Shown one piece after another: positions 1 through 61,777 of a stretch of 61,777 nt of DNA. The stretch comes from Candidatus Omnitrophota bacterium (GTDB lineage Bacteria > Omnitrophota > Gorgyraeia > Gygaellales > Profunditerraquicolaceae), in the NCBI GenBank assembly GCA_043797735.1, contig JAZDPH010000035.1, positions 1 to 61,777 on the forward strand. The letters run 5' to 3'. The position numbers and the translations under genes were made by a program. Position 1 is the stretch's first letter. Every line of letters begins with the position of its first letter. The notes under the pieces were generated by a model. That model was not told the DNA's origin and did not search any database. It saw nothing but the letters and a program-made list of their open reading frames with translations.

Positions 1-1
1 G

Positions 2-712
2 CACTATTCCTCCCACGCCCATGAGCAGGTGCTTAAGGAGCTAGTGCCGGATGTATATAGCCGGGCGGTTGAAGAGGAGAAGCTTGACGTTATAGAGATG
101 CCTAAGATTTCAGAGGTCAGGCTTGACAGGAACAGGCTTTCTTTTAAGGCGGTTGTTTCAATAAGCCCGGAAGTAATGATAAAAGATTACAAAGGGATAA
201 AAGTAGATTATCAGAAGATAGCTGTTTCGGCCGATGAGCTAAAGCGCAATTTAGAATCATTAAAGGAATCCAGAAAGATTGATGCCTTAGATGATAGTTT
301 TGCCAGGAGCCTGTGTTATCCGGCGCTTGGCGATTTAGAAAAGGCCGTTGAAAGGCAGCTCTTTGTTCAGAAGGAGAATAGCCTTCGTCAGAGCGCGGAG
401 AATCAGATTGTCGAAAGCCTGTTAAAGCAGGTAAATTTCAATCTGCCCCAATCAATGATAGAGCGGCAGCTTCAGGAGCTGCTCAGGCAGGCCAAGCTTG
501 ACCTTGCCATGAAGGGGGTGGATCGCGAAAAGATTGATGAACAGGAAAAAGAGATGTCCAAAGAGCTTGAGCCGGAGGCAAGAAGGCAGGTGAAGGTTTA
601 TCTGGTATTATCCGAAATCGCAAAAAAAGAAAACATCCCCCTTGATAACAATATGCCGCGTAAGGTAATGGAGTTATTATTAAAAGAAGCAAACTGGGAG
701 GTTAAGGATTAG
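2..712 (+). CDS. tig: trigger factor, C-terminal part (5' end outside window)
   Basis: The frame is open from the window edge. The translation resembles the PPIase-distal and C-terminal arm region of trigger factor. It lies directly upstream of clpP, the conserved tig-clpP order. Confidence 0.85.
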   Translation, partial: HYSSHAHEQVLKELVPDVYSRAVEEEKLDVIEMPKISEVRLDRNRLSFKAVVSISPEVMIKDYKGIKVDYQKIAVSADELKRNLESLKESRKIDALDDSFARSLCYPALGDLEKAVERQLFVQKENSLRQSAENQIVESLLKQVNFNLPQSMIERQLQELLRQAKLDLAMKGVDREKIDEQEKEMSKELEPEARRQVKVYLVLSEIAKKENIPLDNNMPRKVMELLLKEANWEVKD

Positions 713-767
713 GATAAGGTTAAGTTTAAAAATCACAACCTCAACCTCAACCTTATCCTAATCCTAA
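698..767. repeat. word-repeat hairpin (GGTTAAGG/CCTTAACC-type words)
   Basis: AGGATTAGGATAAGGTT (705-721) pairs perfectly with AACCTTATCCTAATCCT (749-765). It overlaps the tig stop codon. Confidence 0.8.
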
Positions 768-777
768 TTCTTTTAAA

Positions 778-1392
778 ATGGAGGTGGTTATGGACGTAAG
801 AATGCAGACATTGGTTCCCATGGTTATTGAGCAGACGGCAAAGGGCTATGAGCGCGCATACGATATTTATTCGCGCCTCTTGAAAGAGCGCATTGTATTT
901 ATCGGTACGGCTATTGAAGATTACGTGGCAAACCTGGCGATTGCGCAGATGTTGTTTTTGCAGATGGAAGACGTAAATAAAGATATTAACGTTTATATTA
1001 ATTCCCCCGGCGGCTCAGTCAGCGCGGGGCTGGCGATATATGATACGATGCAGTTTGTAAAATGCGACGTCGCCACCTACTGTGTAGGGCAGGCATCCAG
1101 TATGGGGGCGCTGCTTTTGTGCGCCGGCGCTAAAGGCAAACGGCATTCCCTGCCTAACTCCCGGGTTATGATTCATCAGCCCTGGGGCGGCATTCAGGGG
1201 GCGGCAGAGGATATTTCCCGCCATGCCCAGGAAATTTTAAAGATGCGCGATAGGATAAACGAAATACTTGCAAAACATACCAGGCAGCCGCTGGAAAAAA
1301 TACAGAAGGACACCGACAGGGATTATTTTATGTCGGCAGCAGAGGCTAAGGATTACGGTTTAATTGACGAAGTAATAGTACCGCAGGCCTAG
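778..1392 (+). CDS. clpP: ATP-dependent Clp protease proteolytic subunit
   Basis: Typical ClpP sequence ([44 protein letters not shown]). GGAGGTGG lies at 781-788, so the true start may be 790 or 802. Confidence 0.95.
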
Positions 1393-1402
1393 GAGGAGTA
1401 AA

Positions 1403-2539
1403 ATGAAAAAGAGTTATTTATTGACGCCGGGGCCTACCCCTCTTCCCCCGCAGGTCTTAGCTGCGCTGGCCCGGCCGATCATGCATCACCGTACCCCGCA
1501 ATTCCAGGCAATAATAAAAGAGGCGCAAGGCGGGCTAAAGTATTTGTTTCAGACTGCAGGCGATGTTTTTATGCTGGCCTCTTCCGGGACCGGTGCGATG
1601 GAGGCGGCAGTGGTCAACCTGCTTTCGCCGGCGGATACGGCAATTATAGTCCAGGGCGGCAAATTTGGCGAAAGATGGACGGAGCTCTGCAGGGCATACG
1701 GGATAAATGCCGAGATAATTGACGTGGAATGGGGTAAGGCTGTCTCTGCGCAGGAGATTGCAAAAAGGCTAAAGGCAAATCCCAGGATAAAAGTAGTTTT
1801 TACCACGCTCTGCGAAACCTCCACGGGCGTGGATAACGATATTGAGTCTATAGCAGGAGCAGTAAAGGCTACAGACGCGGTATTAGTCGTAGATGCCATC
1901 AGCGGCCTGGGGGCAGTTGATTTAAAAACCGATGCCTGGGGCTGCGATGTGGTGGTTTCAGGTTCGCAGAAAGGGCTGATGCTCCCTCCGGGACTGGGCT
2001 TTATCTCTGTTAGCCCCAAGGCCTGGAAATTGGCGGAAAATGCAAAATGTCCGAGGTATTATTTTGACCTGAATAAAGCCAAAAAGGCCCTAAGTAAAAC
2101 CGATACGCCCTTTACGCCGGCCATAACTTTAATCATCGCCTTGATCGAGTCGTTAAAGATGCTTAAAGAAGATGGGCTGGAAAATGTATTCAGCCGGCAC
2201 AAAAAGATGGCGGATGCTGCCCGGGCAGCAATGAAGGGCCTGGGGTTAGAGTTATTTGCGTCTTCCGCTGCTTCGGATGCGGTAACTGCCGTAAAAGTTC
2301 CCGGGGCAATAGACGGAGAAAAGCTGGTCAAAACCATGCGCGACGCTTACAGTATTACTATTGCCGGCGGGCAGGCAGAACTAAAAGGAAAGATTTTCAG
2401 GATTGCCCATATGGGCTATATCGGGGAGTTTGATATTATTCTGTGTATATCCTGCCTGGAAAAAGTATTGCATCAGGCGGGGCATAAGTTTGAGTTGGGT
2501 GCGGGGGTAAGGGCGGCGGAAGAAGTATTCTTGAAATAA
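1403..2539 (+). CDS. class-V pyridoxal-phosphate aminotransferase (serine-glyoxylate / phosphoserine aminotransferase type)
   Basis: 378 aa with LTPGPTP start, an SGTGAMEAA-type motif and SGSQKGL (PLP lysine). RBS AGGAGG is present. It lies immediately upstream of serA, which suggests a SerC-like role. Confidence 0.8.
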   Translation: MKKSYLLTPGPTPLPPQVLAALARPIMHHRTPQFQAIIKEAQGGLKYLFQTAGDVFMLASSGTGAMEAAVVNLLSPADTAIIVQGGKFGERWTELCRAYGINAEIIDVEWGKAVSAQEIAKRLKANPRIKVVFTTLCETSTGVDNDIESIAGAVKATDAVLVVDAISGLGAVDLKTDAWGCDVVVSGSQKGLMLPPGLGFISVSPKAWKLAENAKCPRYYFDLNKAKKALSKTDTPFTPAITLIIALIESLKMLKEDGLENVFSRHKKMADAARAAMKGLGLELFASSAASDAVTAVKVPGAIDGEKLVKTMRDAYSITIAGGQAELKGKIFRIAHMGYIGEFDIILCISCLEKVLHQAGHKFELGAGVRAAEEVFLK

Positions 2540-2549
2540 GGGAGTAAAA

Positions 2550-4136
2550 ATGATTAAGATTCTAGTCAGCGATGCATTGTCGGAAGAGGGCCTGAAGATA
2601 CTCAGAGAGGTTAAGGAATTTAAGGTTGATGTCAAGACCGGCATGAAGCCTGAGGAGTTGAAGGAGGCTGTTAAAAATTACGATGCCCTGCTGATAAGAA
2701 GCGCGACCAAAGTTACCAGAGAGGTCATTAACGCAGCCGATAAATTGAGGGTTATCGGCCGTGCCGGCGTAGGCCTGGATAATGTGGACCTGGAGGCGGC
2801 TACGCAAAAGGGGATAATCGTAATGAACACACCTGCCGGCAATACCATCTCCACCGCTGAACATACCATGAGCATGATTCTGGCGCTCTCCAGGAATATA
2901 GCGCAGGCGAATATCTCGATGAAAAAAGGCGAATGGAAGCGTTCAAAGTTTATGGGGGTTGAGCTTTACGCCAAGACGCTGGGGGTGGTGGGCCTGGGCA
3001 GGATCGGTTCGGAGTTGGTTAAGCGGGCCTTGTCTTTTGAGATGAAAGTTTTAGCATATGATCCGTTTCTTTCGCTGGAGGTGGCAAAAAACCTGGGGGC
3101 GGAAGTGGTGGAATTAAAGGAACTGCTTAAGCGCTCCGACTATATCAGTGTACATGCCCCTTTGGGCAAAGAGACAAAACATATGATTTCCGACGGTGAA
3201 TTCGCCTTAATGAAGAAGGGGGTGCGTGTCGTTAATTGCGCCCGCGGCGGAATTATTGACGAGGCAGCGTTGGTAAAGGCGGTTAAAGACGGCAAAGTGG
3301 CCGGCGCGGCTTTGGATGTGTTTGAAGAAGAGCCCTTGCCTGCAGAGAGCGAGCTTTTAAAATACGACAATATTATTCTTACTCCCCATTTAGGCGCCTC
3401 AACCGAAGAGGCCCAGGTTAACGTGGCCATTGAGGTATCGGAGATAGTGCGCGATGCTCTTCTAAACAGGGGGATTCGTAACGCCGCAAATTATCCCTGC
3501 CTTGAAGCTGAAACTGCCAAGATTATCCAGCCGCAGATCAATCTGGCAGAAAAGCTAGGGGCATTCGCCAGCCAGTTAATTGAAGGCAGGATTTGCGCGT
3601 TGAATATAAAATACAGCGGAGAGATTATCAAGCAGACTCTTGCGCCGCTTACGCTTGCGGTGGCAAAGGGGATGCTCTCTCCGATGCTGCAGGAGACGGT
3701 AAATTTTATAAATGCCGTGGCCTTAGCAAAAGAGCGGGGCATAAAGATAAGCGAGTCAAAGTCCTCCCAGGAGGAGGAGTTTGTGAGTTTAATTGAGCTG
3801 GAGCTTAAGACCGACAAAGAAACATACGCTATCTGCGGCACATTATCGGCTAATAAACAGCCGCGGGTGGTAAAGATAAATCAATATTATGTGGAGCTAT
3901 CTCCCTACGGAGAGATGATTTTTATACAGAACCTGGACAAGCCGGGCATCATCGGTAATTTAGGGACTCTTTTAGGAAAACACAACATTAATATCGCGGC
4001 AATGACCTTTGGCCGCGATAAGCGCGGCGGCCGGGCGATCAGCGTATTAAATGTGGACAGCCCCGTATCAGCTGCTATCCTGGATAAGATAAAGAAATTA
4101 AAGAATATTCTAACGGTAAAGGTAATAAAACTATGA
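2550..4136 (+). CDS. serA: D-3-phosphoglycerate dehydrogenase (long form with ACT domain)
   Basis: 528 aa with NAD fold GVVGLGRIG, a 2-hydroxyacid dehydrogenase core (NCARGG, HLGAST) and a C-terminal ACT-like segment. Confidence 0.92.
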   Translation: MIKILVSDALSEEGLKILREVKEFKVDVKTGMKPEELKEAVKNYDALLIRSATKVTREVINAADKLRVIGRAGVGLDNVDLEAATQKGIIVMNTPAGNTISTAEHTMSMILALSRNIAQANISMKKGEWKRSKFMGVELYAKTLGVVGLGRIGSELVKRALSFEMKVLAYDPFLSLEVAKNLGAEVVELKELLKRSDYISVHAPLGKETKHMISDGEFALMKKGVRVVNCARGGIIDEAALVKAVKDGKVAGAALDVFEEEPLPAESELLKYDNIILTPHLGASTEEAQVNVAIEVSEIVRDALLNRGIRNAANYPCLEAETAKIIQPQINLAEKLGAFASQLIEGRICALNIKYSGEIIKQTLAPLTLAVAKGMLSPMLQETVNFINAVALAKERGIKISESKSSQEEEFVSLIELELKTDKETYAICGTLSANKQPRVVKINQYYVELSPYGEMIFIQNLDKPGIIGNLGTLLGKHNINIAAMTFGRDKRGGRAISVLNVDSPVSAAILDKIKKLKNILTVKVIKL

Positions 4137-5875
4137 AGAGGCCTATTATTAAGTTAGCAGCCTTTCTGTTTTCTGTTTTCTGTTTTCTGGTTATTATATC
4201 TTCCGTTGCTTACGCAGGAGAAATTACCATTATTTATACCGGAGACACCCATGCGATGCTCTATCCTTGCAACTGTCCTATAGAGCCTGACGGAGGCATT
4301 GCTAGGAGAGTGGCTCTAATTAAAGAGTTAAGGGAAAAATATCCGGCCTGCCTGGTTTTGGATTCGGGAAATTTTTTCGCCGGCGGCCTTTTGGATGAAT
4401 ATACGCAGAATACCGGCCTTGATAAGAGGCGCACGATGATAAATCTAAAAGGCATGGAGATGGCCGGCTATGATGCCGTGGCAGTAGGCGATGCGGAATT
4501 CAATTTCGGCAAGGATTTTTTGCTGGAAAATATTGCTCAGGCGCAGATGCCTTTTCTTTCCTCTAACATTAACTTAAGTAAATTCCTGCCTTCGTTAGTC
4601 AAGGAAATTGACGGGGTCAAGATCGGCATCGTCGGGTTGACCGCGCCTTTGGCTGCCCAAAAGGCAGAGGGGTTGAAATTCATCGACCCCGAGATTGCCT
4701 TAGCCGCGCAGGTTAATGAATTAAAGAAGAACGGCGCAGACGTAATAGTGCTTTTAAGCAACCTGCAAACAGAAGAAAATCTGGTCTTAATCCAAAACAT
4801 AAAGGGGATAGATATTGTTATCGAGGGCGGCGATGCCCAGGGCAAGCCTTTTACAAAAATAGGCGACGCTGCAGTTGTTAAGGCCAGCCGGCAGGGCCGC
4901 CGGCTCGGCAAACTTACCTTTTCTTTAAAGGACAATAAGTTAACGGACTTTAAATCAGAGAATTTACGGCTTTCCGATGAAATTAAAAATGACCAGGATG
5001 TCCTTTCGGTATTACCGATGTGTTTTACAGATGCCAACTGCCGGCAGGACGGCCTGGAAGGCGCCTGTAAAGGCCCCGGGGAAAACAACGCATCCTGTGT
5101 ATTCGAAAAGTCAAATCCAGTAAAACTTTTGGTTATCACCGCCAGCAAATGCAAGACTTGCAATACATATGAGGTCATTGAGTCTTTGAAGAAACATTTT
5201 CCGGGGCTGGATATTTCTTACCTTTATTATCCCGGCAGAAAGGCGCAGAAGTTTATCAATGATTTCGCGATTGGAGCCCTGCCGGCGTATCTTTTTGGCG
5301 CGGAGGTTGAAAAAGACAGGAAATTCGCTAATTTCAAGAAGGACCTTGCAAAAAAGGACGGTTATTATTTATTATCGCCCCAGGCAAGCGGCATCGCTTA
5401 TTTTATTAATAGGAAAGAAGAGAAGAAAAGGTTTGATTTATTCTTGAGCCTGTTTGATAAGAACAGCCGGCAGGTTCTTGAGGTAACGCGGGAGTTTAAT
5501 CCGGAGGTGCATTTTCTGGCCGCTGAGAAGGGCGAGGGTTTTGATGCTGCCGCAGGCAGCATTGAGGCCGAGGAGTACCTGCGCGCGGCCTGCCTGAAGA
5601 AATACTATCCGGGAAAGTTCTGGGATTATATAAGCTGCCGGGCTGCCGATATCAATACCTCCTGGTGGGAGGATTGCGCCGGCGAAGTGGACAGGGATAA
5701 AATTAAAGCCTGCGCCAGGGGCGATGAAGGCAAGGGGCTTTTAAGGGATAATATAAGCATTAACAAAGAAATTCATGTTTTATTCGGGCCGGTATATATG
5801 ATAAATAATAATGAGATATTCAGCTCAAAAGGGGCCATTTCGAAAGAAGAATTGGAGAGGGTTATTAAAAAATAA
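4133..5875 (+). CDS. secreted 5'-nucleotidase/metallophosphoesterase-like protein with Cys-rich thioredoxin-like C-terminal half
   Basis: Has a signal peptide. The N-terminal half resembles the UshA/SoxB phosphoesterase fold (GDTHA, DSGNF), but the GNHEF motif reads GDAEF. The C-terminal half has CxxC-like Cys pairs. Confidence 0.55.
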   Translation: MKRPIIKLAAFLFSVFCFLVIISSVAYAGEITIIYTGDTHAMLYPCNCPIEPDGGIARRVALIKELREKYPACLVLDSGNFFAGGLLDEYTQNTGLDKRRTMINLKGMEMAGYDAVAVGDAEFNFGKDFLLENIAQAQMPFLSSNINLSKFLPSLVKEIDGVKIGIVGLTAPLAAQKAEGLKFIDPEIALAAQVNELKKNGADVIVLLSNLQTEENLVLIQNIKGIDIVIEGGDAQGKPFTKIGDAAVVKASRQGRRLGKLTFSLKDNKLTDFKSENLRLSDEIKNDQDVLSVLPMCFTDANCRQDGLEGACKGPGENNASCVFEKSNPVKLLVITASKCKTCNTYEVIESLKKHFPGLDISYLYYPGRKAQKFINDFAIGALPAYLFGAEVEKDRKFANFKKDLAKKDGYYLLSPQASGIAYFINRKEEKKRFDLFLSLFDKNSRQVLEVTREFNPEVHFLAAEKGEGFDAAAGSIEAEEYLRAACLKKYYPGKFWDYISCRAADINTSWWEDCAGEVDRDKIKACARGDEGKGLLRDNISINKEIHVLFGPVYMINNNEIFSSKGAISKEELERVIKK

Positions 5876-5876
5876 A

Positions 5877-5985
5877 CCCAAATTCCAAGATACAATAACC
5901 CTGCCTGCGGGGCTCGCAATGACGAATGTTTGGTAATTGGTTATTGAATATTGGAATTTGTTTGTATCTTGTGTCTTGGCCATTG
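5877..5985. repeat. cluster of inverted short words
   Basis: CCAAATTCC/GGAATTTGG-like, CAAGATACAA/TTGTATCTTG and AATAACC/GGTTATT pairs. A CTCGCAATGAC half-element lies in the middle. Confidence 0.6.
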
Positions 5986-6045
5986 GTTATTTCGTGTAAA
6001 AAACATGATTTATTTCGAATTTAACATTAAATTAAGGGGTGTTAC

Positions 6046-7284
6046 ATGAAAGATAGGCCTAAGATTTATATTATTGACGTTACTAACCGCGACGGGGTGC
6101 AGACTTCGCGGATCTGCCTTTCCAAACTGCAAAAGACGATGCTCAATATTTACCTTAACGAAATGGGCATCTTTCAGTCGGAGTTCGGCTTTCCGGTTAC
6201 GCACCATGAGACAAATTATCTGAATGCAAACCTGGAGTTGGTAGGAAGAAAAGTAATCTCAAGGATGAGGTTAGGGGGCTGGATCAGGGCGACCAGGGAT
6301 GATGTGAGCGCGGCCCTGCGGATGGTCCCGCAGATAAAACACCTGAACCTTTCCATTTCAACCTCAGAACAGATGATCATGCATAAATTTAAAGGAAAGC
6401 TTGACCATCAGTCAGTGATAAGGGAGATGGCAGCCGCAGTCAGGCAGGCCAAGAAGTCAGGCGCCTCCAGCGTCGGGGTTAACGCTGAGGATGCCTCGCG
6501 CACGAAGATGGAGTATCTCATAGAGTTTTCACTGGCCGCTAAAAGCGCAGGCGCCGACAGGATTCGTTATTGCGATACCTTAGGCTACGATACGCCGTTT
6601 ACAATTTATGAAAGAATTAAACTCCTTGCCGAAACGGTTTGTATGCCTTTAGAGATTCACTGCCACAACGACTTGGGGATGGTGGTGGCAAATTCTATTG
6701 CCGGGGCAAAGGCGGCAAACGACGCCGGATTCGACGCCTACATAAATACCTGCGTTAACGGCATGGGCGAGCGCGCCGGTAATGCGGACCTGGTTTCGGT
6801 AATCCTGGCTATAAAGTACGGCAACGGTATGCAGGGATACGCGTTAAGCGAAAGGATTAATTTAAAAATCGCCTGGAGGCTTTCTAAATACGCATCTTAT
6901 GCCTTTAGCGTGCCCATACCGATAAACCAGCCGGGAGTAGGCGCTAATGCCTTTGCGCATGAATCGGGAATCCATGCCGACGGGGCCCTCAAAGACAGGC
7001 GTAATTACGAACTCTATGACTTTGAGGAATTAGGCAGGGGCGAGCCGGAGATAGTCCAGACCGGCCGCAGGATAACTACCGGAGAATATTCGGGTATAAA
7101 GGGCTTTAGAAACGTTTACGAGAAACTGGAAGTTTCATTTGCCGACGACAAAGAGGCGAAGGAGGTTTTGGAACTGGTCAGGTATGCCAATGTCCATAAC
7201 CAGAAGCCCCTGGTTGATGAAGAGTTAAAATTTATCGCTCGTAATCCGGAGATCGCGCGCAAGATTTTTACCATGACACCGTAA
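6046..7284 (+). CDS. HMGL-like (DRE-TIM) acetyl-CoA:2-oxoacid condensing enzyme, homocitrate/isopropylmalate/citramalate synthase family
   Basis: 412 aa with the N-terminal motif DVTNRDGVQ, the HCHNDLGM metal motif and GERAGNA. Substrate cannot be assigned from sequence alone. Confidence 0.8.
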   Translation: MKDRPKIYIIDVTNRDGVQTSRICLSKLQKTMLNIYLNEMGIFQSEFGFPVTHHETNYLNANLELVGRKVISRMRLGGWIRATRDDVSAALRMVPQIKHLNLSISTSEQMIMHKFKGKLDHQSVIREMAAAVRQAKKSGASSVGVNAEDASRTKMEYLIEFSLAAKSAGADRIRYCDTLGYDTPFTIYERIKLLAETVCMPLEIHCHNDLGMVVANSIAGAKAANDAGFDAYINTCVNGMGERAGNADLVSVILAIKYGNGMQGYALSERINLKIAWRLSKYASYAFSVPIPINQPGVGANAFAHESGIHADGALKDRRNYELYDFEELGRGEPEIVQTGRRITTGEYSGIKGFRNVYEKLEVSFADDKEAKEVLELVRYANVHNQKPLVDEELKFIARNPEIARKIFTMTP

Positions 7285-7298
7285 TAGGTTATAAAAAT

Positions 7299-8643
<1,345 letters not shown>

Positions 8644-8660
8644 GTGAGGTCTAAACTTAT

Positions 8661-8802
8661 GGAGCGAAGCGAACATAAGTTTATGACCGAACTTATCCCG
8701 CCGAATGTGCTAAAATTGTGGAACAGAATTTTAGCACATCCTATGAGGCGGGATAGAGGATACAGCTGGAGCGAAGCGAACATAAGTTTATGACCGAACT
8801 TA
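8661..8802 (+). repeat. 107-bp tandem module: conserved 35-nt box plus a variable hairpin, two copies
   Basis: GGAGCGAAGCGAACATAAGTTTATGACCGAACTTA occurs at 8661-8695 and 8768-8802. Each copy is followed by a different hairpin (ATCCCGCC...GGCGGGAT; CCCAGC...GCTGGG). Confidence 0.8.
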
Positions 8803-8871
8803 CCCAGCATTTTCTAAGACGAAATTATTTATAGGCTAAGAAAGGGCTGGGTCAAGCGCTCATTAAATATC

Positions 8872-8900
8872 TTGACTATAAACACCACTTATGTTATAGT
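8872..8900 (+). promoter_or_regulatory. sigma70-like promoter of the OmpA-like gene
   Basis: TTGACT (8872-8877), 17 nt, TATAGT (8895-8900), about 30 nt before the RBS and ATG 8931. Confidence 0.6.
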
Positions 8901-8930
8901 AAAAAATAAATTTATAAAAGGAGGCGTAGC

Positions 8931-9572
8931 ATGAAGTTTAGAATAATAAAGGCCGTTTTAATAATTTTTGTAACTTTATCCATGGCAGGCTGCACTTTCA
9001 TTTTCCAGAAAGGCAGGCGTTCCGATATGGACAAGATAAAGGAACTATCCCGCCAGGTTGATGAATTAAGCCAGGCTAAAAAGATTTTGGAGGAAAGATT
9101 CGGGCAGGAGATTGCCGATAGGCAGGTAAAGCTAGAGATGCAGGATAAAGGCTTGGTCATTACTGTAGTGGGAGACCTCTTGTTTGACTCGGGAAAGGCT
9201 ACTATAAGGCACGAGGCTTATCCGGTGATGGATAAGGTCGGCCTTTTCCTGAAGGAGAATGTACCGAATTTAAATGTCGCGATAGAGGGCCATACGGACA
9301 ATCAGCCGATTCAACATTCGGGATGGAAGTCTAACTGGGAGCTGTCCACTGCGCGCGCCTTAAGCGTGCTGCATTATTTGGTCAACGAGGAGAATATTTT
9401 ACCCGAACGCCTTTCGGCAATCGGATACGGAGAGTACCGTCCGGTCGCCTCTAACGACACCAGGGAGGGCACGCAGTTAAACCGCAGGGTTGAAATCGTC
9501 ATCATGCCTAAACTTGCAAAGGTTAAGGGGAAAGAAGAGATATTGCTTGAGCCGCAGGAGAACCTAAAATAA
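8931..9572 (+). CDS. OmpA/MotB-family peptidoglycan-associated lipoprotein
   Basis: Lipobox LSMAGC, a coiled segment, and an OmpA_C-like domain (GHTDN..., NWELSTARA, NRRVEIV). RBS AAAGGAGG. Confidence 0.85.
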   Translation: MKFRIIKAVLIIFVTLSMAGCTFIFQKGRRSDMDKIKELSRQVDELSQAKKILEERFGQEIADRQVKLEMQDKGLVITVVGDLLFDSGKATIRHEAYPVMDKVGLFLKENVPNLNVAIEGHTDNQPIQHSGWKSNWELSTARALSVLHYLVNEENILPERLSAIGYGEYRPVASNDTREGTQLNRRVEIVIMPKLAKVKGKEEILLEPQENLK

Positions 9573-9629
9573 GTGAGGCCTAGGCCTCACTTATCCTGAG
9601 TCCGCCGAAGGCGGACGAAGGATCTCAAT
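9571..9629 (+). repeat. composite repeat: AAGTG...CACTT hairpin plus ATCCTGAGTCCGCC...GGCGGACGAAGGATCTCAAT hairpin (copy 1)
   Basis: The same architecture and a near-identical second module occur at 10116-10206. Confidence 0.8.
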
Positions 9630-9648
9630 GTAAAGAAGGGCTAAACTT

Positions 9649-10041
9649 ATGGAAGAAAACATTAAAAGCAGAATAATTCTTGTAGTATCAATATTGGCGC
9701 TCATATTTTTTGTCGGCTCGTTAAAGTCCTGCGGTAACGCCTACCGCCAGAAACAGTCTCGCGATAAAGAGATGGCCGCAAGGCTTGACCTGGAGGAGAG
9801 GGTAAGCAAAATCTCGCAGGAGAGCTTAGTGTCGCAGGAGAGGCTTAAGGCGGTTGAGAAGGAATTACGCGAGGTAAAACTTGAACTTGAGCAAGCTAAA
9901 AGGGCCCTTAATCAGGAACAGTTGACTAATCGGTATCTCAAGGAAGAGCTGGAGAAAGTTACCAAATTGAAAGAGACGCTTGAGGAGAATTTGAAAGAGG
10001 AGTTGGTTAAGGATAAGTCAAGCGGGCTCAGAAAAAAATGA
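9649..10041 (+). CDS. membrane-anchored coiled-coil protein, unknown function
   Basis: 130 aa with an N-terminal TM helix followed by E/K/L-rich heptad-like sequence. It is bracketed by two copies of a composite repeat. Confidence 0.5.
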   Translation: MEENIKSRIILVVSILALIFFVGSLKSCGNAYRQKQSRDKEMAARLDLEERVSKISQESLVSQERLKAVEKELREVKLELEQAKRALNQEQLTNRYLKEELEKVTKLKETLEENLKEELVKDKSSGLRKK

Positions 10042-10086
10042 TGATATGAGGCTATAAGGCATGAGGAAGAAGGGTTTGCCTAAAAA

Positions 10087-10108
10087 GGGGATATTTATCC
10101 CCTTTTTT
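10087..10108 (+). terminator. classical Rho-independent terminator
   Basis: GGGGAT-ATTT-ATCCCC followed by TTTTTT, downstream of the coiled-coil gene. Confidence 0.8.
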
Positions 10109-10115
10109 ATTAAAT

Positions 10116-10206
10116 AAGTGCGGTCATACCCGCCATAGTTCTTTGGCGGGTATGACCGCACTTATCCTGAGTCCGCCAAAAATCATGGCGGACGAAGGAT
10201 CTCAAT
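10116..10206 (+). repeat. composite repeat (copy 2)
   Basis: AAGTGCGGTCATACCCGCC...GGCGGGTATGACCGCACTT followed by ATCCTGAGTCCGCC-loop-GGCGGACGAAGGATCTCAAT. Confidence 0.8.
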
Positions 10207-10223
10207 TGACGGGGAGGGACGCG

Positions 10224-10952
10224 ATGCGTGTTTTACGTAAAATAAAAAAAAAGTTTAAAAAAACTACTCCCGCTATAAAGAAGGCTGTTAAGCCGCCGCC
10301 GCTTTCTATGCAGCCGAAACAGCCGAAGAAAGAGGCTCTTTCCAGCGAAGAGGTGCTGATAGAAAAACAAAAGTTTTCGCAGCCGCAAAGCAGCGCCCCT
10401 GCCGCATCGCAGCGTGTTTTTGCGCGGGAGCTGCCCGCGCGTTACGGTAAGGGCTTAATTGTCCTGCAGGTCCGCGACCCGAAGTGGCTGTATGTTTATT
10501 GGGAGGTAGAGGATTCGGCGGCCGAAAAATTAAAAGGCGAATTAAAGGAGCGCTTCTATAATGCCAGGCTCCTCTTGCGCGTATATGATATAAGCCATAT
10601 AATATTTGACGGTAATAATGCCAATGCTTTTTTTGACATAGGGATAAGCGGATACGTGGGTAGTTGGTATATGCAGGTTGGCCCGGGCAGGTCTTGGTGC
10701 GTGGATTTGGGTTTTCAATTAGGCGACGGGACTTTTATAAAACTATTGCGTTCCAATACCGTGCATACCCCTTTAGACGGCCCCTCTTTGATTACCGATG
10801 AGGAGTGGATGGTCAAGGAAGAAGATTTTGCCCGCCTTTACGGCATGGGTTTCGGCTTCGGGAAAAGTTCTCCCGTAGGCAAGGCCTGGCAGAAGCGGAT
10901 AAAAAAGATACTCTTCTCCAGGGAAGTTTCTTCGCGAAGGATTAGTGCATAA
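10224..10952 (+). CDS. DUF4912-like protein (Lys/Pro-rich N-terminus)
   Basis: The motif ELPARYGKGLIVLQVRDPKWLYVYWEV is typical of the family commonly found next to GH57 glucan-branching genes. I chose the start at ATG 10224 (RBS GGGGAGGG) because the longer ORF from 10143 runs through a repeat hairpin. Confidence 0.7.
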   Translation: MRVLRKIKKKFKKTTPAIKKAVKPPPLSMQPKQPKKEALSSEEVLIEKQKFSQPQSSAPAASQRVFARELPARYGKGLIVLQVRDPKWLYVYWEVEDSAAEKLKGELKERFYNARLLLRVYDISHIIFDGNNANAFFDIGISGYVGSWYMQVGPGRSWCVDLGFQLGDGTFIKLLRSNTVHTPLDGPSLITDEEWMVKEEDFARLYGMGFGFGKSSPVGKAWQKRIKKILFSREVSSRRISA

Positions 10953-10990
10953 TCAGCCGAGAATTATTGAAACTGAAAGAAAACATTTCT

Positions 10991-11086
10991 TTAACGCAGA
11001 TACACGCAGGCCTAACGCAGATAATCGCAGATATTCCAACGGGAATCTGCGTACATCTGCGTTAGATTTGCGAAAATCCGCGTTAA
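10991..11086. repeat. word-repeat hairpin (ACGCAGAT/ATCTGCGT words)
   Basis: The left arm, 4 copies of ACGCAG-like words (10991-11037), faces the right arm of CTGCGT/TTGCG words (11041-11086). Confidence 0.8.
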
Positions 11087-11123
11087 ATAAAAAGTATTTC
11101 ATTATTTTACGTAAGTTAGAATT

Positions 11124-12704
11124 ATGAATAAAGGGTATCTCTGTTTAGTCTTACACGGCCACCTTCCTTTTGTGCGCCATCCGGAATATGAAAATTTTCT
11201 GGAAGAGGAGTGGTTTTATGAGGCGATAACCGAGACCTACATTCCTTTAATACTGCTCTTTGAAAAATTGACGCGGGAAAAAATAGATTTCCGCCTGACC
11301 ATGACTTTAAGCCCGACGTTGATCTCTATGCTCAGCGACCCGCTGTTACAGGAGCGTTACCTGCGCCATATTAATAAGCTGGTCGAGCTTGCTCAGCGGG
11401 AGACAGAGAGGCTTAAAAATCAGGAGGATTTTAAGGGCCTGGCCCGGATGTATTACGAGCAGTTTTCTTCGGCGCGCGATACTTTTAATAGATATAACCG
11501 CAGCATAGTCGGGGCCTTTAAGAATTTGCAGGAGCTGGGGAAGCTGGAGATTATCACCTGCGGCGCCACGCACGGATTCTTCCCGTTGATGGATGTATGC
11601 CGCCAGTCTATAAACGCGCAGGTTAAGGTAGCCGTCAGCCACTATGAGCGGGCTTTCGGCAGAGCGCCAAAAGGAATATGGCTGGCGGAATGCGGGTACA
11701 TCCCCGGAGTTGAGCAGATTCTGCAAGATGCCGGGATTAATTATTTTTTTGTCGATGCCCACGGAATCCTAAACGGGGCGCCCCGGCCTAAATACGGAGT
11801 ATTTGCCCCGGTTTATTGCAAGGGTTCGCAGGTGGCCTGCTTCGGAAGGGACCTGGAATCCTCAAAGCAGGTTTGGTCTTCCGTAGAGGGCTATCCAGGA
11901 GATTATAATTACCGTGAGTTCTACCGCGATATCGGTTTTGACCTGGATCATAACTACATCAAGCCCTATATCCACCCCGACGGCATAAGGATAAATACCG
12001 GAATTAAATACTACCGTATTACCGGTACCACCAGCCATAAAGAGGCATATGTTCCTGCCCGGGCAAGGGAAAAGGCGGCGGAGCACGCCGGGAATTTCAT
12101 GTTTAACCGGCAGAAACAGGCGGGATACCTGTTTGATTTTATGCGCAAGAAGCCGATCATGGTTTCTCCCTACGACGCCGAACTATTCGGCCACTGGTGG
12201 CATGAAGGGGTCCAGTGGCTGGAGTTTCTTTTTAGAAAAATTGCCTTTGACCAGGATGAAATCCGTCTGATTACGCCTTCGGAGTACCTGACGGAGAATC
12301 CGCGTAATCAAATAATCGCCCCGTCAATGTCCAGCTGGGGGTGGAAGGGGTATAACGAGATGTGGCTGCAGGGGCCTAACGACTGGACTTACCGCCATCT
12401 GCATGCCGCTTCAGGGCGGATGACGGAGCTGGCCGGGAGCTTTGCCCGGGTAAACGGAATATTAAAGAGGGCATTGAACCAGGCGCTGAGGGAGCTATTG
12501 CTTGCGCAGAGTTCGGATTGGGCATTTATAATGGGAACGGGTACGCATACCGATTATGCGGTGCGCCGCACTAAGGAGCATCTCTTAAGGTTTAACCGCC
12601 TCTACGAAGAGATCAAATCAGGTTCTGTTAATGAGGGTTGGCTTGGCGATATTGAAAGCAAGGATAATATATTTCCGGAGATAGATTACAGGACACATAA
12701 ATAA
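11124..12704 (+). CDS. glycoside hydrolase family 57 1,4-alpha-glucan branching enzyme
   Basis: 526 aa. The N-terminus LCLVLHGHLPFVRHPE...EEWFYEAITETYIPLI and the later ELFGHWWHEG are characteristic of GH57 branching enzymes. Confidence 0.85.
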   Translation: MNKGYLCLVLHGHLPFVRHPEYENFLEEEWFYEAITETYIPLILLFEKLTREKIDFRLTMTLSPTLISMLSDPLLQERYLRHINKLVELAQRETERLKNQEDFKGLARMYYEQFSSARDTFNRYNRSIVGAFKNLQELGKLEIITCGATHGFFPLMDVCRQSINAQVKVAVSHYERAFGRAPKGIWLAECGYIPGVEQILQDAGINYFFVDAHGILNGAPRPKYGVFAPVYCKGSQVACFGRDLESSKQVWSSVEGYPGDYNYREFYRDIGFDLDHNYIKPYIHPDGIRINTGIKYYRITGTTSHKEAYVPARAREKAAEHAGNFMFNRQKQAGYLFDFMRKKPIMVSPYDAELFGHWWHEGVQWLEFLFRKIAFDQDEIRLITPSEYLTENPRNQIIAPSMSSWGWKGYNEMWLQGPNDWTYRHLHAASGRMTELAGSFARVNGILKRALNQALRELLLAQSSDWAFIMGTGTHTDYAVRRTKEHLLRFNRLYEEIKSGSVNEGWLGDIESKDNIFPEIDYRTHK

Positions 12705-12787
12705 ACGCGGAACCACGCTGAACTGTACGCAGAACCACGCACTACAGTTTCCGCGTAGTTCAGCGTAGAATTCCGCGTAGTTCAGCG
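12705..12787. repeat. word-repeat hairpin (ACGCGGAA, CGCTGAACT words)
   Basis: The arms AACGCGGAACCACGCTGAACTGTACGCAGAACCACGC and TTCCGCGTAGTTCAGCGTAGAATTCCGCGTAGTTCAGCG fill the whole GH57-uppS spacer. Confidence 0.8.
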
Positions 12788-13519
12788 ATGATAGATAAAA
12801 ATAATATTCCCAAACATGTGGCCATAATAATGGACGGCAACGGCCGCTGGGCAAAGGAAAGGGGCCTGCCGCGGGCCGTCGGACACCGCGAAGGCGTCGG
12901 AAGGGTCAGGGAGACTATTAGGATAGCTTCGGAGTTAGGGGTAAAGGTTTTGACCTTCTTTGCCTTTTCTACGGAGAATTGGTCCAGGCCCAAAAACGAA
13001 ATCAAGGTACTGATGCGCTATCTGGACGATTTTCTAGCCACTCAGGTGAAGGAATTAGATAAAAATAATATTCGCCTTAAGGTCATAGGTAGCGGCGATC
13101 CTATCCCGCAACAACTGCAGAATAAGATTCAGAAAGCCCAGGAACAGACCAAAGATAATATCCGTATGACCGTAGTCCTTGCGTTTAATTACGGCTCCAG
13201 GCAGGAGATAGCCGAGGCGGCTAAGAGGCTTGCCCAGGATATCTTAATGGGTAAGGTTAAAATAGAAGAGGTTGATGATACGTTTTTTAGCCGCTACCTT
13301 TATACCGCGGGCCTGCCTGACCCGGATCTCCTGATCCGCACCAGCGGCCAGATGCGCGTTAGTAATTTTCTTCTTTGGCAGATTTCTTATGCGGAGTTAT
13401 ATTTTCCCGAAAAATACTGGCCCTCTTTCAGGAAAAAGGATTTTGAAGAGGCAATAGAGGAATACCAGAGGAGGGAAAGAAGATTTGGGGGGATTTATGC
13501 TTCTAAAAAGGATAATTAG
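12788..13519 (+). CDS. uppS: undecaprenyl diphosphate synthase
   Basis: HVAIIMDGNGRWA, FAFSTENW and IRTSGQMRVSNFLLWQ motifs. Confidence 0.95.
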   Translation: MIDKNNIPKHVAIIMDGNGRWAKERGLPRAVGHREGVGRVRETIRIASELGVKVLTFFAFSTENWSRPKNEIKVLMRYLDDFLATQVKELDKNNIRLKVIGSGDPIPQQLQNKIQKAQEQTKDNIRMTVVLAFNYGSRQEIAEAAKRLAQDILMGKVKIEEVDDTFFSRYLYTAGLPDPDLLIRTSGQMRVSNFLLWQISYAELYFPEKYWPSFRKKDFEEAIEEYQRRERRFGGIYASKKDN

Positions 13520-14297
13520 CTCTCTGGCGCTCATCGGTATTATCATCATAACGATATTGTTTAAATTTATTTTCAATATCGCAATAGTTATCTTTACGGT
13601 GATAGGGTTATATGAATTTTTTACCATGCTGGAGAAGAAGGGGATAGGCATTTATAAATATTTCGGAATCGGCATCGGCATTATTATCCCGCTTTCGATA
13701 ATGTTTGGTTTTGAGACCACCAAGAAATGGGAACTGCTCTTTATCATATTGGCGCTGCTTTTCTTAATCATTATGCAGTTTCGCCGCCGCGAAACCTCAG
13801 GCGTCATCGTAGCAATTTCTACGACACTATTCGGGATACTTTATGTCTCCTGGTTTTTCAGTTTCCTGATTAAAATCCGTTACCTGGGAAATGGCGCAGG
13901 GCTCTTGGCCAGCATTCTTTTGATTACAAAATTGGGGGATATCGGGGCGTATCTGGTAGGCTCGCGTTTCGGTAAGACTCCGCTTATCCCGCGCATCAGC
14001 CCCAAGAAATCCGTAGAGGGGGCAATCGGGGGGCTGTTTTTTAGCGTATTGGGGGCGCTGGTAAGCGCGCCGTTCTTGCATTTGGCCTATGCGCATCTTA
14101 TTATTATGGGCGTTGCGCTGGGTGTGCTTGGCCAGCTGGGGGATTTGTCTGAATCCCTGATGAAACGCGACTGTCAGGTAAAAGATGCAGGGAGGATTCT
14201 TCCGGGCTTGGGGGGCGTGCTGGATTCTATCGATAGCCTGCTTTTTACCGCCCCGGCCTTTTATTTTTATTTGAGCCTTATCTTAGAAAAAGTTTAA
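13497..14297 (+). CDS. cdsA: phosphatidate cytidylyltransferase
   Basis: Multi-TM protein with the CTP-transferase signature SLMKRDCQVKDAG..LPGLGGVLDSIDS. The ORF opens at 13485 (TTG); the first ATG is at 13497. Confidence 0.9.
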   Translation: MLLKRIISSLALIGIIIITILFKFIFNIAIVIFTVIGLYEFFTMLEKKGIGIYKYFGIGIGIIIPLSIMFGFETTKKWELLFIILALLFLIIMQFRRRETSGVIVAISTTLFGILYVSWFFSFLIKIRYLGNGAGLLASILLITKLGDIGAYLVGSRFGKTPLIPRISPKKSVEGAIGGLFFSVLGALVSAPFLHLAYAHLIIMGVALGVLGQLGDLSESLMKRDCQVKDAGRILPGLGGVLDSIDSLLFTAPAFYFYLSLILEKV

Positions 14298-14299
14298 CC

Positions 14300-15478
14300 A
14301 TGGTCAACATCGCTGTATTAGGCTCGACCGGCTCCATTGGGATAAATACCCTGCAGGTAATAAGGAATTTTCCCGATAAATTCCGCGCCGTCGCCTTAAG
14401 CGCTAACTCCAATAGCGGGCTTCTGGAAAAACAGATCAGGGAATTCCGTCCGGCCTTTGCCTGCTTCGGAAATGCCGAGGGCGCCCGCAGGCTTAAAGCA
14501 AGCGGCATTGGCAAGAGGGTCAGGATCTTTGCCGCAGAGGCAGGCCTTGCGGAGATTGTTTCCGAAAAAAAAATAGACAAGGTAGTTATTGCCATAAGCG
14601 GTTCTGCCGCATTATTTCCTTTATTGAAGGCGATAGAATGCGGTAAAGAGATCGCCTTGGCCAATAAGGAATCTTTAGTCATCGCCGGCTCAATAATAAT
14701 GGCTTTGGCGCGCAAAAATAAAATAAAGATTATCCCTATTGACAGCGAGCAGTCGGCAATCTGGCAGTGCCTGGAGGCAGAAAGCGCCGCCAACATTAGG
14801 AATATTTATCTTACTGCTTCCGGCGGCCCTTTTAGAAATACCGCCCTTAGCAGGTTAAGGAATGTATCAGTAAGAGAGGTCCTTAAACACCCTAAATGGA
14901 AGATGGGGCGCAAAATCAGCGTAGACTCGGCTACCATGATGAATAAGGGCCTGGAGCTCCTGGAGGCGATGTCTTTATTCGGGGTATCAAGCGAAAAGAT
15001 AAAGATCCTGATACACCCGGAAGCGATAATTCATTCCATGGTTGAGTTCATAGACGGGGCAATCCTTGCGCAGTTATCGGCTACCGATATGCGCATACCA
15101 ATTCAATATGCCCTTTCTTACCCTGCCAGGCTGGCTAATGATGCTGCCGCCTTGAGGGTGGATTTCTGCAAATTAAAAGGCCTGCATTTCCAGAAGCCTA
15201 ATCTTATGAAGTTTCCTTGTTTAAGATTAGCGTATCTGGCGGCCTCGGAATCAGGGACGCTTCCGGCGGTACTAAATGCCGCCAATGAGATAGCAGTGAA
15301 TGAATTCTTAAGGGGCGGGTTAAAATTTGTTTACATATATAATGTAATTGAAAAGGTAATTGCGCGGCACCGTAATAGGCGCAATCCTAAGCTAGAGGAT
15401 ATCCTTAATGCGGATAGTTGGGCCCGGCGTCAGGCGCATGAGATTATCAAGATGTTTTACACAGATTCACACAGATGA
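14300..15478 (+). CDS. dxr: 1-deoxy-D-xylulose 5-phosphate reductoisomerase
   Basis: LGSTGSIG, LANKESLV, IDSEQSAI and TASGGPFR motifs. The last codons overlap the left arm of a word-repeat hairpin. Confidence 0.95.
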   Translation: MVNIAVLGSTGSIGINTLQVIRNFPDKFRAVALSANSNSGLLEKQIREFRPAFACFGNAEGARRLKASGIGKRVRIFAAEAGLAEIVSEKKIDKVVIAISGSAALFPLLKAIECGKEIALANKESLVIAGSIIMALARKNKIKIIPIDSEQSAIWQCLEAESAANIRNIYLTASGGPFRNTALSRLRNVSVREVLKHPKWKMGRKISVDSATMMNKGLELLEAMSLFGVSSEKIKILIHPEAIIHSMVEFIDGAILAQLSATDMRIPIQYALSYPARLANDAAALRVDFCKLKGLHFQKPNLMKFPCLRLAYLAASESGTLPAVLNAANEIAVNEFLRGGLKFVYIYNVIEKVIARHRNRRNPKLEDILNADSWARRQAHEIIKMFYTDSHR

Positions 15479-15550
15479 AATAACCGGATGCACACAGATC
15501 TTGGCCTGATATATCTGTGTGTATCCTAAAGGTATCTGTGTGTATCTGTG
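15457..15550. repeat. word-repeat hairpin (CACAGAT/ATCTGTG words)
   Basis: TTACACAGATTCACACAGATG...GCACACAGATC faces ATATCTGTGTGTATC...GGTATCTGTGTGTATCTGTG. The left arm encodes the last residues of Dxr. Confidence 0.8.
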
Positions 15551-15579
15551 AAATGAAAGGTTTTTCAGGGGTCTAAAAT

Positions 15580-16662
15580 ATGATTACTTTGTTTATCTTT
15601 TTAGCAATACTGGGGACATTAATCCTCGTTCATGAATTCGGGCACTTTATCGCCGCCAAGCGCCTGGGCGTAAAGATAGAAAGGTTTTCTATAGGTTTCG
15701 GCCCGAGGTTATTTAAGAAAAAAAAAGGCGATACCGAATATTGCCTGAGCCTCATACCGCTGGGCGGTTTTGTCAAGCTTGCCGGAGATAATCTGGCGGA
15801 GTATAAAGGCAAGAAGTACGAATATTTTTCCCGGCCGCCGGGTCAGCGCGCCCAGATAATATTTGCCGGCTCGCTTTTTAATTATATCCTCGGGTTTCTG
15901 TGTTTCTGGATAATATTCTTTTCCGGATACCCTACGCTTACCAGCAGGGTCGGGGGGTTAGTTGATGGTTTTGGGGCAAAGGGGGCGGGCCTGCGCATAG
16001 GCGATGAGATTACCGCCGTAGACGGCCGAAAGGTTGCCTCATGGGAGGAGCTGCAGAATATAATTCTGGACCGTAAGGCAGAGGAGATGGTGCGGCTGGC
16101 GGTGTTACGCGGCAGCAGGGAGTTCAACGTGAAGGTCTCTCTTAAGGAGAAGCAGTTTGACGATGTATTGGGCCAGAAACAAAAAGTGGGGCTCCTGGGC
16201 ATAACCCCTGATTTAGAGAATACGGTTTATGTAAGATACGGTTTCTTTAAATCTTTTTTGCTGGGGATAAATAAAACCGTGGTTTTGACCCAATTAACTT
16301 ATAAGGGGTTGTGGAGGATGATTACAGGCAAGATTGCGGTGCGGGATTCAGCAGCCGGGCCGCTGGGCATATTTTTTATAACCTCCAAGGTTGCCCGGCA
16401 GGGGATGCCCGCGCTCCTAAATTTCATCGGGATAATCAGCGTAAGCCTGGCTTTGTTTAACCTCCTGCCCCTGCCGGTCCTTGACGGAGGGCATATCTTA
16501 TTTTTGGTAATTGAGAAGCTCAGGGGAAAGGCCTTAAGCATCAAGTGCGAACACATCATTACCCAGATAGGCCTGACTTTAATCATCTCCTTATTTTTGT
16601 TCGTGACTTATAACGATATTATGAGGATTTTCGGCAGCAAGATAATCGGTTTTTTGAAGTAA
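15580..16662 (+). CDS. rseP: RIP (site-2) zinc metalloprotease
   Basis: HEFGH motif in TM1, a central PDZ-like segment, and the NLLPLPVLDGGH motif. Confidence 0.9.
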   Translation: MITLFIFLAILGTLILVHEFGHFIAAKRLGVKIERFSIGFGPRLFKKKKGDTEYCLSLIPLGGFVKLAGDNLAEYKGKKYEYFSRPPGQRAQIIFAGSLFNYILGFLCFWIIFFSGYPTLTSRVGGLVDGFGAKGAGLRIGDEITAVDGRKVASWEELQNIILDRKAEEMVRLAVLRGSREFNVKVSLKEKQFDDVLGQKQKVGLLGITPDLENTVYVRYGFFKSFLLGINKTVVLTQLTYKGLWRMITGKIAVRDSAAGPLGIFFITSKVARQGMPALLNFIGIISVSLALFNLLPLPVLDGGHILFLVIEKLRGKALSIKCEHIITQIGLTLIISLFLFVTYNDIMRIFGSKIIGFLK

Positions 16663-16664
16663 CT

Positions 16665-17750
16665 ATGAAGATAAAAAGGCAGAAGACTAGGGCGGTAACT
16701 GTGGGGGGCATAAAAATCGGCGGGGATAATCCGGTTACTATTCAGTCTATGGTTAAATATAAAACCGCCGATATCAAGAAGGCCCTTGGCCAGATCAGGG
16801 GCCTAGAGCGGGCCGGCTGCGAAATTGTACGGGTGGCGGTAAGAGACAACCCGGATGCAGAGGCAATCAAGGAGCTTAAGCGCGATATGCGCATCGGGCT
16901 GGTTGCCGATATACATTTTGATTGGCGCCTGGCAATGAAGGCAATTGCCAGCGGCGCGGATAAAATAAGGCTCAATCCCGGTAATATATATAGGAAAGAG
17001 GAGATTAAGGAGATAGCTGCTGCGGCAAGGGCAAAGCGTATTCCAATCAGGGTGGGGGTTAATTCGGGGTCAATAAGAGAGCGCCCTTTGGCTTCGCTTA
17101 GGGCGGGCCGGGGCCTTGCGGATAGAATGGTAAAAAGCGCGCTGGATTATATAAAGATGCTAGAGGGCTTTAAGTTTTATGATATCGTTGTTTCCCTGAA
17201 GGGTTCAAATATAATGGATACGGTTATTGCCTGCCGCAAATTCTCAAGGCTCTGCCGGTATCCTTTGCACCTTGGCGTTACTGCTGCGGGCCTGCCTGCC
17301 TCAGGGGTGGTAAAATCCAGCATTGCGTTAGGGATCTTGTTATCGGAAGGCATTGGTGATACAATAAGGGTGTCGCTGACGGATAAGCCCCAACGGGAAG
17401 TGGCGGCTGCAAAAGCGATCCTGGAATCTTTGGGGCTGCGCCGTTTTGGCCCGGAGATTATCAGTTGCCCAACTTGTGGCCGCTGCGAGGTAGATTTGGT
17501 TGATATTGTTAAAGAGGTAGAAAATCGTCTTTCGTCCATCGTCTTTCGTCCATCGTCTCGCCCGCCAACGATGGCGATAATGGGCTGCGTAGTAAACGGC
17601 CCGGGCGAGGCAAGGCAGGCTGATATCGGCATTGCCTTTGGCAAAAAAGAGGGCCTGTTGTTTAAAAAAGGCAAGCCCGTAAAAAAGGTTGCGGCTGCTA
17701 AATGCGCCGAGATTCTAGTTAAGGAATTTAAAAAATATGCTCTGGAGTAA
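16665..17750 (+). CDS. ispG: 4-hydroxy-3-methylbut-2-enyl diphosphate synthase
   Basis: IQSM, RVAV, SCPTCGR and GCVVNGPGEA motifs. Contains an in-frame 14-nt tandem repeat at 17524-17558. Confidence 0.95.
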   Translation: MKIKRQKTRAVTVGGIKIGGDNPVTIQSMVKYKTADIKKALGQIRGLERAGCEIVRVAVRDNPDAEAIKELKRDMRIGLVADIHFDWRLAMKAIASGADKIRLNPGNIYRKEEIKEIAAAARAKRIPIRVGVNSGSIRERPLASLRAGRGLADRMVKSALDYIKMLEGFKFYDIVVSLKGSNIMDTVIACRKFSRLCRYPLHLGVTAAGLPASGVVKSSIALGILLSEGIGDTIRVSLTDKPQREVAAAKAILESLGLRRFGPEIISCPTCGRCEVDLVDIVKEVENRLSSIVFRPSSRPPTMAIMGCVVNGPGEARQADIGIAFGKKEGLLFKKGKPVKKVAAAKCAEILVKEFKKYALE

Positions 17751-18921
17751 GGCTTTTATACCGACGCAGAAAGAGGCGCCGCAGGAGGCAGAGTCAGTAA
17801 GCCACAGGCTGCTCTTGCGGGCGGGCCTGGTTCGCATGCTTATGGCCGGGGTGTATTCTTATCTGCCGCTGGGCCTTTTAGTACTGCGTAATATTGAAAA
17901 GATAATCCGCCAGGAGATGGAGGCCTGTTGTTCGGCAGGCGAGCTGCTCTTGCCGGGCCTGCAGCCGCTGGAATTATGGCAGAGGAGCGGCCGCGACAAG
18001 GAGATTGCCGAGGTGATGTTTAAGGTTAATGACCGCAGGAACAGGAAGTTATGCCTGGGGCCTACGCACGAAGAGGCGATCACTGACCTGCTAAAGAACC
18101 ACATCTCTTCCTATAAGCAATTACCTCTTGTTTTATATCAGATACAGACTAAATTCCGCGACGAAATCCGGCCGCGCTTCGGCCTGGTGAGGGCCTGTGA
18201 ATTTATTATGAAGGACGCTTATAGTTTTGACCGGGATGAGGCGGGGCTGGATAAAAATTATAAAGCCATCTATGATGCCTACGGCAGGATCTTTGCCAGA
18301 TGCGGGTTAGAGGTTTTGGTTACCGAGGCAGATCCCGGGGTAATGGGCGGTAAGCTTTCCCATGAATTTATGGCGCCGGCCGCAGGGGGCGAGGATGTGG
18401 TTGAGCAGAATTCTAAAAAGATAAACTGCATTGAAGTAGGGCATATTTTTAAACTGGGGACAAAATACAGCGCCAAGCTTGGGGCAAACTTTCTCGATGA
18501 AAAGGGGAAACTTTCGTCCGTTATAATGGGCTGTTATGGCATCGGCGTCTCGCGCCTGATTTCGGCAATTATCGAGCAGAATAATGATAAAGACGGCATT
18601 ATCTGGCCGCTAGAAACAGCGCCCTATAAGGTTATTGTCCTGCCTTTGGATGCGGGGCAAAAAGATATTATGGACTCAGCCGTACAGGTATATAATGAAT
18701 TAAGGCACAAAGGCATAACCGCGCTCCTTGATGACCGTGATGAAAGAGCGGGTGTTAAGTTTAAGGATGCCGATCTTTTAGGCATACCTTTACAGGTAAT
18801 AATCGGCAGGGAGTCCCTGCAGAAAAAGGCGGTGGAGTTAAAGATACGCCGCAGCAATCAGAAGGTTCAGGGGCCGCAAAAAGAAATCCTGGAACAAATA
18901 GGCGGGATTGTTAATGGATAG
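17737..18921 (+). CDS. proS: prolyl-tRNA synthetase, bacterial type lacking the INS editing domain
   Basis: Class II motifs are present (FRDEIRPRFGLVRACEFIMKDAYSF; GCYGIGVSRL) with an anticodon-binding C-terminus. It is only 394 aa, and the motif-2 to motif-3 spacer is about 10 aa. Confidence 0.9.
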   Translation: MLWSKAFIPTQKEAPQEAESVSHRLLLRAGLVRMLMAGVYSYLPLGLLVLRNIEKIIRQEMEACCSAGELLLPGLQPLELWQRSGRDKEIAEVMFKVNDRRNRKLCLGPTHEEAITDLLKNHISSYKQLPLVLYQIQTKFRDEIRPRFGLVRACEFIMKDAYSFDRDEAGLDKNYKAIYDAYGRIFARCGLEVLVTEADPGVMGGKLSHEFMAPAAGGEDVVEQNSKKINCIEVGHIFKLGTKYSAKLGANFLDEKGKLSSVIMGCYGIGVSRLISAIIEQNNDKDGIIWPLETAPYKVIVLPLDAGQKDIMDSAVQVYNELRHKGITALLDDRDERAGVKFKDADLLGIPLQVIIGRESLQKKAVELKIRRSNQKVQGPQKEILEQIGGIVNG

Positions 18922-19369
18922 GACGGCTGTTAATGAAGTCAAGCTCTTGCTTGAAGGGTTCTTGCGCGCCAAGGGCGTGGATTTGGTTGAGATTATCTGC
19001 CGCTATGAAGGCAGGGATCTTGTTGTGAGGATTCTGCTGGATTATCCCGGCGGCGGCATAACTTTGGGTGAATGTACCGCCCTGAATAAAGAGATAAGTT
19101 TGATGCTGGAGGAGAAGTATGTTTCAGAAGAGCGCTATGCCCTGGAGGTTTCTTCTCCCGGGCTTGATCGGCCGCTTAAGAGCAAAAATGATTTCTTGCG
19201 TTGTAGAAACAAAAGAGTAAGGGTCTTTTTAAGCGATTTAATAAACGGAAAACTTGAATGGGAGGGCCTGATAGATAAGGTGGATGAGCAGGCGGTTTAT
19301 GTTAAGAGAGGCGAAGAGGTAATAGAGATACCTTTGTGTAAAATAAATAAGGCAAAACAAGTGTTTTAA
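18914..19369 (+). CDS. rimP: ribosome maturation factor RimP
   Basis: LEVSSPGLDRPL motif and its position upstream of nusA. The ORF opens at TTG 18908; the first ATG is at 18914. Confidence 0.85.
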   Translation: MDRTAVNEVKLLLEGFLRAKGVDLVEIICRYEGRDLVVRILLDYPGGGITLGECTALNKEISLMLEEKYVSEERYALEVSSPGLDRPLKSKNDFLRCRNKRVRVFLSDLINGKLEWEGLIDKVDEQAVYVKRGEEVIEIPLCKINKAKQVF

Positions 19370-19398
19370 TAGTGCAGTTAACAAAATGATAACAGTTT

Positions 19399-19495
19399 TA
19401 AGGGATAGTAAGGGGTAGGATGGGGCAGTAAGGGGGGCTTTAAAAAATTCCCCTACTACCCCCTACTATCCCTTCCTATCCCATACTACCCCTTA
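19399..19495. repeat. word-repeat hairpin (TAGTAAGGGG/CCCCTACTA words) between rimP and nusA
   Basis: A G-rich arm (19399-19437) faces a C-rich arm (19450-19495). Confidence 0.8.
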
Positions 19496-19534
19496 GACGT
19501 AGGCAATATTAAACTAAATTAAGAGGAGCAAGAC

Positions 19535-20782
19535 ATGAGCCAGGAACTATTAAACATCATTGAACAGATAGAAAGAGAAAAGGGCATCAAGAAAGAAATT
19601 TTGATTAAAGCGGTTGAAAGCGCGCTGCTAAGCGCGGCAAGGAAGGTCGTTGGGGCTGCCCCCGATGAGGAGCTAAGAGTGGAGATTGACCCTGCTACCG
19701 GCAAGATGCTTGTTTTTAAGAATAACGAAGAGATTAAGTCTATAGGCTTCGGCCGCATTGCCGCGTCTACGGCGCGGCAGGTAATTATCCAGAAGATCCG
19801 CGAGGCTGAAAAGGACGTGGTCTTTCATGAATTCCAGGGCAGGGTCGGAGAGATTGTCAGCGGGACGGTCTATCGTTTTGAGAAAGGCAACATCATCGTT
19901 GACCTTTTAGGGAAAGCCGAAGGCATGCTCCTGAAACGGGAACAGTCCTCCAAGGAGGAGTTCAGACAGGGGCAGCGTATCCGCGCCTATATTTTGGAGG
20001 TGGAGAAAGACGCCAAGGGCCCGCAGATAATACTTTCGCGCGCCCACCCGAATCTGGTAAAAAAACTTTTCGAACTTGAGGTGCCCGAGATTTATGACGG
20101 CATTGTGGAAATTAAAGCCATCTCCCGCCAGGCCGGCGAGCGCACTAAAATCGCAGTTTGGTCAAAAAACGAAAAGGTTGATTCCGTGGGGGCCTGCGTA
20201 GGGATGCGCGGCAACCGGGTAAGGAATATAGTCAACGAGCTTCAAGGGGAAAAAATTGATATCGTCCGTTACAGCGAGGATATCAAGGAATATATTAAAG
20301 CCGCGCTTTCTCCGGCGAAGGTTTCCGAAATAAAACTGGATAAAGAGAATGCAAAGGCTGAGGTTATCGTTGAAGATGACCAGCTTTCCCTGGGTATCGG
20401 AAAGCACGGACAGAATGTGCGCCTGGCCTGCCGGCTGATCGGCTGGGGGCTGGATATCCGCACCAAGGCCCAGCTTGCAGAGCGGGCTAAAAAAGCCGCC
20501 GAAGAGCTACAGGCAGCTGCTGCCGCTGAAGAAGAGAAAACAACTACCTCTAAAAAGAAGGGCACAAAGAAGAAAGCTAAAGCGACGGCAGAAAAAGAGG
20601 CCGCCGCACTGGAGAGCATCGCCGGCATAGGAGAAAAGACTTTAGGACTGCTTAAGAAAGCGGGACTTAAAAGCGCGCAGGATTTAGCCGGCGCCAAAAT
20701 TGAGGAACTGACAAAGGTTAAGGGTATCGGAGAGAAAAAGGCCGAGAAATTAATTGCGCAGGCCAAGAAGATAAAGCAATAA
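19535..20782 (+). CDS. nusA: transcription termination/antitermination factor NusA
   Basis: N-terminal domain, S1 domain, KH domains (GACVGMRGNRV, GKHGQNVRLA) and a C-terminal HhH segment. RBS AAGAGGAG. Confidence 0.95.
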   Translation: MSQELLNIIEQIEREKGIKKEILIKAVESALLSAARKVVGAAPDEELRVEIDPATGKMLVFKNNEEIKSIGFGRIAASTARQVIIQKIREAEKDVVFHEFQGRVGEIVSGTVYRFEKGNIIVDLLGKAEGMLLKREQSSKEEFRQGQRIRAYILEVEKDAKGPQIILSRAHPNLVKKLFELEVPEIYDGIVEIKAISRQAGERTKIAVWSKNEKVDSVGACVGMRGNRVRNIVNELQGEKIDIVRYSEDIKEYIKAALSPAKVSEIKLDKENAKAEVIVEDDQLSLGIGKHGQNVRLACRLIGWGLDIRTKAQLAERAKKAAEELQAAAAAEEEKTTTSKKKGTKKKAKATAEKEAAALESIAGIGEKTLGLLKKAGLKSAQDLAGAKIEELTKVKGIGEKKAEKLIAQAKKIKQ

Positions 20783-20796
20783 AAAAATTTATTTAT

Positions 20797-20864
20797 GATT
20801 ACACAGATTTTTAAAAAGATTCCACAGATTAAAACATAATTATTTTCTAACTATCTGTGTAATC
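20797..20864. repeat. hairpin with CACAGAT/ATCTGTG words between nusA and infB
   Basis: GATTACACAGAT (20797-20808) pairs with ATCTGTGTAATC (20853-20864). Confidence 0.7.
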
Positions 20865-20910
20865 AACCATAATTAGTTGATTAGGCAGATAAATTATACG
20901 AGGGATTATT

Positions 20911-22998
20911 ATGGTTAAAACAAAAAAAGCTAAACCCGCAGTTAAGAAAAAGGCAGCGGTAAAAAAACCGGTTTCGAAAAAGGCGGTTTCCAAAACAACC
21001 AAGCCCAAACCGGCGCCAAAACCAAAGGTTAAGGCTGAGGTTAAGGTTAAGAAAACGGCTGTATTCAGTCCAAGGCCGCTGAAGCCGAGAAAGCAAAGCC
21101 ATCTCTTAAAAGAAGTTCCGGAGAAGAAGCCTGAAGCAGCCGTTACGGTAACAAAGCCGGTTATGCCCGTTGCGCCGCCGGTAGCGAAAGAGGCGGTACA
21201 GGAGAAGCCTGCCGCAGTTGTTATCCAGCCGCAGCTGAATGAACTGGAACTTGATTTGCCGATTACCGTTAAGGATTTGTCGGTTAAATTACAGGAGAAG
21301 TCTTCCGTTGTTATAAAGGCCCTGATGGGCATGGGGAAGATGATCGGGCTAAACCAGTCTCTTGATGAGGAGACGGTAGTAACAATCTGCCGGAAATTTA
21401 ACTTTAGCTTTAAAGAGGCGCCGGGAAGGGAAAAATTGGCCCTGGGGGCACACGAAGAAAAGGATGACCCCCGTTTTTTAAAACCAAGGGCGCCGATAGT
21501 AACATTTATGGGCCACGTTGACCACGGCAAGACCCTGTTGATGGACCAGATCAGAAAAACAAATGTCGTTGATTCCGAGCATGGCGGCATTACCCAGCAT
21601 ATCGGGGCATACCGGGTGAAATTGAGCCACGGAGAGATTACCTTTCTGGATACGCCGGGCCATGAGGCTTTTACTGCTATGCGTGCCCGCGGAGCAGGGG
21701 TAACCGACATAGTGGTTTTAGTAGTGGCTGCCGATGACGGGATTATGCCCCAGACCGAAGAGGCGATAGACCATGCGCGAGCAGCAGGCGTGCCGATTAT
21801 TGTCGCCATAAATAAAATTGATAAACCGCAGGCCGATATTGACAGAGTCAAGAAGCAGTTGGCCAAATTTGACCTGAGCCCCGAAGACTGGGGCGGCAAG
21901 ACCATTACCGTCTGTGTTTCCGCAAAGACTGCCGTAGGAATCGAAAATTTACTTGAGATGCTTCTTCTTGAGGCGCATATGCTGGAGTTAAAGTCTAATC
22001 CCAACAGAATTGCCCGCGGGGTGGTAATCGAAGCAAAGATAACCAAGGGCAGGGGCCCGGTATCAACATTATTGGTGCAGAATGGCACCTTGCGCCTGAA
22101 TGACAATGTTATCGCCGGGGATTTCCACGGCAAGGTCAGGGCGATGTTTGATGACCGGGGCCATTCTATCGTCTCTGCGGGGCCGGGAGTTCCGGTTGAG
22201 GTCCTTGGTATATCCGGGGTGCCTCAGGCCGGAGAGAGTTTTTTTGTTGTGGAGGATGAGAAGACAGCTAAAGGCCTGGCAGAAGGGCGCCAGGAGCAAA
22301 AAAAGCAAAGCCAGATGAAGTCGGCAAAGAGGATTAGCCTTGAGGATTTACATGCCCAGATACAGGCGGGCAAGATCAAGGAGCTGAGCCTGATCATTAA
22401 GTCTGATGTGCAGGGTTCTCTTGAGGCGATCAAGGATACCTTAAACAAACTCAATGTCTCGGAGATAAAATTAAATATCATGCATGCCGGAGTGGGGAAT
22501 ATCAATAACTCCGATGTTGTCCTGGCTATGGCAGCCAATGCGTTGATATTAGGGTTTAATATTGTGGCCGATGATTTAGCCAAGCAGACTGCGTTGAAGG
22601 AAGGCATTGAGATAAAGATATATAATATTATTTATGAGCTTGCCAATGATATAAAGGCGGCGGTAGAAGGGATGCTCGAGCCGAAGATTAAAAGAGTCTT
22701 TCTGGGTAAGGCAGAGGTAAGGAAGGTCTTTGACCTTACCAAAGCAGGCAGGGTCGCGGGCTGTTATATTACCAAAGGGAAAGTCAGCCGCCAAGGCATG
22801 GTTACTTTGGTTCGGGGCGGCCAGCCGGTTTTTGAAGGCAAAATCTCAGCGCTAAAACGTTTTAAAGATGACGTCCGGGAAGTCGCCGAAGGTTATGAAT
22901 GCGGCATTTCTTTAGACGGATTTAGCGACCTGCAACAAGGAGATATAATCGAGGCCTACGAGATAGAGAAGATAGCGCGTAAGTTAGAAAATCCGTAA
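20911..22998 (+). CDS. infB: translation initiation factor IF-2
   Basis: Lys/Pro-rich N-terminus and G domain motifs GHVDHGKT, DTPGH, NKID. Confidence 0.95.
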   Translation: MVKTKKAKPAVKKKAAVKKPVSKKAVSKTTKPKPAPKPKVKAEVKVKKTAVFSPRPLKPRKQSHLLKEVPEKKPEAAVTVTKPVMPVAPPVAKEAVQEKPAAVVIQPQLNELELDLPITVKDLSVKLQEKSSVVIKALMGMGKMIGLNQSLDEETVVTICRKFNFSFKEAPGREKLALGAHEEKDDPRFLKPRAPIVTFMGHVDHGKTLLMDQIRKTNVVDSEHGGITQHIGAYRVKLSHGEITFLDTPGHEAFTAMRARGAGVTDIVVLVVAADDGIMPQTEEAIDHARAAGVPIIVAINKIDKPQADIDRVKKQLAKFDLSPEDWGGKTITVCVSAKTAVGIENLLEMLLLEAHMLELKSNPNRIARGVVIEAKITKGRGPVSTLLVQNGTLRLNDNVIAGDFHGKVRAMFDDRGHSIVSAGPGVPVEVLGISGVPQAGESFFVVEDEKTAKGLAEGRQEQKKQSQMKSAKRISLEDLHAQIQAGKIKELSLIIKSDVQGSLEAIKDTLNKLNVSEIKLNIMHAGVGNINNSDVVLAMAANALILGFNIVADDLAKQTALKEGIEIKIYNIIYELANDIKAAVEGMLEPKIKRVFLGKAEVRKVFDLTKAGRVAGCYITKGKVSRQGMVTLVRGGQPVFEGKISALKRFKDDVREVAEGYECGISLDGFSDLQQGDIIEAYEIEKIARKLENP

Positions 22999-23072
22999 AT
23001 GGTAAATCGTAAATGGTAAATCGTAAATGGTAATTATTTAAAATTACGAATTACGATTTACGAATTACGAAT
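22993..23072. repeat. word-repeat hairpin (CGTAAAT/ATTTACG 7-mers)
   Basis: CCGTAAATGGTAAATCGTAAATGGTAAATCGTAAATGGTAA faces AAATTACGAATTACGATTTACGAATTACGAA. It overlaps the infB stop. Confidence 0.85.
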
Positions 23073-23077
23073 ATCCT

Positions 23078-24058
23078 ATGAAGAAACGAATACTAAGCGG
23101 GATGAGGCCGACAGGTAAGCTCCACCTGGGGCATCTGGTGGGGGCGCTGGAGAATTGGAAGAAACTGCAGGAGGACTATGATTGTTTCTTTATGGCCGCT
23201 GACTGGCATGCGTTGATGAGCGAATACCAGAATCCGCAAGAGCTAAAAGATAATATTATCGATAACCTTATAGATTGGCTTGCCTGCGGGGTTCTGCCCG
23301 AGAAGTCAACTATTTTTATCCAGTCGCATATAAAAGAGCACCTGGAGCTGTATATGGCGTTTTCACTGCTTACGCCGCTGGGCCTCCTGGAGCGTTGCCC
23401 CACCTATAAGGAGCAGCTGCGCGAACTAGCCAACCGCGATTTAAGCACTTACGGATTTCTGGGGTATCCGGTCTTGCAGGCGGCAGATATCCTGCTTTAT
23501 AAAGCAGAGGCCGTACCCGTAGGGAATGATCAGCTTCCGCATTTGGAACTAACCAGGCAGATTGCCAGAAGGTTTAACAATACCTATAATACTAAACTTT
23601 TTTCTGAGCCAAAGGCGCTGCTTACCCAGGCTAGCCGCCTCTTGGGACTTGATGGCCGCAAGATGAGCAAGAGTTATAATAATACAATCGCGCTCTCAGA
23701 GCCGCCGCAGGAGTTAAGAAGGAAGGTGCAGAGTATGTTTACCGACCCGCAGAGGATTAAGTTATCTGATGCGGGCCATCCGGAGGAATGCAACGTCTGT
23801 AATTACTACAGGGTATTTGCGCCGCAGAGAGAGGGTCAGGTCTGCCAGGACTGTAGTAATTCCAGGATTGGCTGCACCGGATGCAAGAAGGAACTGGCAG
23901 AGGTTTTAATTAAAATCTTGGAACCCATCCAAAAGAAAAGAAGAGAGCTTATGAAAGATAAGAAGCGCCTGAATGCTATATTAAAAGAAGGAGAGGTTAA
24001 GGCAGGCGCCGTTGCCTCAAAGACGATTGGCGAAGTAAAGGGATTCCTGAATATATAA
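23078..24058 (+). CDS. trpS: tryptophanyl-tRNA synthetase with C-terminal Cys-cluster
   Basis: Class I motifs (GKLHLGHL, KMSKS). Six Cys fall within residues 238-269. Confidence 0.95.
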   Translation: MKKRILSGMRPTGKLHLGHLVGALENWKKLQEDYDCFFMAADWHALMSEYQNPQELKDNIIDNLIDWLACGVLPEKSTIFIQSHIKEHLELYMAFSLLTPLGLLERCPTYKEQLRELANRDLSTYGFLGYPVLQAADILLYKAEAVPVGNDQLPHLELTRQIARRFNNTYNTKLFSEPKALLTQASRLLGLDGRKMSKSYNNTIALSEPPQELRRKVQSMFTDPQRIKLSDAGHPEECNVCNYYRVFAPQREGQVCQDCSNSRIGCTGCKKELAEVLIKILEPIQKKRRELMKDKKRLNAILKEGEVKAGAVASKTIGEVKGFLNI

Positions 24059-24825
24059 TGGCTTATAAGATAAAACTGGAGATATTTGAGGGCCCGCTGG
24101 ATTTATTGCTTTATCTGGTAAAAAAAGACCATCTCAATATCTACGATATCCCCATTTCCGAAGTTACCGAACAGTACCTACAATACCTTAATTTAATGCA
24201 GCTATTGGATTTGAATATCGCCGGAGAATTCCTGGTGATGGCAGCCACGCTTATGCAGATTAAATCAAAGATGCTCCTGCCTGCGGAGGAGTCGCCGCAG
24301 GATGGCCAAGAGCAGGAGGACCCGCGCGCGGAACTGATAAAACGCCTGCTTGAATACGAAAAGTTTAAAGAGATAGCCGCCTCCTTGAGGGAGAGAGAGG
24401 TTAATCAGAAGGAGGTCTTTAAGCGCCCCAAGACAGGTTTAGACAAGGATATCGTTAAGGGCGCAAGAGACGAAGTCTATTTTGAGGCCAGTATTTTTGA
24501 CCTGATCAATGCTTTTTCCCAGGCCTTAAAAGACATCCCCAAAGAGGTATTTTACGAAGTCATCAAGGATGAATTCACCATTGAAGAAAAAATCCATGAT
24601 ATACTGCATCTTTTACTGCTTGAGCCTTCTTTGAGGCTCTCGGATTTATTCAGCAGGGCCAAAAATAAAATTGAGATAGTCGTAACTTTCCTGGCAATAT
24701 TGGAACTGGTAAGGATGAAAGAGATTATCGCCTGTCAGGGCGAGGCCTTCAAGGAGATAGAAATTTCAAGGAACAGAGATAACATTATACCCTATGACAG
24801 AAGAAACCAGGCAGGCCCTGCTTAA
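24058..24825 (+). CDS. scpA: segregation and condensation protein A
   Basis: FEGPLDLLLYLVKK...I.I..VT.QYL N-terminus typical of ScpA. Confidence 0.85.
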   Translation: MAYKIKLEIFEGPLDLLLYLVKKDHLNIYDIPISEVTEQYLQYLNLMQLLDLNIAGEFLVMAATLMQIKSKMLLPAEESPQDGQEQEDPRAELIKRLLEYEKFKEIAASLREREVNQKEVFKRPKTGLDKDIVKGARDEVYFEASIFDLINAFSQALKDIPKEVFYEVIKDEFTIEEKIHDILHLLLLEPSLRLSDLFSRAKNKIEIVVTFLAILELVRMKEIIACQGEAFKEIEISRNRDNIIPYDRRNQAGPA

Positions 24826-25846
24826 GGGCAAGGACAGGCCAATAATAACTGACCTGAAGGAATCCGAAGAGGATTTGGTTCTTAATTTATCCCTTAGGCC
24901 CAAGAAACTATCTGAATTCGTCGGCCACAAGGAGATCGTGAATAATCTAAGGATTTGCGTGCAGGCGGCTAAACAGAGAAAAGAGCCGCTGGAGCATTTG
25001 CTTCTAAGCGGACCGCCGGGCTTAGGCAAGACTTCGCTTTCCTATATTATTGCCCATGAGATGAATACCAAGATTACCGCAACCAGCGGCCCTGCCATTG
25101 AGCGCGCGGGTGATTTAATCGGGATTCTAACCAACCTGGAGAATGGGGATATTCTTTTTATTGATGAGATTCATCGGCTTTCCAAGGTGGTGGAGGAGTT
25201 TTTATATCCGGCGATGGAGAGCTTTCAGATTGATTTCGTGATAGACAAGGGGCCGTACGCCAAGACCATTAAATTTAACTTGAAGCCTTTTACTTTGGTG
25301 GGCGCTACCACCAGGACCGGCCTGTTAGCTGCGCCCTTGCGCGGCAGGTTTGGGATATTCTATAATCTTGATTTTTACAAAGTCGAGGACTTAGCCAAAA
25401 TTATCAAGAACTCAGCCAGGGCCTTAGCCGTAGAGGTAGAGGCGCCGGCAGCAGAAGAGATCGCCCGGCGTTCCCGCGGCACGCCCCGGGTTGCGAACCG
25501 GCTGCTGCGCAGGGTCAGGGACTATGCTCAGGTGGCAGGAGTTAAAAGTATTAATGCCGATACCGCAGCCAGGACCCTTAATGAACTGGGAATTGACAGG
25601 GCGGGGTTAGATGATTTAGACCGCAAGGTTTTAAGGTCGGTTTTAGAGACTTATTCCGGAGGGCCGGTGGGGGTGGAGGCGCTGGCCGCCAGCCTGAACG
25701 AGGAGGTTGATACTATCGCCGATACCGTTGAGCCGTACCTTTTGAAAACCGGATATTTAAAGCGCACTGCGCGGGGGAGAGTGGCAACTAAGTGTGCCTT
25801 TGACCACTTCGGCATCAAATACGAAAAACAAACGGAATTGTTTTAA
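24794..25846 (+). CDS. ruvB: Holliday junction DNA helicase RuvB
   Basis: LRP..L.EFVGH, Walker A GPPGLGKT, DEIHRL and GTPRVANRLLRRVRD. Confidence 0.95.
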   Translation: MTEETRQALLKGKDRPIITDLKESEEDLVLNLSLRPKKLSEFVGHKEIVNNLRICVQAAKQRKEPLEHLLLSGPPGLGKTSLSYIIAHEMNTKITATSGPAIERAGDLIGILTNLENGDILFIDEIHRLSKVVEEFLYPAMESFQIDFVIDKGPYAKTIKFNLKPFTLVGATTRTGLLAAPLRGRFGIFYNLDFYKVEDLAKIIKNSARALAVEVEAPAAEEIARRSRGTPRVANRLLRRVRDYAQVAGVKSINADTAARTLNELGIDRAGLDDLDRKVLRSVLETYSGGPVGVEALAASLNEEVDTIADTVEPYLLKTGYLKRTARGRVATKCAFDHFGIKYEKQTELF

Positions 25847-25901
25847 TATAGATGGTTGGCGTCGCTATTTACGTCCGCCACAAAACTCAAAGGAGGTAAG
25901 A

Positions 25902-26744
25902 ATGGGGAAAACAAAGGCTAAAGAACCGTTGTTGGCGCTTTTTTTGTCCGTTATCCTGGTGGGTTTAGGCCAAGCTTACTCAAGCAAGGTCCTGCGCGGC
26001 GTATTATTTTTAGTTATCCGGGTATTATTGATTGCCGCCTGCCTGTATTTTATCCTAAGCCCCGCCGCAAAGATTAACCTTTTTCTCTATCTATTACTGC
26101 TTGCATCTCTGGCCTTTCAGATTTTTACCATCGTGGATGCTTATTTCTGCGCAAAGGCTTATAACAAGACAAGCCGCCTCAAGAGGGAAATTTCCCCGGG
26201 CAGGAGAATTTTCCTCATTGCCGCTATTGTATTAGCCATTTTTGTGTTCATTCCTTCGCATGCTATCCCTTTATATATCAAGGCCAATATAGTGCAGTCA
26301 ATGCGCATGCCGGATGCGGCGATGGAGCCGGTTTTAATGAAAGGGGATACCATATTTATCAATAAGGCCATTTATAGGAAAGCTAACCCTTTAAGGGCAG
26401 ATGTGGTTGTTTTTAAGAAACCTGACAAATTAAGTAATCTCTACCTTGCCAGGGTAATCGGGCTGCCCGGAGAAACAGTTGAGATTAGAAACGGAAAGGT
26501 TTTAATAAACGGCGCGGCCCTGTATGAGCCGGAGGCTGTGTCAAAGATATATTACGATAACCGGGGCACCAAGGGGCAGGAGGGCAGCCTGGTTAATGTT
26601 CCTGACGGCAGCTACTTTGTTCTCGGCGATAACAGCGTTGCCAGTAAAGACAGCAGGTTTTTCGGCTGCATCAGCAAAAAGTCAATAATCGGCAAGGCCT
26701 ATAAGATATTCCTGCCGCTTGACCGTTCCGGGGCGGTTAAATAA
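25902..26744 (+). CDS. lepB: signal peptidase I with extended multi-TM N-terminus
   Basis: S26 motifs (MEPVLMKGD, GDNSVASKDSRFFG). Start chosen at ATG 25902 behind AAAGGAGG. Confidence 0.85.
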   Translation: MGKTKAKEPLLALFLSVILVGLGQAYSSKVLRGVLFLVIRVLLIAACLYFILSPAAKINLFLYLLLLASLAFQIFTIVDAYFCAKAYNKTSRLKREISPGRRIFLIAAIVLAIFVFIPSHAIPLYIKANIVQSMRMPDAAMEPVLMKGDTIFINKAIYRKANPLRADVVVFKKPDKLSNLYLARVIGLPGETVEIRNGKVLINGAALYEPEAVSKIYYDNRGTKGQEGSLVNVPDGSYFVLGDNSVASKDSRFFGCISKKSIIGKAYKIFLPLDRSGAVK

Positions 26745-26782
26745 ACCCCGTTATAAAACCTATTGCTAACGGAGTGTCCCTA

Positions 26783-26833
26783 AAAGACTGTCCCCTCGGC
26801 GCCTAAAGAATCAGCGTAGAGGGGACAGTCTTT
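26783..26833 (+). terminator. 15-bp perfect hairpin after lepB
   Basis: AAAGACTGTCCCCTC (26783-26797) pairs with GAGGGGACAGTCTTT (26819-26833), with a 21-nt loop. Confidence 0.55.
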
Positions 26834-26856
26834 AATTGCAGGATATCAGGTTATCG

Positions 26857-26925
26857 GGTTATCCGGATGTGGATATCGGTGTATCGGGATATCAGGAAAT
26901 TATTTTTCCGGATACCCAGATATCC
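26857..26925 (+). repeat. left copy of 69-nt inverted repeat (GGWTATCN 8-mer words)
   Basis: The reverse complement of 30085-30153 matches at 67/69 positions, by manual alignment. Confidence 0.85.
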
Positions 26926-26935
26926 AGTTATATTT

Positions 26936-28300
26936 ATGTTTAAAAAACTATTCCTTATAATCTTATTTCTTTGCGCAGTGGCTCTTCTTATTATTGCCGG
27001 GCCGATACCGCTGTCAAAAAAACAGGAATTTGACACTATTGAGCCGTTGGCAAAAGATGAGCGCGTCTTGATTCTTGCACCCCATCCCGACGATGAGGCG
27101 ATAGCCACGGCCGGTGTGATCCAGCGGTCTTTGCAGGCGGGCATCCCGGTAAAAGTATGCTATTTAACAAACGGCGACTTCAACGAACTCTCTTATCTAT
27201 TGACACGGGTGAATATTGCTTTTTTTTCTGAAGATTTTATCCGCATGGGCAGGCAGAGAAGAAAAGAGGCCATCCGGGCGATGAATTACCTGGGCCTGCA
27301 TGACAGCGATCTGGTATTTTTGGGATACCCTGACTTCGGGACCTTAGAGATTATGCTTAAATATTGGGGCCAGGACCATCCCTTTGAACATCCGCTAACC
27401 CGGATTTCCAGGATTCCCTATCAGGAGGCGCTTTCTTATAACGCCCCATATGAAGGGGGGAGCATACTTGGCGACTTAGAAGCAGTGCTTTTTGACTTTA
27501 AGCCGACAAAGATTTTTGTTTCGCATCCTGCGGATACCAACGCTGATCATAGGGCGTTGTATTTATTTTTGCGCGTTGCTTTATGGAACCTTGCGGATAA
27601 AATAAAGGATCCGCAGGTCCTGCCGTATGTGGTACACGTAGCGGGCTGGCCGCGGCCAAAGGGTTATTATCCTAATCTTGAACTTAGCCTTCCGCAAAAT
27701 CTAAAAAGAGTACATTGGCGTACCCTGCCCTTAAAACCGCGGGAGGTCGAGATAAAACACAAGGCCATATCTTTGTATCCCAGCCAGGTCAGGTGCGATC
27801 CGCCTTATTTATATTCCTTCGCGCGAAAGAATGAGCTTTTCGGGGACTATCCGCCGCTTAAATTAAATAAGGCCGTTGGAGGCAAAGTAACCTGGCATTA
27901 TTTAGCGGATAGAGGCAGGATTAATGAAGAATCCAAAATTACCAGGCTCGCTTACACCATAAGGGGCAGCGATTTATTCATAAGGTTTAATATAAGGAGA
28001 GGGCTAAAGGAGCGCATTGACCTGATAGTTTTTCTTTTGGGTTACAGTAAACAAATGGAATTTTCTCAGATGCCTAAAATCCGCATTGATATTAACAAGG
28101 CAAAATTGATCTTACGCGACAAGGGAAAATACATTTCCATTGACGGGGCATATTTCAGGCACGGGGAGGAGGCCGGGTTGATCAAGGTTCCTTTGCCGGC
28201 GCTGGGGGATCCGGATTATATTCTTAGCTCTGCCACGGCAAAAATGCGGGATTTATCCCCCGATGAAATCAGCTGGCGTATTCTGGAGATAGAAAAATGA
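26936..28300 (+). CDS. PIG-L/LmbE-family N-deacetylase with uncharacterised C-terminal half
   Basis: Has an N-terminal TM helix, the LILAPHPDDEAI motif and HPADTNADH. About 200 C-terminal residues match nothing I recognise. The start immediately follows the left inverted repeat. Confidence 0.7.
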   Translation: MFKKLFLIILFLCAVALLIIAGPIPLSKKQEFDTIEPLAKDERVLILAPHPDDEAIATAGVIQRSLQAGIPVKVCYLTNGDFNELSYLLTRVNIAFFSEDFIRMGRQRRKEAIRAMNYLGLHDSDLVFLGYPDFGTLEIMLKYWGQDHPFEHPLTRISRIPYQEALSYNAPYEGGSILGDLEAVLFDFKPTKIFVSHPADTNADHRALYLFLRVALWNLADKIKDPQVLPYVVHVAGWPRPKGYYPNLELSLPQNLKRVHWRTLPLKPREVEIKHKAISLYPSQVRCDPPYLYSFARKNELFGDYPPLKLNKAVGGKVTWHYLADRGRINEESKITRLAYTIRGSDLFIRFNIRRGLKERIDLIVFLLGYSKQMEFSQMPKIRIDINKAKLILRDKGKYISIDGAYFRHGEEAGLIKVPLPALGDPDYILSSATAKMRDLSPDEISWRILEIEK

Positions 28301-28827
28301 AGGTATTGCTGCATACTTGCTGCGCGCCGTGTTTAATTCACCCCCTAGAGCGGCTAAGGGAGTGCGGCTGGGAGGTTAGCGCCATATTCTACAACCCTAA
28401 CATTCACCCTTTTGCGGAATATAACTTAAGAAAACAGGCGCTGGAGGAGTTTTGCAGGGTAACTCCTCTGGAGGTGTTTTATCCGGAGTATTTGCCTTCG
28501 GAATTCTTTCAGGCGGTTAACCTGATGGAAGAAAAGTCCCAACGTTGCCCGGTATGCTGGTTCCTGCGGCTTAACCGGACTGCTGAATTCGCCAAAAGCA
28601 AAGGTTTTGATGCCTTTACTAGCACTTTGCTGGCCAGTCCTTATCAGGACCAGCAGGCTCTTAAGAAAATCGCTTCCGATATTTCAAAAGAGAAGGGGAT
28701 AGAGTTTTTCTATGAAGATTTCCGTCCCGGGTTTAAGCGGGCGCACCAAATTGCCAGGGAATACAAGATTTATTGCCAGAATTATTGCGGCTGCGTCTAT
28801 TCGGAAATAGAAAGGCACAGAAAATAA
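28297..28827 (+). CDS. queH: epoxyqueuosine reductase QueH (DUF208)
   Basis: 176 aa with LLHTCCAPC near the N-terminus and a conserved Cys pattern (CPVC, CGC). It lies near queA and tgt. Confidence 0.8.
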   Translation: MKVLLHTCCAPCLIHPLERLRECGWEVSAIFYNPNIHPFAEYNLRKQALEEFCRVTPLEVFYPEYLPSEFFQAVNLMEEKSQRCPVCWFLRLNRTAEFAKSKGFDAFTSTLLASPYQDQQALKKIASDISKEKGIEFFYEDFRPGFKRAHQIAREYKIYCQNYCGCVYSEIERHRK

Positions 28828-28829
28828 AT

Positions 28830-30038
28830 ATGGGCAGTATCAGGAATTTTTTAGCTATGGCCGCGCCGTTAGTTTTTCGATTAAGATGCATAGTTTTTAT
28901 TACGGTTATCTTACTATCGACTATCGACTATCCCTGCCTGTCCGGCAGGCAGGGACTATCGACTACGTTTGCCGATACGCCGCAGCAGATACGGGTTCTG
29001 ATCCTGAAGGAGGCAGCTTCCTTCAACTTCAGGGTAAAGGGGCCGTATAAGATAACCGATGCCGCCCGAAAAGAGCGCCTGGCCGCAGGCAATAATTTAA
29101 ATACCACTGTAACAGCTTGCAATGACGGGATTATCATCGGGGCCAAGAGCTTTAAGTTTGCGCGCCTGCATTTCTTATCAGGGGGCTCGGCCGAGGCCAT
29201 AATAAACGGCCGCAGGTTCAGGGGGGATTTGGAATTTATAAAGAATAAAAATAACAGCCTCTCAATAGTAAATCATATTGACATTGAGGATTATATAAAG
29301 GGCATCTTGTATCATGAGGTTTCGCATTACTGGCCGATAGAGGTTCTAAAGGCCCAGACAATAGTCTGCCGCAGTTACGCAATGTATCAGAAGGAATCAA
29401 ACAAAGCCAGGGATTACGACCTCACCAGCGATATATATTCGCAGGTTTACGGCGGCAAGACTTCGGAGCGTTACCGCAGTAGTATAGCGGTTAGGGATAC
29501 GGGCGGGGCTATACTTACCTACAAGGGGAAGGTCCTTCCGGCCTTCTTCCACGCTACCTGCGCGGGCCATACCCAGGATGCCTCTTTAGTCTGGGACATA
29601 GACCTGCCCGCGCTTAAAGGGGTAAAGTGTGATTTCTGCGTAAAGTCGCCCCATTATAAATGGAATTACGTATTGCCCGTAAAAGAATTCGGGGGGAAGT
29701 TGAATGAATCCGGATACGTTGTTAAAGAAATAAAGCATATCGCTGACGCCGGCAGGGACAATTCCGGCCGGCTAACCGATGTGGAGATTGCTGCCTCGGG
29801 CGGTTTGCTAAAAATTCCGGCCAATAAGCTGCGCAGTATCTTAGGCCCCAATCTTATCAGGAGCACTAATTTTAGAGCCGATATCGTTGGCAGCGACGTA
29901 GTATTTGAAGGCCTGGGTTGGGGGCATGGCGTTGGTATGTGCCAGTGGGGGGCCTACTTCATGGCAAAAGAGGGCCGTGATTATAAAGATATACTTGTTT
30001 ATTATTACCCAGGCACGGAATTGCGGAATATTGATTAG
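28830..30038 (+). CDS. SpoIID/LytB-domain protein
   Basis: EDYIKGILYHEV..WP.EVLKAQTIVCRSYA and GHGVGMCQWGA motifs. The N-terminal anchor region contains an in-frame palindromic element. Confidence 0.8.
   Translation: MGSIRNFLAMAAPLVFRLRCIVFITVILLSTIDYPCLSGRQGLSTTFADTPQQIRVLILKEAASFNFRVKGPYKITDAARKERLAAGNNLNTTVTACNDGIIIGAKSFKFARLHFLSGGSAEAIINGRRFRGDLEFIKNKNNSLSIVNHIDIEDYIKGILYHEVSHYWPIEVLKAQTIVCRSYAMYQKESNKARDYDLTSDIYSQVYGGKTSERYRSSIAVRDTGGAILTYKGKVLPAFFHATCAGHTQDASLVWDIDLPALKGVKCDFCVKSPHYKWNYVLPVKEFGGKLNESGYVVKEIKHIADAGRDNSGRLTDVEIAASGGLLKIPANKLRSILGPNLIRSTNFRADIVGSDVVFEGLGWGHGVGMCQWGAYFMAKEGRDYKDILVYYYPGTELRNID
28911..28967 (+). repeat. palindromic element embedded in frame in the SpoIID-like CDS
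   Basis: ACTATCGACTATCGACTAT-CCCTGCCTG-TCCGG-CAGGCAGGG-ACTATCGACTACG. Homologous to 49907-49955. Confidence 0.8.
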
Positions 30039-30084
30039 CATTAGAAGGATATCCGGATATCGGGGTATCCGGTAGTGGGCATCA

Positions 30085-30153
30085 GGATATCTGGTTATCC
30101 GGAAAAATAATTTCCTGATATCCTGATACACCGATATCCACATCCGGATAACC
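30085..30153 (-). repeat. right copy of 69-nt inverted repeat
   Basis: See 26857-26925. Weaker similarity extends roughly 15-20 nt on each outer side. Confidence 0.85.
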
Positions 30154-30178
30154 TGATGCCCTGATATCCCTAAACGAT

Positions 30179-31168
30179 ATGCATCTTTCTGATTTCGATT
30201 ACAACCTGCCCAAAGAATTAATCGCGCAATACCCCCTACAGGTGCGCGACAGCGCCAGGCTTATGGTTTTAGACCGTAAGAGCCAGTCCATAGAGCACCG
30301 GGCATTCCGCGACATAACCGGATACCTAAAAAAAGGCGACCTTTTTGTTTTAAACGATACCAAGGTCCTGCGCAGCCGCCTTAAGGGCAGGCGTGTTAGC
30401 GGCGGCAAAGTTGAGGTACTGCTTCTGAACCATAAAGAGAGATTAACTTTCAGGGCATTGATTAAGCCGGCGCGGATAAAAATAGGCGAAACCATATCTT
30501 TTGGTAACGATGAAATTTCAGGCTTAATCAGCGCAAAAAATGAAATTACCTTTCATGTTGAGAAACCCGGCTCTGTTTACGAGTTAGGGGTTATGCCGCT
30601 GCCGCCTTATATAAAGAGGGAGCCTGAAGAGCTGGATAACCAGTATTACCAGACGGTATATGCCAACCATGAGGGGGCTATTGCCGCGCCTACTGCCGGG
30701 CTGCATTTTACAAAGGAGCTTATACAGAGGATGGAGTCGGCGGGGATAAAATTCGCGTCTCTTACCTTGCACGTCGGCTATGCCACCTTTAAGCCGGTAA
30801 AAGAAGAGGATATTACCAAACATAATATGGAGCCGGAATGTTTTAAAATCCCGCAGGGGGTAATAACAGCGCTTAGCCAGGCAGAAGAGAATAAATCGCG
30901 CGTATTTGCCGTCGGCACAACCAGCCTGCGGGCATTAGAGAGTTATAGTTTGGGTAATAAAGAAGGCTACACGGATCTATTTATTTACCCCGGCTATAAA
31001 TTCAGGCTTGTTAGCTGCCTGTTGACTAATTTTCACCTTCCGCGTACAACGTTGTTTATTCTCGCCTGCGCCTTCGGCGGCGCAGAATTTATCAGGCGGG
31101 CTTATGCCGAGGCAGTTAAGAAGAAATACCGGTTTTACAGCTACGGCGACGCGATGTTGATTATATGA
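30179..31168 (+). CDS. queA: S-adenosylmethionine:tRNA ribosyltransferase-isomerase
   Basis: LSDFDYNLPKELIAQYP, PLPPYI, AAPTAGLHFT, GTTSLRALE. Confidence 0.95.
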   Translation: MHLSDFDYNLPKELIAQYPLQVRDSARLMVLDRKSQSIEHRAFRDITGYLKKGDLFVLNDTKVLRSRLKGRRVSGGKVEVLLLNHKERLTFRALIKPARIKIGETISFGNDEISGLISAKNEITFHVEKPGSVYELGVMPLPPYIKREPEELDNQYYQTVYANHEGAIAAPTAGLHFTKELIQRMESAGIKFASLTLHVGYATFKPVKEEDITKHNMEPECFKIPQGVITALSQAEENKSRVFAVGTTSLRALESYSLGNKEGYTDLFIYPGYKFRLVSCLLTNFHLPRTTLFILACAFGGAEFIRRAYAEAVKKKYRFYSYGDAMLII

Positions 31169-31173
31169 GCAGT

Positions 31174-32456
<1,283 letters not shown>

Positions 32457-32457
32457 T

Positions 32458-32512
32458 AGGATAAGGTTGAGGATGAGGTTGAGTAAAAATACTTAACCTT
32501 AACCTTAACCTC
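32458..32512. repeat. word-repeat hairpin (GGTTGAGG/CCTTAACC words)
   Basis: AGGATAAGGTTGAGGATGAGGTTGAG faces CTTAACCTTAACCTTAACCTCC. Confidence 0.8.
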
Positions 32513-32515
32513 CGT

Positions 32516-33208
32516 ATGCTTATCGATATCATCACAATATTTCCCAAGATGTTTTCCCCCGTGCTGAATGAATCCATAATCAAGCGGGCGCAGGCTAAAG
32601 GTAAGGCCAAGATTCGCCTGCACGACTTGAGGGATTATACCTCTGATAAGCACCGCAAGGTCGACGACCGCCCTTTTGGGGGCGGGGCGGGAATGTTGAT
32701 GCGTCCGGAGCCTATCTTTAATGCCGTGGAGTCCCTGGCCAAGAAAGGCGGCCTGTCACAGAAAAAGAGGCGGGTCATTTTACTCTCTCCTCAGGGAAAG
32801 AGGTTAGAGCAGAAGAGCGCTAGAAGATTGTCAAAATACAGCCATCTTATTCTTGTCTGCGGCCATTACCAGGGGGTGGATGAAAGGGTGGCCGGGCATC
32901 TTGCGGATGAAGAGGTATCTATCGGTGATTACATCCTTACCGGAGGCGAACTTCCGGCAATGGTTCTGGTTGATGCGTTGGTGCGGCTTTTGCCCGGAGT
33001 GCTGGGAGATAAAAACTCCTTGAATTTTGAGTCATTTGAAGATAATCTATTAGAATCCCCGCATTATACAAGGCCGGCGTTTTTTAAGGGGATGAAAGTG
33101 CCGGAGGTGCTTTTATCCGGGGACCACAAGAGGATAGAGGCATGGAGGAGAAAAGAGGCCCTGAAGAAAACGAGAAGGAAGAGGCCGGGCCTTCTTAAAT
33201 CACAATAA
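32516..33208 (+). CDS. trmD: tRNA (guanine37-N1)-methyltransferase
   Basis: [22 protein letters not shown] and [12 protein letters not shown] motifs. Confidence 0.95.
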
Positions 33209-33228
33209 TCGAAAGGAGAAATGATACC

Positions 33229-33585
33229 GTGGATAAGATAAAACAGATTGAATCGGAATTTACCAAAAAAGAATTCCCTGAATTTAAGGTGGGGGATACG
33301 GTCAAGATATTTACCAGGATACCGGAGGGGCCGGATAAGTTTCGCCTGCACCCTTTTGAAGGGGTAGTTATCGCCAAACATGGCTCGGGGTTAAAGGTGA
33401 CCTTCAGCGTAAGAAAAGTTTCTTACGGGGAGGGGATAGAGCGCGTTTTTCCGCTTTACTCGCCCAGCATTGAAAGTATTAAAGTGCTGCGTTCCGGAAA
33501 GGTAAGGAGGGCAAAGCTTTATTATTTAAGAGGAAAAGTCGGAAAACACGCCACAAAAATAAAGAACGCAGAAGAGCGGAAATAG
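33229..33585 (+). CDS. rplS: 50S ribosomal protein L19
   Basis: GTG start behind AAAGGAGA. FKVGDTV...EG..R.Q.FEGVVIA pattern, downstream of trmD. Confidence 0.95.
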
Positions 33586-33601
33586 GATACCGAAAAAGAA
33601 G

Positions 33602-34207
33602 TTGTTCTATTACGAGAAAAAACTTCAAAAACAGGGTTACAATTTTATTATCGGGGTAGACGAGGCCGGGCGCGGGCCTTTAGCCGGGCCGGTGGTCGCG
33701 GCGGCAGTAATCCTTAAGGGGAACAGGCGTTTTAAAAACCGCATAGACGACTCAAAAAAATTAACCCCCCTGGCGCGCGAGGAGGCATTTCTTGAACTCT
33801 CCCGCAAGGCCGTATTCGGTATCGGCATAATGAGCGAGAAGGTAATCGACCGCGTTAATATATTGCAGGCTACGCGCCTGGCTATGGAGCAGGCGGTGAT
33901 TTCGCTGCTTAAGAAAATGAATTTTCCTAAATCCGCCAATCCTTACATTATTACCGACGGCCGCATCCCCTTGAATATAGCGCTTCCCTGCAAGGGGATT
34001 ATAGGCGGCGACCGCAAATCCAAGACTATCGCCGCGGCATCTATTTTTGCCAAAGTTACCCGCGACCGCATCATGAAGATGTATGACTTAGTATTCCCGC
34101 AATACGGTTTCGAAAAACACAAAGGCTATCCCACTCGGGAGCACATAAGAAAATTAAAAAAGTTAGGGCCTTCTTTAATCCATAGGCAAAGTTTCCACGT
34201 TGACTAA
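33602..34207 (+). CDS. rnhB: ribonuclease HII
   Basis: GVDEAGRGPLAGPVVAAAV, DSKKLT and the KHKGY segment. TTG start. Confidence 0.92.
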   Translation: MFYYEKKLQKQGYNFIIGVDEAGRGPLAGPVVAAAVILKGNRRFKNRIDDSKKLTPLAREEAFLELSRKAVFGIGIMSEKVIDRVNILQATRLAMEQAVISLLKKMNFPKSANPYIITDGRIPLNIALPCKGIIGGDRKSKTIAAASIFAKVTRDRIMKMYDLVFPQYGFEKHKGYPTREHIRKLKKLGPSLIHRQSFHVD

Positions 34208-34610
34208 ACAAAATTTATATTTAGGTAAACCCCGCTCCTGCGCGCAGGAGCTGGGTAAATCCGGAGAAGAGGCCGCGGTTGATTTATTAAAGAAAAACGG
34301 ATATAATATCATCTTTAGGAATTATAAGACGCGTTTGGGCGAGATAGATGTCATCGCCTACGACAAGGATACGCTCTGTTTTATTGAAGTAAAAACCAGG
34401 AGTTCCGACAGGTTCGGCCTCGGGCAGGAGGCGGTATCAAAACCTAAGCAAAGGCAGATTGCTAAGGCCGCGCTTATTTTTATTAAAGAAAAAAACCTGC
34501 TTAACAGGAAGGCAAGGTTTGACGTAGCTTCGGTTCTGGTTTCTCTTGGGCTGCCGAAAATAAATTTGATAAAAGACGCCTTTGAGTTAGACCCAAGTTT
34601 TAGCCCTTAA
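34200..34610 (+). CDS. YraN-family (UPF0102) endonuclease-like protein
   Basis: GEIDVIA....L.FIEVKTR motif, in the conserved position after rnhB. Confidence 0.8.
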   Translation: MTKQNLYLGKPRSCAQELGKSGEEAAVDLLKKNGYNIIFRNYKTRLGEIDVIAYDKDTLCFIEVKTRSSDRFGLGQEAVSKPKQRQIAKAALIFIKEKNLLNRKARFDVASVLVSLGLPKINLIKDAFELDPSFSP

Positions 34611-34611
34611 A

Positions 34612-35172
34612 ATGTATAAAGACAGTTCGCTCAAAAAATATCTTGATGATTTGGCGGCAAAGCTGCCTGCCCCGGGCGGGGGTTCGGCAGCGGCATTATC
34701 GGCCGCGCTGGGGGCCTCCTTAATCAGCATGGTGGTTAATTTTTCCCTGGGGAAGCCTAAATATGCCTGTTATGAAAATGACTTAAAAGGGATTTTCCGG
34801 AAATCCGAAGGTTTAAGGAGGCAATTCCTGAACCTGGTGGATCTGGATGTCCGCGCCTATAAGGGCAGGAACATAAGGGATGCGCTTGACGTGCCTTTTA
34901 TGCTGGCGCGCCTGTGCCTTGAGGGGATAAAATTATGCCCGCCCCTGGTGAAAAAGGGTAATATAAATTTAATCAGCGATGTGGCGGTAGCCGCGGTCCT
35001 GCTGGAGGCGGCATTTTCTTCGGCACAATACAACGTGGAGATAAACCTGAAGTTACTGGGGGACAAAAAGTTATCCGTTGCCATTAAGAGGGAATTGGCG
35101 GGCAAGGATAAAATAATAAAGAGAATAAGGATGCAGACGGAGGTTAAAGTTGGCGAAATTATTAGAAGGTAA
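34612..35172 (+). CDS. cyclodeaminase/cyclohydrolase-family protein (FchA-like methenyl-THF cyclohydrolase)
   Basis: The N-terminal YLDDLAAKLPAPGGGSAAALSAALGASLISMV is the typical FTCD_C signature. Adjacent to folD and metF. Confidence 0.75.
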   Translation: MYKDSSLKKYLDDLAAKLPAPGGGSAAALSAALGASLISMVVNFSLGKPKYACYENDLKGIFRKSEGLRRQFLNLVDLDVRAYKGRNIRDALDVPFMLARLCLEGIKLCPPLVKKGNINLISDVAVAAVLLEAAFSSAQYNVEINLKLLGDKKLSVAIKRELAGKDKIIKRIRMQTEVKVGEIIRR

Positions 35173-35995
35173 ACCTATTGCTGAGAAAATAAAAGAAGAG
35201 ATTAAGTCTGGAGTTTGCTCTTTAAAAGTCAAGCCTGTTTTGGCCAGTGTTCAGGTTGGCGAGAATGCCGGCGCTGAAAGCTATGCTAAGTCTCAAAATA
35301 AGGCTGCCGAAGGCTTAGGCATTGATTATCAGTTTCATAAATTGGCCGTAGATACCTCAGAGGACAGCCTTGTTGAGTTTATCCGCAGGCTAAACGGAGA
35401 TAAATCCGTAAACGGCATCATTATCCAGATGCCCCTTCCGCCGCAGATAGACTATAAAAAGATAAGCGGGTTTATCAGCCCGGATAAGGATGTGGAAGGG
35501 ATGCATCCGCTAAATATAGGTAAGATAGTGTTTGGAAAGGCCAAGCTCCTGCCCTGTACGCCGGCGGCAGTAATGGAGTTATTGAATTGCTGCTCTCTGG
35601 ATTTATGCGGAAAAGAAGTAGTAATAGTCGGCCATAGCGAGATAGTCGGTAAGCCCCTGGCGCTTATTTTATTGGATAAGTTCGCCACGGTGACGGTGGC
35701 TCATATCGGCACCTCCAAGGCAGGCAGATTAGAGGAGCATGTAAAGAGAGCCGAAATCCTGATTGTGGCAGTGGGCAAGGCCGGCTTAATTAAAGGCGAA
35801 TGGGTTAAAGAGGGGGCTATTGTTATTGACGTGGGGATAAACCGCGTGGAAGGAAAAATTGTCGGAGACGTGGAGTTTGAGGAGGCCGCAAAGCGCGCCT
35901 GCTGTATTACCCCCGTCCCCGGCGGCGTCGGCCCCCTGACCGTTACCATGTTGATGCGCAATTTAGTGGAAGCGGCAAAATTACAGCAGGGCTAA
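35150..35995 (+). CDS. folD: bifunctional methylene-THF dehydrogenase / methenyl-THF cyclohydrolase
   Basis: LEGKPIA start, VGHSEIVGKPLA and TPVPGGVGPLTV motifs. TTG start. Confidence 0.95.
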   Translation: MAKLLEGKPIAEKIKEEIKSGVCSLKVKPVLASVQVGENAGAESYAKSQNKAAEGLGIDYQFHKLAVDTSEDSLVEFIRRLNGDKSVNGIIIQMPLPPQIDYKKISGFISPDKDVEGMHPLNIGKIVFGKAKLLPCTPAAVMELLNCCSLDLCGKEVVIVGHSEIVGKPLALILLDKFATVTVAHIGTSKAGRLEEHVKRAEILIVAVGKAGLIKGEWVKEGAIVIDVGINRVEGKIVGDVEFEEAAKRACCITPVPGGVGPLTVTMLMRNLVEAAKLQQG

Positions 35996-35998
35996 AAA

Positions 35999-36868
35999 AT
36001 GACCTTTAAGGAAAAAATACATTCGGGTAAGTTTGTGGTGACCTCGGAGATTGGGCCGCCCAAGGGAATCGAGGTTGGGCAGATCCTGGAGGATGCCGAA
36101 CTTATCCGCGGCAGGGTGGATGCCATAAACGTTACCGACCTGCAGAGTTCGGTGATGCGGCTGGGCTCTTTGGCAGTCTCCAGCCTCCTGAAACAGAAGG
36201 GTTTTGAGCCGGTATTTCAGCTGACCTGCCGGGACCGCAACCGCCTGGCGCTACAGTCGGACCTGCTTTCCGCGGCGGCGCTGGGCATTGAAAATGTTCT
36301 CATCTTAACCGGCGACCATACCACATTAGGAGACCATCCCGAGGCAAAGCCTGTTTTTGACCTGGATTCAGTGCAGTTATTGCAGGCAGCCAAAAAGCTG
36401 CAGCAGGGCTTTGATATGAATAATTTTAAGCTTCAGGGTGAGCCTCCGAAATTTTGCCTGGGCGCAGTGGTAAATCCCGGCGCAGACCCCCTGGAGCCGC
36501 AAATTCTAAAGATGGAGAAAAAAATAGAGGCGGGGGCGGAATTTTTCCAGACTCAAGCCGTCTATGACCTGAAGATTTTTGAAAATTTTATAAATAAGAT
36601 AAAACACTTAAAAACCACGGTGCTGGCGGGTATAGTGCTGTTAAAATCCGCCGGCATGGCAAGGTATATGAATAAGAACGTCGCCGGGGTTTTTGTGCCC
36701 GATAACCTGATAAAAGAGATGGAAGAGGCAAAGGACAAGGCTGCCAAATCCGTAGAAATATCCTCAAGGCTGATAAAGGAACTCAAGGCCATGTGTAACG
36801 GCATCCATATTATGCCTATCGGCTGGGATAAGATTGTGCCGAAGGTATTGGATGCGGCGGGGTTATAA
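35999..36868 (+). CDS. metF: methylenetetrahydrofolate reductase
   Basis: 289 aa MTHFR-like TIM barrel (VTSEIGPPKG, NVTD, LTGDH). Follows folD. Confidence 0.85.
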   Translation: MTFKEKIHSGKFVVTSEIGPPKGIEVGQILEDAELIRGRVDAINVTDLQSSVMRLGSLAVSSLLKQKGFEPVFQLTCRDRNRLALQSDLLSAAALGIENVLILTGDHTTLGDHPEAKPVFDLDSVQLLQAAKKLQQGFDMNNFKLQGEPPKFCLGAVVNPGADPLEPQILKMEKKIEAGAEFFQTQAVYDLKIFENFINKIKHLKTTVLAGIVLLKSAGMARYMNKNVAGVFVPDNLIKEMEEAKDKAAKSVEISSRLIKELKAMCNGIHIMPIGWDKIVPKVLDAAGL

Positions 36869-36870
36869 TA

Positions 36871-39800
36871 ATGGGCCTGCCGCAGATACCCGGGGCAAAG
36901 AAGAAGGGCGTAGTATTATTTGATGTTTCGGATGGCCTGGAAAAATTAGACGAGTATCTTATAAATGATACCGTCTGCATTGACGGACCGGCAGAACTCG
37001 CCATCCGCCTGGCCGGGGAGCTGAATCATAAATACAAAGTCGCCTCCAAAGTCGTAAACAGGGACAAATTTGAAAGAGAACTGCCCGCCTATATTGAAGT
37101 AATCAACAGCCCTATTCAGGAGATCGTCGGGGAAGGAAGGGCGGAGGCGGTTAAGTTTAAAAACGGCAAAGTTGTCGGGGTAAGTTTAGTCGTATTAATA
37201 AAAGGAGATAATATGTCAGAGCTATTAGTTCAGATGGGGACCAAGGGTGCGGCGGCGGTACTGGAGTTGACGCGCCAGTCGCTAAACGATGCGATTGCCG
37301 CCGGGGGCAGGGATAAACCGGTTGCTTTTCCCGAGACAAATTATTATCTGCCCCTGATAAATGTCTTATTGAATATTGAGGTCAGGAACCTGGGGGATTG
37401 CCTTCTTGCCTTAGAGCAGGCAGAGGCATTAAACAGGAATGAGGCGGCCAAGAGCGGCTTGATTATAAACAGCCTCGGCGGCATCCTGAATAAAGGCATC
37501 GCCACTTTAATCTGCGAGGAGCTCCTGGCGGTTCTGGCGGTTTCAAAAAAAGAGCACCCTAAGGCCGGTTTGGGTTTTGTGCCGGATAAGATACTGCGTT
37601 CGCTGGGATTACAGCTGGTTGACGGCAGGATCTCCGGCATCGCCGTAATCTTAGGGCCGGCTAAAGACGATGATTCCGCCGTAGAATTAATCAGGAATTT
37701 CCAGTCCAAGGGCATTGTCAGCCTCTTAGCCGGCAGCGCTTCAGGAAAAACTTTTGCCAGCCAGCTTGAGAATAAAAAAATAGAATTAGGGCTGGATAAT
37801 TATATTGTTGCCCTGGGGGAGGATTATTTATCGGCGATTTATGCGGTTAATTTTGCGGTAAGAGCGCCCTTAATTTACGGCGGATGCAAGCCCGGGCAGT
37901 GGGAGGCTGCAGCCGGTTATGTCCGCAATCGCGTGCCTGCTTTTGTTCTGCTTTTGGGGTATGTCGATGAGGTTATCGTTGCCACCGGCCTGGGTGTATT
38001 GGCTTTCGGCCTGCCGATTATAACCGACTTGGATGTGCCGCAGCTGCCTAAGATAGACACTACGCTTTATGAGGCGCTGGTTACCGAGAAGGACTATAAA
38101 AAAATTCCCTCAAAGTGTATTCTGGCGCGGGGGATTAAGGTGAAATTGGCAGAGGTGCCTGTGCCTGTGCCGTATGCCTCGGCCTTTGAAGGGGAGCGGG
38201 TGAAGAAAGACCAGCTGCAGGTTGAATTCGGAGGAAAGGCAAGCCTTGCCTTTGAATTTCTCTCATCCGCAAAGGAAGAGCAGGTTGATGACGGCAGGTT
38301 TGAGCTAATCGGCCCGGACATTGACCAGTTAGAGCCGGACAAGAAGTCTCTGCCCTTGGCAATTACAGTTGGAGTCTTTGGCCGCAAAATGCAGAAGGAT
38401 TTTGAGCCGATACTGGAACGCCAGATTCATCGTTTCATGAATTACGCCTGCGGGGTAATGCACGTGGGCCAGCGCGATATGAACTGGATACGCATCAGCC
38501 GTGATGCCTTTAATAAGGGTTTCAGGTTAAAGCATGTCGGGGTAATCCTGCATGCGATGCTGCATCAGGAATACAGCGCCATCGTAGATAAGGTTCAGGT
38601 TAAGGTTTACACAAAGCAGGATGAGGTAGAGAAACTATTGCCTGCCGCCAAAAAGGTGTTTGATGAGCGCGACGAACGCATCAGCGGGATGACCGATGAA
38701 AGTGTAAAGGATTTTTATTCGTGCCTGCTCTGCCAGTCCTTTGCCCCGAATCACGTTTGTATCGTAACCCCCGAGCGGCTGGGCCTCTGCGGGGCATATT
38801 CCTGGCTTGATGCCAAGGCGGCGTATGAGATTACCCCCACCGGGCCGAATCAGCCTATTACCAAAGGCAGCGTCTTGGACGAGCGGCTGGGCCAGTGGCA
38901 GAGCGTAAATGAGTTTATCTATCAGAAATCAAACAAGAGCATCGATAAGACCAGCATGTATTCGCTTATGGATTCCCCGCAATCGTCGTGCGTAGTGGGA
39001 AACACCCGAGTTATTATTGATAATGAATTAAAGCCCATAGGGGAATTTATAGATAATAATCGCGGAGGTGAAGAATATGCGAAGTCGGGAGTTTTTACTT
39101 TAAAGGAAAGTAAAGCAACTTCGGAGAGAATAGTGGCAATGCAAAGATTTGAACTGCCTGAGAAAAAAGATTTAGTTACTATAAGAACGAAAACCGGAAC
39201 GGAACTTATCCTTACTGGTGACCATCGGATTGCTACGGATAGGCCTGAGGGCCTAAATTGGATTCCGGCTTGCGAACTCAAAACGGGCGATAGAATAATC
39301 TCTTTAAAGAGGTTGGACATAAAAGAGGAAGTGCCGGATTTGCGCAGTTTAATCTCGGATGATTTGCCTCTAAAAGATAAAGTCCTTATGGAGACATCGG
39401 TAAATAAAGCCATAATAAATAAGGAATTATTTTATTTGATGGGTTTAATTGCCTCTGATGGCTCGGTTTTTAAGAGAGGAAACCGCGAATATGGCATATA
39501 TTTTGTGAATACAGGGAAAGAATTGATTAGCGAATATGAAAATTTATACAAAACTATCTTTCCTGAGAAAAATTTGCATGTCGGCATAAAAAAACCGAGG
39601 AAAGACGCTTTCATCAAAGGAAGAAGAATCCACTCCAAAAAGGATTGTTATGTATGTTATTCCAATAATTCTATTTTTGGAATTCTGCTTGAGTGCTTCG
39701 GAATAATCCCAAAGAAAAAAAGCAGGTGCCTTAAGAACATGGTAACTTTGCCGCGTGGATATATCGCGGGCTTTTTAACCGGTCTTTTTGACGGAGACGG

Positions 39801-40791
39801 AAGCATCAGACTGAGAAAATACGATAATAAATGGGATGTCGCAGAGGGCTACCTTTGCTGCCAGACTCAAGAACAAGGCTATTACCTTCAGTTATTATTA
39901 AAAAGGTTCGGCATAGTAAGCAATTTAAAGAAGTCCAATTCTATCTATAAAATTGAATTACACGGAAATAACATCTATGAATTTTGCAAGATTATAACGC
40001 CCGTCCATAGAGAAAAGAAAAAAATAACCGAGAAGATAAGGTTATTATATAAAGAGCCAAAGATAGACAAAACACAGGTTAATATCTTGCCCTTTTTTGT
40101 AGGAAAGAGGTTAGCCGACTTGCCCGAAAGTAAAAGTATGTTAAGCTCAAGCACTAACTTCTATTATAAGACTTTTCGCTCAAGGCCAACAGCGGATAAT
40201 CTACGTAAGGTTATCAATAATTCCGGCTCAAATGAGGCCAACGCATTGAGAGTATTTTTGGATAGCGATTTCTATTTGGATATTATTGATAAAGTCAAAA
40301 AAAATACAAAAAGGGAGAAATACGTTTATAACCTTACTTTGTCCGATACGCATTGTTATTTTGCTAACCAGGTGCTTATAAAGAATTGTGGTTGTTTTGA
40401 GTGTATCATTGCTATCATCCCCGAGGCAAACGGGGTGATGCTGGTGCACCGTGATTATTCCGGGATGACCCCCTGCGGGATGAGCTTTACCACCTTAGCC
40501 GGTTCGGTGGGCGGCGGGGCGCAGACCCCGGGATTTTTAGGCATAGGCAAACTTTATATATTAAGCAATAAGTTTATTTCCGCAGAAGGCGGCTTAAAAC
40601 GGGTAGTCTGGATGCCCAAAGAGTTAAAGGAAATATTGGGAGATAAGTTAAAAAAACGCGCAGAGGAGCTGGGCCTGCCGGATTTAATTGATAAAATTGC
40701 CGACGAAACAAAGGCACAAACCTCGGAAGAGCTCCAGAGTTATTTAGCCAAGGTAAAACATCCTGCCCTGGCGATGGAGCCGATGTTGTAA
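36871..40791 (+). CDS. acsB: acetyl-CoA synthase (CODH/ACS A-cluster subunit) precursor, interrupted by an intein, with a 114-aa in-frame N-terminal extension
   Basis: From Met115 (ATG 37213, behind AAAGGAGA) the translation appears colinear with bacterial AcsB as I recall it. It includes the [4Fe-4S] Cys motif CLLCQSFAPNHVCIVTPERLGLCG and the CGCFE Ni motif, and ends ...HPALAMEPML. Exteins from Met115 total 726 aa. Confidence 0.9.
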   Translation: MGLPQIPGAKKKGVVLFDVSDGLEKLDEYLINDTVCIDGPAELAIRLAGELNHKYKVASKVVNRDKFERELPAYIEVINSPIQEIVGEGRAEAVKFKNGKVVGVSLVVLIKGDNMSELLVQMGTKGAAAVLELTRQSLNDAIAAGGRDKPVAFPETNYYLPLINVLLNIEVRNLGDCLLALEQAEALNRNEAAKSGLIINSLGGILNKGIATLICEELLAVLAVSKKEHPKAGLGFVPDKILRSLGLQLVDGRISGIAVILGPAKDDDSAVELIRNFQSKGIVSLLAGSASGKTFASQLENKKIELGLDNYIVALGEDYLSAIYAVNFAVRAPLIYGGCKPGQWEAAAGYVRNRVPAFVLLLGYVDEVIVATGLGVLAFGLPIITDLDVPQLPKIDTTLYEALVTEKDYKKIPSKCILARGIKVKLAEVPVPVPYASAFEGERVKKDQLQVEFGGKASLAFEFLSSAKEEQVDDGRFELIGPDIDQLEPDKKSLPLAITVGVFGRKMQKDFEPILERQIHRFMNYACGVMHVGQRDMNWIRISRDAFNKGFRLKHVGVILHAMLHQEYSAIVDKVQVKVYTKQDEVEKLLPAAKKVFDERDERISGMTDESVKDFYSCLLCQSFAPNHVCIVTPERLGLCGAYSWLDAKAAYEITPTGPNQPITKGSVLDERLGQWQSVNEFIYQKSNKSIDKTSMYSLMDSPQSSCVVGNTRVIIDNELKPIGEFIDNNRGGEEYAKSGVFTLKESKATSERIVAMQRFELPEKKDLVTIRTKTGTELILTGDHRIATDRPEGLNWIPACELKTGDRIISLKRLDIKEEVPDLRSLISDDLPLKDKVLMETSVNKAIINKELFYLMGLIASDGSVFKRGNREYGIYFVNTGKELISEYENLYKTIFPEKNLHVGIKKPRKDAFIKGRRIHSKKDCYVCYSNNSIFGILLECFGIIPKKKSRCLKNMVTLPRGYIAGFLTGLFDGDGSIRLRKYDNKWDVAEGYLCCQTQEQGYYLQLLLKRFGIVSNLKKSNSIYKIELHGNNIYEFCKIITPVHREKKKITEKIRLLYKEPKIDKTQVNILPFFVGKRLADLPESKSMLSSSTNFYYKTFRSRPTADNLRKVINNSGSNEANALRVFLDSDFYLDIIDKVKKNTKREKYVYNLTLSDTHCYFANQVLIKNCGCFECIIAIIPEANGVMLVHRDYSGMTPCGMSFTTLAGSVGGGAQTPGFLGIGKLYILSNKFISAEGGLKRVVWMPKELKEILGDKLKKRAEELGLPDLIDKIADETKAQTSEELQSYLAKVKHPALAMEPML
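38989..40386 (+). mobile_element. intein (466 aa) with LAGLIDADG homing-endonuclease domain, inside acsB
   Basis: Starts with Cys (CVVGNTRVIID) and has block B LTGDH. Two LAGLIDADG motifs are present (LMGLIASDGSV near 39433-39470; FLTGLFDGDGSI near 39762-39806). It ends ...VLIKN followed by +1 Cys. The flanks join to LMDSPQSS-CGCFE. The segment is visibly more AT-rich than the flanking acsB sequence. Confidence 0.85.
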
Positions 40792-40805
40792 ACCGCCGAT
40801 TTTCC

Positions 40806-40834
40806 TTGACAATAGTATATCACTGTGATATACT
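40806..40834 (+). promoter_or_regulatory. sigma70-like promoter with embedded palindromic operator upstream of the TA pair
   Basis: TTGACA (40806-40811), 17-nt spacer, TATACT (40829-40834). The perfect palindrome AGTATATCAC-T-GTGATATACT (40814-40834) overlaps the spacer and the -10. RBS GGAGGTG lies at 40841. Confidence 0.7.
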
Positions 40835-40852
40835 TTAATCGGAGGTGAAAAG

Positions 40853-41086
40853 ATGTCTGTGATGATGAATAAAGAGCTTCTTATAAGAATGCCCTCTTCG
40901 CTTTATCAAGAAACAGTCAAACTTTGCAGGAAAAGATATATGTCAATATCCTCATTTATCCGGGAATTGCTTATTGAGCAGATAGAGAACTCTCTTGCTC
41001 CGGCAGAAGAAAAGATTGTTGCCGAAGGCGAAAGGCTGTACCTGAAAAGAAAAGGCGCTAACTGGAGAAAGGTAAAGCGTGGGTAA
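40853..41086 (+). CDS. ribbon-helix-helix (CopG-like) antitoxin
   Basis: 77 aa with a beta-strand/helix/helix pattern (LLIRMPSSLYQETVKLCRK..SISSFIRELLIEQ). It overlaps the downstream toxin gene by 8 nt. Confidence 0.7.
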   Translation: MSVMMNKELLIRMPSSLYQETVKLCRKRYMSISSFIRELLIEQIENSLAPAEEKIVAEGERLYLKRKGANWRKVKRG

Positions 41087-41351
41087 CTTTGAAGTTCTCC
41101 TAATGCCGGCAGCGCTTAAATTCTATAAGTCCTGCCCGGAAGAGCTGGCAAAGCGATTAAATAAGTGCTTTGAGGATATTGAAAGTAACCCTTTCTGGGG
41201 CCCGAATATCAAAGTGTTAAAAGGCCAGATGAGGCGATATAGATACCGGGTAGGAGATTACCGCGTGATTTATGGCATAGACAAAGAAAACAATAAAGTC
41301 TTTGTTACTTTAATTGCCTCCCGGCCCTCTGCATACAGAAATATAAATTGA
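41079..41351 (+). CDS. RelE/ParE-family type II toxin
   Basis: 90 aa with the YRYRVGDYRVIYGIDKENNKVFVTLIASR core typical of RelE/ParE toxins. GTG start overlaps the antitoxin stop. Confidence 0.85.
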   Translation: MGNFEVLLMPAALKFYKSCPEELAKRLNKCFEDIESNPFWGPNIKVLKGQMRRYRYRVGDYRVIYGIDKENNKVFVTLIASRPSAYRNIN

Positions 41352-41371
41352 CTTTGCAAACTATGCAAATA

Positions 41372-41491
41372 GAGATTGCTGAAAAATTCGATTTTCTCGT
41401 CATTGCGAGCGACCGAAGGGAGCGAAGCAATCTCAAAAAATAGATTGCTTCGGCACTTCGTGCCTCGCAATGACAATATTTCAGCAATCTC
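41372..41491. repeat. composite hairpin of the GTCATTGCGAG / CTCGCAATGAC family
   Basis: Outer stem GAGATTGCTGAAA/TTTCAGCAATCTC. Boxes GTCATTGCGAGCGA, GAAGCAATCTC, AGATTGCTTCG and CTCGCAATGAC. Confidence 0.8.
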
Positions 41492-41502
41492 AAATATTTT
41501 AC

Positions 41503-41531
41503 TTGACGGCTGCCGATTAAAAATGTATACT
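41503..41531 (+). promoter_or_regulatory. possible sigma70-like promoter of the TPR gene
   Basis: TTGACG (41503-41508), 17 nt, TATACT (41526-41531). Confidence 0.45.
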
Positions 41532-42302
41532 ATAAATAATCGCATGAATAATCCCAACCGAAATAATTACCTAAAGATAACAGCAGTAATATCGACCCTC
41601 TTTATTTCTGTCTTTCTTTTGGCCGCGCAGGTTTTAGCGGCCGAAGAATTGTCGGCAAAGCAGAAGGAGGCGCGCGCATACCGCGCCGAAGGGGTAAAAC
41701 ACCAAAACGCCGGAGATTTGACGGCTGCGTCAAGCTACTATCAGAGAGCAACAACGGTGGATCCGTTTTATGCCGTAGCTTATAATGACCTGGGTATAAT
41801 ATACGAAGCCCAAGGCAATACCGAGCAGGCAAAGCAGCTTTACCTGAAGGCAATAGAATTAGAGCCTAATTTTTTGAGCGCCTATACTAATTTGGCGTTA
41901 GTTTACGAACAGGAACGCGACCTCAACAAAGCCGCTTATTATTGGAGGAAAAGAGCTGAACTTGGCAACCTTCAAGACTCCTGGACAATAAGAGCAATAA
42001 GCCGCTTGGCAGATATAGAAGCGGTTCTTTATGCCGAACCTGTCAAAGAAGGCCGAGAGCGCCAGGCTGCTGAACTCTCCCGCAAGATAAAGGCCGAGAA
42101 ATCCTTTCTAGTAGATGGCGATAATGAACAAGCCAATAAGGCGCTTGCCAAGAAGTATTTTGCAAGGGCAAAGAGGTTCTACAAAGAAGGGAAGGAGTTA
42201 GCGGCTTTTAAAGTGGCCAGTGAAGCTAATTACCTTGATCCCTCCGATGCCAAAATCCAAGAATTCATGGGTAAAATCTCAACAAAAATATTATCGCAAT
42301 AA
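41523..42302 (+). CDS. secreted tetratricopeptide-repeat protein
   Basis: Signal-like N-terminus and TPR repeats (AVAYNDLGIIYEAQGNTEQAKQLYLKAIELEPNF...). The longer ORF from 41376 runs through a repeat hairpin. ATG 41544 is an alternative start if the promoter at 41503-41531 is real. Confidence 0.75.
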   Translation: MYTINNRMNNPNRNNYLKITAVISTLFISVFLLAAQVLAAEELSAKQKEARAYRAEGVKHQNAGDLTAASSYYQRATTVDPFYAVAYNDLGIIYEAQGNTEQAKQLYLKAIELEPNFLSAYTNLALVYEQERDLNKAAYYWRKRAELGNLQDSWTIRAISRLADIEAVLYAEPVKEGRERQAAELSRKIKAEKSFLVDGDNEQANKALAKKYFARAKRFYKEGKELAAFKVASEANYLDPSDAKIQEFMGKISTKILSQ

Positions 42303-42363
42303 AACGCCACGGAGTTTAAAGCCGGAGTTCCCTACCAAAAAGAATTTCCATGCAATCTAATTA

Positions 42364-44901
42364 ATGAAAGGTAAGAGTTTATATTTAATAGACGCTAATG
42401 CTTTTTGTTATAGAGCATTTTATGCGCTGCAGGGGCTTTCCACTTCCTTCGGCCAGCCTACGAATGCCATATACGGTTTTTTAAACATATTCAATAAAAT
42501 CTTAAAAGAAAAAAAGCCCGAATACCTGGCGGTCTGTTTTGACGTTTCAAGGGAGACCTTCAGGACCAAGAAATTCGCGCAGTATAAGATGCAGCGGCCC
42601 CCTATGCCCGATGGCCTCCTTTCGCAGATTCCTTTTATAAAAGAGATAATTTCCGCTTACGGCATAAGGATTTTTGAAAAAGAGGGGTTTGAGGCGGATG
42701 ATGTTATTGCCACGCTTACCGAAAGAGCCGCCAAAAGCGGGTTATCCGTTACCATCGTCAGCCCTGATAAGGATATCCTGCAGTTAGTGGATGAGCATAC
42801 CCTGGTTTTAAGCCCGCATAAGAACCAGGAGCTGATTTATGACCGCCAGAAGGTGATTGAACGTTTCGGCGTGGGGCCGGAAGGGATACCTGATATCATC
42901 GCCCTGATGGGGGATAGCGCTGATAATATACCCGGGGCAGCCGGCATCGGAGAAAAGACCGCCCGGGATTTAATTACCCGTTTCGGCTCTATAGATAAAT
43001 TGTTGAATAACTTAGGCGATGTAAAACAGGAAAAACTGCGCCGGATAATTTCCGAGAATATCCAGCAGATAAAATTAAGCAGGGAGCTGGCTGTTTTGGA
43101 TAAAAACGTTGAAATCAAATTTGACCCGCAGGAGCTAAAGCCCGCCGAGAGCGACCTTAAGGAGCTGCTAAGGTTATTTAAATACCTGGAATTTAAGAAA
43201 TTACTAAAAGAGTTGCCACTTCCGGAAGAAAAAAGGAAAGGGCTAGAGATTGAGAGCTTAGGGGGCAGCCGCTTTAGGGAACTGGCAATAGAGGCGCAGG
43301 AGTTGTTTTTATGCGGAGAAAGCAGGGAGGAGTTAGTTTTTTGCGTAAAGGGGAAATTTTTGCGTTTATCCGCTTTTGATAAACAGGCCGCCGAAATTTT
43401 AGCCGGCCCTGAAATTAAAAAAATCGGCCATGACCTTAAAAGAACAAAGGTTCTCCTGAACAGAGAGGGCGTGGCCCTGGACGGGTTATCTTTTGACACT
43501 ATGATTGCCGCCTATCTATTGAATCCCTCCCGCAGCGCCTACGGATTAAGCGAACTGGCCCTGGATTACCTGGGAGAGGTAGTCCCTGATGTTTTGGCCG
43601 GGGAGGAGCGGCTTCAGTTAGTCTGCCGCTTAAAACCCGTATTGGAAAAAGAATTGCGGGAAAAATCTCTTTTTGAGCTTTTTAGCAGCCTGGAGATGCC
43701 TCTTGAGCGGGTGCTGGCAGGGATGGAGATTACCGGGGTAAGGATTGACCCGGGCCTGTTAAAGGAGCTTTCCGGCCAGGTAGAGAAGAGGCTGATAAAA
43801 TTAATTGAAAGTATTTATGAGTTAAGCGGCACGCAGTTTAATATAAATTCACCCAAGCAGCTGCGGGAGATCCTTTTTGAAAGGTTAAAGCTGCCGGTAA
43901 TCAAAAGAAGCAAGACCGGCCCCTCTACCGACGAAGAGGTGCTAAAGAAGCTGGCGGATAAGCACGAACTGCCGGCGCAGTTAGTCCAATACCGGCAGTT
44001 GACCAAACTAAAAAACACCTATATTGACATCCTGCCGCAATTAGTTGATAAGAAAACAGGCAGGATTCATACCTCCTTTAACCAGGCGGCAACCGAGACC
44101 GGGCGCCTAAGCTCCAGCGAACCGAACTTGCAGAATATCCCGGTAAAGACCGATATCGGCAGAAATATCAGGCGGGCGATAATCTCTTCGGACAAGAATT
44201 ATTACCTTTTATCCTGTGATTATTCACAGATAGAGTTAAGGATACTGGCACACCTTTCAGGCGACCGGGATTTAATCTCTGCCTTTAAGGAGGGTAAGGA
44301 TATCCATCGGCACTGTGCCTCCCTGATATACGGCGTAGAGGAGAAAGATGTCAGCGATGCTATGCGCGATACGGCCAAGAGGGTCAATTTCGGCATTGTT
44401 TACGGCTTGAGCTCTTACGGCTTAAGCCGGGATTTGAATATAGCGGTGGGGGAGTCCCAGCAGTTTATTGATGCATACTTTGCCAGGTATCCGCAGGTTA
44501 AGGATTATATCCAGGAGCAAATTGCAAAGGCCGCAAAAGACGGTTTTGTAACCACCCTTCTGGGCAGGCGCAGGTATATCCCCCAGATAAATAATAAAAA
44601 CCAGGGGATACGCCAGTTTGCCGAGCGGCAGGCGGTGAATACCCCTATTCAGGGTTCGGCCTCGGATTTAATAAAATTAGCGATGGTGCATATATATGAA
44701 AAAATGGTTTCCGCAAAATTAAAGGCAAGGATGGTTTTGCAGATTCACGATGAACTGGTATTTGACTGTCCTGAATCGGAGCTGAAGGGGCTAGCCGCGC
44801 TGGTAAAAGAAAGAATGGAAAACGCGATGAAGTTAAAGGTGCCGGTAGAGGTGGATATTAAAAAGGGAAGAAACTGGCTGGAGATGGAGCCGATAGAATG
44901 A
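42364..44901 (+). CDS. polA: DNA polymerase I
   Basis: 5'-nuclease domain (LIDANAFCYRAFYAL), family A polymerase motifs (DYSQIELRILAH, RRxAKxxNFGxxYG-like, QIHDELVF). I did not see the central 3'-5' exonuclease acidic motifs. Confidence 0.95.
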   Translation: MKGKSLYLIDANAFCYRAFYALQGLSTSFGQPTNAIYGFLNIFNKILKEKKPEYLAVCFDVSRETFRTKKFAQYKMQRPPMPDGLLSQIPFIKEIISAYGIRIFEKEGFEADDVIATLTERAAKSGLSVTIVSPDKDILQLVDEHTLVLSPHKNQELIYDRQKVIERFGVGPEGIPDIIALMGDSADNIPGAAGIGEKTARDLITRFGSIDKLLNNLGDVKQEKLRRIISENIQQIKLSRELAVLDKNVEIKFDPQELKPAESDLKELLRLFKYLEFKKLLKELPLPEEKRKGLEIESLGGSRFRELAIEAQELFLCGESREELVFCVKGKFLRLSAFDKQAAEILAGPEIKKIGHDLKRTKVLLNREGVALDGLSFDTMIAAYLLNPSRSAYGLSELALDYLGEVVPDVLAGEERLQLVCRLKPVLEKELREKSLFELFSSLEMPLERVLAGMEITGVRIDPGLLKELSGQVEKRLIKLIESIYELSGTQFNINSPKQLREILFERLKLPVIKRSKTGPSTDEEVLKKLADKHELPAQLVQYRQLTKLKNTYIDILPQLVDKKTGRIHTSFNQAATETGRLSSSEPNLQNIPVKTDIGRNIRRAIISSDKNYYLLSCDYSQIELRILAHLSGDRDLISAFKEGKDIHRHCASLIYGVEEKDVSDAMRDTAKRVNFGIVYGLSSYGLSRDLNIAVGESQQFIDAYFARYPQVKDYIQEQIAKAAKDGFVTTLLGRRRYIPQINNKNQGIRQFAERQAVNTPIQGSASDLIKLAMVHIYEKMVSAKLKARMVLQIHDELVFDCPESELKGLAALVKERMENAMKLKVPVEVDIKKGRNWLEMEPIE

Positions 44902-46253
44902 AGATAGCAATTGCCGCTTCGGAGGCGGTGCCCTTTGCCAAGACCGGCGGCCTGGCGGATGTAACCGGCGCCCTGGGCCTGGCGCTTGAAAAGCTGGGCG
45001 CAGAGGTTGTTCTTATTCTGCCGCGCTATAAATGCATAGGCAGGGCCGCAGGCCATACTGTTATCGGCAGGAACCTGCGGGTTTATTTTATAGAAAACGA
45101 AGATTATTTCGGACGCGACGGCTTATACGGCGACAAAAAAGGGGATTATAAGGATAACCTGGCCAGGTTTAGCTTTTACTGCCGCCGGGCGCTGGAGTTA
45201 TTAAAGGAAATAGATTTCAAGCCGCAGATACTCCACCTGCATGACTGGCAGGCATCATTAATTCCGGTATACCTAAAGGCAAAATATAATAACGACCCCT
45301 TTTATAAGGATATAAAAACTCTGTTGACCGTGCATAATATCGGCTACCAGGGTATTTTTCCCAAAGAGCAGTTTTCTGATTTGGGGCTGAATGAGAGTTT
45401 TTTTGGTATTGATGGGTTAGAGTTTTACGGAAAAATAAACCTCCTTAAGGGCGGGCTGGAATTCAGCGATATTATCAATACCGTCAGTCCGACTTACAGC
45501 CGCCAAATCCAGGGCAAGGAGCTTGGATTCGGGCTGGAGGGGGTTTTGAGGAAGCGTAAAAATGAGCTTTTCGGCATCTTAAACGGCCTGGATTATTCGC
45601 TATGGAGCCCGCAGGATGACGATTTTGTTGCGCAGAAGTATTCTTTTGAAACCCTGCAGGATAAGCATAAAAACAAAGAGGCCCTGCAGGAGTTGTGCGG
45701 TTTTCAAAAGAAGCCGGAACTGCCGCTTGTGGGCATGGTTTCAAGGCTGGCTCAGCAGAAGGGGCTGGATATTTTAAGCGAGTCGCTTGAGGCTATCTCT
45801 AAAATGAATCTGCAGCTGGTTATTCTGGGCACCGGGGATTTAAAATACCACCGGCTCCTGCAGAAGGCAGCCAGGAGGCATTCTGAGACAGTATCCTTGC
45901 ATTTAAAATTTGATAACACGCTTGCGCATAAGATATACGCCGGCAGCGATATTTTTCTTATGCCCTCCAGGTATGAGCCTTGCGGCCTGGGGCAGATGAT
46001 CAGCTTAAGGTACGGGACAATCCCCGTAGTATTTAAGACCGGGGGCCTTGCGGATACGGTGAATAGTGATAACGGGTTTGTATTTGATGATTATAAGAAA
46101 GAAGCGCTGCTGGCTGCGCTAACCCATGCAATAGCCGCCTTCAAAGACAAAAAGAAATGGTTTGTATTAATGGGGCGGGCGATGGAATCCGATTTCTCCT
46201 GGGAGGAGTCGGCTAAAAAATACATGGAGCTTTATGCAAGAATCAGGGGCTAA
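44898..46253 (+). CDS. glgA: glycogen synthase
   Basis: SEAVPFAKTGGLADV N-terminus, HDWQ, and SRYEPCGL in the C-terminal GT domain. Confidence 0.92.
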   Translation: MKIAIAASEAVPFAKTGGLADVTGALGLALEKLGAEVVLILPRYKCIGRAAGHTVIGRNLRVYFIENEDYFGRDGLYGDKKGDYKDNLARFSFYCRRALELLKEIDFKPQILHLHDWQASLIPVYLKAKYNNDPFYKDIKTLLTVHNIGYQGIFPKEQFSDLGLNESFFGIDGLEFYGKINLLKGGLEFSDIINTVSPTYSRQIQGKELGFGLEGVLRKRKNELFGILNGLDYSLWSPQDDDFVAQKYSFETLQDKHKNKEALQELCGFQKKPELPLVGMVSRLAQQKGLDILSESLEAISKMNLQLVILGTGDLKYHRLLQKAARRHSETVSLHLKFDNTLAHKIYAGSDIFLMPSRYEPCGLGQMISLRYGTIPVVFKTGGLADTVNSDNGFVFDDYKKEALLAALTHAIAAFKDKKKWFVLMGRAMESDFSWEESAKKYMELYARIRG

Positions 46254-46842
46254 AGAGAAAAAAATTATCCTCGGGCTTACCGGTAGTTTCGGCAGCGGAA
46301 AGACTACCGTTGCCGCAATACTGCGTTCCTTGGGGGCCGAGATTATAGATGCCGATAGTATTGCCCACGGCTGTTACCGTCCGGGCGCAGGGGCCTATAA
46401 AAAAATAATTGAGCTTTTTGGCCGGGATATCCTGGACAGGAATGAGAAAATAGACCGCAGGAAACTCGGGCTTAAGGTATTTAACGATAAAGGGCTGTTA
46501 AAAAAACTAAACCATATTGTCCACCCGCAGGTAAAGGATATTATCAAGGCCAGGCTTAAGCGCGCCAGGAAAAAGGTTGTGGTTATTGACGCGCCACTTT
46601 TGATAGAGGGGGGCCTGCACCGGCTTGTTCATAAATTAATTGTGGTAAAGGCCGGCCTGCCCCAGCAGTTGGAGAGGATTAGCAAAAGAGGGATTTTGAG
46701 CCGGGCCCAGATATTAAAGAGGATTAAAGCGCAGCTTCCCTTACAGTACAAGGTCCGCCTGGCGGATTTTATCATAGATAACAACGGCACAAAAAGAGAG
46801 GCCGGGAAACAGGCAGAAAAAATTTGGAAGAAAATAATTTAA
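46234..46842 (+). CDS. coaE: dephospho-CoA kinase
   Basis: [15 protein letters not shown]-loop and VIDAPLLIE. Confidence 0.9.
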
Positions 46843-46849
46843 GGAGGAG

Positions 46850-48109
46850 ATGGTGGAAAAATTAGACATCAGTAAATTAAAAGACATGAAGATGACCGAA
46901 TTAAACAAATCAGCCAAGGAGATGAAGGTTAACGGCATAAGCGGCGCCAAAAAGCAGGATCTGATTTTTAAGATATTGCAGGCGCAGGCGGAAAGGGAGG
47001 GGTTGATGTTCGGGGAGGGGATCCTGGAGATACTCTCGGAGGGATTTGGATTCCTGCGTTCCCCTAATTACAACTACCTGCCTTGTCCCGACGATATCTA
47101 CATCTCTCCTTCGCAGATAAGGAAATTTGATTTAAAGACCGGCGATACCGTCAGCGGCCAGATCCGCCCGCCTAAGGAAGGGGAGAAGTATTTTGCCCTG
47201 CTTAAGGTGGAGGCGGTCAATTTTGAAAATCCGGAGGAGGCCAAGGACAAGGTGCTTTTTGATAATCTCACTCCGGTTTATCCGCGGCAGCCTTTTATCC
47301 TGGAGATGAAGCCGGAAGAGATCTCGGTCAGGATTATGAACTTGCTTACCCCCATCGGCAAGGGGCAGCGCGGCCTGATTGTAGCCCAGCCATACAGCGG
47401 CAAGACAGTTTTATTGCAGAAGATCGCCAATGCCATCACCAACAACAACCCCGAGGTAGTATTGATTGTCCTCTTAATAGATGAGCGCCCCGAAGAGGTC
47501 ACCGATATGCAGCGTAATGTCAAGGGAGAGGTGATTTCTTCCACCTTTGATGAGCCGCCGGAAAGGCACGTGCAGGTTGCCGAAATCGTTTTAGAAAAGG
47601 CAAAGCGGCTGGTGGAGCATAAACGCGACGTTGTGATTCTCCTGGATAGCATCACCCGTCTTGCCCGGGCATACAATGCGGTTGTGCCGCACAGCGGCAA
47701 GGTTTTATCGGGAGGCATAGACTCCAACGCCCTGCAGAAGCCGAAGAGATTCTTTGGCGCTGCCCGCGCGGTGGAAGAAGGCGGGAGCCTGACCATAATC
47801 GCCACTGCCCTGGTTGATACCGGCAGCCGTATGGATGAAGTTATCTTTGAAGAGTTTAAGGGCACCGGCAATATGGAACTGCAGCTGGACCGTAACCTCT
47901 TCCAGCGCAGGATTTATCCGGCAATTGATATCAAACGTTCTAACACTCGGCACGAAGAGCTGCTGGTGAAAGATGACCAGCTGCAGAGGACCTGGATTTT
48001 ACGCAAGGTCTTGAATGAATTGAACAACGTGGAGGCAATGGAGCTTTTGATAGGCAAATTGTCAAAGACAAAGAATAACGAAGAGTTTTTAAATAGCATG
48101 AATCAATGA
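46850..48109 (+). CDS. rho: transcription termination factor Rho
   Basis: N-terminal Rho_N, CSD-like RNA-binding segment (GFGFLR), Walker A (PYSGKT), and the [13 protein letters not shown] segment. RBS AAGGAGGAG. Confidence 0.95.
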
Positions 48110-48162
48110 GTAAGGGGTAGTAGGGGAAATAAAAAATAAAACAGATAGAAAGGAAGGAAAAA

Positions 48163-48369
48163 ATGAAAGATAAGATTCATCCCAATTACAAGGGAAGCAC
48201 TATCGTCTGCGCCTGCGGGGAGACCATTCGCACCCGCTCCACCAAACCAAGCATCCGGGTGGAGATCTGCTCTAAATGCCATCCCTTTTTTACCGGCAAG
48301 CATAAACTGGTTGATTCCGCGGGAAGAGTGGAGAAGTTTAGAAGAAGATACGGCAAGAAAAAAGAGTAA
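48163..48369 (+). CDS. rpmE: 50S ribosomal protein L31
   Basis: MKDKIHP..., CxC...[10 protein letters not shown] Zn-ribbon pattern. Confidence 0.92.
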
Positions 48370-48375
48370 ACCGGC

Positions 48376-49440
48376 ATGTTTGAAGAGTTAGAAAAGTTAG
48401 AGCCGCGCTATAAGGAGCTGGAGGGGTTTTTGGCCTCCTATGAGACTATTCACGATAAGCAGCTCTATAATAAATACGCCAAGGAGCTTTCAAACTTAAG
48501 GGAGCCGCTGGCATTATTGCGCGAATATAAAAGGCTCTGCAGGGAGATAGAGGAAACAAAAGCGGTGCTTGAGGATAAGGGTGACAAGCAGATGCTGGAG
48601 TTAGCCGAAACAGAGGCCCGCCAGTTAGAGGAAAAGAAAAAAACGGTACAGGAAAGGCTAGAAAACCTCCTTAAGGGCGAAGACAAGGATGCCGGCCGGG
48701 ATTGTATTGTGGAGATTCGCCCCGGTACCGGCGGTATGGAGGCAGGCCTGTTTGCCGCCTCACTTTACCGGATGTATACAAAGTATGCCGCAAGACATGA
48801 CTGGGGCGTTGAGACGATGTCCTCTAGCGCCACCGAATTAGGCGGGATAAAGGAAGTGGTATTCAGCGTTAGGGGCCGGGACGCCTACGGGAGGCTTAAA
48901 TTTGAGAGCGGTGTTCATCGGGTGCAGCGCGTGCCTGCTACCGAAGCCCAGGGCAGGATTCATACCTCTACTGCCACGGTGGCGGTATTGGCTGAGCCGC
49001 AGGAGGTGGAGCTGGTTATTGAGCCGAAGGACTTAAGAATTGATACTTACAGGTCTTCCGGGCCGGGCGGCCAGCATATGCAGAAGACGGATTCGGCGGT
49101 AAGGATTACTCACGTCCCCAGCGGAGTGGTAGTTACCTGTCAGGACGAGCGTTCGCAGGGAAAAAATAAGGCTAAGGCAATGCGTATCCTGCGTGCGCGT
49201 ATCCTGGATATTAAGGAGCAGAACGAGGCCAAAAAAATCGCCCGGGAACGTAAATCACAGGTCGGCACAGGCGAACGCAGCGAAAAAATACGCACTTATA
49301 ACTTTCCGGACCGGCGGGTAACCGATCACCGCATAAATTTTACCTCCCATCAATTAGAGGCGGTGCTGGAGGGGGATTTGGATGAGATTTCAGACGCGTT
49401 GATAAAGGCCTCTGAAGGAAAAAAAGAGGCAGGGCAATGA
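48376..49440 (+). CDS. prfA: peptide chain release factor 1
   Basis: PAT tripeptide (RVPATE) and SGPGGQ motif. Confidence 0.95.
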   Translation: MFEELEKLEPRYKELEGFLASYETIHDKQLYNKYAKELSNLREPLALLREYKRLCREIEETKAVLEDKGDKQMLELAETEARQLEEKKKTVQERLENLLKGEDKDAGRDCIVEIRPGTGGMEAGLFAASLYRMYTKYAARHDWGVETMSSSATELGGIKEVVFSVRGRDAYGRLKFESGVHRVQRVPATEAQGRIHTSTATVAVLAEPQEVELVIEPKDLRIDTYRSSGPGGQHMQKTDSAVRITHVPSGVVVTCQDERSQGKNKAKAMRILRARILDIKEQNEAKKIARERKSQVGTGERSEKIRTYNFPDRRVTDHRINFTSHQLEAVLEGDLDEISDALIKASEGKKEAGQ

Positions 49441-50282
49441 CCGAGAGCGAATTACTATTTTGCGATGTCCTCAAATGCGGCCGGTTGTCTTTATACCTTA
49501 ATAAAAAGTCCCTGCTAAACAGAGATGAATGCGCAAGGATTTCTTTAGCTTTAAAGAGGAGGGCGCGGGGCGAACCCCTCCAGTATATTTTAGGAAAGAG
49601 CGAATTTATGGGGTTGACTTTTAAGGTTGCCCCTGAGGTGTTGATACCGCGGCCGGAGACGGAGATTCTTGTTGAGACGGCATTGAGGGTGGCCGGCAGC
49701 CGCGCATCTGTGCAGGCCCGTAAGTTAAAGATTCTAGATATAGGAACGGGCTCAGGGTGTGTGGCAGTGTCTTTAGCGAAATTCCTGCCCGAGGCAGAAA
49801 TTTACGCCAGCGATATCTCGGCAGAGGCTTTGGAAGTGGCGAAAGAGAACGCGTCATTGAATAATGTAAATATAGAATTTATCCAGAGCGATTTATTTTC
49901 CAGCCGTGGACTGTCGACTGTGCCTGCCTGCCGGACAGGCAGGGACTATGGACTAATTGTCAGTAATCCACCATATATTCCCAGCGCGGAGATTGCTAAA
50001 CTTCAGCCGGAAATACAATATGAACCCAGGGCCGCCTTAGACGGGGGCGCCGACGGGGCGTCGTTCTTTCGGCGCATTATCAGGGGTTCCCTGGATAATT
50101 TATGCGCCGGGGGTTTTCTTATAATGGAGATGGGTTTTAATCAGGCGCCGGAGGTAGGAAAGATTTTCCAAAAATACCCCGATTTTGAAATAATAGAAGT
50201 GGCCAAGGATTATAGCGGCATTGAGAGGGTAATTGTTGCTAAGAAAGTTATAAATGGAGGACATCTTTCTTGCACGAATTAG
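49437..50282 (+). CDS. prmC: release-factor glutamine N5-methyltransferase
   Basis: PRPETE, DIGTGSG and NPPY motifs. Carries an in-frame palindromic element just upstream of NPPY. The 3' end overlaps a word-repeat hairpin. Confidence 0.9.
   Translation: MTESELLFCDVLKCGRLSLYLNKKSLLNRDECARISLALKRRARGEPLQYILGKSEFMGLTFKVAPEVLIPRPETEILVETALRVAGSRASVQARKLKILDIGTGSGCVAVSLAKFLPEAEIYASDISAEALEVAKENASLNNVNIEFIQSDLFSSRGLSTVPACRTGRDYGLIVSNPPYIPSAEIAKLQPEIQYEPRAALDGGADGASFFRRIIRGSLDNLCAGGFLIMEMGFNQAPEVGKIFQKYPDFEIIEVAKDYSGIERVIVAKKVINGGHLSCTN
49907..49955 (+). repeat. palindromic element embedded in frame in prmC
   Basis: GTGGACTGTCGACTGTG-CCTGCCTG-CCGGA-CAGGCAGG-GACTATGGACTA. Confidence 0.8.
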
Positions 50283-50350
50283 CACGAATAAAATTCGAAT
50301 TGTCACAAATAGATTTGTGTAAATTCGATAAAAATTCGTGATAATTTGTG
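50271..50350. repeat. word-repeat hairpin (CACGAAT/ATTCGTG and CACAAAT/ATTTGTG words)
   Basis: Overlaps the prmC stop and fills the prmC-murA spacer. Confidence 0.75.
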
Positions 50351-50368
50351 TAAAAAATTTATTTTTTA

Positions 50369-51631
50369 ATGGATAAATTAATTATCGAGGGCGGCAATAG
50401 ATTGAGCGGTGAGGTTACTGTCTCCGGGGCAAAGAATTCCGTTTTGCCGATACTGGCGGCTACGCTGCTTACGGAGGATTCCTGCGTCATCAAGAGCGTG
50501 CCTGCTTTGCGCGACACTAACACTATGCTTAAGATTATCCGCTCCTTAGGCAAGAGCGCTGATTTTGAAAAGGGCAAAGTCAATGTAACTTCCACCGGCA
50601 AAAAGGTTTTTTTCGCCGATTATAAACTTGTCTCTACGATGCGCGCTTCTTTCTGCGTTTTAGGGCCGCTATTGGGGTTATATAAGAGGGCAAAGGTCTC
50701 TCTGCCCGGCGGCTGTGTTATCGGCGCCCGTCCGGTTGACCTGCATATTAAGGGCCTGAAGGCCCTTAATGCCGAGATTACTACGGAAGCCGGTTACGTA
50801 GTGGCAAAGGCGGATAAACTGCGGGGGGCTCATATGTACTTAGGCGGGATTTATGGCTCGTCGGTTTTAGCCACCGATAACGTAATGATGGCTGCGGTAT
50901 TGGCAGAGGGCAGGAGCGTAATTGAGGGCGCTGCCTGTGAGCCGGAAGTGGCGGATTTGGCGGAATTCTTGATTAAGATGGGGGCTAAGATTAAGGGGCA
51001 GGGTACGCCGGTAATAGAGATAGAGGGGGTCAGGCGCCTGCATGGGGCGGTTCACACAATAATCCCGGACAGGATTGAGGCCGGGACCCTGATGATTGCC
51101 GCTCTTATTACCGGCGGGGATATTACCTTAAAGAACACATTGCCGCAGCATTTGGGGGCATTAATTGACAAACTGCAGGAGGCAGGGGCAAATATTACCA
51201 AATCCAATAACTCTATCCGCGTGCGTATTAAAGAGCGGCTAAAAGCGATTAATGTTGCCACCCTTCCTTATCCGGGCTTCCCGACGGATATGCAGGCGCA
51301 GGTAATGGCGCTGATGAGCATAACCCCCGGCATCAGCGTGGTCACTGAAAAAATTTATCCGGACAGGTTTATGCACGTTGCCGAACTAAACCGTATGGGC
51401 GCGCATATCCAAAAAGAGGGGCCTCATGCGATTGTGCAGGGGGTAGAGCAGTTATCAGGCGCGCCGGTAATGGCCTCGGACCTGCGCGCCTCAGCCTGCC
51501 TTTTATTAGCGGGGCTGGCGGCAGGAGGCAAGACCTCGGTATCCAGAATATACCACCTGGAGCGCGGATACGAAAATACAGAAGAAAAGCTAAGAAAACT
51601 AGGGGCAAGGATCTGGAGGGAGAAGGAATGA
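50369..51631 (+). CDS. murA: UDP-N-acetylglucosamine 1-carboxyvinyltransferase
   Basis: GAKNSVLPILAA, the active-site PGGCVIGARPVDLH loop, and PYPGFPTDMQAQ. Confidence 0.95.
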   Translation: MDKLIIEGGNRLSGEVTVSGAKNSVLPILAATLLTEDSCVIKSVPALRDTNTMLKIIRSLGKSADFEKGKVNVTSTGKKVFFADYKLVSTMRASFCVLGPLLGLYKRAKVSLPGGCVIGARPVDLHIKGLKALNAEITTEAGYVVAKADKLRGAHMYLGGIYGSSVLATDNVMMAAVLAEGRSVIEGAACEPEVADLAEFLIKMGAKIKGQGTPVIEIEGVRRLHGAVHTIIPDRIEAGTLMIAALITGGDITLKNTLPQHLGALIDKLQEAGANITKSNNSIRVRIKERLKAINVATLPYPGFPTDMQAQVMALMSITPGISVVTEKIYPDRFMHVAELNRMGAHIQKEGPHAIVQGVEQLSGAPVMASDLRASACLLLAGLAAGGKTSVSRIYHLERGYENTEEKLRKLGARIWREKE

Positions 51632-52191
51632 TTTTAATGCTCGATAACTACGACTCTTTTACTTATAACCTTGTCCAATACCTGGGGGCCTTGGGGCAGA
51701 AAATAGAGGTTTTCAGAAACGATAAGATTAGCTTGGCCGGGATTAAAAAGTTAAAACCCAGGCGGATTGTTATCTCCCCCGGCCCTGGCCGGCCGGAAAA
51801 CGCCGGCATCTCCTGTCGGTTGATAAAAGAATTCGCCGGCAAGATTCCCATTCTGGGCGTCTGCCTCGGGCATCAGGCCATCGCCTACGCCTATGGCGGA
51901 AGTATCGTTGCGGCAAAAAAATTAATGCACGGCAAGACCTCGGCAATCTACCATAATAAAAAAGAAATTTTTCGCGGCATCTCCAACCCCTTTGAAGCCA
52001 CCCGTTACCACTCGCTGGTCGTTGAAAGAAAAACCCTGCCGGCCTGCTTTGAGATTACCGCCTGGACTAAAGAGGCAGAGATTATGGGCCTGAAACATAA
52101 AGAATACCCGCTCTGGGGGGTGCAGTTTCACCCGGAATCAATTTTAACCAAGGCGGGGATGCGTATTTTATCCAACTTTATAAAATTATGA
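51628..52191 (+). CDS. trpG: anthranilate synthase component II / aminodeoxychorismate synthase glutamine amidotransferase
   Basis: DNYDSFTYNL, GVCLGHQ, FHPES. Overlaps the murA stop by 4 nt. Confidence 0.9.
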   Translation: MILMLDNYDSFTYNLVQYLGALGQKIEVFRNDKISLAGIKKLKPRRIVISPGPGRPENAGISCRLIKEFAGKIPILGVCLGHQAIAYAYGGSIVAAKKLMHGKTSAIYHNKKEIFRGISNPFEATRYHSLVVERKTLPACFEITAWTKEAEIMGLKHKEYPLWGVQFHPESILTKAGMRILSNFIKL

Positions 52192-53198
52192 TTCAACAGG
52201 CAGTAGAAAAATTATCGCAAAAAGCCGACTTAGAGCGCAAACAGATGCAGGAGGTTATGGAGGAGATTATGTCCGGGGCAGCCCAGACGGCTGAGATAGT
52301 TTCTTTTTTAACCGCTTTAAGCGCAAAAGGCGAGACGATAGAAGAGGTGACTGCCGCAGTTTCGGTAATGCGCCGTTATGTTACGGCGGTGCGCACAAAG
52401 CACAAGGTGGTTCTGGATACCTGCGGCACAGGCGGGGACAAGAAGGGGACCTTTAATATCTCAACCGCAGCGGCCCTTCTGGTAAGCGCCTGCGGCATCG
52501 CCGTTGCCAAACACGGCAACCGTTCGGTCTCCAGTAAGTCCGGGAGTGCTGATTGCCTGGAGGCGTTAGGGGTAAATATTAACCTGGATAAAGAAGAAAT
52601 AGAGAAGTGTCTTGATGAAGTCGGCATAGCTTTTTTATTCGCCCAGAATTTTCACCCGGCGATGAAATACGCTATGCCCGCCAGAAAAGAGATTGGCAAA
52701 AGGACGGTGTTTAATATCCTCGGCCCCTTGACTAACCCGGCGGCTGCCACGCATCAGCTGGTGGGGGTATATGACAGGCATTGGTTAGAGATATTAGCTC
52801 AGGCGCTGGGAAATCTGGGCACTACCCGCGCATTAATCGTGCACGGAGAGGACGGCCTTGATGAGATAACTACAACCGGCAGGACATTTATCTCTGAGGA
52901 GTATAAGGGCAGGATAAAAAATTATGAGTTGACTCCAGAAGAGTTTTCAATAAAAAGGGCGGCTCCGGAGGAGTTAGCCGGTGGCAGCGCTAAAGATAAC
53001 GCCGAAATTATACTTGAAATATTAGGCGGTAAGGCAGGGGCTAAGCGCGATATTGTAATACTTAATGCCGCAGCAGCCGTCTATGCGGCAGAGAAAGTAA
53101 ATTCAATTAAAGAGGGGATTGCCCTGGCAAAAGAGGCAATAGATAACGGCGCGGCCTTAAAGAAACTAAAACTATTAAAGGACTTTTCAAAGCGATGA
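52188..53198 (+). CDS. trpD: anthranilate phosphoribosyltransferase
   Basis: DTCGTGGD, KHGNRSVSSKSGSAD. Confidence 0.93.
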   Translation: MIQQAVEKLSQKADLERKQMQEVMEEIMSGAAQTAEIVSFLTALSAKGETIEEVTAAVSVMRRYVTAVRTKHKVVLDTCGTGGDKKGTFNISTAAALLVSACGIAVAKHGNRSVSSKSGSADCLEALGVNINLDKEEIEKCLDEVGIAFLFAQNFHPAMKYAMPARKEIGKRTVFNILGPLTNPAAATHQLVGVYDRHWLEILAQALGNLGTTRALIVHGEDGLDEITTTGRTFISEEYKGRIKNYELTPEEFSIKRAAPEELAGGSAKDNAEIILEILGGKAGAKRDIVILNAAAAVYAAEKVNSIKEGIALAKEAIDNGAALKKLKLLKDFSKR

Positions 53199-53983
53199 AG
53201 AAGATGGATACCTTAAAAGAGATTACGGCAAAAAAGAAGGAAAAGATACTTCTGGCAAAGGCCCAGATCAGCGAAGAGGAGCTAAAGGCCAGGGTTCAGA
53301 GCTTAGCGCCTGCCCGGCCCTTTATAGAGGCGATAAAGAAACCGCACACTATCTCCTTAATCGCTGAGCTCAAAAAGGCCTCCCCGTCGCAGGGAGTAAT
53401 CCGCCCGGAGTTTAACGTGCAGGAGATTGCCCGGGCCTATCAGCAGGCAGAAGTGCAGGCGCTTTCGGTGCTCACCGAAGAAGATTTCTTTCAGGGGAAC
53501 CTTTCCTATATAAACGAGGCCAAGGGCATTACACAATTACCTATATTAAGAAAAGATTTTATCCTTGAGCCGTATCAGGTTTATGAGTCGCGCTATTTTG
53601 GCGCGGATGCAATATTATTGATTGCGGATCTGCTCTCCAAGGAAAAGTTATCCGAGTTAATGGGCATAGCCGATTCCTTAGGCATGGATTGCCTGGTTGA
53701 GGTGCATGCGGAAAAAGAGCTAAAGAAAGTTTTAAGCCTCAAAGCCCCCCTAATCGGGATAAATAACCGCGACCTGCATACCTTGGAGGTCGACTTCAAA
53801 AATACAGAGAAACTCTTCCCCTTAATCCCCAAAGATAAAACCGTAGTCGTAGAAAGCGGCATTAAGAGCCGCCAAGACATTCTCTTCCTTAAAATCCTAG
53901 GCGTCAGCGCTGTGCTTATCGGCACTGCCTTTATGCAGGCAGAGGATATAGGGCGGAAGGTTGAAGAGATAATGGGATGGTAG
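53195..53983 (+). CDS. trpC: indole-3-glycerol phosphate synthase
   Basis: IAELKKASPS, LRKDFI, GINNRDL. Confidence 0.93.
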   Translation: MKKMDTLKEITAKKKEKILLAKAQISEEELKARVQSLAPARPFIEAIKKPHTISLIAELKKASPSQGVIRPEFNVQEIARAYQQAEVQALSVLTEEDFFQGNLSYINEAKGITQLPILRKDFILEPYQVYESRYFGADAILLIADLLSKEKLSELMGIADSLGMDCLVEVHAEKELKKVLSLKAPLIGINNRDLHTLEVDFKNTEKLFPLIPKDKTVVVESGIKSRQDILFLKILGVSAVLIGTAFMQAEDIGRKVEEIMGW

Positions 53984-53988
53984 TTGCT

Positions 53989-54022
53989 TTCTTCGTCAAG
54001 AATCCTTCTTCGTCAAGAATCC
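53989..54022 (+). repeat. perfect 17-nt tandem duplication
   Basis: TTCTTCGTCAAGAATCC occurs twice, immediately after the trpC stop. Confidence 0.85.
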
Positions 54023-54053
54023 GTAGCGGAGGTTTCAACCTCCGCTACGGATT
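54018..54053 (+). terminator. perfect 17-bp hairpin after trpC
   Basis: AATCCGTAGCGGAGGTT-TC-AACCTCCGCTACGGATT. No clear U-tract follows. Confidence 0.5.
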
Positions 54054-54096
54054 CAGCTTAGTCATTGCGAGCGAAGCGAAGCAATCTATCTCTAAT

Positions 54097-54284
54097 ATAT
54101 TTCGCTGCGGGGTTTGCTCGCGCACTGGAATTTTTTGCCGTGTGCTGCGGTTTACGGCTCGTTCGTTTGGCGAAATTCCCTCAGCTATCGCTTCGGTCAG
54201 TTTCGCCACTCACTCGCCGTAATTCCTTGCACACATCTGCCAAAAAATTCCTAATGTGCGCTCCCAAACCCCGCAGCGAAATAT
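54097..54284. repeat. long inverted repeat (about 45-nt arms, about 96-nt loop)
   Basis: ATATTTCGCTGCGGGGTTTG (54097-54116) is the exact reverse complement of 54265-54284. Imperfect pairing continues inward (GCGCAC, GGAATTTTTTG). Confidence 0.75.
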
Positions 54285-54421
54285 CGAGAGAATCTGTGCC
54301 CGCTCAAATTTTCGTACATGCTGCTCAAAGCAACCCTCGCCAGCCGCTCGCTCGGAAAATAGGGGACGTTTCTATTTTTCCATTTATCCCAAACGTGGAA
54401 GCGCTTGGGATTTTTTAATGA

Positions 54422-54500
54422 GTTAAGGTAGAAAGATGAGATTGACGCAAATATAGAGGAGTGGTAAAATAGGAAAAATGAGCGGTTTAAGGCGAAAGGA
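54422..54500 (+). repeat. promoter-leader module, copy 1 (about 80 nt)
   Basis: GTTAAGGTAGAAAGATGAGATTGACGCAAATATAGAGGAGTGGTAAAATAGGAAAAATGAGCGGTTTAAGGCGAAAGGA is near-identical to 55647-55728. Confidence 0.85.
54442..54470 (+). promoter_or_regulatory. sigma70-like promoter (copy 1 of duplicated promoter-leader module)
   Basis: TTGACG (54442-54447), 17 nt, TAAAAT (54465-54470), preceded by TGG. RBS AAAGGA lies before ATG 54506. Confidence 0.6.
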
Positions 54501-54505
54501 ACTTC

Positions 54506-55021
54506 ATGATGAGATTTGTTTTTATTGTAATTTTAGGTTTGGGTGTTGTTTTATGCAGTGAGGGTTGCGTTAATGCGCAAGTAACTATTCTTGCTGACTT
54601 AGGGGTGAGCGAAGAGGATTATTGTTATCATACTAAAATGGGTAGGGCTCTGTATAAAGGAATTTCCAATAAGCATTGCGTTTGTGATGGTAGTTTAGTT
54701 GAAGTTTTTCCGGATACCGATGAAGACGGCAATTCACTTATTCGTGCCAAACCTTATCCTGGCAGACTGCATGATTCATCAGATGTATACTGTAAAGGAA
54801 AAATTGTTGGTTATAAATTTTACTATAGGGATGCAGAAGGGACAAGAGAATTTGATACATTACAAGAGTGGGATAATTTCTGCAATACATTAGCCAAAAA
54901 TCAGGAAGATTGTTTTGATAATCTAAGCTATACTAAGGCAACAATAGATTACTATGATAATAAGAATACTAACGCAATAGAAGATTACTATAATAATAAA
55001 AAGAATAAAAAGAATAATTGA
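54506..55021 (+). CDS. small secreted Cys-containing protein with Asn/Lys-rich tail, unknown function
   Basis: 171 aa with a signal peptide (FIVILGLGVVLCSEGCVNA). The gene is markedly AT-rich compared with its neighbours. It has its own promoter and RBS. Confidence 0.55.
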   Translation: MMRFVFIVILGLGVVLCSEGCVNAQVTILADLGVSEEDYCYHTKMGRALYKGISNKHCVCDGSLVEVFPDTDEDGNSLIRAKPYPGRLHDSSDVYCKGKIVGYKFYYRDAEGTREFDTLQEWDNFCNTLAKNQEDCFDNLSYTKATIDYYDNKNTNAIEDYYNNKKNKKNN

Positions 55022-55141
55022 AATAAAAGATAATGGGGTCAGATTTATTTTTCTATCCCGAGCGCTTCCGTTCTTGGGATTTTTTGTTTGTGAGATTTTG
55101 CCATATCCTGCGTCTATTAGGGTAGAAAGGAGGCAGGATAA

Positions 55142-55651
55142 ATGATAAGCTCATTACTTATCGCAAAGATTGAAAGTAAAATATTCCAGATTCGAGGGAA
55201 AAAAGTTATGTTAGATAGAGATATCGCCTTTCTTTATGGCGTAAAACCTATAGCTTTAAGGCAGCAGGTAAAAAGAAATCGCGAGAGATTTCCAGAAGAT
55301 TTCATGTTTCATCTGACGAGCGAAGAGGCAAAAATCTTGGTATCACAAAATGTGATACCATCAATGAAAGTCTTGGGAGGTTATTTACCTTATGCTTTCA
55401 CCCAAGAAGGGGTTGCTATGCTTTCTAGTATTTTGCATAGCAGGCAGGCAGTGTTAGTTAATATTCAGATAATGCGTGTTTTTGTGAATTTAAGAAGAAT
55501 GGCTTTAACCTATGTTGGCCTAAAACGTAAAATAGATGAGATAGAGAAGAAATACGATGAGCAGTTTGCTGTGGTATTCCATGCGATAAAGCAACTGCTC
55601 GATCCGCCGCCGGAAAAGAAGAAGAGGATAATCGGGTTTCAGAGCCATTAG
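55142..55651 (+). CDS. ORF6N (KilA-N-like) DNA-binding domain protein
   Basis: IRGKKVMLDRDIAFLYGVKPIALRQQVKRNRERFPEDFMFHLT matches the ORF6N domain signature as I recall it. RBS AAAGGAGG. Confidence 0.8.
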   Translation: MISSLLIAKIESKIFQIRGKKVMLDRDIAFLYGVKPIALRQQVKRNRERFPEDFMFHLTSEEAKILVSQNVIPSMKVLGGYLPYAFTQEGVAMLSSILHSRQAVLVNIQIMRVFVNLRRMALTYVGLKRKIDEIEKKYDEQFAVVFHAIKQLLDPPPEKKKRIIGFQSH

Positions 55652-55728
55652 GGCAGAAAGATGAAGTTGACGTAAATATAGAGGAGTGGTAAAATAAGGA
55701 AAATGAGCGGGTTAAGGCGAAAGGAGCA
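55647..55728 (+). repeat. promoter-leader module, copy 2
   Basis: ATTAGGGCAGAAAGATGAAGTTGACGTAAATATAGAGGAGTGGTAAAATAAGGAAAATGAGCGGGTTAAGGCGAAAGGAG. Confidence 0.85.
55667..55695 (+). promoter_or_regulatory. sigma70-like promoter (copy 2 of duplicated promoter-leader module)
   Basis: TTGACG (55667-55672), 17 nt, TAAAAT (55690-55695). Nearly identical to 54442-54470. RBS AAAGGAG lies before ATG 55734. Confidence 0.6.
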
Positions 55729-55733
55729 TTGAG

Positions 55734-56072
55734 ATGCAGAAGAGGCTGGTTGGGATATTGGCAGTTTTGTTATTAGCGTTTCCTTTGGTTTGTTTTGGGC
55801 AGGAGGCTGCGCCTAAAGATGAAGGGCAGCCGGTAGAGGCCGTTATTGGCCAAGAGGGGCCTTCGGAATGTGAAAAGGCAGGGGGGCAGTTAACAAAGAC
55901 ACAAGAGTGCGACGGCTTAGAGAGCGATTGGTGCGTCATTTCCGAGAGGCAGCAGTGTTATGCCGACCAGGTCCAGGACGGAAAGTGCACAGTAGGAGAG
56001 TATTCAGAGGAACTTCAAGCAATAATCGGCATCACCCCGCGGGTCATCTGCGATAGTAAAGATAATCAATAA
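55734..56072 (+). CDS. small secreted Cys-rich protein, unknown function
   Basis: 112 aa with a signal peptide (ILAVLLLAFPLVCFG) and 8 Cys including the signal peptide (7 in the predicted mature part). Has its own promoter and RBS and is followed by a terminator. Confidence 0.55.
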   Translation: MQKRLVGILAVLLLAFPLVCFGQEAAPKDEGQPVEAVIGQEGPSECEKAGGQLTKTQECDGLESDWCVISERQQCYADQVQDGKCTVGEYSEELQAIIGITPRVICDSKDNQ

Positions 56073-56093
56073 TTATTCTTCGGAAGTTATCCA

Positions 56094-56129
56094 CCCCGTA
56101 GGGCAGGTTTTTAAACCTGCCCTACGGGG
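56094..56129 (+). terminator. intrinsic terminator-like hairpin closing the islet
   Basis: CCCCGTAGGGCAGGTTT-TT-AAACCTGCCCTACGGGG followed by the T-rich TTATTATTTTA. Confidence 0.65.
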
Positions 56130-56195
56130 TTATTATTTTACCCCCGCCGTTAAGTTTTTCTTGAAATGCCAACTAAAACTGATATCATAGGTGCT

Positions 56196-56825
56196 ATGAC
56201 GAAAGTAAAGATTTGCGGGATAACTAATCTGGAGGATGCGCTCAAGGTAGCTGATTTTGCGCCTGATGCGATGGGCTTTGTTTTTTATAAGAAGAGCCCG
56301 CGCTATATCACGCCGCTTAAGGCCTACGGCATAATCAGGCAGCTGCCGGTAGATATCCTTAAGGTGGGGGTATTTGTGGACGCCAGTGAAAAGGATGTCC
56401 GCCGCACTGCCAAGCTTTGCAACCTGGATATGCTGCAGTTCCACGGCAAGGAGTCGCCGAAGTTCTGCGATAAATTTGCCGAACGCAAGGTAATCAAGGC
56501 CTTCAGGATAAGGAATAACGTAAAAAAAGAGGATATCCTCAAATATAATACCTTTGCCTATCTTTTTGACGCCTTTGTCAAGAGTAAGCCCGGCGGGACC
56601 GGCAAGAGGTTTAACTGGAAACTGATTAAGAAATTAGGAGATTTAAAGCGGCCGATATTTTTGGGCGGAGGGCTTAACGAGAAAAATGTTTCCAAGGCAA
56701 TAGAGTTAATCGGCCCGGAATGGGTGGATGTCTCCAGTTCCGTGGAGATAAGGCCGGGTAAGAAGAATTGCGATAAGGTGAGAAGATTTATTGGGGCAGC
56801 AAGGAGCGCGTATGTTGCCGGATAA
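56196..56825 (+). CDS. trpF: phosphoribosylanthranilate isomerase
   Basis: [26 protein letters not shown]. The ORF opens at 56166; ATG 56196 fits family N-termini better. Confidence 0.9.
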
Positions 56826-57993
56826 AAGAGGGCACTTTAACGGTTTTGGCGGCAGGTATGTGCCGGAGACGCTGATTTATGCCCTTGATGAACTGGAGAA
56901 AGAGTATAAAAGGGCAAAGGGCAGCCGGGAATTTCGCAAGGAATTTAATTATTACCTGAGCGAATATGCCGGGCGGCCTACGCCTTTATATCTGGCTGCG
57001 AATTTAAGCAGGTATTTAGGTATAAGTAAAATATACTTAAAACGAGAGGACCTCCTGCATACCGGCGCGCATAAGATTAACAACACCCTGGGACAAATTC
57101 TTCTGGCGCTAAAGATGAAAAAGGCGCGGGTTATTGCCGAGACCGGCGCCGGCCAGCACGGGGTTGCCACTGCCACGGTTGCCGCAAGGTTCGGGCTTAA
57201 ATGCGATATCTACATGGGCACAGAGGATATTCGCAGGCAGGAGTTAAACGTTTTCCGGATGAAACTCCTGGGGGCGCGCGTTATCCCGGTTAAGAGCGGC
57301 TCAAAGACCTTAAAAGACGCAATGACCGAGGCCTTAAGGGACTGGGTTACCAATGTGCGCACTACACATTATATTATCGGAAGCGTTGCCGGCCCGCATC
57401 CTTATCCGGTGATGGTCAGGGAGTTTCAGTCGGTAATAGGCCGCGAGGCAAGGCGCCAGATATTAAAGAAAGAGGGCAGCTTGCCGGATTATCTTGTTGC
57501 CTGCGTGGGGGGCGGCAGCAATGCCATGGGATTATTCCATCCTTTTTTTAATGATAAGAGCGTAAAGTTTATCGGCGTTGAGGCCGCGGGCCTGGGCTTA
57601 GCATCCGGAAGGCATGCGGCGACCCTTGTCAAAGGGGGGATCGGGGTTCTGCACGGTTCAAAATCCGGCCTGCTTGAAGATAAATTCGGACAGGTCAAGA
57701 TTGCCCATTCGATTGCCGCCGGCCTTGATTATCCCGGCGTAGGGCCGGAGCATGCCTATTATAAAAAGACCGGCCGGGCCGATTATGCGGCGGTAACCGA
57801 TAAGGAGGCGCTGGAGGGGTTTAGGCTTCTCTCTGAAAAGGAGGGGATCATCCCGGCGCTTGAGCCGGCGCATGCGATTTTTTACCTGACTAAACTAAGG
57901 CGCAAAATAAATAAAAATTCGGTGGTGATAGTCTGCCTTTCAGGCAGGGGGGATAAGGATATAGGAATTGTAACGAAGAAATTAAATTTATGA
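56812..57993 (+). CDS. trpB: tryptophan synthase beta chain
   Basis: [13 protein letters not shown], the [12 protein letters not shown] lysine motif, and [14 protein letters not shown] lies before ATG 56812. Confidence 0.95.
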
Positions 57994-58778
57994 ATAGAAT
58001 TGAGAGGAAATTCAAAGAATTAAAAGCGGCTAAGAAAAAGGCCTTTATCGCGTTTATCACCGCCGGCTATCCCAATCTGAACACCACTAAAAAGCTGCTT
58101 TTGGAATTTTCCCGGATCGGGGTGGATATTGTGGAATTAGGGGTGCCTTTTTCCGACCCGATGGCTGACGGGCCGATAATCCAGCAGGCTTCAGAGGCCG
58201 CCTTAAAGAATAAGGTCAACCTGCAAAAGATACTGGGGTTGGTCCGCCAGGCGCGAAAACAAACCCAGATGCCCATATGTCTTATGTCGTATTACAACCC
58301 GATATACTGCTTTCCTCAGGAGAAGTTTGTAAAACTGGCGGCAGGCGCCGGGGTGGACGGGGTGATTATCCCTGATTTGCCGCCGGAAGAGGCAGGGGAT
58401 TTTTTAAAGGCAGCTAATAAAAGCGGCCTTGATATTATTTTGTTTCTTGCCCCGACCTCTAGTTCCAAGCGCATTAAATTAATCTCCAAAAAAGCCAAAG
58501 GGTTTATTTATTATGTTTCCCTGACCGGCGTTACCGGCCCGCGCCAGCAGCTGCCGGATGATATTGCCGCCCATATTAAGGCGATCAAGCGGGTTACCAA
58601 TAAGCCCGTCTGTGCCGGTTTCGGCGTCTCCAGCCGCCTTCAGGTAAAACAGATTAACAGAGTTGCCGACGGGGTAATCGTCGGCAGCGCCATCATTAAA
58701 AAAATAAGAGAAAACGCAAAACGAGCCGACTTAGCCGCAAGAGTAAGCAGCTTTGTCCTTAAACTAAAAAGCAGATGA
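57990..58778 (+). CDS. trpA: tryptophan synthase alpha chain
   Basis: [35 protein letters not shown]. Confidence 0.95.
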
Positions 58779-60055
58779 AGCATTGCTATAAAAAGTCGCT
58801 GTTGGATAACGGTTTGAAGGTAGTTACCTTCAATATGCCCCAGCGGCAGTCTTTGTCTTTGGGTATCTGGATAAAGGCCGGAGGAAGGTTTGAGGATGCC
58901 GCAAATAAAGGCATCTCGCATTTCTTAGAGCATCTGCTTTTTAAGGGGAGCAAAAAATACTCCTGCCGCCGGATCAAGGAGTCTATTGAGGGCATAGGCG
59001 GCTCTCTAAACGCCTTCACCTCTGAAGAACTCACCTGCTATCTTGTAAAATTACCCGCAGTTTACCTGGATTTAGCGCTGGATATTTTATCAGATATGGT
59101 GTTAAATCCCACCCTGCCCGAAGAAGAGGTTGAAAAGGAAAGAACGGTAATACTGGAAGAGATCAAGATGTATAAAGACCTGCCGCAGAGCTACGTCCAT
59201 GACCTTCTTGACGGCCTGCTCTGGCCGGGGCAGCCTCTGGGGATGAGCATCGCCGGGAGCTTTGAGTCGGTAGCCGGCATAAAACAGGGGGATGTCTGTT
59301 TGTTCAGGGAAAGCCATTATACCGCCCCGAATATAGTTATCAGCGCCGCCGGCCGGCTGGAGCATGAGAAACTGCTTGAGAAAATAGGGAAGATATTTTC
59401 TTCCTCTGCCAAGAAGCAATTAAATCAATTCCTGCCGGCTCACGACAAACAGGATAAGCCCCAGCTTAAAATTCTCCATAAAGAAACAGAGCAGTCTCAC
59501 CTGGCGGTCGGTTTCCACAGTTTAAAAAGAGACCATCCCAAAAGATATGCCCTTAGCCTCTTGCACGTAATCTTGGGGGCGAATATGTCCAGCCGCCTTT
59601 TTAATGAAGTAAGGGAGAAAAGGGGCCTGGCTTATCAAATCGGCGCCCAGGTCAGGTTCTTTAAAGATACCGGGGCTTTTATTGTGCATGCCGGCACTGA
59701 TAACCGCAAGGTAGCCGAGGCTGTCGGGGTGATTCTGAAAGAACTGCACAGGGCCAAGGCAGAATTAGTCAGTGATGATGAATTCAAGCGGGCAAAGGAT
59801 TTTTATCTGGGCCAATTAATGCTCTCTCTGGAGGATACTCAGGATCAGATGCTCTGGATCGGCGAGTCCACCGTCAGCCTGGACAGGACATACACCTTAG
59901 AGCAGACCATAGAGGAGATAAACAGGGTAACCCGCCAGGACCTGCGCGAGGTTGCCGCCGGTATATTCAAAGAGGAATTATTGAACCTGGCGCTTATCGG
60001 GCCGCTGGCAGGCAAAGAGGGAGAAATCCAGAAGCAGTTGCATTTAGAGGGATAA
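58775..60055 (+). CDS. M16-family (insulinase-like) zinc peptidase
   Basis: HFLEHLLFKGS (HxxEH) motif; 426 aa with a two-domain layout. Confidence 0.88.
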   Translation: MKHCYKKSLLDNGLKVVTFNMPQRQSLSLGIWIKAGGRFEDAANKGISHFLEHLLFKGSKKYSCRRIKESIEGIGGSLNAFTSEELTCYLVKLPAVYLDLALDILSDMVLNPTLPEEEVEKERTVILEEIKMYKDLPQSYVHDLLDGLLWPGQPLGMSIAGSFESVAGIKQGDVCLFRESHYTAPNIVISAAGRLEHEKLLEKIGKIFSSSAKKQLNQFLPAHDKQDKPQLKILHKETEQSHLAVGFHSLKRDHPKRYALSLLHVILGANMSSRLFNEVREKRGLAYQIGAQVRFFKDTGAFIVHAGTDNRKVAEAVGVILKELHRAKAELVSDDEFKRAKDFYLGQLMLSLEDTQDQMLWIGESTVSLDRTYTLEQTIEEINRVTRQDLREVAAGIFKEELLNLALIGPLAGKEGEIQKQLHLEG

Positions 60056-60064
60056 TCTAAGAAG

Positions 60065-61084
60065 ATGAGTCCTGCACTTTCCTTACCGGTAATACTGGGA
60101 ATAATAATACTGCTTGCGCTCTTTTCCTTTTTCTTTTCCGCTTCAGAAACAGCGATAATCGGCCTGAATAAGCTCCGCCTGCGCCATATGGTTGCCAAGG
60201 GGATTAAGCGCGCCAAAAGCGTCCAGCGGCTCTTAAAGAGGATCGATAAGTTTATCGCCGCCATCCTCATCGGCAATGACTTCGTCAATATCGCTATCTC
60301 CGCCATAATAACCGGCATAGCCGTAGAGTTGCTGGGGTATCACTGGGGGGTAGTTATTGCCACCTTTGTCTCCAGTTCTTTTGTCTTACTCGCCTGCGAG
60401 ATAACCCCCAAGATACTGGCCACCAGGCATCCGGAAAGAGTGGCCCTGTTTACCGCCCCGCTGATGGAGTTTTTCATTAAACTCTTTCGCCCGGTTATCT
60501 TTGTCTTTACTTCAATCAGCAGCCTGATCCTGAAGGCCCTGGGAGTCAAGCCCGCCAAGCATCGTCCCACAGTTACCGAGGAGGAGCTGCGCCTGATGAT
60601 AGAAATCAGCAAAGAAGAAGGGGTGGTAACCGATGAAGAGCGCAGGATGCTGCAGCGCATCTTTGAGTTTGCGGATAAAAGGATAGACGCGGTGATGATG
60701 CCGAGGGAGAAGGTGGTTGCCATAAACGCCAACGTTACTTCAGAGCAGCTGCTGGATATTTTTGTGGAAGAGGGGCATGCGCGCCTGCCGGTTTACAAAG
60801 ATACCACCGATAATATTATCGGCATACTCTATGCGCGGGACCTGCTCTATATATTAAGGGACAAGCAGCTGTTTTTATTAACCGACCTTATCCGCGAGGC
60901 ATATTATGCCCCCAACTCTATGCGGGTGAATGAACTGCTGAAAAAATTCCAGGCGGACAAGATCCATATGGCAATCGTATTGGATGAAAACAAAAAGGCG
61001 GTGGGGCTGGTGACCCTGGAGGACCTGATTGAGGAGATTGTCGGGGAACTGGAGGAGAAGCGCAGCGGCCGGATTAAAAAATAA
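60065..61084 (+). CDS. CNNM/DUF21 membrane protein with CBS pair (CorC/TlyC-like)
   Basis: N-terminal multi-TM DUF21 segment followed by tandem CBS segments (VMMPREKVV, GLVTLEDLIEEIVGE). Confidence 0.88.
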   Translation: MSPALSLPVILGIIILLALFSFFFSASETAIIGLNKLRLRHMVAKGIKRAKSVQRLLKRIDKFIAAILIGNDFVNIAISAIITGIAVELLGYHWGVVIATFVSSSFVLLACEITPKILATRHPERVALFTAPLMEFFIKLFRPVIFVFTSISSLILKALGVKPAKHRPTVTEEELRLMIEISKEEGVVTDEERRMLQRIFEFADKRIDAVMMPREKVVAINANVTSEQLLDIFVEEGHARLPVYKDTTDNIIGILYARDLLYILRDKQLFLLTDLIREAYYAPNSMRVNELLKKFQADKIHMAIVLDENKKAVGLVTLEDLIEEIVGELEEKRSGRIKK

Positions 61085-61087
61085 ACT

Positions 61088-61115
61088 TTGACCGTTTGGG
61101 CTTTATGTGTATAAT
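61088..61115 (+). promoter_or_regulatory. sigma70-like promoter
   Basis: TTGACC (61088-61093), 16 nt, TATAAT (61110-61115), upstream of the small zinc-ribbon gene. Confidence 0.55.
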
Positions 61116-61164
61116 AAGGGGGTAAGAAAGGTAAACCGTACTTATTTAACCAAGGAGGATTATC

Positions 61165-61320
61165 ATGGCAGAGACAGGTTATTGCGTCAAATGCAAGGCC
61201 AAGAAAGAGATGAAGGAAGAGCAGAAGGTTACGATGAAGAACGGCCGCCTGGCGGTAAAGGGAAAATGCCCCGATTGCGGCACCGGGATGTACAAGATTT
61301 TAGGCACGAAAAAATCATAG
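61165..61320 (+). CDS. small zinc-ribbon protein (DUF5679-like), 51 aa
   Basis: Not in the ORF track because it is under 60 aa. AAGGAGG lies at 61152-61158. Translation: MAETGYCVKCKAKKEMKEEQKVTMKNGRLAVKGKCPDCGTGMYKILGTKKS, with two CxxC pairs. Confidence 0.6.
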   Translation: MAETGYCVKCKAKKEMKEEQKVTMKNGRLAVKGKCPDCGTGMYKILGTKKS

Positions 61321-61408
61321 GAGCATACCAATAGAAGCAAAAAAGATAGTACAACATATTGCTGCTGCGGCAAAGAGTAAGAAGGCGCAGAAGGTAGTCA
61401 TACTTGAT

Positions 61409-61681
61409 ATGCGCAAGGTTTGCGCTTTTTGTGATTATTTTGTTATCGCAAGCGGTTCCTCTCTTCGGCAGGTCAATGCCATCGCGGGAGGCATACAAGA
61501 GGCCTTAGGCGCACAGGGGATAAAAACTCTCTCAAAGGCAGCGCCTGATGACGAATCAGGCTGGGTGGTTTTAGATTTCGTTTCCGCCGTAGTGCACGTA
61601 TTCTATAAACCGACGAGAGAGCTTTATTCTTTAGAGCGCCTCTGGCACGATGCAAAAAGAGTCAGAGTTTCCATCCCTTGA
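61409..61681 (+). CDS. rsfS: ribosome silencing factor RsfS (true start probably upstream)
   Basis: DYFVIASG.S.RQV.AIA and WVVLDF..VVVHVF motifs. Family-like sequence (IVQHIAAAAKSKKAQKVVILD) continues in frame upstream to about 61325, without an ATG, GTG or TTG. Confidence 0.85.
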   Translation: MRKVCAFCDYFVIASGSSLRQVNAIAGGIQEALGAQGIKTLSKAAPDDESGWVVLDFVSAVVHVFYKPTRELYSLERLWHDAKRVRVSIP

Positions 61682-61777
61682 AGAAAAATATCCAAGATAC
61701 GTTTATATCCGCGATAAAAGACTCCGTCAGGCGGCTTAAGCTGGATGAGTCCGCCTTGGGAGCCCTCTATTTAGATT
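61678..61777 (+). CDS. 5' end of an unidentified CDS running off the window
   Basis: The frame is open from TTG 61678, which overlaps the rsfS stop, to the window end (LKKNIQDTFISAIKDSVRRLKLDESALGALYLD). It is too short to name. Confidence 0.3.
   Translation, partial: MKKNIQDTFISAIKDSVRRLKLDESALGALYLD

Follow-up and report, generated by a model that had tools for sequence, protein, structure and literature searches.

Which described systems come closest to long intergenic hairpins with arms of short tandem words? Bacterial MITEs such as Correia elements and BOX/RUP are small non-coding inverted repeats that show presence/absence polymorphism between relatives, enter intergenic regions and operons, and may supply mRNA stems. 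Cyanobacterial STRR sequences are intergenic, multicopy arrays of tandem 7-nt words. Intergenic and multicopy as well, TAACTGA-type heptamer direct repeats are patchily distributed across phyla, which suggests horizontal spread (MacGregor 2015, PMC4679880). REPINs combine conserved inverted ends with a variable spacer and undergo compensatory changes (Bertels & Rainey 2011, PMC3116915). Paired arrays similar to those described below were recorded in Geobacter genome papers of 2009, whose main text leaves them unexplained: in G. metallireducens, they were annotated as 'putative global regulator binding sites' of classes 1–3, with unidentified 'global regulators', possibly IHF/HU, being proposed there as an interpretation without a test (Aklujkar et al. 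2009, PMC2700814), and multicopy sequences of the same architecture were listed for G. bemidjiensis (PMC2996986).

We analysed a stretch of 61,777 nt from a Candidatus Omnitrophota bacterium (the window), and lean towards regarding its hairpins as REPIN/MITE-like dispersed intergenic palindromic repeats with tandem-word arms, a poorly described class. Like the RAYT-mobilised REPs and REPINs, they are short imperfect palindromes, exclusively extragenic, whose inverted ends and less conserved spacer would form a long hairpin in ssDNA or mRNA; several families per genome, both orientations, nested or higher-order arrangements and frequent placement directly past stop codons of co-directional genes are further likenesses. 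They differ from REPINs in that the arms are tandem 6–10 nt words of variable copy number without a general GTAG head, and in that word families cross phyla, unlike those of REPINs, for which lineage specificity and vertical inheritance are described. Some 6–7 families share 50 kb here, which is above the usual for REP/RAYT systems. Neither a RAYT nor a transposase gene was found within the window. Unlike MITEs, the elements have internally repetitive arms around a short, copy-specific loop, no fixed-length target-site duplication and no identified cognate IS with matching ends. STRR and TAACTGA repeats are mainly direct arrays in which a complementary partner is not obligatory; moreover, TAACTGA repeats lie directly upstream of start codons, while the hairpins here adjoin the upstream stop codon (PMC4679880). 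With the Geobacter pairs, as presented in the main text, they share 3–5 tandem words (7–9 nt there) matched, at a distance that varies, by another array on the opposite strand, intergenic occurrence in dozens of pairs per genome (one inside an operon, proBA) and absence from sister species. The Geobacter words (GTTGCTYN, TCTCCGTS[Y], MTYCTGA) differ from those of the window, and folding, polarity, insertion status and cross-phylum word distribution are not described in that main text.

Thirteen loci had been picked out by a sequence-only reading, and all of them proved real, at or a few bases off the positions first given; imperfect palindromes of 55–125 nt occupy 12 of the 13 spacers. When folded as RNA, 12 of 13 loci beat 200 of 200 dinucleotide shuffles (z −3.8 to −10.3), 5877–5985 being the exception (z −2.1 only). 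Folding of eight loci as ssDNA gave z −5.2 to −7.4 for six, −4.0 for 5877 and −2.3 for 19399. A gapped inverted-repeat scan, thresholded at the shuffled-sequence maximum of 11.5, returned 24 hairpins scoring at least this much, 20 of which are intergenic although intergenic DNA makes up roughly 6% of the window; two of the other four overlap dubious ORF starts. At 10 of 13 loci, the word periodicity of both arms exceeded that of 2000 arm shuffles (p ≤ 0.03). It was weak at 20797, 50271 and 5877, where words are irregularly spaced, and was absent from all six ordinary control hairpins put through the same test. Tandem Repeats Finder independently reported periods of 6/12, 7/14, 8/16/30 and 10.

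The notion that each locus has its own word is half true: the 12 hairpins fall into about 6–7 families (AGGWT three times, CACAGAT/CGCAGAT/CACGAAT five times, GGATATC twice, TAAGGGG, GTAAAT), some of them shared between loci. Three hairpins belong to family F1. The one at tig|clpP (698–767) pairs (N)AGGWT hexamers with AWCCT(N), has a 5′ arm spanning the final four codons and stop codon of tig (RNA z −6.1; DNA z −5.7; period 6, p 0.0005 in both arms) and fits a pattern found at no fewer than 118 loci elsewhere; 7299–7367, between a homocitrate-synthase-like gene and purA, ends 7 nt 5′ of the purA start codon (RNA z −4.9; period 6/12); and 32458–32512, which also fits the F1 pattern, occupies the tgt|trmD spacer and ends 3 nt 5′ of the trmD start codon (RNA z −7.7; DNA z −6.4). 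Upstream of the GH57 branching enzyme gene, 10986–11091 opposes (T/A)ACGCAGAT and ATCTGCGT (RNA z −10.3; DNA z −7.4); it belongs to the CACAGAT superfamily, and its best matches are CACAGAT/CGCAGAT hairpins from other phyla. The entire GH57|uppS spacer, stop codon to start codon, is taken up by 12705–12787 (ACGC(G/A)GAACC / GGTTC..GCGT; RNA z −5.2; period 10). At dxr|rseP, the 5′ arm of 15457–15553, a CACAGAT-family hairpin of (T/C)ACACAGAT and ATCTGTGTG (RNA z −8.1), encodes the final seven codons and stop codon of dxr, and at prmC|murA that of 50266–50357 (CACGAAT/CACAAAT words; RNA z −8.1) overlaps the prmC stop codon. The largest word hairpin, with 59-nt arms of GGATATCN octamers, lies between a SpoIID-like gene and queA (30047–30169; RNA z −5.8; DNA z −5.3; period 8, p 0.0005); an inverted, truncated copy of it, about 93% identical including the asymmetric loop, is found downstream of lepB (26841–26932; RNA z −3.8). 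Three hairpins follow one another along rimP-nusA-infB-trpS: 19399–19495 at rimP|nusA (TAGTAAGGGG / CCCCTACTA; RNA z −4.9; period 10), 20796–20865 at nusA|infB (spaced TGATTACACAGATT words; RNA z −4.2) and 22989–23072 at infB|trpS ((C/G)GTAAAT / A(A/T)TTACG; RNA z −5.3; period 7/14), whose 5′ arm overlaps the infB stop codon. The overlaps first noted at the stop codons of tig, dxr, infB and prmC are thus all borne out. Between a UshA-like and the homocitrate-synthase-like gene, 5877–5985 is a weak composite hairpin of CCAAATT/AATTTGG words with relatives in L144 and L249, its loop containing part of a CTCGCAATGAC-family repeat.

Are these structures terminators? They resemble intrinsic (Rho-independent) terminators in being stem-loops 3′ of a stop codon, but their stems are 23–59 nt long, AT-rich and interrupted by mismatches, and they are missing in the nearest relative. 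Only 3 of 12 carry a T-rich tail, the other nine lacking a U-tract as the first reading had largely anticipated, and a consensus terminator scan flagged none of the 12; ordinary GC-stem/U-tract terminators do occur in the same genome, at 10082–10107 and 56093–56130. Since most have no U-tract and two, at rimP|nusA and nusA|infB, lie within an essential operon, the view that they are not simple terminators holds.

The same operon reveals how the hairpins arrived. In the closest relative, L001 (81.5% nucleotide identity over 7.6 kb), the rimP-nusA-infB-trpS junctions measure 13, 0 and 6 nt as compared to 165, 128 and 79 nt in the window, and all three hairpins are absent; the nusA|infB element is missing from L209, too. 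The hairpins are thus lineage-specific insertions into ancestrally tight gene junctions. Across Omnitrophota, the infB|trpS spacer spans at most 20 nt in 53 of 81 loci and at least 60 nt in 19, of which at least 13 hold word hairpins from at least eight word families. Direct repeats flanking the three empty-site comparisons are imperfect, of unequal length and 4 to 9 nt long, a poor fit to one classical transposase.

These comparisons also bear on an origin as host RNA stem-loops, acting in mRNA stabilisation, RNase III processing or U-tract-free termination, descending vertically and diversifying by slippage, which we consider unlikely. Stems are highly stable as RNA, their pairs are kept by compensatory changes, and the hairpins begin a median of 6 nt past the upstream stop codon, significantly nearer than to the next start codon (22 nt). 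E. coli REPs do serve as 3′-exonuclease barriers with mRNA-stabilising or processing-type roles. Furthermore, Rho is encoded in the window, so termination could be factor-dependent and the hairpins need not terminate. However, mismatches in 216 hairpins show no sense-strand excess of the G:U type (208, versus 205 of the A:C type) and hence no RNA-strand signature, and summed fold energies are equal on the plus and minus strands (−416 and −414 kcal/mol). None of the three compared junctions is occupied in the nearest relative, most Omnitrophota lack the elements, and the same elements recur at unrelated junctions in both orientations. Divergent-gene spacers, moreover, hold 24 of 275 intergenic word hairpins (about 9%), and the sharing of words across phyla would be left unexplained.

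Dispersal is evident both within this genome, where copies occur in both orientations, and in other Omnitrophota, where they occupy different junctions. Seven of the window's hairpins are clearly related to sequences at non-orthologous sites of other genomes. Among these, the rimP|nusA element matches L244 5038–5153 (score 33 versus a null maximum of 14.5), the infB|trpS element L264/L265, where it is nested in a loop (42.5 versus 18.5), with further relatives in L260, L005 and L054, and the prmC|murA element L277 1767–1838 (27.5 versus 17.5), and 20796–20865 has significant relatives in L028 (1471–1549, where the junction is rimP|nusA) and at numerous loci of other phyla. CACAGAT hairpins were found at 120 loci or more, in several copies per genome and with additional words, unrequired by the search pattern, in their flanks; F1 ((N)AGGTT) hairpins likewise extend over many phyla, and each of these two families is present in more than 100 genomes. 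A scrambled-word control on viral contigs gave 1 match as compared to 7. Carriers are mostly metagenome-assembled genomes, as would suit an artefact of assembly or amplification, for instance chimeric inverted joins. The same families, however, reside in cultured isolates (Asticcacaulis biprosthecium C19, Bacteroides cellulosilyticus DSM 14838, Flavobacterium aestuarii, Chryseobacterium piscicola DSM 21068), independent assemblies agree on orthologous copies (L264/L265 and L011/L247) and flanking reading frames are intact, making an artefact exceedingly improbable.

The sequence-only reading had concluded from divergent words that no spreading repeat was involved, and proposed local generation by replication slippage and template switching, or selection for structure alone. 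Part of this stands, namely the non-terminator character, slippage and the change of words; the purely local origin, the structure-only selection and the exclusion of a spreading repeat find little support, given the 93% copy in the window, the non-orthologous copies and the spread of two families through over 100 genomes each. The contrary outcome named at the time, a small number of repeat families in many copies, is in spirit what we see, the copies being degenerate rather than identical. Slippage acts within arms: at 22989, a 14-nt unit is repeated 3.1 times (96% identity) in the 5′ arm, which has outgrown its partner (47 versus 31 nt). Word copies are gained and lost independently between arms, while word variants become uniform among copies and are matched by compensating changes in the opposite arm. 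As expected by the earlier reading, the word can change while the hairpin persists, with CACGAAT/ATTCGTG at prmC|murA corresponding to CACGGAT/ATCCGTG in L277; between the two, 5 of 20 pairs have changed on both sides (G-C to A-T changes) and none is broken.

Could slippage and template switching in place, with any stable stem being useful or harmless and shared words reflecting coincidence or convergence, account for the elements? Besides the independent arm expansion, partnerless half-arrays would fit, one in L223 and one at 48110–48126 (plus strand) of the window, directly 3′ of the rho stop codon, where GTAAGGGGTAGTAGGGG, a word of the 19399 family (arm similarity 16–17), lacks a complementary arm on direct reading. 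So would the many different words at infB|trpS among genomes, and the resemblance of the GTAA-type word 3′ of infB to the local ...CGTAA stop region hints at local seeding of that family. Nevertheless, we regard this account as very improbable. It has to contend with the inverted copy, with homologous elements at non-orthologous sites that agree even in their irregularities while flanking genes are only 60–75% identical, and with identical 11–16-mers in more than 100 genomes from unrelated phyla. Polarity is fixed, with the purine-rich arm 5′ on either strand: F1 hairpins are forward at 118 or more loci and reverse at five, two of which are junctions between tandem forward elements, a bias of at least 14:1 despite equal folding of both polarities. 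In other word hairpins, the purine-rich arm comes first in 47 of 60 cases, as compared to 86:79 in ordinary hairpins. A polarity would not be expected from selection for structure alone, and such selection is further contradicted by arm sequence being conserved, beyond pairing, above the level of adjoining codons (about 95% versus 60–65% identity in orthologous elements).

Loops vary freely, while arms are conserved. Conserved arms at variable distance, around variable loops, are also what paired protein sites would display. Cooperative operator arrays such as Fur hexamers, omega heptads and MetJ octamers resemble the word periods of 6–8 bp, and the missing G:U signature would suit double-stranded DNA sites for abundant chromosomal proteins, with hairpin potential as a by-product of inverted pairs. 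The same proposal has been published for this architecture (PMC2700814). Yet the elements lie directly 3′ of stop codons, within operons and in spacers of co-directional genes rather than in promoter regions, few of them separate divergent genes, and the closest relative dispenses with all three in an essential operon. In addition, arm changes between family members preserve base pairs without exception, and many families per genome would call for many regulators. We therefore doubt this reading.

For the dispersed-repeat reading that we favour, spread would proceed by copy-and-paste of a hairpin-forming intermediate, with the words being recognised by a putative trans-acting protein. Candidate mobilisers are RAYT-like and HUH-type enzymes and other transposases or recombinases; among 238 hairpin loci, no gene family was consistently linked to the hairpins. 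Replication slippage and arm-to-arm templated correction might subsequently remodel each copy. Closing the stem leaves stop and start codons at most about 22 nt apart in 8 of 11 cases, and the elements may persist at operon junctions because a self-paired insert re-approximates the upstream stop and downstream start codons. Having the purine-rich arm in the leading position would avoid exposing a C-rich Rho-loading tract whose partner has yet to be transcribed. As part of an mRNA, the hairpin might act at most as a 3′-exonuclease barrier or processing stem, not as a terminator. Same-genome copies have arms in common but not loops, unlike the outcome of whole-element copy-and-paste. CACAGAT words, finally, do not always form the element termini; in some genomes, they are nested within larger, different palindromes.

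Are the hairpins at these gene junctions real structures? All 13 loci named in the sequence-only reading are present in the window, and 12 of them folded better as RNA than every one of 200 dinucleotide shuffles (z −3.8 to −10.3), with the weak composite at 5877-5985 being marginal in the same comparison (z −2.1). Folded as single-stranded DNA, six of eight loci reached z −5.2 to −7.4, the other two being 5877 (−4.0) and 19399 (−2.3; hairpins are named by their start coordinates). Sliding-window minimum free energy did not discriminate, because GC-rich coding windows fold equally well, and was replaced by a gapped inverted-repeat scan. This returned 24 hairpins scoring at least 11.5 (maximum in shuffled sequence, 11.5), nearly all within the ~6% of the window that is intergenic. 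The tandem short words likewise held up: arm periodicity exceeded that of shuffled arms at 10 of 13 loci and was absent from six ordinary hairpins of the window, and Tandem Repeats Finder assigned periods of 6, 7, 8 and 10 to the arms.

The window comes from an Omnitrophota genome: its IF2 shares 78% identity with the protein of MAG BS750m-G77, and the matches ranking next are all from the same phylum. All genes lie on the plus strand. In gene order, the listed hairpins separate tig from clpP, an UshA-like from a homocitrate-synthase-like gene and the latter from purA; they then lie between a DUF4912 gene and a GH57 gene, between GH57 and uppS-cdsA-dxr, before and after rseP-ispG-proS-rimP, between nusA and infB, and between infB and trpS-scpA-ruvB-lepB. 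The remaining four lie between lepB and LmbE-like-queH-SpoIID, between this group and queA, between tgt and trmD, and between prfA-prmC and murA. Word hairpins, whose arms are arrays of tandem words and of their complements, occupy ~12 of the ~25 spacers of at least 59 nt; all 12 are intergenic, with two to five copies per family within 50 kb. As had been proposed, an arm overlaps the gene's stop codon at tig, dxr, infB and prmC.

Comparison with relatives indicates how they came to be there. In the closest relative (L001; 81.5% nucleotide identity over 7.6 kb), the rimP-nusA, nusA-infB and infB-trpS junctions measure 13, 0 and 6 nt, as compared to 165, 128 and 79 nt in the window, the excess corresponding to about the hairpin itself; L001 and a second locus, L209, provide three empty orthologous sites. 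Across 81 Omnitrophota loci, the infB-trpS junction is at most 20 nt long in 53 and at least 60 nt in 19, of which no fewer than 13 have word hairpins, belonging to at least eight word families. No word hairpins were found in 17 infB loci from outside the phylum. These comparisons lead us to regard the tight junctions as ancestral and the hairpins as repeated, lineage-specific gains. Short direct repeats on either side of the three insertions (TTAA, AAATCC/ATATCC and TTATTTATG/ATTATTATG) are suggestive, though imperfect and of unequal length. A metagenome search for the same species yielded, as its closest NusA, a protein 85% identical on a contig from the same organism as L001.

A rival explanation holds that the hairpins are vertically inherited RNA elements. 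In four loci (L236, L260, L264 and L265), orthologous rimP-nusA elements share arms that are ~95% identical, with loops that cannot be aligned, while the adjacent rimP codons are only ~60-65% identical. Against the rival stand the repeated gains, and no RNA-strand signature was seen. Among 216 word hairpins between co-directional genes, G:U-type mismatches on the sense strand numbered 208 and A:C-type mismatches 205, in a test of uncertain power with a likewise unbiased non-word control and no positive control. Summed fold energies in the window are equal for the plus and minus strands. At Rfam gathering thresholds the window had no match, and 18 loci carrying the elements returned only tRNAs and one SAM-II riboswitch.

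The sequence-only reading had further favored local generation over a spreading repeat, and here it is largely unsupported, on three counts: an inverted copy within the window, relatives elsewhere and families that cross phyla. The hairpin at 26841-26932 is an inverted, truncated copy of that at 30047-30169, with ~93% identity that includes the asymmetric loop and far exceeds the arm-to-arm match within either hairpin. In a search against 348 hairpins of other genomes, with a null built from shuffled queries, significant relatives emerged for seven of the window hairpins: 19399 matched L244 5038-5153 (score 33; null maximum 14.5), 22989 a hairpin in L264 and L265 (42.5; 18.5) as well as others in L260, L005 and L054, 50266 one in L277 (27.5; 17.5), 20796 one in L028 and 5877 one in L144, while 15457 and 10986 matched the CACAGAT family. 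For 19399/L244, 22989/L264-L265, 50266/L277 and 20796/L028, the junctions are not orthologous. A larger hairpin of TAGTAAC words between rimP and nusA (L264 1452-1594, L265 244-386) holds the relative of 22989 in its loop, and L236 and L260 have the same outer arms around different loops.

Two families were followed through the genome collection. An exact CACAGAT pattern taken from 20796 and L028 (TTACACAGATT, 15-45 nt, ATCTGTGTAAT), expected ~2 times by chance, occurred at no fewer than 120 loci from Acidobacteriota, Chloroflexota, Bacteroidota, Alpha- and Deltaproteobacteria, Elusimicrobiota, Spirochaetota, Brocadiia and Omnitrophota. Among the matches listed, nearly all are flanked by CACAGAT, CGCAGAT or CACGGAT words beyond those the pattern asks for, several genomes have multiple copies and three carriers are cultured isolates. 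The pattern for F1, an (N)AGGWT/AWCCT(N) hexamer family and the commonest of the window (AAGGWTNAGGWTNAGG, 8-38 nt, CCTNAWCCTNAWCCT), occurred at no fewer than 118 loci, in Nitrospirota, Desulfobacterota, Aminicenantes, Bacteroidota (including Chryseobacterium piscicola DSM 21068), Nitrospinota, Omnitrophota and others. Viral contigs gave seven matches to the CACAGAT pattern and one to a scrambled control, and a plasmid BLAST with CACAGAT and F1 consensus elements gave no real match; the families are therefore not obviously plasmid-borne or phage-borne. An (AAGGTT)x4.5 run, the hexamer of F1, lies within the N-terminal coding region of infB (window 21025-21051; also L001 3101-3128); this may be fortuitous, or the run may act as a seed or a sink of the word.

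A second property shared across phyla is polarity. Against at least 118 forward F1 loci (at least 41 at matched stringency among the matches listed), only five carry the pyrimidine arm first, two of them where forward elements adjoin in tandem. The purine-rich arm also comes first in 47 of 60 other scorable word hairpins, the corresponding ratio in ordinary hairpins being 86:79. Since a hairpin reads identically on both strands, this polarity must be an intrinsic property of the element. It bears directly on the rival of local genesis followed by selection for structure only. In favor of that rival, slippage within arms, as had been suggested, is borne out by unequal arms, by 22989, one side of which holds 3.1 copies of a 14-nt unit (96% identity), and by the existence of orphan half-arrays. 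Fixed polarity, however, cannot be the product of selection that acts only on stem stability. Word changes are concerted and compensated: 50266 (CACGAAT/ATTCGTG) differs from L277 (CACGGAT/ATCCGTG) in every word of both arms, with both partners replaced in five of 20 pairs and every pair retained. In line with conserved arms and free loops, four copies in one Terriglobia genome also have common arms and unrelated loops. One orphan half-array (GTAAGGGGTAGTAGGGG, the word of 19399) lies without a complementary arm at window 48110-48126, directly 3′ of the rho stop codon; the small ORF that follows it resembles rpmE (L31) and is missing from the 100-aa ORF list.

Could the hairpins be transcription terminators? 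As previously noted, most have no U-tract: a T-rich tail is absent in nine of 12, and a consensus terminator scan flagged none of the word hairpins. Intrinsic terminators mark the ends of transcription units, whereas 19399 and 20796 interrupt rimP-nusA-infB, a unit whose genes adjoin or overlap in L001 and in the majority of relatives. The earlier view that these are not canonical terminators thus stands. Ordinary terminators are also found in the window (for example, 10082-10107 and 56093-56130), as is a gene for Rho.

Their position is distinctive. Based on crude ORF calls in the foreign genomes, word hairpin spacers are tandem in 216, convergent in 35 and divergent in 24 cases, and the elements have median distances of 6 nt to the preceding stop codon and 22 nt to the next start codon. 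More word hairpins are stop-proximal than start-proximal (134 vs 57, p = 2e-5), with no such asymmetry among ordinary hairpins. Stop codons are enriched in 5′ arms built from words other than CACAGAT (33 vs 17), and no such enrichment was seen in the CACAGAT family. This positional evidence argues against promoter-type regulation by the arrays, which matters for another rival, namely that they are double-stranded DNA sites for regulators. It has a precedent in Geobacter metallireducens, for which the genome report (PMC2700814) describes 24, 21 and 8 pairs of sites made of 3-5 tandem words of 7-9 nt, on opposite strands and at variable distance, one pair between proB and proA; the authors hypothesize that they bind putative global regulators or IHF/HU, and the sister species lacks them. 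Tandem words, an opposite-strand partner array at variable distance, multiple copies and intergenic location all recur in the window. In G. bemidjiensis, multicopy sequences are present in 12% of intergenic regions (PMC2996986).

The other likeness is to REP/REPIN-RAYT systems and MITEs. REPINs combine conserved inverted ends and a variable spacer with compensatory changes (PMC3116915). The elements described here are multicopy imperfect palindromes confined to extragenic space (one window) and share with REPINs the inverted doublet, conserved ends, variable spacer, hairpin and compensatory changes. However, REPINs lack tandem-word arms, most window words lack the GTAG of the classical REP head, and F1 and CACAGAT are common to many phyla whereas REP/REPIN families are inherited within a lineage. 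Neither a RAYT (Y1/HUH transposase) nor any other transposase was found among the window genes, and clustering of the proteins neighboring 238 carrier loci linked no transposase-like family to them (largest clusters, 29 and 21 loci). The presence/absence polymorphism at orthologous sites (L001/L209; infB-trpS over 81 loci) is that of a MITE; MITE target-site duplications are of fixed length, and the flanking repeats in the window, imperfect and of differing length, may or may not be such duplications. Our literature search returned no paper giving arrays of CACAGAT or AAGGTT in such a context and nothing relevant on Omnitrophota hairpins. Given the Geobacter and REPIN likenesses, and with no matching paper or Rfam family, we take the elements to be a variant of an already described architecture; word sharing across phyla and fixed polarity appear to be new to the literature.

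Other candidates were weighed. An artefact, the last rival, is very unlikely. Nextera/Tn5 mosaic ends, compared by eye, differ in sequence. Multi-site ends of the Tn7/Mu type are likewise a by-eye comparison; some genomes enclose the CACAGAT words within larger palindromes. By-eye resemblances to a DnaA box (TTATCCACA, against the outer word ATCCACAGA), the IHF consensus, CsrA GGA motifs, TRAP-like NAG repeats and DNA uptake sequences are leads only. Complementarity to the 16S anti-Shine-Dalgarno tail, noted by eye, is plausible for F1 only. In some Deltaproteobacteria-type genomes, CACAGAT words make up the core of larger palindromes whose conserved outer arms are different, GTTGAAAAA..CAACAG.. 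or TTCTGAAAAAGTCC.. (L082, L135, L141, L177 and L182; L097, L126, L158 and L195). There they act as a module, and not as element ends.

The simplest account is one of non-autonomous palindromic repeat elements, REPIN- or MITE-like, whose arms are tandem-word arrays; we prefer it because it accommodates the insertions, the families, the occurrence in both orientations, the fixed polarity, the compensation, and arms that are conserved around freely varying loops. Such elements would spread via a hairpin-forming intermediate, with a putative recognizer reading the words, and slippage and arm-to-arm correction would afterwards remodel each copy. Their tolerance at operon junctions plausibly stems from the insert pairing with itself: the closed stem brings the stop codon within ~22 nt of the next start codon in eight of 11 cases. 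The purine-first order may contribute, in that a C-rich arm would never be exposed unpaired. REPs of E. coli stabilize or process transcripts, and the present elements could still do so in mRNA.

The same words in the same polarity, such as 5′-(NAGGTT)n-loop-(AACCTN)n-3′ and 5′-(TTACACAGA)n-loop-(TCTGTGTAA)n-3′, occur in >100 genomes each, from Omnitrophota to Bacteroidota, Nitrospirota, Acidobacteriota and Alphaproteobacteria. This points to a recognizer, or a mode of horizontal spread, absent from the literature searched. A broader proposition, which we hold tentatively and consider on balance doubtful, is that polarity-fixed tandem-word palindromes common to many phyla invade stop-to-start junctions, even in essential operons, under a putative widely conserved word-reading machinery, and would represent a hitherto unrecognized class of non-autonomous mobile DNA or else a universal signal in single-stranded nucleic acid, distinct from REP/RAYT and IS-derived MITEs. 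The existence of cultured carriers, among them Asticcacaulis biprosthecium C19, Bacteroides cellulosilyticus DSM 14838 and Flavobacterium aestuarii, makes direct testing possible.

If the repeat-element account is right, about half of the sizeable window spacers are repeat elements rather than host-made regulatory DNA, wedged into junctions that relatives hold at 0-15 nt. For operon prediction, a long spacer here would not imply a transcription-unit boundary, and in comparative genomics of candidate phyla the elements would inflate spacers. Annotation is affected as well: the elements lengthen the C-termini of tig, dxr, infB and prmC and, as anticipated, produce spurious ORFs and false gene starts such as that at 26867. 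For the LmbE-like (26867) and TPR (41376) genes, the starts given by the longest ORF fall in hairpins and are probably misplaced; in the LmbE-like protein, the match to its family starts only at residue 62.

The window harbors further repeats. A second, unrelated palindromic family, GTCATTGCGAG...CTCGCAATGAC, without tandem words, has copies between queA and tgt (31172-31314) and at the dubious start of the TPR-protein ORF (41399-41474), and a fragment in the loop of the 5877 hairpin (about 5905-5925). ATAAGTG(A/C)GG..CCxCACTTAT palindromes form a third (9569-9640, 10114-10177 and 8641-8695); they flank an OmpA/MotB-like gene and hypothetical genes, and two copies are followed by the same CCTGAGTCCGCC(GAAGGCGGAC) tail. 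Near-identical blocks of ~85 nt at 54419-54505 and 55652-55733, with a good promoter-like TTGACG-N17-TAAAAT upstream of two small unannotated genes, have the look of a promoter and leader that were duplicated. The acetyl-CoA synthase/CODH beta subunit gene (36871-40791; 1306 aa product) contains an intein with a LAGLIDADG homing-endonuclease domain. Finally, after trpC, two perfect tandem copies of a 17-nt sequence (TTCTTCGTCAAGAATCC x2) lead into a GC-rich hairpin of 18 bp without mismatch (53989-54054), a repeat-plus-stem arrangement that differs in kind from the word hairpins.

What the first reader, a model, noticed from the sequence alone, without database searches (positions are those of the whole stretch)
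38989..40386. Full-length LAGLIDADG intein inserted at the Ni-binding Cys-Gly-Cys motif of acetyl-CoA synthase (AcsB)
Seen in sequence: the acsB reading frame is interrupted by 1398 nt (466 codons). The insert begins with Cys (CVVGNTRVIID) and contains a TxxH-type block B (LTGDH). It has two LAGLIDADG motifs with their acidic residues intact (LIASDGS, LFDGDGS) and ends VLIKN, followed by Cys. Removing it joins ...LMDSPQSS to CGCFECIIAIIPE..., which mirrors the contiguous ...SCGCFEAIMAILPE... of Moorella-type AcsB as I remember it. The spliced product from Met115 would be 726 aa, which is AcsB-sized. The +1 nucleophile would therefore be the first Cys of the CGC motif. To my knowledge, the Cys side chains and backbone amides of that motif ligate the A-cluster nickel atoms. 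The insert is visibly more AT-rich than the host gene, which fits horizontal acquisition. The penultimate residue is Lys rather than the usual His. I am not aware of inteins described in ACS. Inference: assembly of the carbon-fixing A-cluster would depend on protein splicing, and a Cys-dependent intein at a metal site could make splicing sensitive to redox state or metal availability.
Basis: partly seen in the sequence, partly recalled or inferred. Interest (0 to 1): 0.85.

Follow-up and report, generated by a model that had tools for sequence, protein, structure and literature searches.

The report
Intein splitting acetyl-CoA synthase's nickel site
The gene for acetyl-CoA synthase, the key carbon-fixing enzyme of the Wood-Ljungdahl pathway, is interrupted in this (probably Omnitrophota) genome by a self-splicing mobile protein element sitting directly in front of the nickel-binding Cys-Gly-Cys motif; it belongs to a widespread family that I found described in no paper.

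Summary
ORF 36871-40791 (1306 aa) is AcsB with an in-frame 466-codon insert at 38989-40386.

- **What the insert is.** It passes Pfam's curated thresholds for Intein_splicing and LAGLIDADG_3. Its model folds like archaeal intein-homing endonucleases. It has Cys1, TxxH, two LAGLIDADG motifs with intact Asp, a terminal Asn and Cys+1.
- **Where it sits.** Removing it gives a gapless alignment to Moorella ACS through Ser594|Cys595-Gly596-Cys597.
- **Empty sites.** Syntenic relatives with 87-89% identical exteins have an uninterrupted site.
- **Composition.** The insert is the lowest-GC 1.4-kb stretch of the window.

New findings:
- The same site is occupied in at least 9 species-level genomes of several bacterial phyla, and in archaeal MAG proteins.
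- A second ACS site, before the Cys509 equivalent, is occupied in at least 31 species-level genomes. Some proteins carry both inteins, and mini-inteins exist.
- All ACS inteins have a non-His penultimate residue, usually Lys, and Asn at block F position 4.
- Their nearest relatives sit in other Ni/Fe-S enzymes.

Correction: the spliced product is probably 840 aa, not 726. Redox or metal control of splicing remains untested.

Verdict: a new member (new host and insertion sites) of a known kind.

The parts
36871..40791 (+). acsB precursor ORF (1306 aa + stop): N-extein, intein, C-extein
   Evidence: ORF. ACS_CODH_B_C 395 bits, CdhC 206 bits, CODH_A_N 57 bits. E 2.5e-195 to solved ACS.
36871..38988 (+). 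N-extein (aa 1-706). It includes a 114-aa N-terminal extension and the A-cluster [4Fe-4S] cysteines.
   Evidence: One search aligns aa 126-706 to ACS residues 27-593 (7zkj_B numbering). Searches show the extension is conserved in four relatives.
36877..37209 (+). N-terminal extension homologous to the middle of a Pyr_redox_2 protein that is a separate upstream gene in related contigs
   Evidence: blastp 30-35% identity, E 1e-11 to 1e-16, to aa 112-224 of the L004/L005 Pyr_redox_2 genes. Searches give that gene's context.
38722..38790 (+). CLLCQSFAPNHVCIVTPERLGLC: the four [4Fe-4S]/bridging cysteines of the A-cluster (Moorella Cys506/509/518/528 equivalents). All are intact.
   Evidence: Alignments; coordinates. 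Residue roles are from established ACS structural literature (my knowledge).
38731..38733 (+). Codon of the Cys509 equivalent. This is the second ACS intein site ('site b'). It is empty in this window and occupied in many other genomes.
38989..40386 (+). Intein (466 aa), class-1 type with a LAGLIDADG homing-endonuclease domain ('AcsB site a' intein)
38989..39021 (+). Block A, with the Cys1 nucleophile (CVVGNTRVIID)
   Evidence: C1 is invariant in alignment A1.
39211..39225 (+). Block B, LTGDH (TxxH)
   Evidence: T76 and H79 are invariant, and LTxxH is present in all full-length ACS inteins.
39436..39462 (+). LAGLIDADG motif 1, LMGLIASDG (acidic residue Asp157)
   Evidence: D157 invariant; Pfam LAGLIDADG_3.
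39775..39801 (+). LAGLIDADG motif 2, LTGLFDGDG (acidic residue Asp270)
   Evidence: D268 and D270 invariant.
40321..40386 (+). Blocks F and G: YVYNLTLSDTHCYFA NQVLIKN. Asn is at F:4, His at F:13, the penultimate residue is Lys465 and the terminal residue is Asn466.
   Evidence: N448, H455, K465 and N466 are invariant across a- and b-type ACS inteins in alignment A1.
40387..40791 (+). C-extein (134 aa + stop). It begins with the Cys-Gly-Cys Ni-binding motif (40387-40395); Cys+1 is the Moorella Cys595 equivalent.

Best explanation
The insert is a genuine class-1 intein carrying a LAGLIDADG homing endonuclease. It is a selfish mobile element living in acsB of a probable Omnitrophota bacterium.

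**Proposed mechanism**
- The gene is translated as a 1306-aa precursor. The intein separates the [4Fe-4S]-binding cysteines (Moorella Cys506/509/518/528 equivalents, on the N-extein) from the Cys-Gly-Cys nickel motif, which forms the first three residues of the C-extein.
- Cys1 makes a thioester with Ser(-1).
- The thiol of Cys+1, which later ligates nickel (Cys595 equivalent), takes over the N-extein by trans-thioesterification.
- Asn466 cyclises and releases the intein.
- An S-to-N shift leaves a native Ser-Cys peptide bond and a scar-free 840-aa ACS.
- Only then can the A-cluster be built.
- The freed intein, or the precursor, acts as a site-specific endonuclease on intein-free acsB alleles across the conserved ...CCGCARTCNTCN|TGYGGNTGYTTYGAR... 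sequence. It spreads by double-strand-break repair (homing).

**Shown:** the anatomy, the exact site, empty-site alleles, the family distribution, and purifying selection.

**Inferred:** that splicing and DNA cleavage really occur, and that Lys465 takes the role usually played by the penultimate His.
For: - **Domain and fold evidence.** HMM matches exceed the curated cut-offs. The AF2 model (pLDDT 71) matches intein-endonuclease crystal structures at E 2e-17 to 3e-13.
- **Catalytic residues.** C1, T76/H79, H455, N466 and C+1 are all present. They are invariant across six ACS inteins that are only 25-60% identical and recur in the other ACS inteins recovered.
- **Precise insertion.** The spliced sequence aligns through the junction to Moorella and Carboxydothermus ACS with no gap there. 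116 of the 120 closest homologues read [QT]S-S/T|CGCFEC contiguously.
- **Empty sites in synteny.** L001 and L003 carry the same fchA-folD-metF-acsB-TPR-polA order with uninterrupted acsB.
- **Independent occurrences.** The same intein at the same site occurs in independent metagenomes (P0002-4, P0121-123 and others).
- **Purifying selection.** pN/pS is about 0.22-0.33 in every sub-region of the intein, including the endonuclease domain, against three alleles with saturated synonymous sites.
- **Mobile-element signatures.** Composition is foreign: GC 0.368 against 0.504, the lowest of any 1.4-kb window. Distribution is patchy: the nearest exteins (87-89% identity) lack the intein. Mini-inteins without the endonuclease also occupy the site, as the homing cycle predicts.
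Against: - No experiment shows splicing or DNA cleavage.
- Two positions depart from the commonest intein consensus: the penultimate residue is Lys rather than His, and block F:4 is Asn rather than Asp. Splicing could therefore be slow or conditional.
- The C-terminal 15 residues of the AF2 model have low confidence, so active-site geometry could not be checked.
- This allele lacks a roughly 60-aa helical module found between the N-terminal splicing lobe and the endonuclease in P0003, P0004 and all b-type inteins. That may weaken DNA recognition.
- The closest intein in 5.8 billion proteins is only 67% identical, so there is no sign of very recent mobility.
- Inteins are lower in GC than their exteins in all four alleles examined. 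AT-richness is therefore partly a property of the element rather than proof of recent transfer.
Confidence: 0.85

Rival explanations
1. The intein has been co-opted as a conditional switch. This is compatible with the main explanation and adds a function to it. Splicing, and hence ACS maturation, would be blocked when Cys1, Cys+1 or Cys+3 are oxidised to a disulfide. It would also be blocked when Ni, Zn or Cu binds the Cys-Gly-Cys junction before splicing. Oxygen-labile ACS would then be completed only under reducing, metal-appropriate conditions.
For: - Three cysteines lie at the active junction: C1, C+1 and C+3, with C+6 nearby.
- Published precedents exist: a disulfide trap in the P. abyssi MoaA intein, and zinc/copper inhibition of DnaB, RecA and Prp8 inteins (PMC10663303; PMC5874633).
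- Both ACS intein sites place an A-cluster ligand Cys at +1.
- The unusual K-N C-terminus and F:4 Asn are strictly conserved.
- Related inteins sit before cysteines of CxxC-type motifs in HdrA-like, NuoB-like and [NiFe] large-subunit-like proteins.
Against: - Nothing here measures splicing.
- Inteins generally home to conserved active-site codons because these cannot mutate away. A metal-ligand Cys at +1 is therefore expected for a purely selfish element.
- Most ACS genes lack inteins, including this organism's nearest relatives (114 of the 120 best hits). That argues against an important regulatory role.
Confidence: 0.2
2. The intein no longer splices. The gene would then be a dead or dying acsB whose product cannot form an A-cluster.
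For: The penultimate residue and block F:4 are non-canonical. A helical module is deleted relative to related alleles. One related genome (L011) shows stop codons inside its ACS intein.
Against: - The 3.9-kb ORF is uninterrupted.
- All A-cluster ligands and all essential splicing residues are intact.
- The non-canonical residues are invariant family traits, not private mutations.
- pN/pS is about 0.14 (dN/dS 0.10) for the exteins against L001 and about 0.22-0.33 for the intein.
- acsB sits in a conserved methyl-branch gene cluster.
Confidence: 0.06
3. The insert is an assembly chimera or another kind of insertion (transposon, BIL/Hint domain, domain fusion) rather than an intein.
For: The window is probably metagenome-derived. 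GC drops sharply at the insert.
Against: - The insert is exactly in frame and a whole number of codons long. It is bounded by Cys1 and Asn|Cys.
- Homologous inserts occupy the same codon boundary in many independent assemblies and phyla.
- No inverted repeats or transposase are needed to explain it.
- BIL domains lack an endonuclease and a +1 nucleophile context in conserved enzymes (my knowledge).
Confidence: 0.02

Closest known systems
Archaeal LAGLIDADG inteins with solved structures: TliVMA/PhoVMA (7qss, 7qst), PI-PkoII (2cw7), PI-PfuI (1dq3), PI-SceI (1vde)
   Same: Both have a bipartite Hint splicing domain interrupted by a two-motif LAGLIDADG endonuclease. Both have Cys1, TxxH, a terminal Asn and a +1 nucleophile. 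These are the best fold matches, at E 2e-17 to 1e-7, and the best PDB sequence matches.
   Different: Sequence identity is only 11-18%. Their hosts are ATPases, polymerases and RNR, not a Ni-Fe-S enzyme. The ACS inteins have Lys/Ala instead of His at the penultimate position and Asn at F:4.
Pyrococcus abyssi MoaA intein (redox-trapped) and Mycobacterium tuberculosis SufB intein (oxidative/nitrosative stress sensor)
   Same: Both are inteins inside oxygen-sensitive metal-cluster proteins, with catalytic cysteines near other cysteines. They are the published paradigm for conditional protein splicing (PMC10663303; PMC5874633).
   Different: Regulation of those inteins was shown experimentally; here it is only conjecture. 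In ACS the +1 nucleophile itself is a future nickel ligand. No sequence relationship to those inteins was tested here.
Cyanobacterial DnaE inteins lacking the penultimate His
   Same: They show that a class-1 intein can work with Ser or Ala in place of the penultimate His (PMC5874633). The ACS inteins likewise never have His there.
   Different: The ACS inteins use Lys (less often Ala, Gln or Arg), are contiguous rather than split, and carry a homing endonuclease.
Multi-site intein hosts such as haloarchaeal MCM (sites a-d)
   Same: One conserved gene has several intein sites close together, occupied singly or jointly (PMC10643990, listed). ACS has two sites 86 residues apart, sometimes both filled.
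   Different: The host is a metabolic enzyme, not a replication enzyme. Both ACS sites are metal-ligand cysteines of one cofactor.
Related inteins found here in HdrA-like, NuoB/hydrogenase-small-subunit-like, [NiFe]-large-subunit/NuoD-like and TPP-enzyme hosts
   Same: They are the next-best profile matches after the ACS inteins, at 225-273 bits. They share Cys1, Cys+1 and a non-His penultimate residue (S or K).
   Different: The hosts differ. F:4 is Asp where it was inspected (L015, L040) rather than Asn. I found no description of them either, but did not search specifically.

Membership tests
Class-1 intein (Hint-fold protein-splicing element) | Nucleophilic Cys/Ser as first residue | tested here: met
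   Cys707 of the ORF is intein Cys1. It is invariant in alignment A1.
Class-1 intein (Hint-fold protein-splicing element) | Block B TxxH | tested here: met
   LTGDH, with T76 and H79 invariant.
Class-1 intein (Hint-fold protein-splicing element) | C-terminal Asn followed by a Cys/Ser/Thr +1 extein residue | tested here: met
   ...LIKN|CGC. N466 is invariant.
Class-1 intein (Hint-fold protein-splicing element) | Penultimate His. This is frequent but not obligatory: DnaE inteins have Ser/Ala (PMC5874633). | tested here: not met
   Lys465. The 28 other ACS intein C-termini tabulated read K-N (25) or A-N (3); the genome scan adds R-N and Q-N. This is a family trait, not a defect of this copy, and does not bar membership.
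Class-1 intein (Hint-fold protein-splicing element) | Profile-HMM match above the curated threshold | tested here: met
   PF14890 at 52.4 bits against a cut-off of 35.8.
Class-1 intein (Hint-fold protein-splicing element) | In-frame insertion in a conserved host protein, with intein-free orthologues and seamless restoration on removal | tested here: met
Class-1 intein (Hint-fold protein-splicing element) | Hint fold | tested here: met
   AF2 model (pLDDT 71) with Foldseek top hits to intein crystal structures. The C-terminal strands have low confidence.
Class-1 intein (Hint-fold protein-splicing element) | Actual protein splicing | not testable with these tools
   Needs expression of the precursor or proteomics.
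LAGLIDADG homing endonuclease (monomeric, two-motif) | Two LAGLIDADG motifs, each with the catalytic acidic residue | tested here: met
   LMGLIASDG and LTGLFDGDG. D157 and D270 are invariant.
LAGLIDADG homing endonuclease (monomeric, two-motif) | Profile-HMM and fold match | tested here: met
   PF14528 at 58.3 bits against a cut-off of 22.5. Foldseek hits to I-DmoI, I-SceI, I-AniI and others.
LAGLIDADG homing endonuclease (monomeric, two-motif) | Site-specific cleavage of the intein-less allele | not testable with these tools
   Only indirect evidence: pN/pS of 0.22-0.29 in the endonuclease domain and a patchy distribution.
Acetyl-CoA synthase (AcsB / CdhC, A-cluster enzyme), the host | ACS domains and all six A-cluster cysteines (Moorella 506, 509, 518, 528, 595, 597) | tested here: met
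   Pfam CdhC, ACS_CODH_B_C and CODH_A_N. Alignments to 1oao_C and 7zkj_B. Ligand roles are from the structural literature (my knowledge).
Conditional (redox- or metal-gated) protein splicing | Cysteines positioned to form a disulfide or metal site at the splice junction | tested here: inconclusive
   C1, C+1, C+3 and C+6 are present in the sequence. No reliable geometry is available.
Conditional (redox- or metal-gated) protein splicing | Splicing rate responds to redox state or metal | not testable with these tools
   Biochemical assay required.
Bacterial intein-like (BIL) domain (considered and rejected) | Hint domain without an endonuclease, in variable or secreted proteins, usually lacking a +1 nucleophile | tested here: not met
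   An endonuclease is present, the host is a conserved enzyme and Cys+1 is present. The BIL definition is from my knowledge.

The most novel reading that the evidence does not exclude
ACS inteins may belong to a hitherto unrecognised clade of inteins with Cys1/Cys+1 and a non-His penultimate residue. This clade would specialise in the metal-ligand cysteines of anaerobic Ni/Fe-S enzymes: ACS Cys509 and Cys595, the [NiFe]-hydrogenase-type RxCGxC motif, and HdrA- and NuoB-type Cys motifs. Splicing in this clade would be gated by metal or redox state. Cofactor insertion into these oxygen-sensitive enzymes would then be coupled to protein splicing, adding a post-translational checkpoint in Wood-Ljungdahl carbon fixation.
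Probability: 0.15. Interest if true: 0.8.

Novelty: new member of a known kind. Interest (0 to 1): 0.58.

Why it matters
- **Unusual host.** The large prokaryotic survey read here found 61-67% of intein-containing proteins in replication/repair and 8-22% in nucleotide metabolism. Its main text does not mention ACS (PMC4760082). Here an intein interrupts the signature enzyme of the Wood-Ljungdahl pathway, at a residue that later binds the catalytic nickel.
- **Recurrent pattern.** This is not a one-off. There are two sites, both A-cluster cysteines, occupied in dozens of species-level genomes of bacteria and archaea.
- **For ACS biochemistry.** In these organisms metallocluster assembly must follow protein splicing. 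This gives a natural system for asking whether Ni or redox state controls maturation.
- **For intein research.** The finding offers a conserved K-N/F:4-Asn variant of the splicing active site. It also offers a Cys-Gly-Cys +1 context that can itself bind metal.
- **For annotation.** Several such precursors are currently mislabelled as 'LAGLIDADG family homing endonuclease' or 'hypothetical protein', which hides ACS genes in metabolic reconstructions of MAGs.

Tried and rejected
1. **Literature.** Ten full-text searches paired 'intein' with acetyl-CoA synthase, carbon monoxide dehydrogenase, CdhC, acsB, acetyl-CoA decarbonylase, Wood-Ljungdahl and Omnitrophica. None found a paper describing an ACS intein. 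The 'acsB' search only matched ACS-journal DOIs. The supplements of the Novikova survey are not held, so its full list could not be checked.
2. **Are a-type and b-type ACS inteins sisters, with one lineage hopping between the two sites?** An a-only profile scores b-type inteins at 170-238 bits. That is no better than inteins from hydrogenase-like, HdrA-like or NuoB-like hosts, which reach 264 bits. The hypothesis is not supported.
3. **A third ACS site.** The roughly 1,800-aa ORFs in Thermoflexus and Anaerolineae looked like triple-intein proteins. They are instead ACS with one b-type intein and a long extra C-terminal region, which I did not identify by HMM.
4. **Other inteins in the window.** A six-frame HMM search found none.
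5. **Viral vectors.** IMG/VR holds only weak generic LAGLIDADG or intein matches, at most 34% identity apart from two 34-residue matches at 47%.
6. **Rfam scan of the window.** No hits.
7. **dS-based dN/dS.** Synonymous sites are saturated for most comparisons, so only pN/pS is usable.
8. **Active-site geometry from the AF2 model.** Abandoned because the last 15 residues have pLDDT below 50.

Full report
**1. The observation**

The window has one uninterrupted ORF on the + strand, 36871-40791, of 1306 aa. Residues 707-1172 (nt 38989-40386, 466 codons) form the insert. It begins CVVGNTRVIID and ends NQVLIKN, and the next residues are CGCFEC.

Pfam finds the ACS domains on the whole protein: CODH_A_N, CdhC, and ACS_CODH_B_C split in two. 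On the insert it finds Intein_splicing (52.4 bits, cut-off 35.8) and LAGLIDADG_3 (58.3 bits, cut-off 22.5).

Against solved structures, the N-extein aligns to Carboxydothermus and Moorella ACS up to the residue before the Cys-Gly-Cys motif. The C-extein resumes exactly at that motif. A 240-aa in-silico spliced segment aligns in one stretch across the junction to Moorella ACS 1oao_C 489-728. This puts the junction at Ser594|Cys595-Gly596-Cys597.

Insert GC is 0.368 (GC3 0.395) against 0.504 (0.586) for the exteins. It is the lowest-GC 1398-nt stretch of the window, at the 0.08th percentile and about 4 SD below the mean.

**2. Anatomy of the insert**

- An AlphaFold2 model built on six ACS inteins has mean pLDDT 71. 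It shows a beta-rich splicing domain at both ends, two alpha/beta LAGLIDADG half-domains and a helical region at aa 341-425.
- The best Foldseek matches in the PDB are intein-homing endonucleases. They are TliVMA (E 2e-17), PI-PkoII, PI-PfuI, PhoVMA and PI-SceI, followed by free-standing LAGLIDADG enzymes.
- These positions are invariant in an alignment of inteins that share only 25-60% identity:
  - Cys1;
  - Thr76 and His79 (block B);
  - Asp157 and Asp270 (the acidic residues of the two LAGLIDADG motifs);
  - His455 (block F);
  - Lys465 and Asn466.
- Two positions differ from the commonest intein consensus.
  - The penultimate residue is Lys, not His.
  - Block F reads VYNLT where many inteins have VYDL. 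The block numbering is by analogy with the Ssp DnaE and Mtu RecA inteins, from my own knowledge.
  - Both are family traits. The 28 other ACS intein C-termini tabulated read K-N (25) or A-N (3), never H-N, and all have Asn at that block-F position. The genome scan adds R-N and Q-N.

**3. Host, surroundings and empty sites**

The best 120 homologues of the precursor are ACS proteins, and every source name attached to them is Candidatus Omnitrophota/Omnitrophica. Most are 840-870 aa long.

The mature product is therefore probably 840 aa. That extension is homologous to the middle of a Pyr_redox_2 protein encoded as a separate gene just upstream of acsB in two related contigs.

Two contigs share the gene order fchA(FTCD_C)-folD-metF-acsB-TPR-polA with the window. 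Both carry an uninterrupted acsB: L001 (P0005) and L003 (P0006), with 87-89% extein identity near the site. Their DNA at the site reads ...CCGCAGTCTTCC|TGCGGGTGCTTT.... These are natural empty sites.

The window holds no other intein.

**4. The same intein elsewhere, and a second site**

Three other Omnitrophota-type precursors (P0002-4) carry 465-528-aa inteins at the same codon boundary. They are 58-60% identical to the window's intein over aligned positions.

I searched 5.8 billion proteins with a profile of six ACS inteins. This returned 27 hits, 24 of them ACS fragments or precursors. Most end [KA]N|CGCFEC. Source names include Omnitrophota, Actinomycetota, Methanosarcinales and Thermoplasmatota.

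P0007 and P0119 carry a different, roughly 540-aa intein between ...YSCxL and CQSFAPNH. That position is directly before the equivalent of Moorella Cys509 (numbering from the ungapped rows). From the ACS structural literature (my knowledge), Cys509 bridges the [4Fe-4S] cube to the proximal nickel. Cys595 and Cys597 bridge the two nickels.

A pattern scan of one genome per GTDB species gives these counts, which are lower bounds:

| Occupancy | Species-level genomes | Loci or taxa |
|---|---|---|
| Site a (CGC / Cys595) | at least 9 | L006-L013 and L018 |
| Site b (Cys509) | at least 31 | see list below |
| Both sites (included in both counts above) | 4 | L008, L012, L013, L018 |

- Site a genomes include Omnitrophota, Aerophobetes, Actinomycetota, Chloroflexota and Ca. 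Subteraquimicrobium.
- Site b genomes include Anaerolineae, Chloroflexia, Thermoflexus, Omnitrophota (one a complete chromosome, CP070780), Armatimonadota, Bipolaricaulota, Fraserbacteria, Clostridia, Aerophobetes and Methanomassiliicoccales.
- Proteins P0124 and P0126 also carry both inteins.

Mapping every recovered ACS against the intein-free reference found only these two sites. Mini-inteins of about 150-175 aa without an endonuclease also occupy site a: P0124, P0140, P0141, P0143 and L018. This is the stage expected late in a homing cycle.

**5. Selection and history**

Against three other site-a alleles, pN/pS is 0.22-0.33 in every part of the intein, including the endonuclease domain. 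Synonymous sites are saturated. Exteins give dN/dS of 0.06-0.10 against the two closest alleles. Both activities of the element therefore appear to have been under purifying selection.

Intein identity falls together with extein identity. Within Omnitrophota it is 50-67% against 70-81%. In more distant hosts (one named Actinomycetota) it is 34-39% against 57-62%. This fits long residence with mostly within-lineage spread.

The window's nearest extein relatives lack the intein, and its GC is far below that of the host gene. That fits either acquisition from a lower-GC relative or loss in the sister lineages. I cannot tell which.

No close copy exists in the databases (maximum 67% identity). Viral contigs hold only weak generic matches.

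**6. Relatives in other hosts**

An exhaustive profile search of 1.84 billion representatives gave 158 hits at E<=1e-30. The seven best (387-807 bits) are all ACS inteins or intein-only fragments. The next tier scores 273 bits or less in single matched stretches.

Pfam scans and junction inspection of that tier show inteins in these hosts:

| Host | Junction |
|---|---|
| HdrA-like flavo-Fe-S proteins | DC[SA]I\|C ... VVSN\|CIEGP |
| NuoB/Oxidored_q6 protein | LDCGS\|C ... VVKN\|CNGC |
| [NiFe]-hydrogenase/NuoD-type large subunits | RxCGI\|C |
| TPP enzyme | ...IYV\|C (C-junction not resolved) |
| A/V-ATPase B | TDMTNY\|C ... SN\|CEALREI |
| Archaeal MCM (lower scores) | canonical H-N\|T |

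Many of the better-scoring non-ACS relatives thus share Cys1, Cys+1 and a non-His penultimate residue, and sit in front of a cysteine of a metal-binding-type motif.

An a-only profile scores b-type ACS inteins no higher than these other inteins. I therefore do not claim that the two ACS inteins are sisters.

**7. How it most likely works**

- **Shown.** This is an intact class-1 intein plus LAGLIDADG endonuclease. It sits at a precisely defined site and has conserved catalytic residues, empty-site alleles and a mobile-element-like distribution.
- **Inferred from the established intein mechanism** (PMC5874633).
  - Cys1 forms a thioester.
  - Cys+1 (the future Ni ligand) accepts the N-extein.
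  - Asn466 cyclises, and an S-N shift restores Ser-Cys.
  - The [4Fe-4S] ligands lie on the N-extein and Cys-Gly-Cys opens the C-extein. A 466-aa domain lies between them, and the Cys+1 thiol is needed for splicing chemistry. The A-cluster can therefore only be completed after splicing.
- **Inferred.** The endonuclease cuts empty acsB alleles and drives homing.
- **Speculative.** Lys465 may replace the penultimate His in assisting Asn cyclisation.
- **Speculative.** Oxidation of C1/C+1/C+3 or premature metal binding to Cys-Gly-Cys may stall splicing.
  - Precedents are the MoaA disulfide trap and Zn/Cu inhibition of other inteins (PMC10663303).
  - From memory only: Cys-Gly-Cys peptides by themselves bind Ni(II) in an N2S2 site.

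**8. Comparison with what is known, and novelty**

It works like, and passes the membership tests for, a class-1 LAGLIDADG intein. The only unmet common feature is the penultimate His, which is not obligatory (PMC5874633).

What is new:
- the host (ACS/CdhC);
- the two insertion sites at A-cluster cysteines;
- the breadth of the family;
- its conserved K-N/F:4-Asn signature.

Full-text searches under every ACS synonym found no description. The main prokaryotic intein survey does not mention ACS in its text, and its supplementary tables were not available. Several database entries are annotated merely as 'LAGLIDADG family homing endonuclease' or 'hypothetical protein'.

I rate it a new member of a known kind with moderately high interest. 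It would surprise ACS specialists and makes 'does cofactor or redox state gate splicing?' directly testable. Nothing about the element itself is categorically new.

Noticed in passing
window 38731-38733 (empty here); occupied in P0007, P0119, P0127, P0128, P0148, P0151 and in L014, L016-L033 (except L015), L037-L039, L041, L044, L055: There is a second ACS intein site ('site b'), directly before the Moorella Cys509 equivalent (SCxL|CQSFAPNH). It holds a roughly 540-aa LAGLIDADG intein that also ends K-N. In the genome scan it is commoner than site a and spans many phyla, including Chloroflexota, Omnitrophota, Clostridia and Methanomassiliicoccales.
   Followed up: yes
P0124, P0126; L008, L012, L013, L018: Some ACS precursors carry inteins at both A-cluster sites at once. 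In P0124 and L018 the site-a copy is a mini-intein (165-176 aa) without an endonuclease.
   Followed up: partly
P0153, P0154, P0157, P0160, P0162, P0163, P0185, P0198; L015 (3001-4629): The nearest non-ACS relatives of these inteins sit in HdrA-like, NuoB/Oxidored_q6, [NiFe]-hydrogenase/NuoD-type and TPP-enzyme proteins, and in a protein with a CxxxCxxC motif (P0185, not HMM-tested). They typically end S-N or K-N and sit before a Cys of a metal-binding-type motif. This hints at an intein clade associated with anaerobic metalloenzymes.
   Followed up: partly
window 36877-37209 (aa 3-113 of the acsB ORF): The N-terminal extension of AcsB is homologous (30-35% identity) to the central part of a roughly 300-aa Pyr_redox_2 protein. 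That protein is a separate gene just upstream of acsB in L004 and L005. In the window and in L001 and L003 only this fragment remains, fused in frame to AcsB and conserved (62-72% identity).
   Followed up: partly
window 40853-41351: A small toxin-antitoxin pair lies directly downstream of acsB: a 77-aa upstream ORF at 40853-41086 and a ParE_toxin ORF at 41079-41351 (Pfam 33 bits). It is absent from the syntenic contigs L001 and L003, where the acsB-TPR gap is only 36-155 nt.
   Followed up: partly
window 53984-56165: A low-GC stretch of about 2.2 kb lies between two neighbouring ORFs that look like tryptophan-pathway genes (53195-53983 and 56166-56825; judged from their sequences, not HMM-tested). 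It contains an ORF6N-domain protein (55142-55651, Pfam 106 bits) and small Cys-rich ORFs with signal-peptide-like N-termini. It is probably a small inserted island.
   Followed up: partly
L011 (Ca. Subteraquimicrobium carltonvillense UBA2594), match 3001-4582: This site-a ACS intein shows in-frame stop codons or frameshifts in its C-terminal third. It is either a decaying copy or an assembly error in the MAG.
   Followed up: no
L023, L026, L030, L044, L055 (Thermoflexus/Anaerolineae): These ACS ORFs of about 1,780-1,850 aa carry one site-b intein plus an extra C-terminal region of roughly 500 aa. By eye it resembles another CODH/ACS subunit, but it was not identified by HMM. This appears to be a gene fusion.
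   Followed up: no
NCBI entries MDP3732267.1, MEW6189596.1, MFQ6063597.1, MDI6707958.1, MCX5704110.1: Public ACS precursors with inteins are annotated as 'LAGLIDADG family homing endonuclease' or 'hypothetical protein'. Metabolic reconstructions could therefore miss ACS genes.
   Followed up: partly
window intein aa ~135-145, compared with P0003, P0004 and all b-type inteins: The window's intein, like P0002's, lacks a roughly 60-aa helical module that lies between the N-terminal splicing lobe and the first LAGLIDADG motif in other ACS inteins. The effect on DNA recognition is unknown.
   Followed up: no
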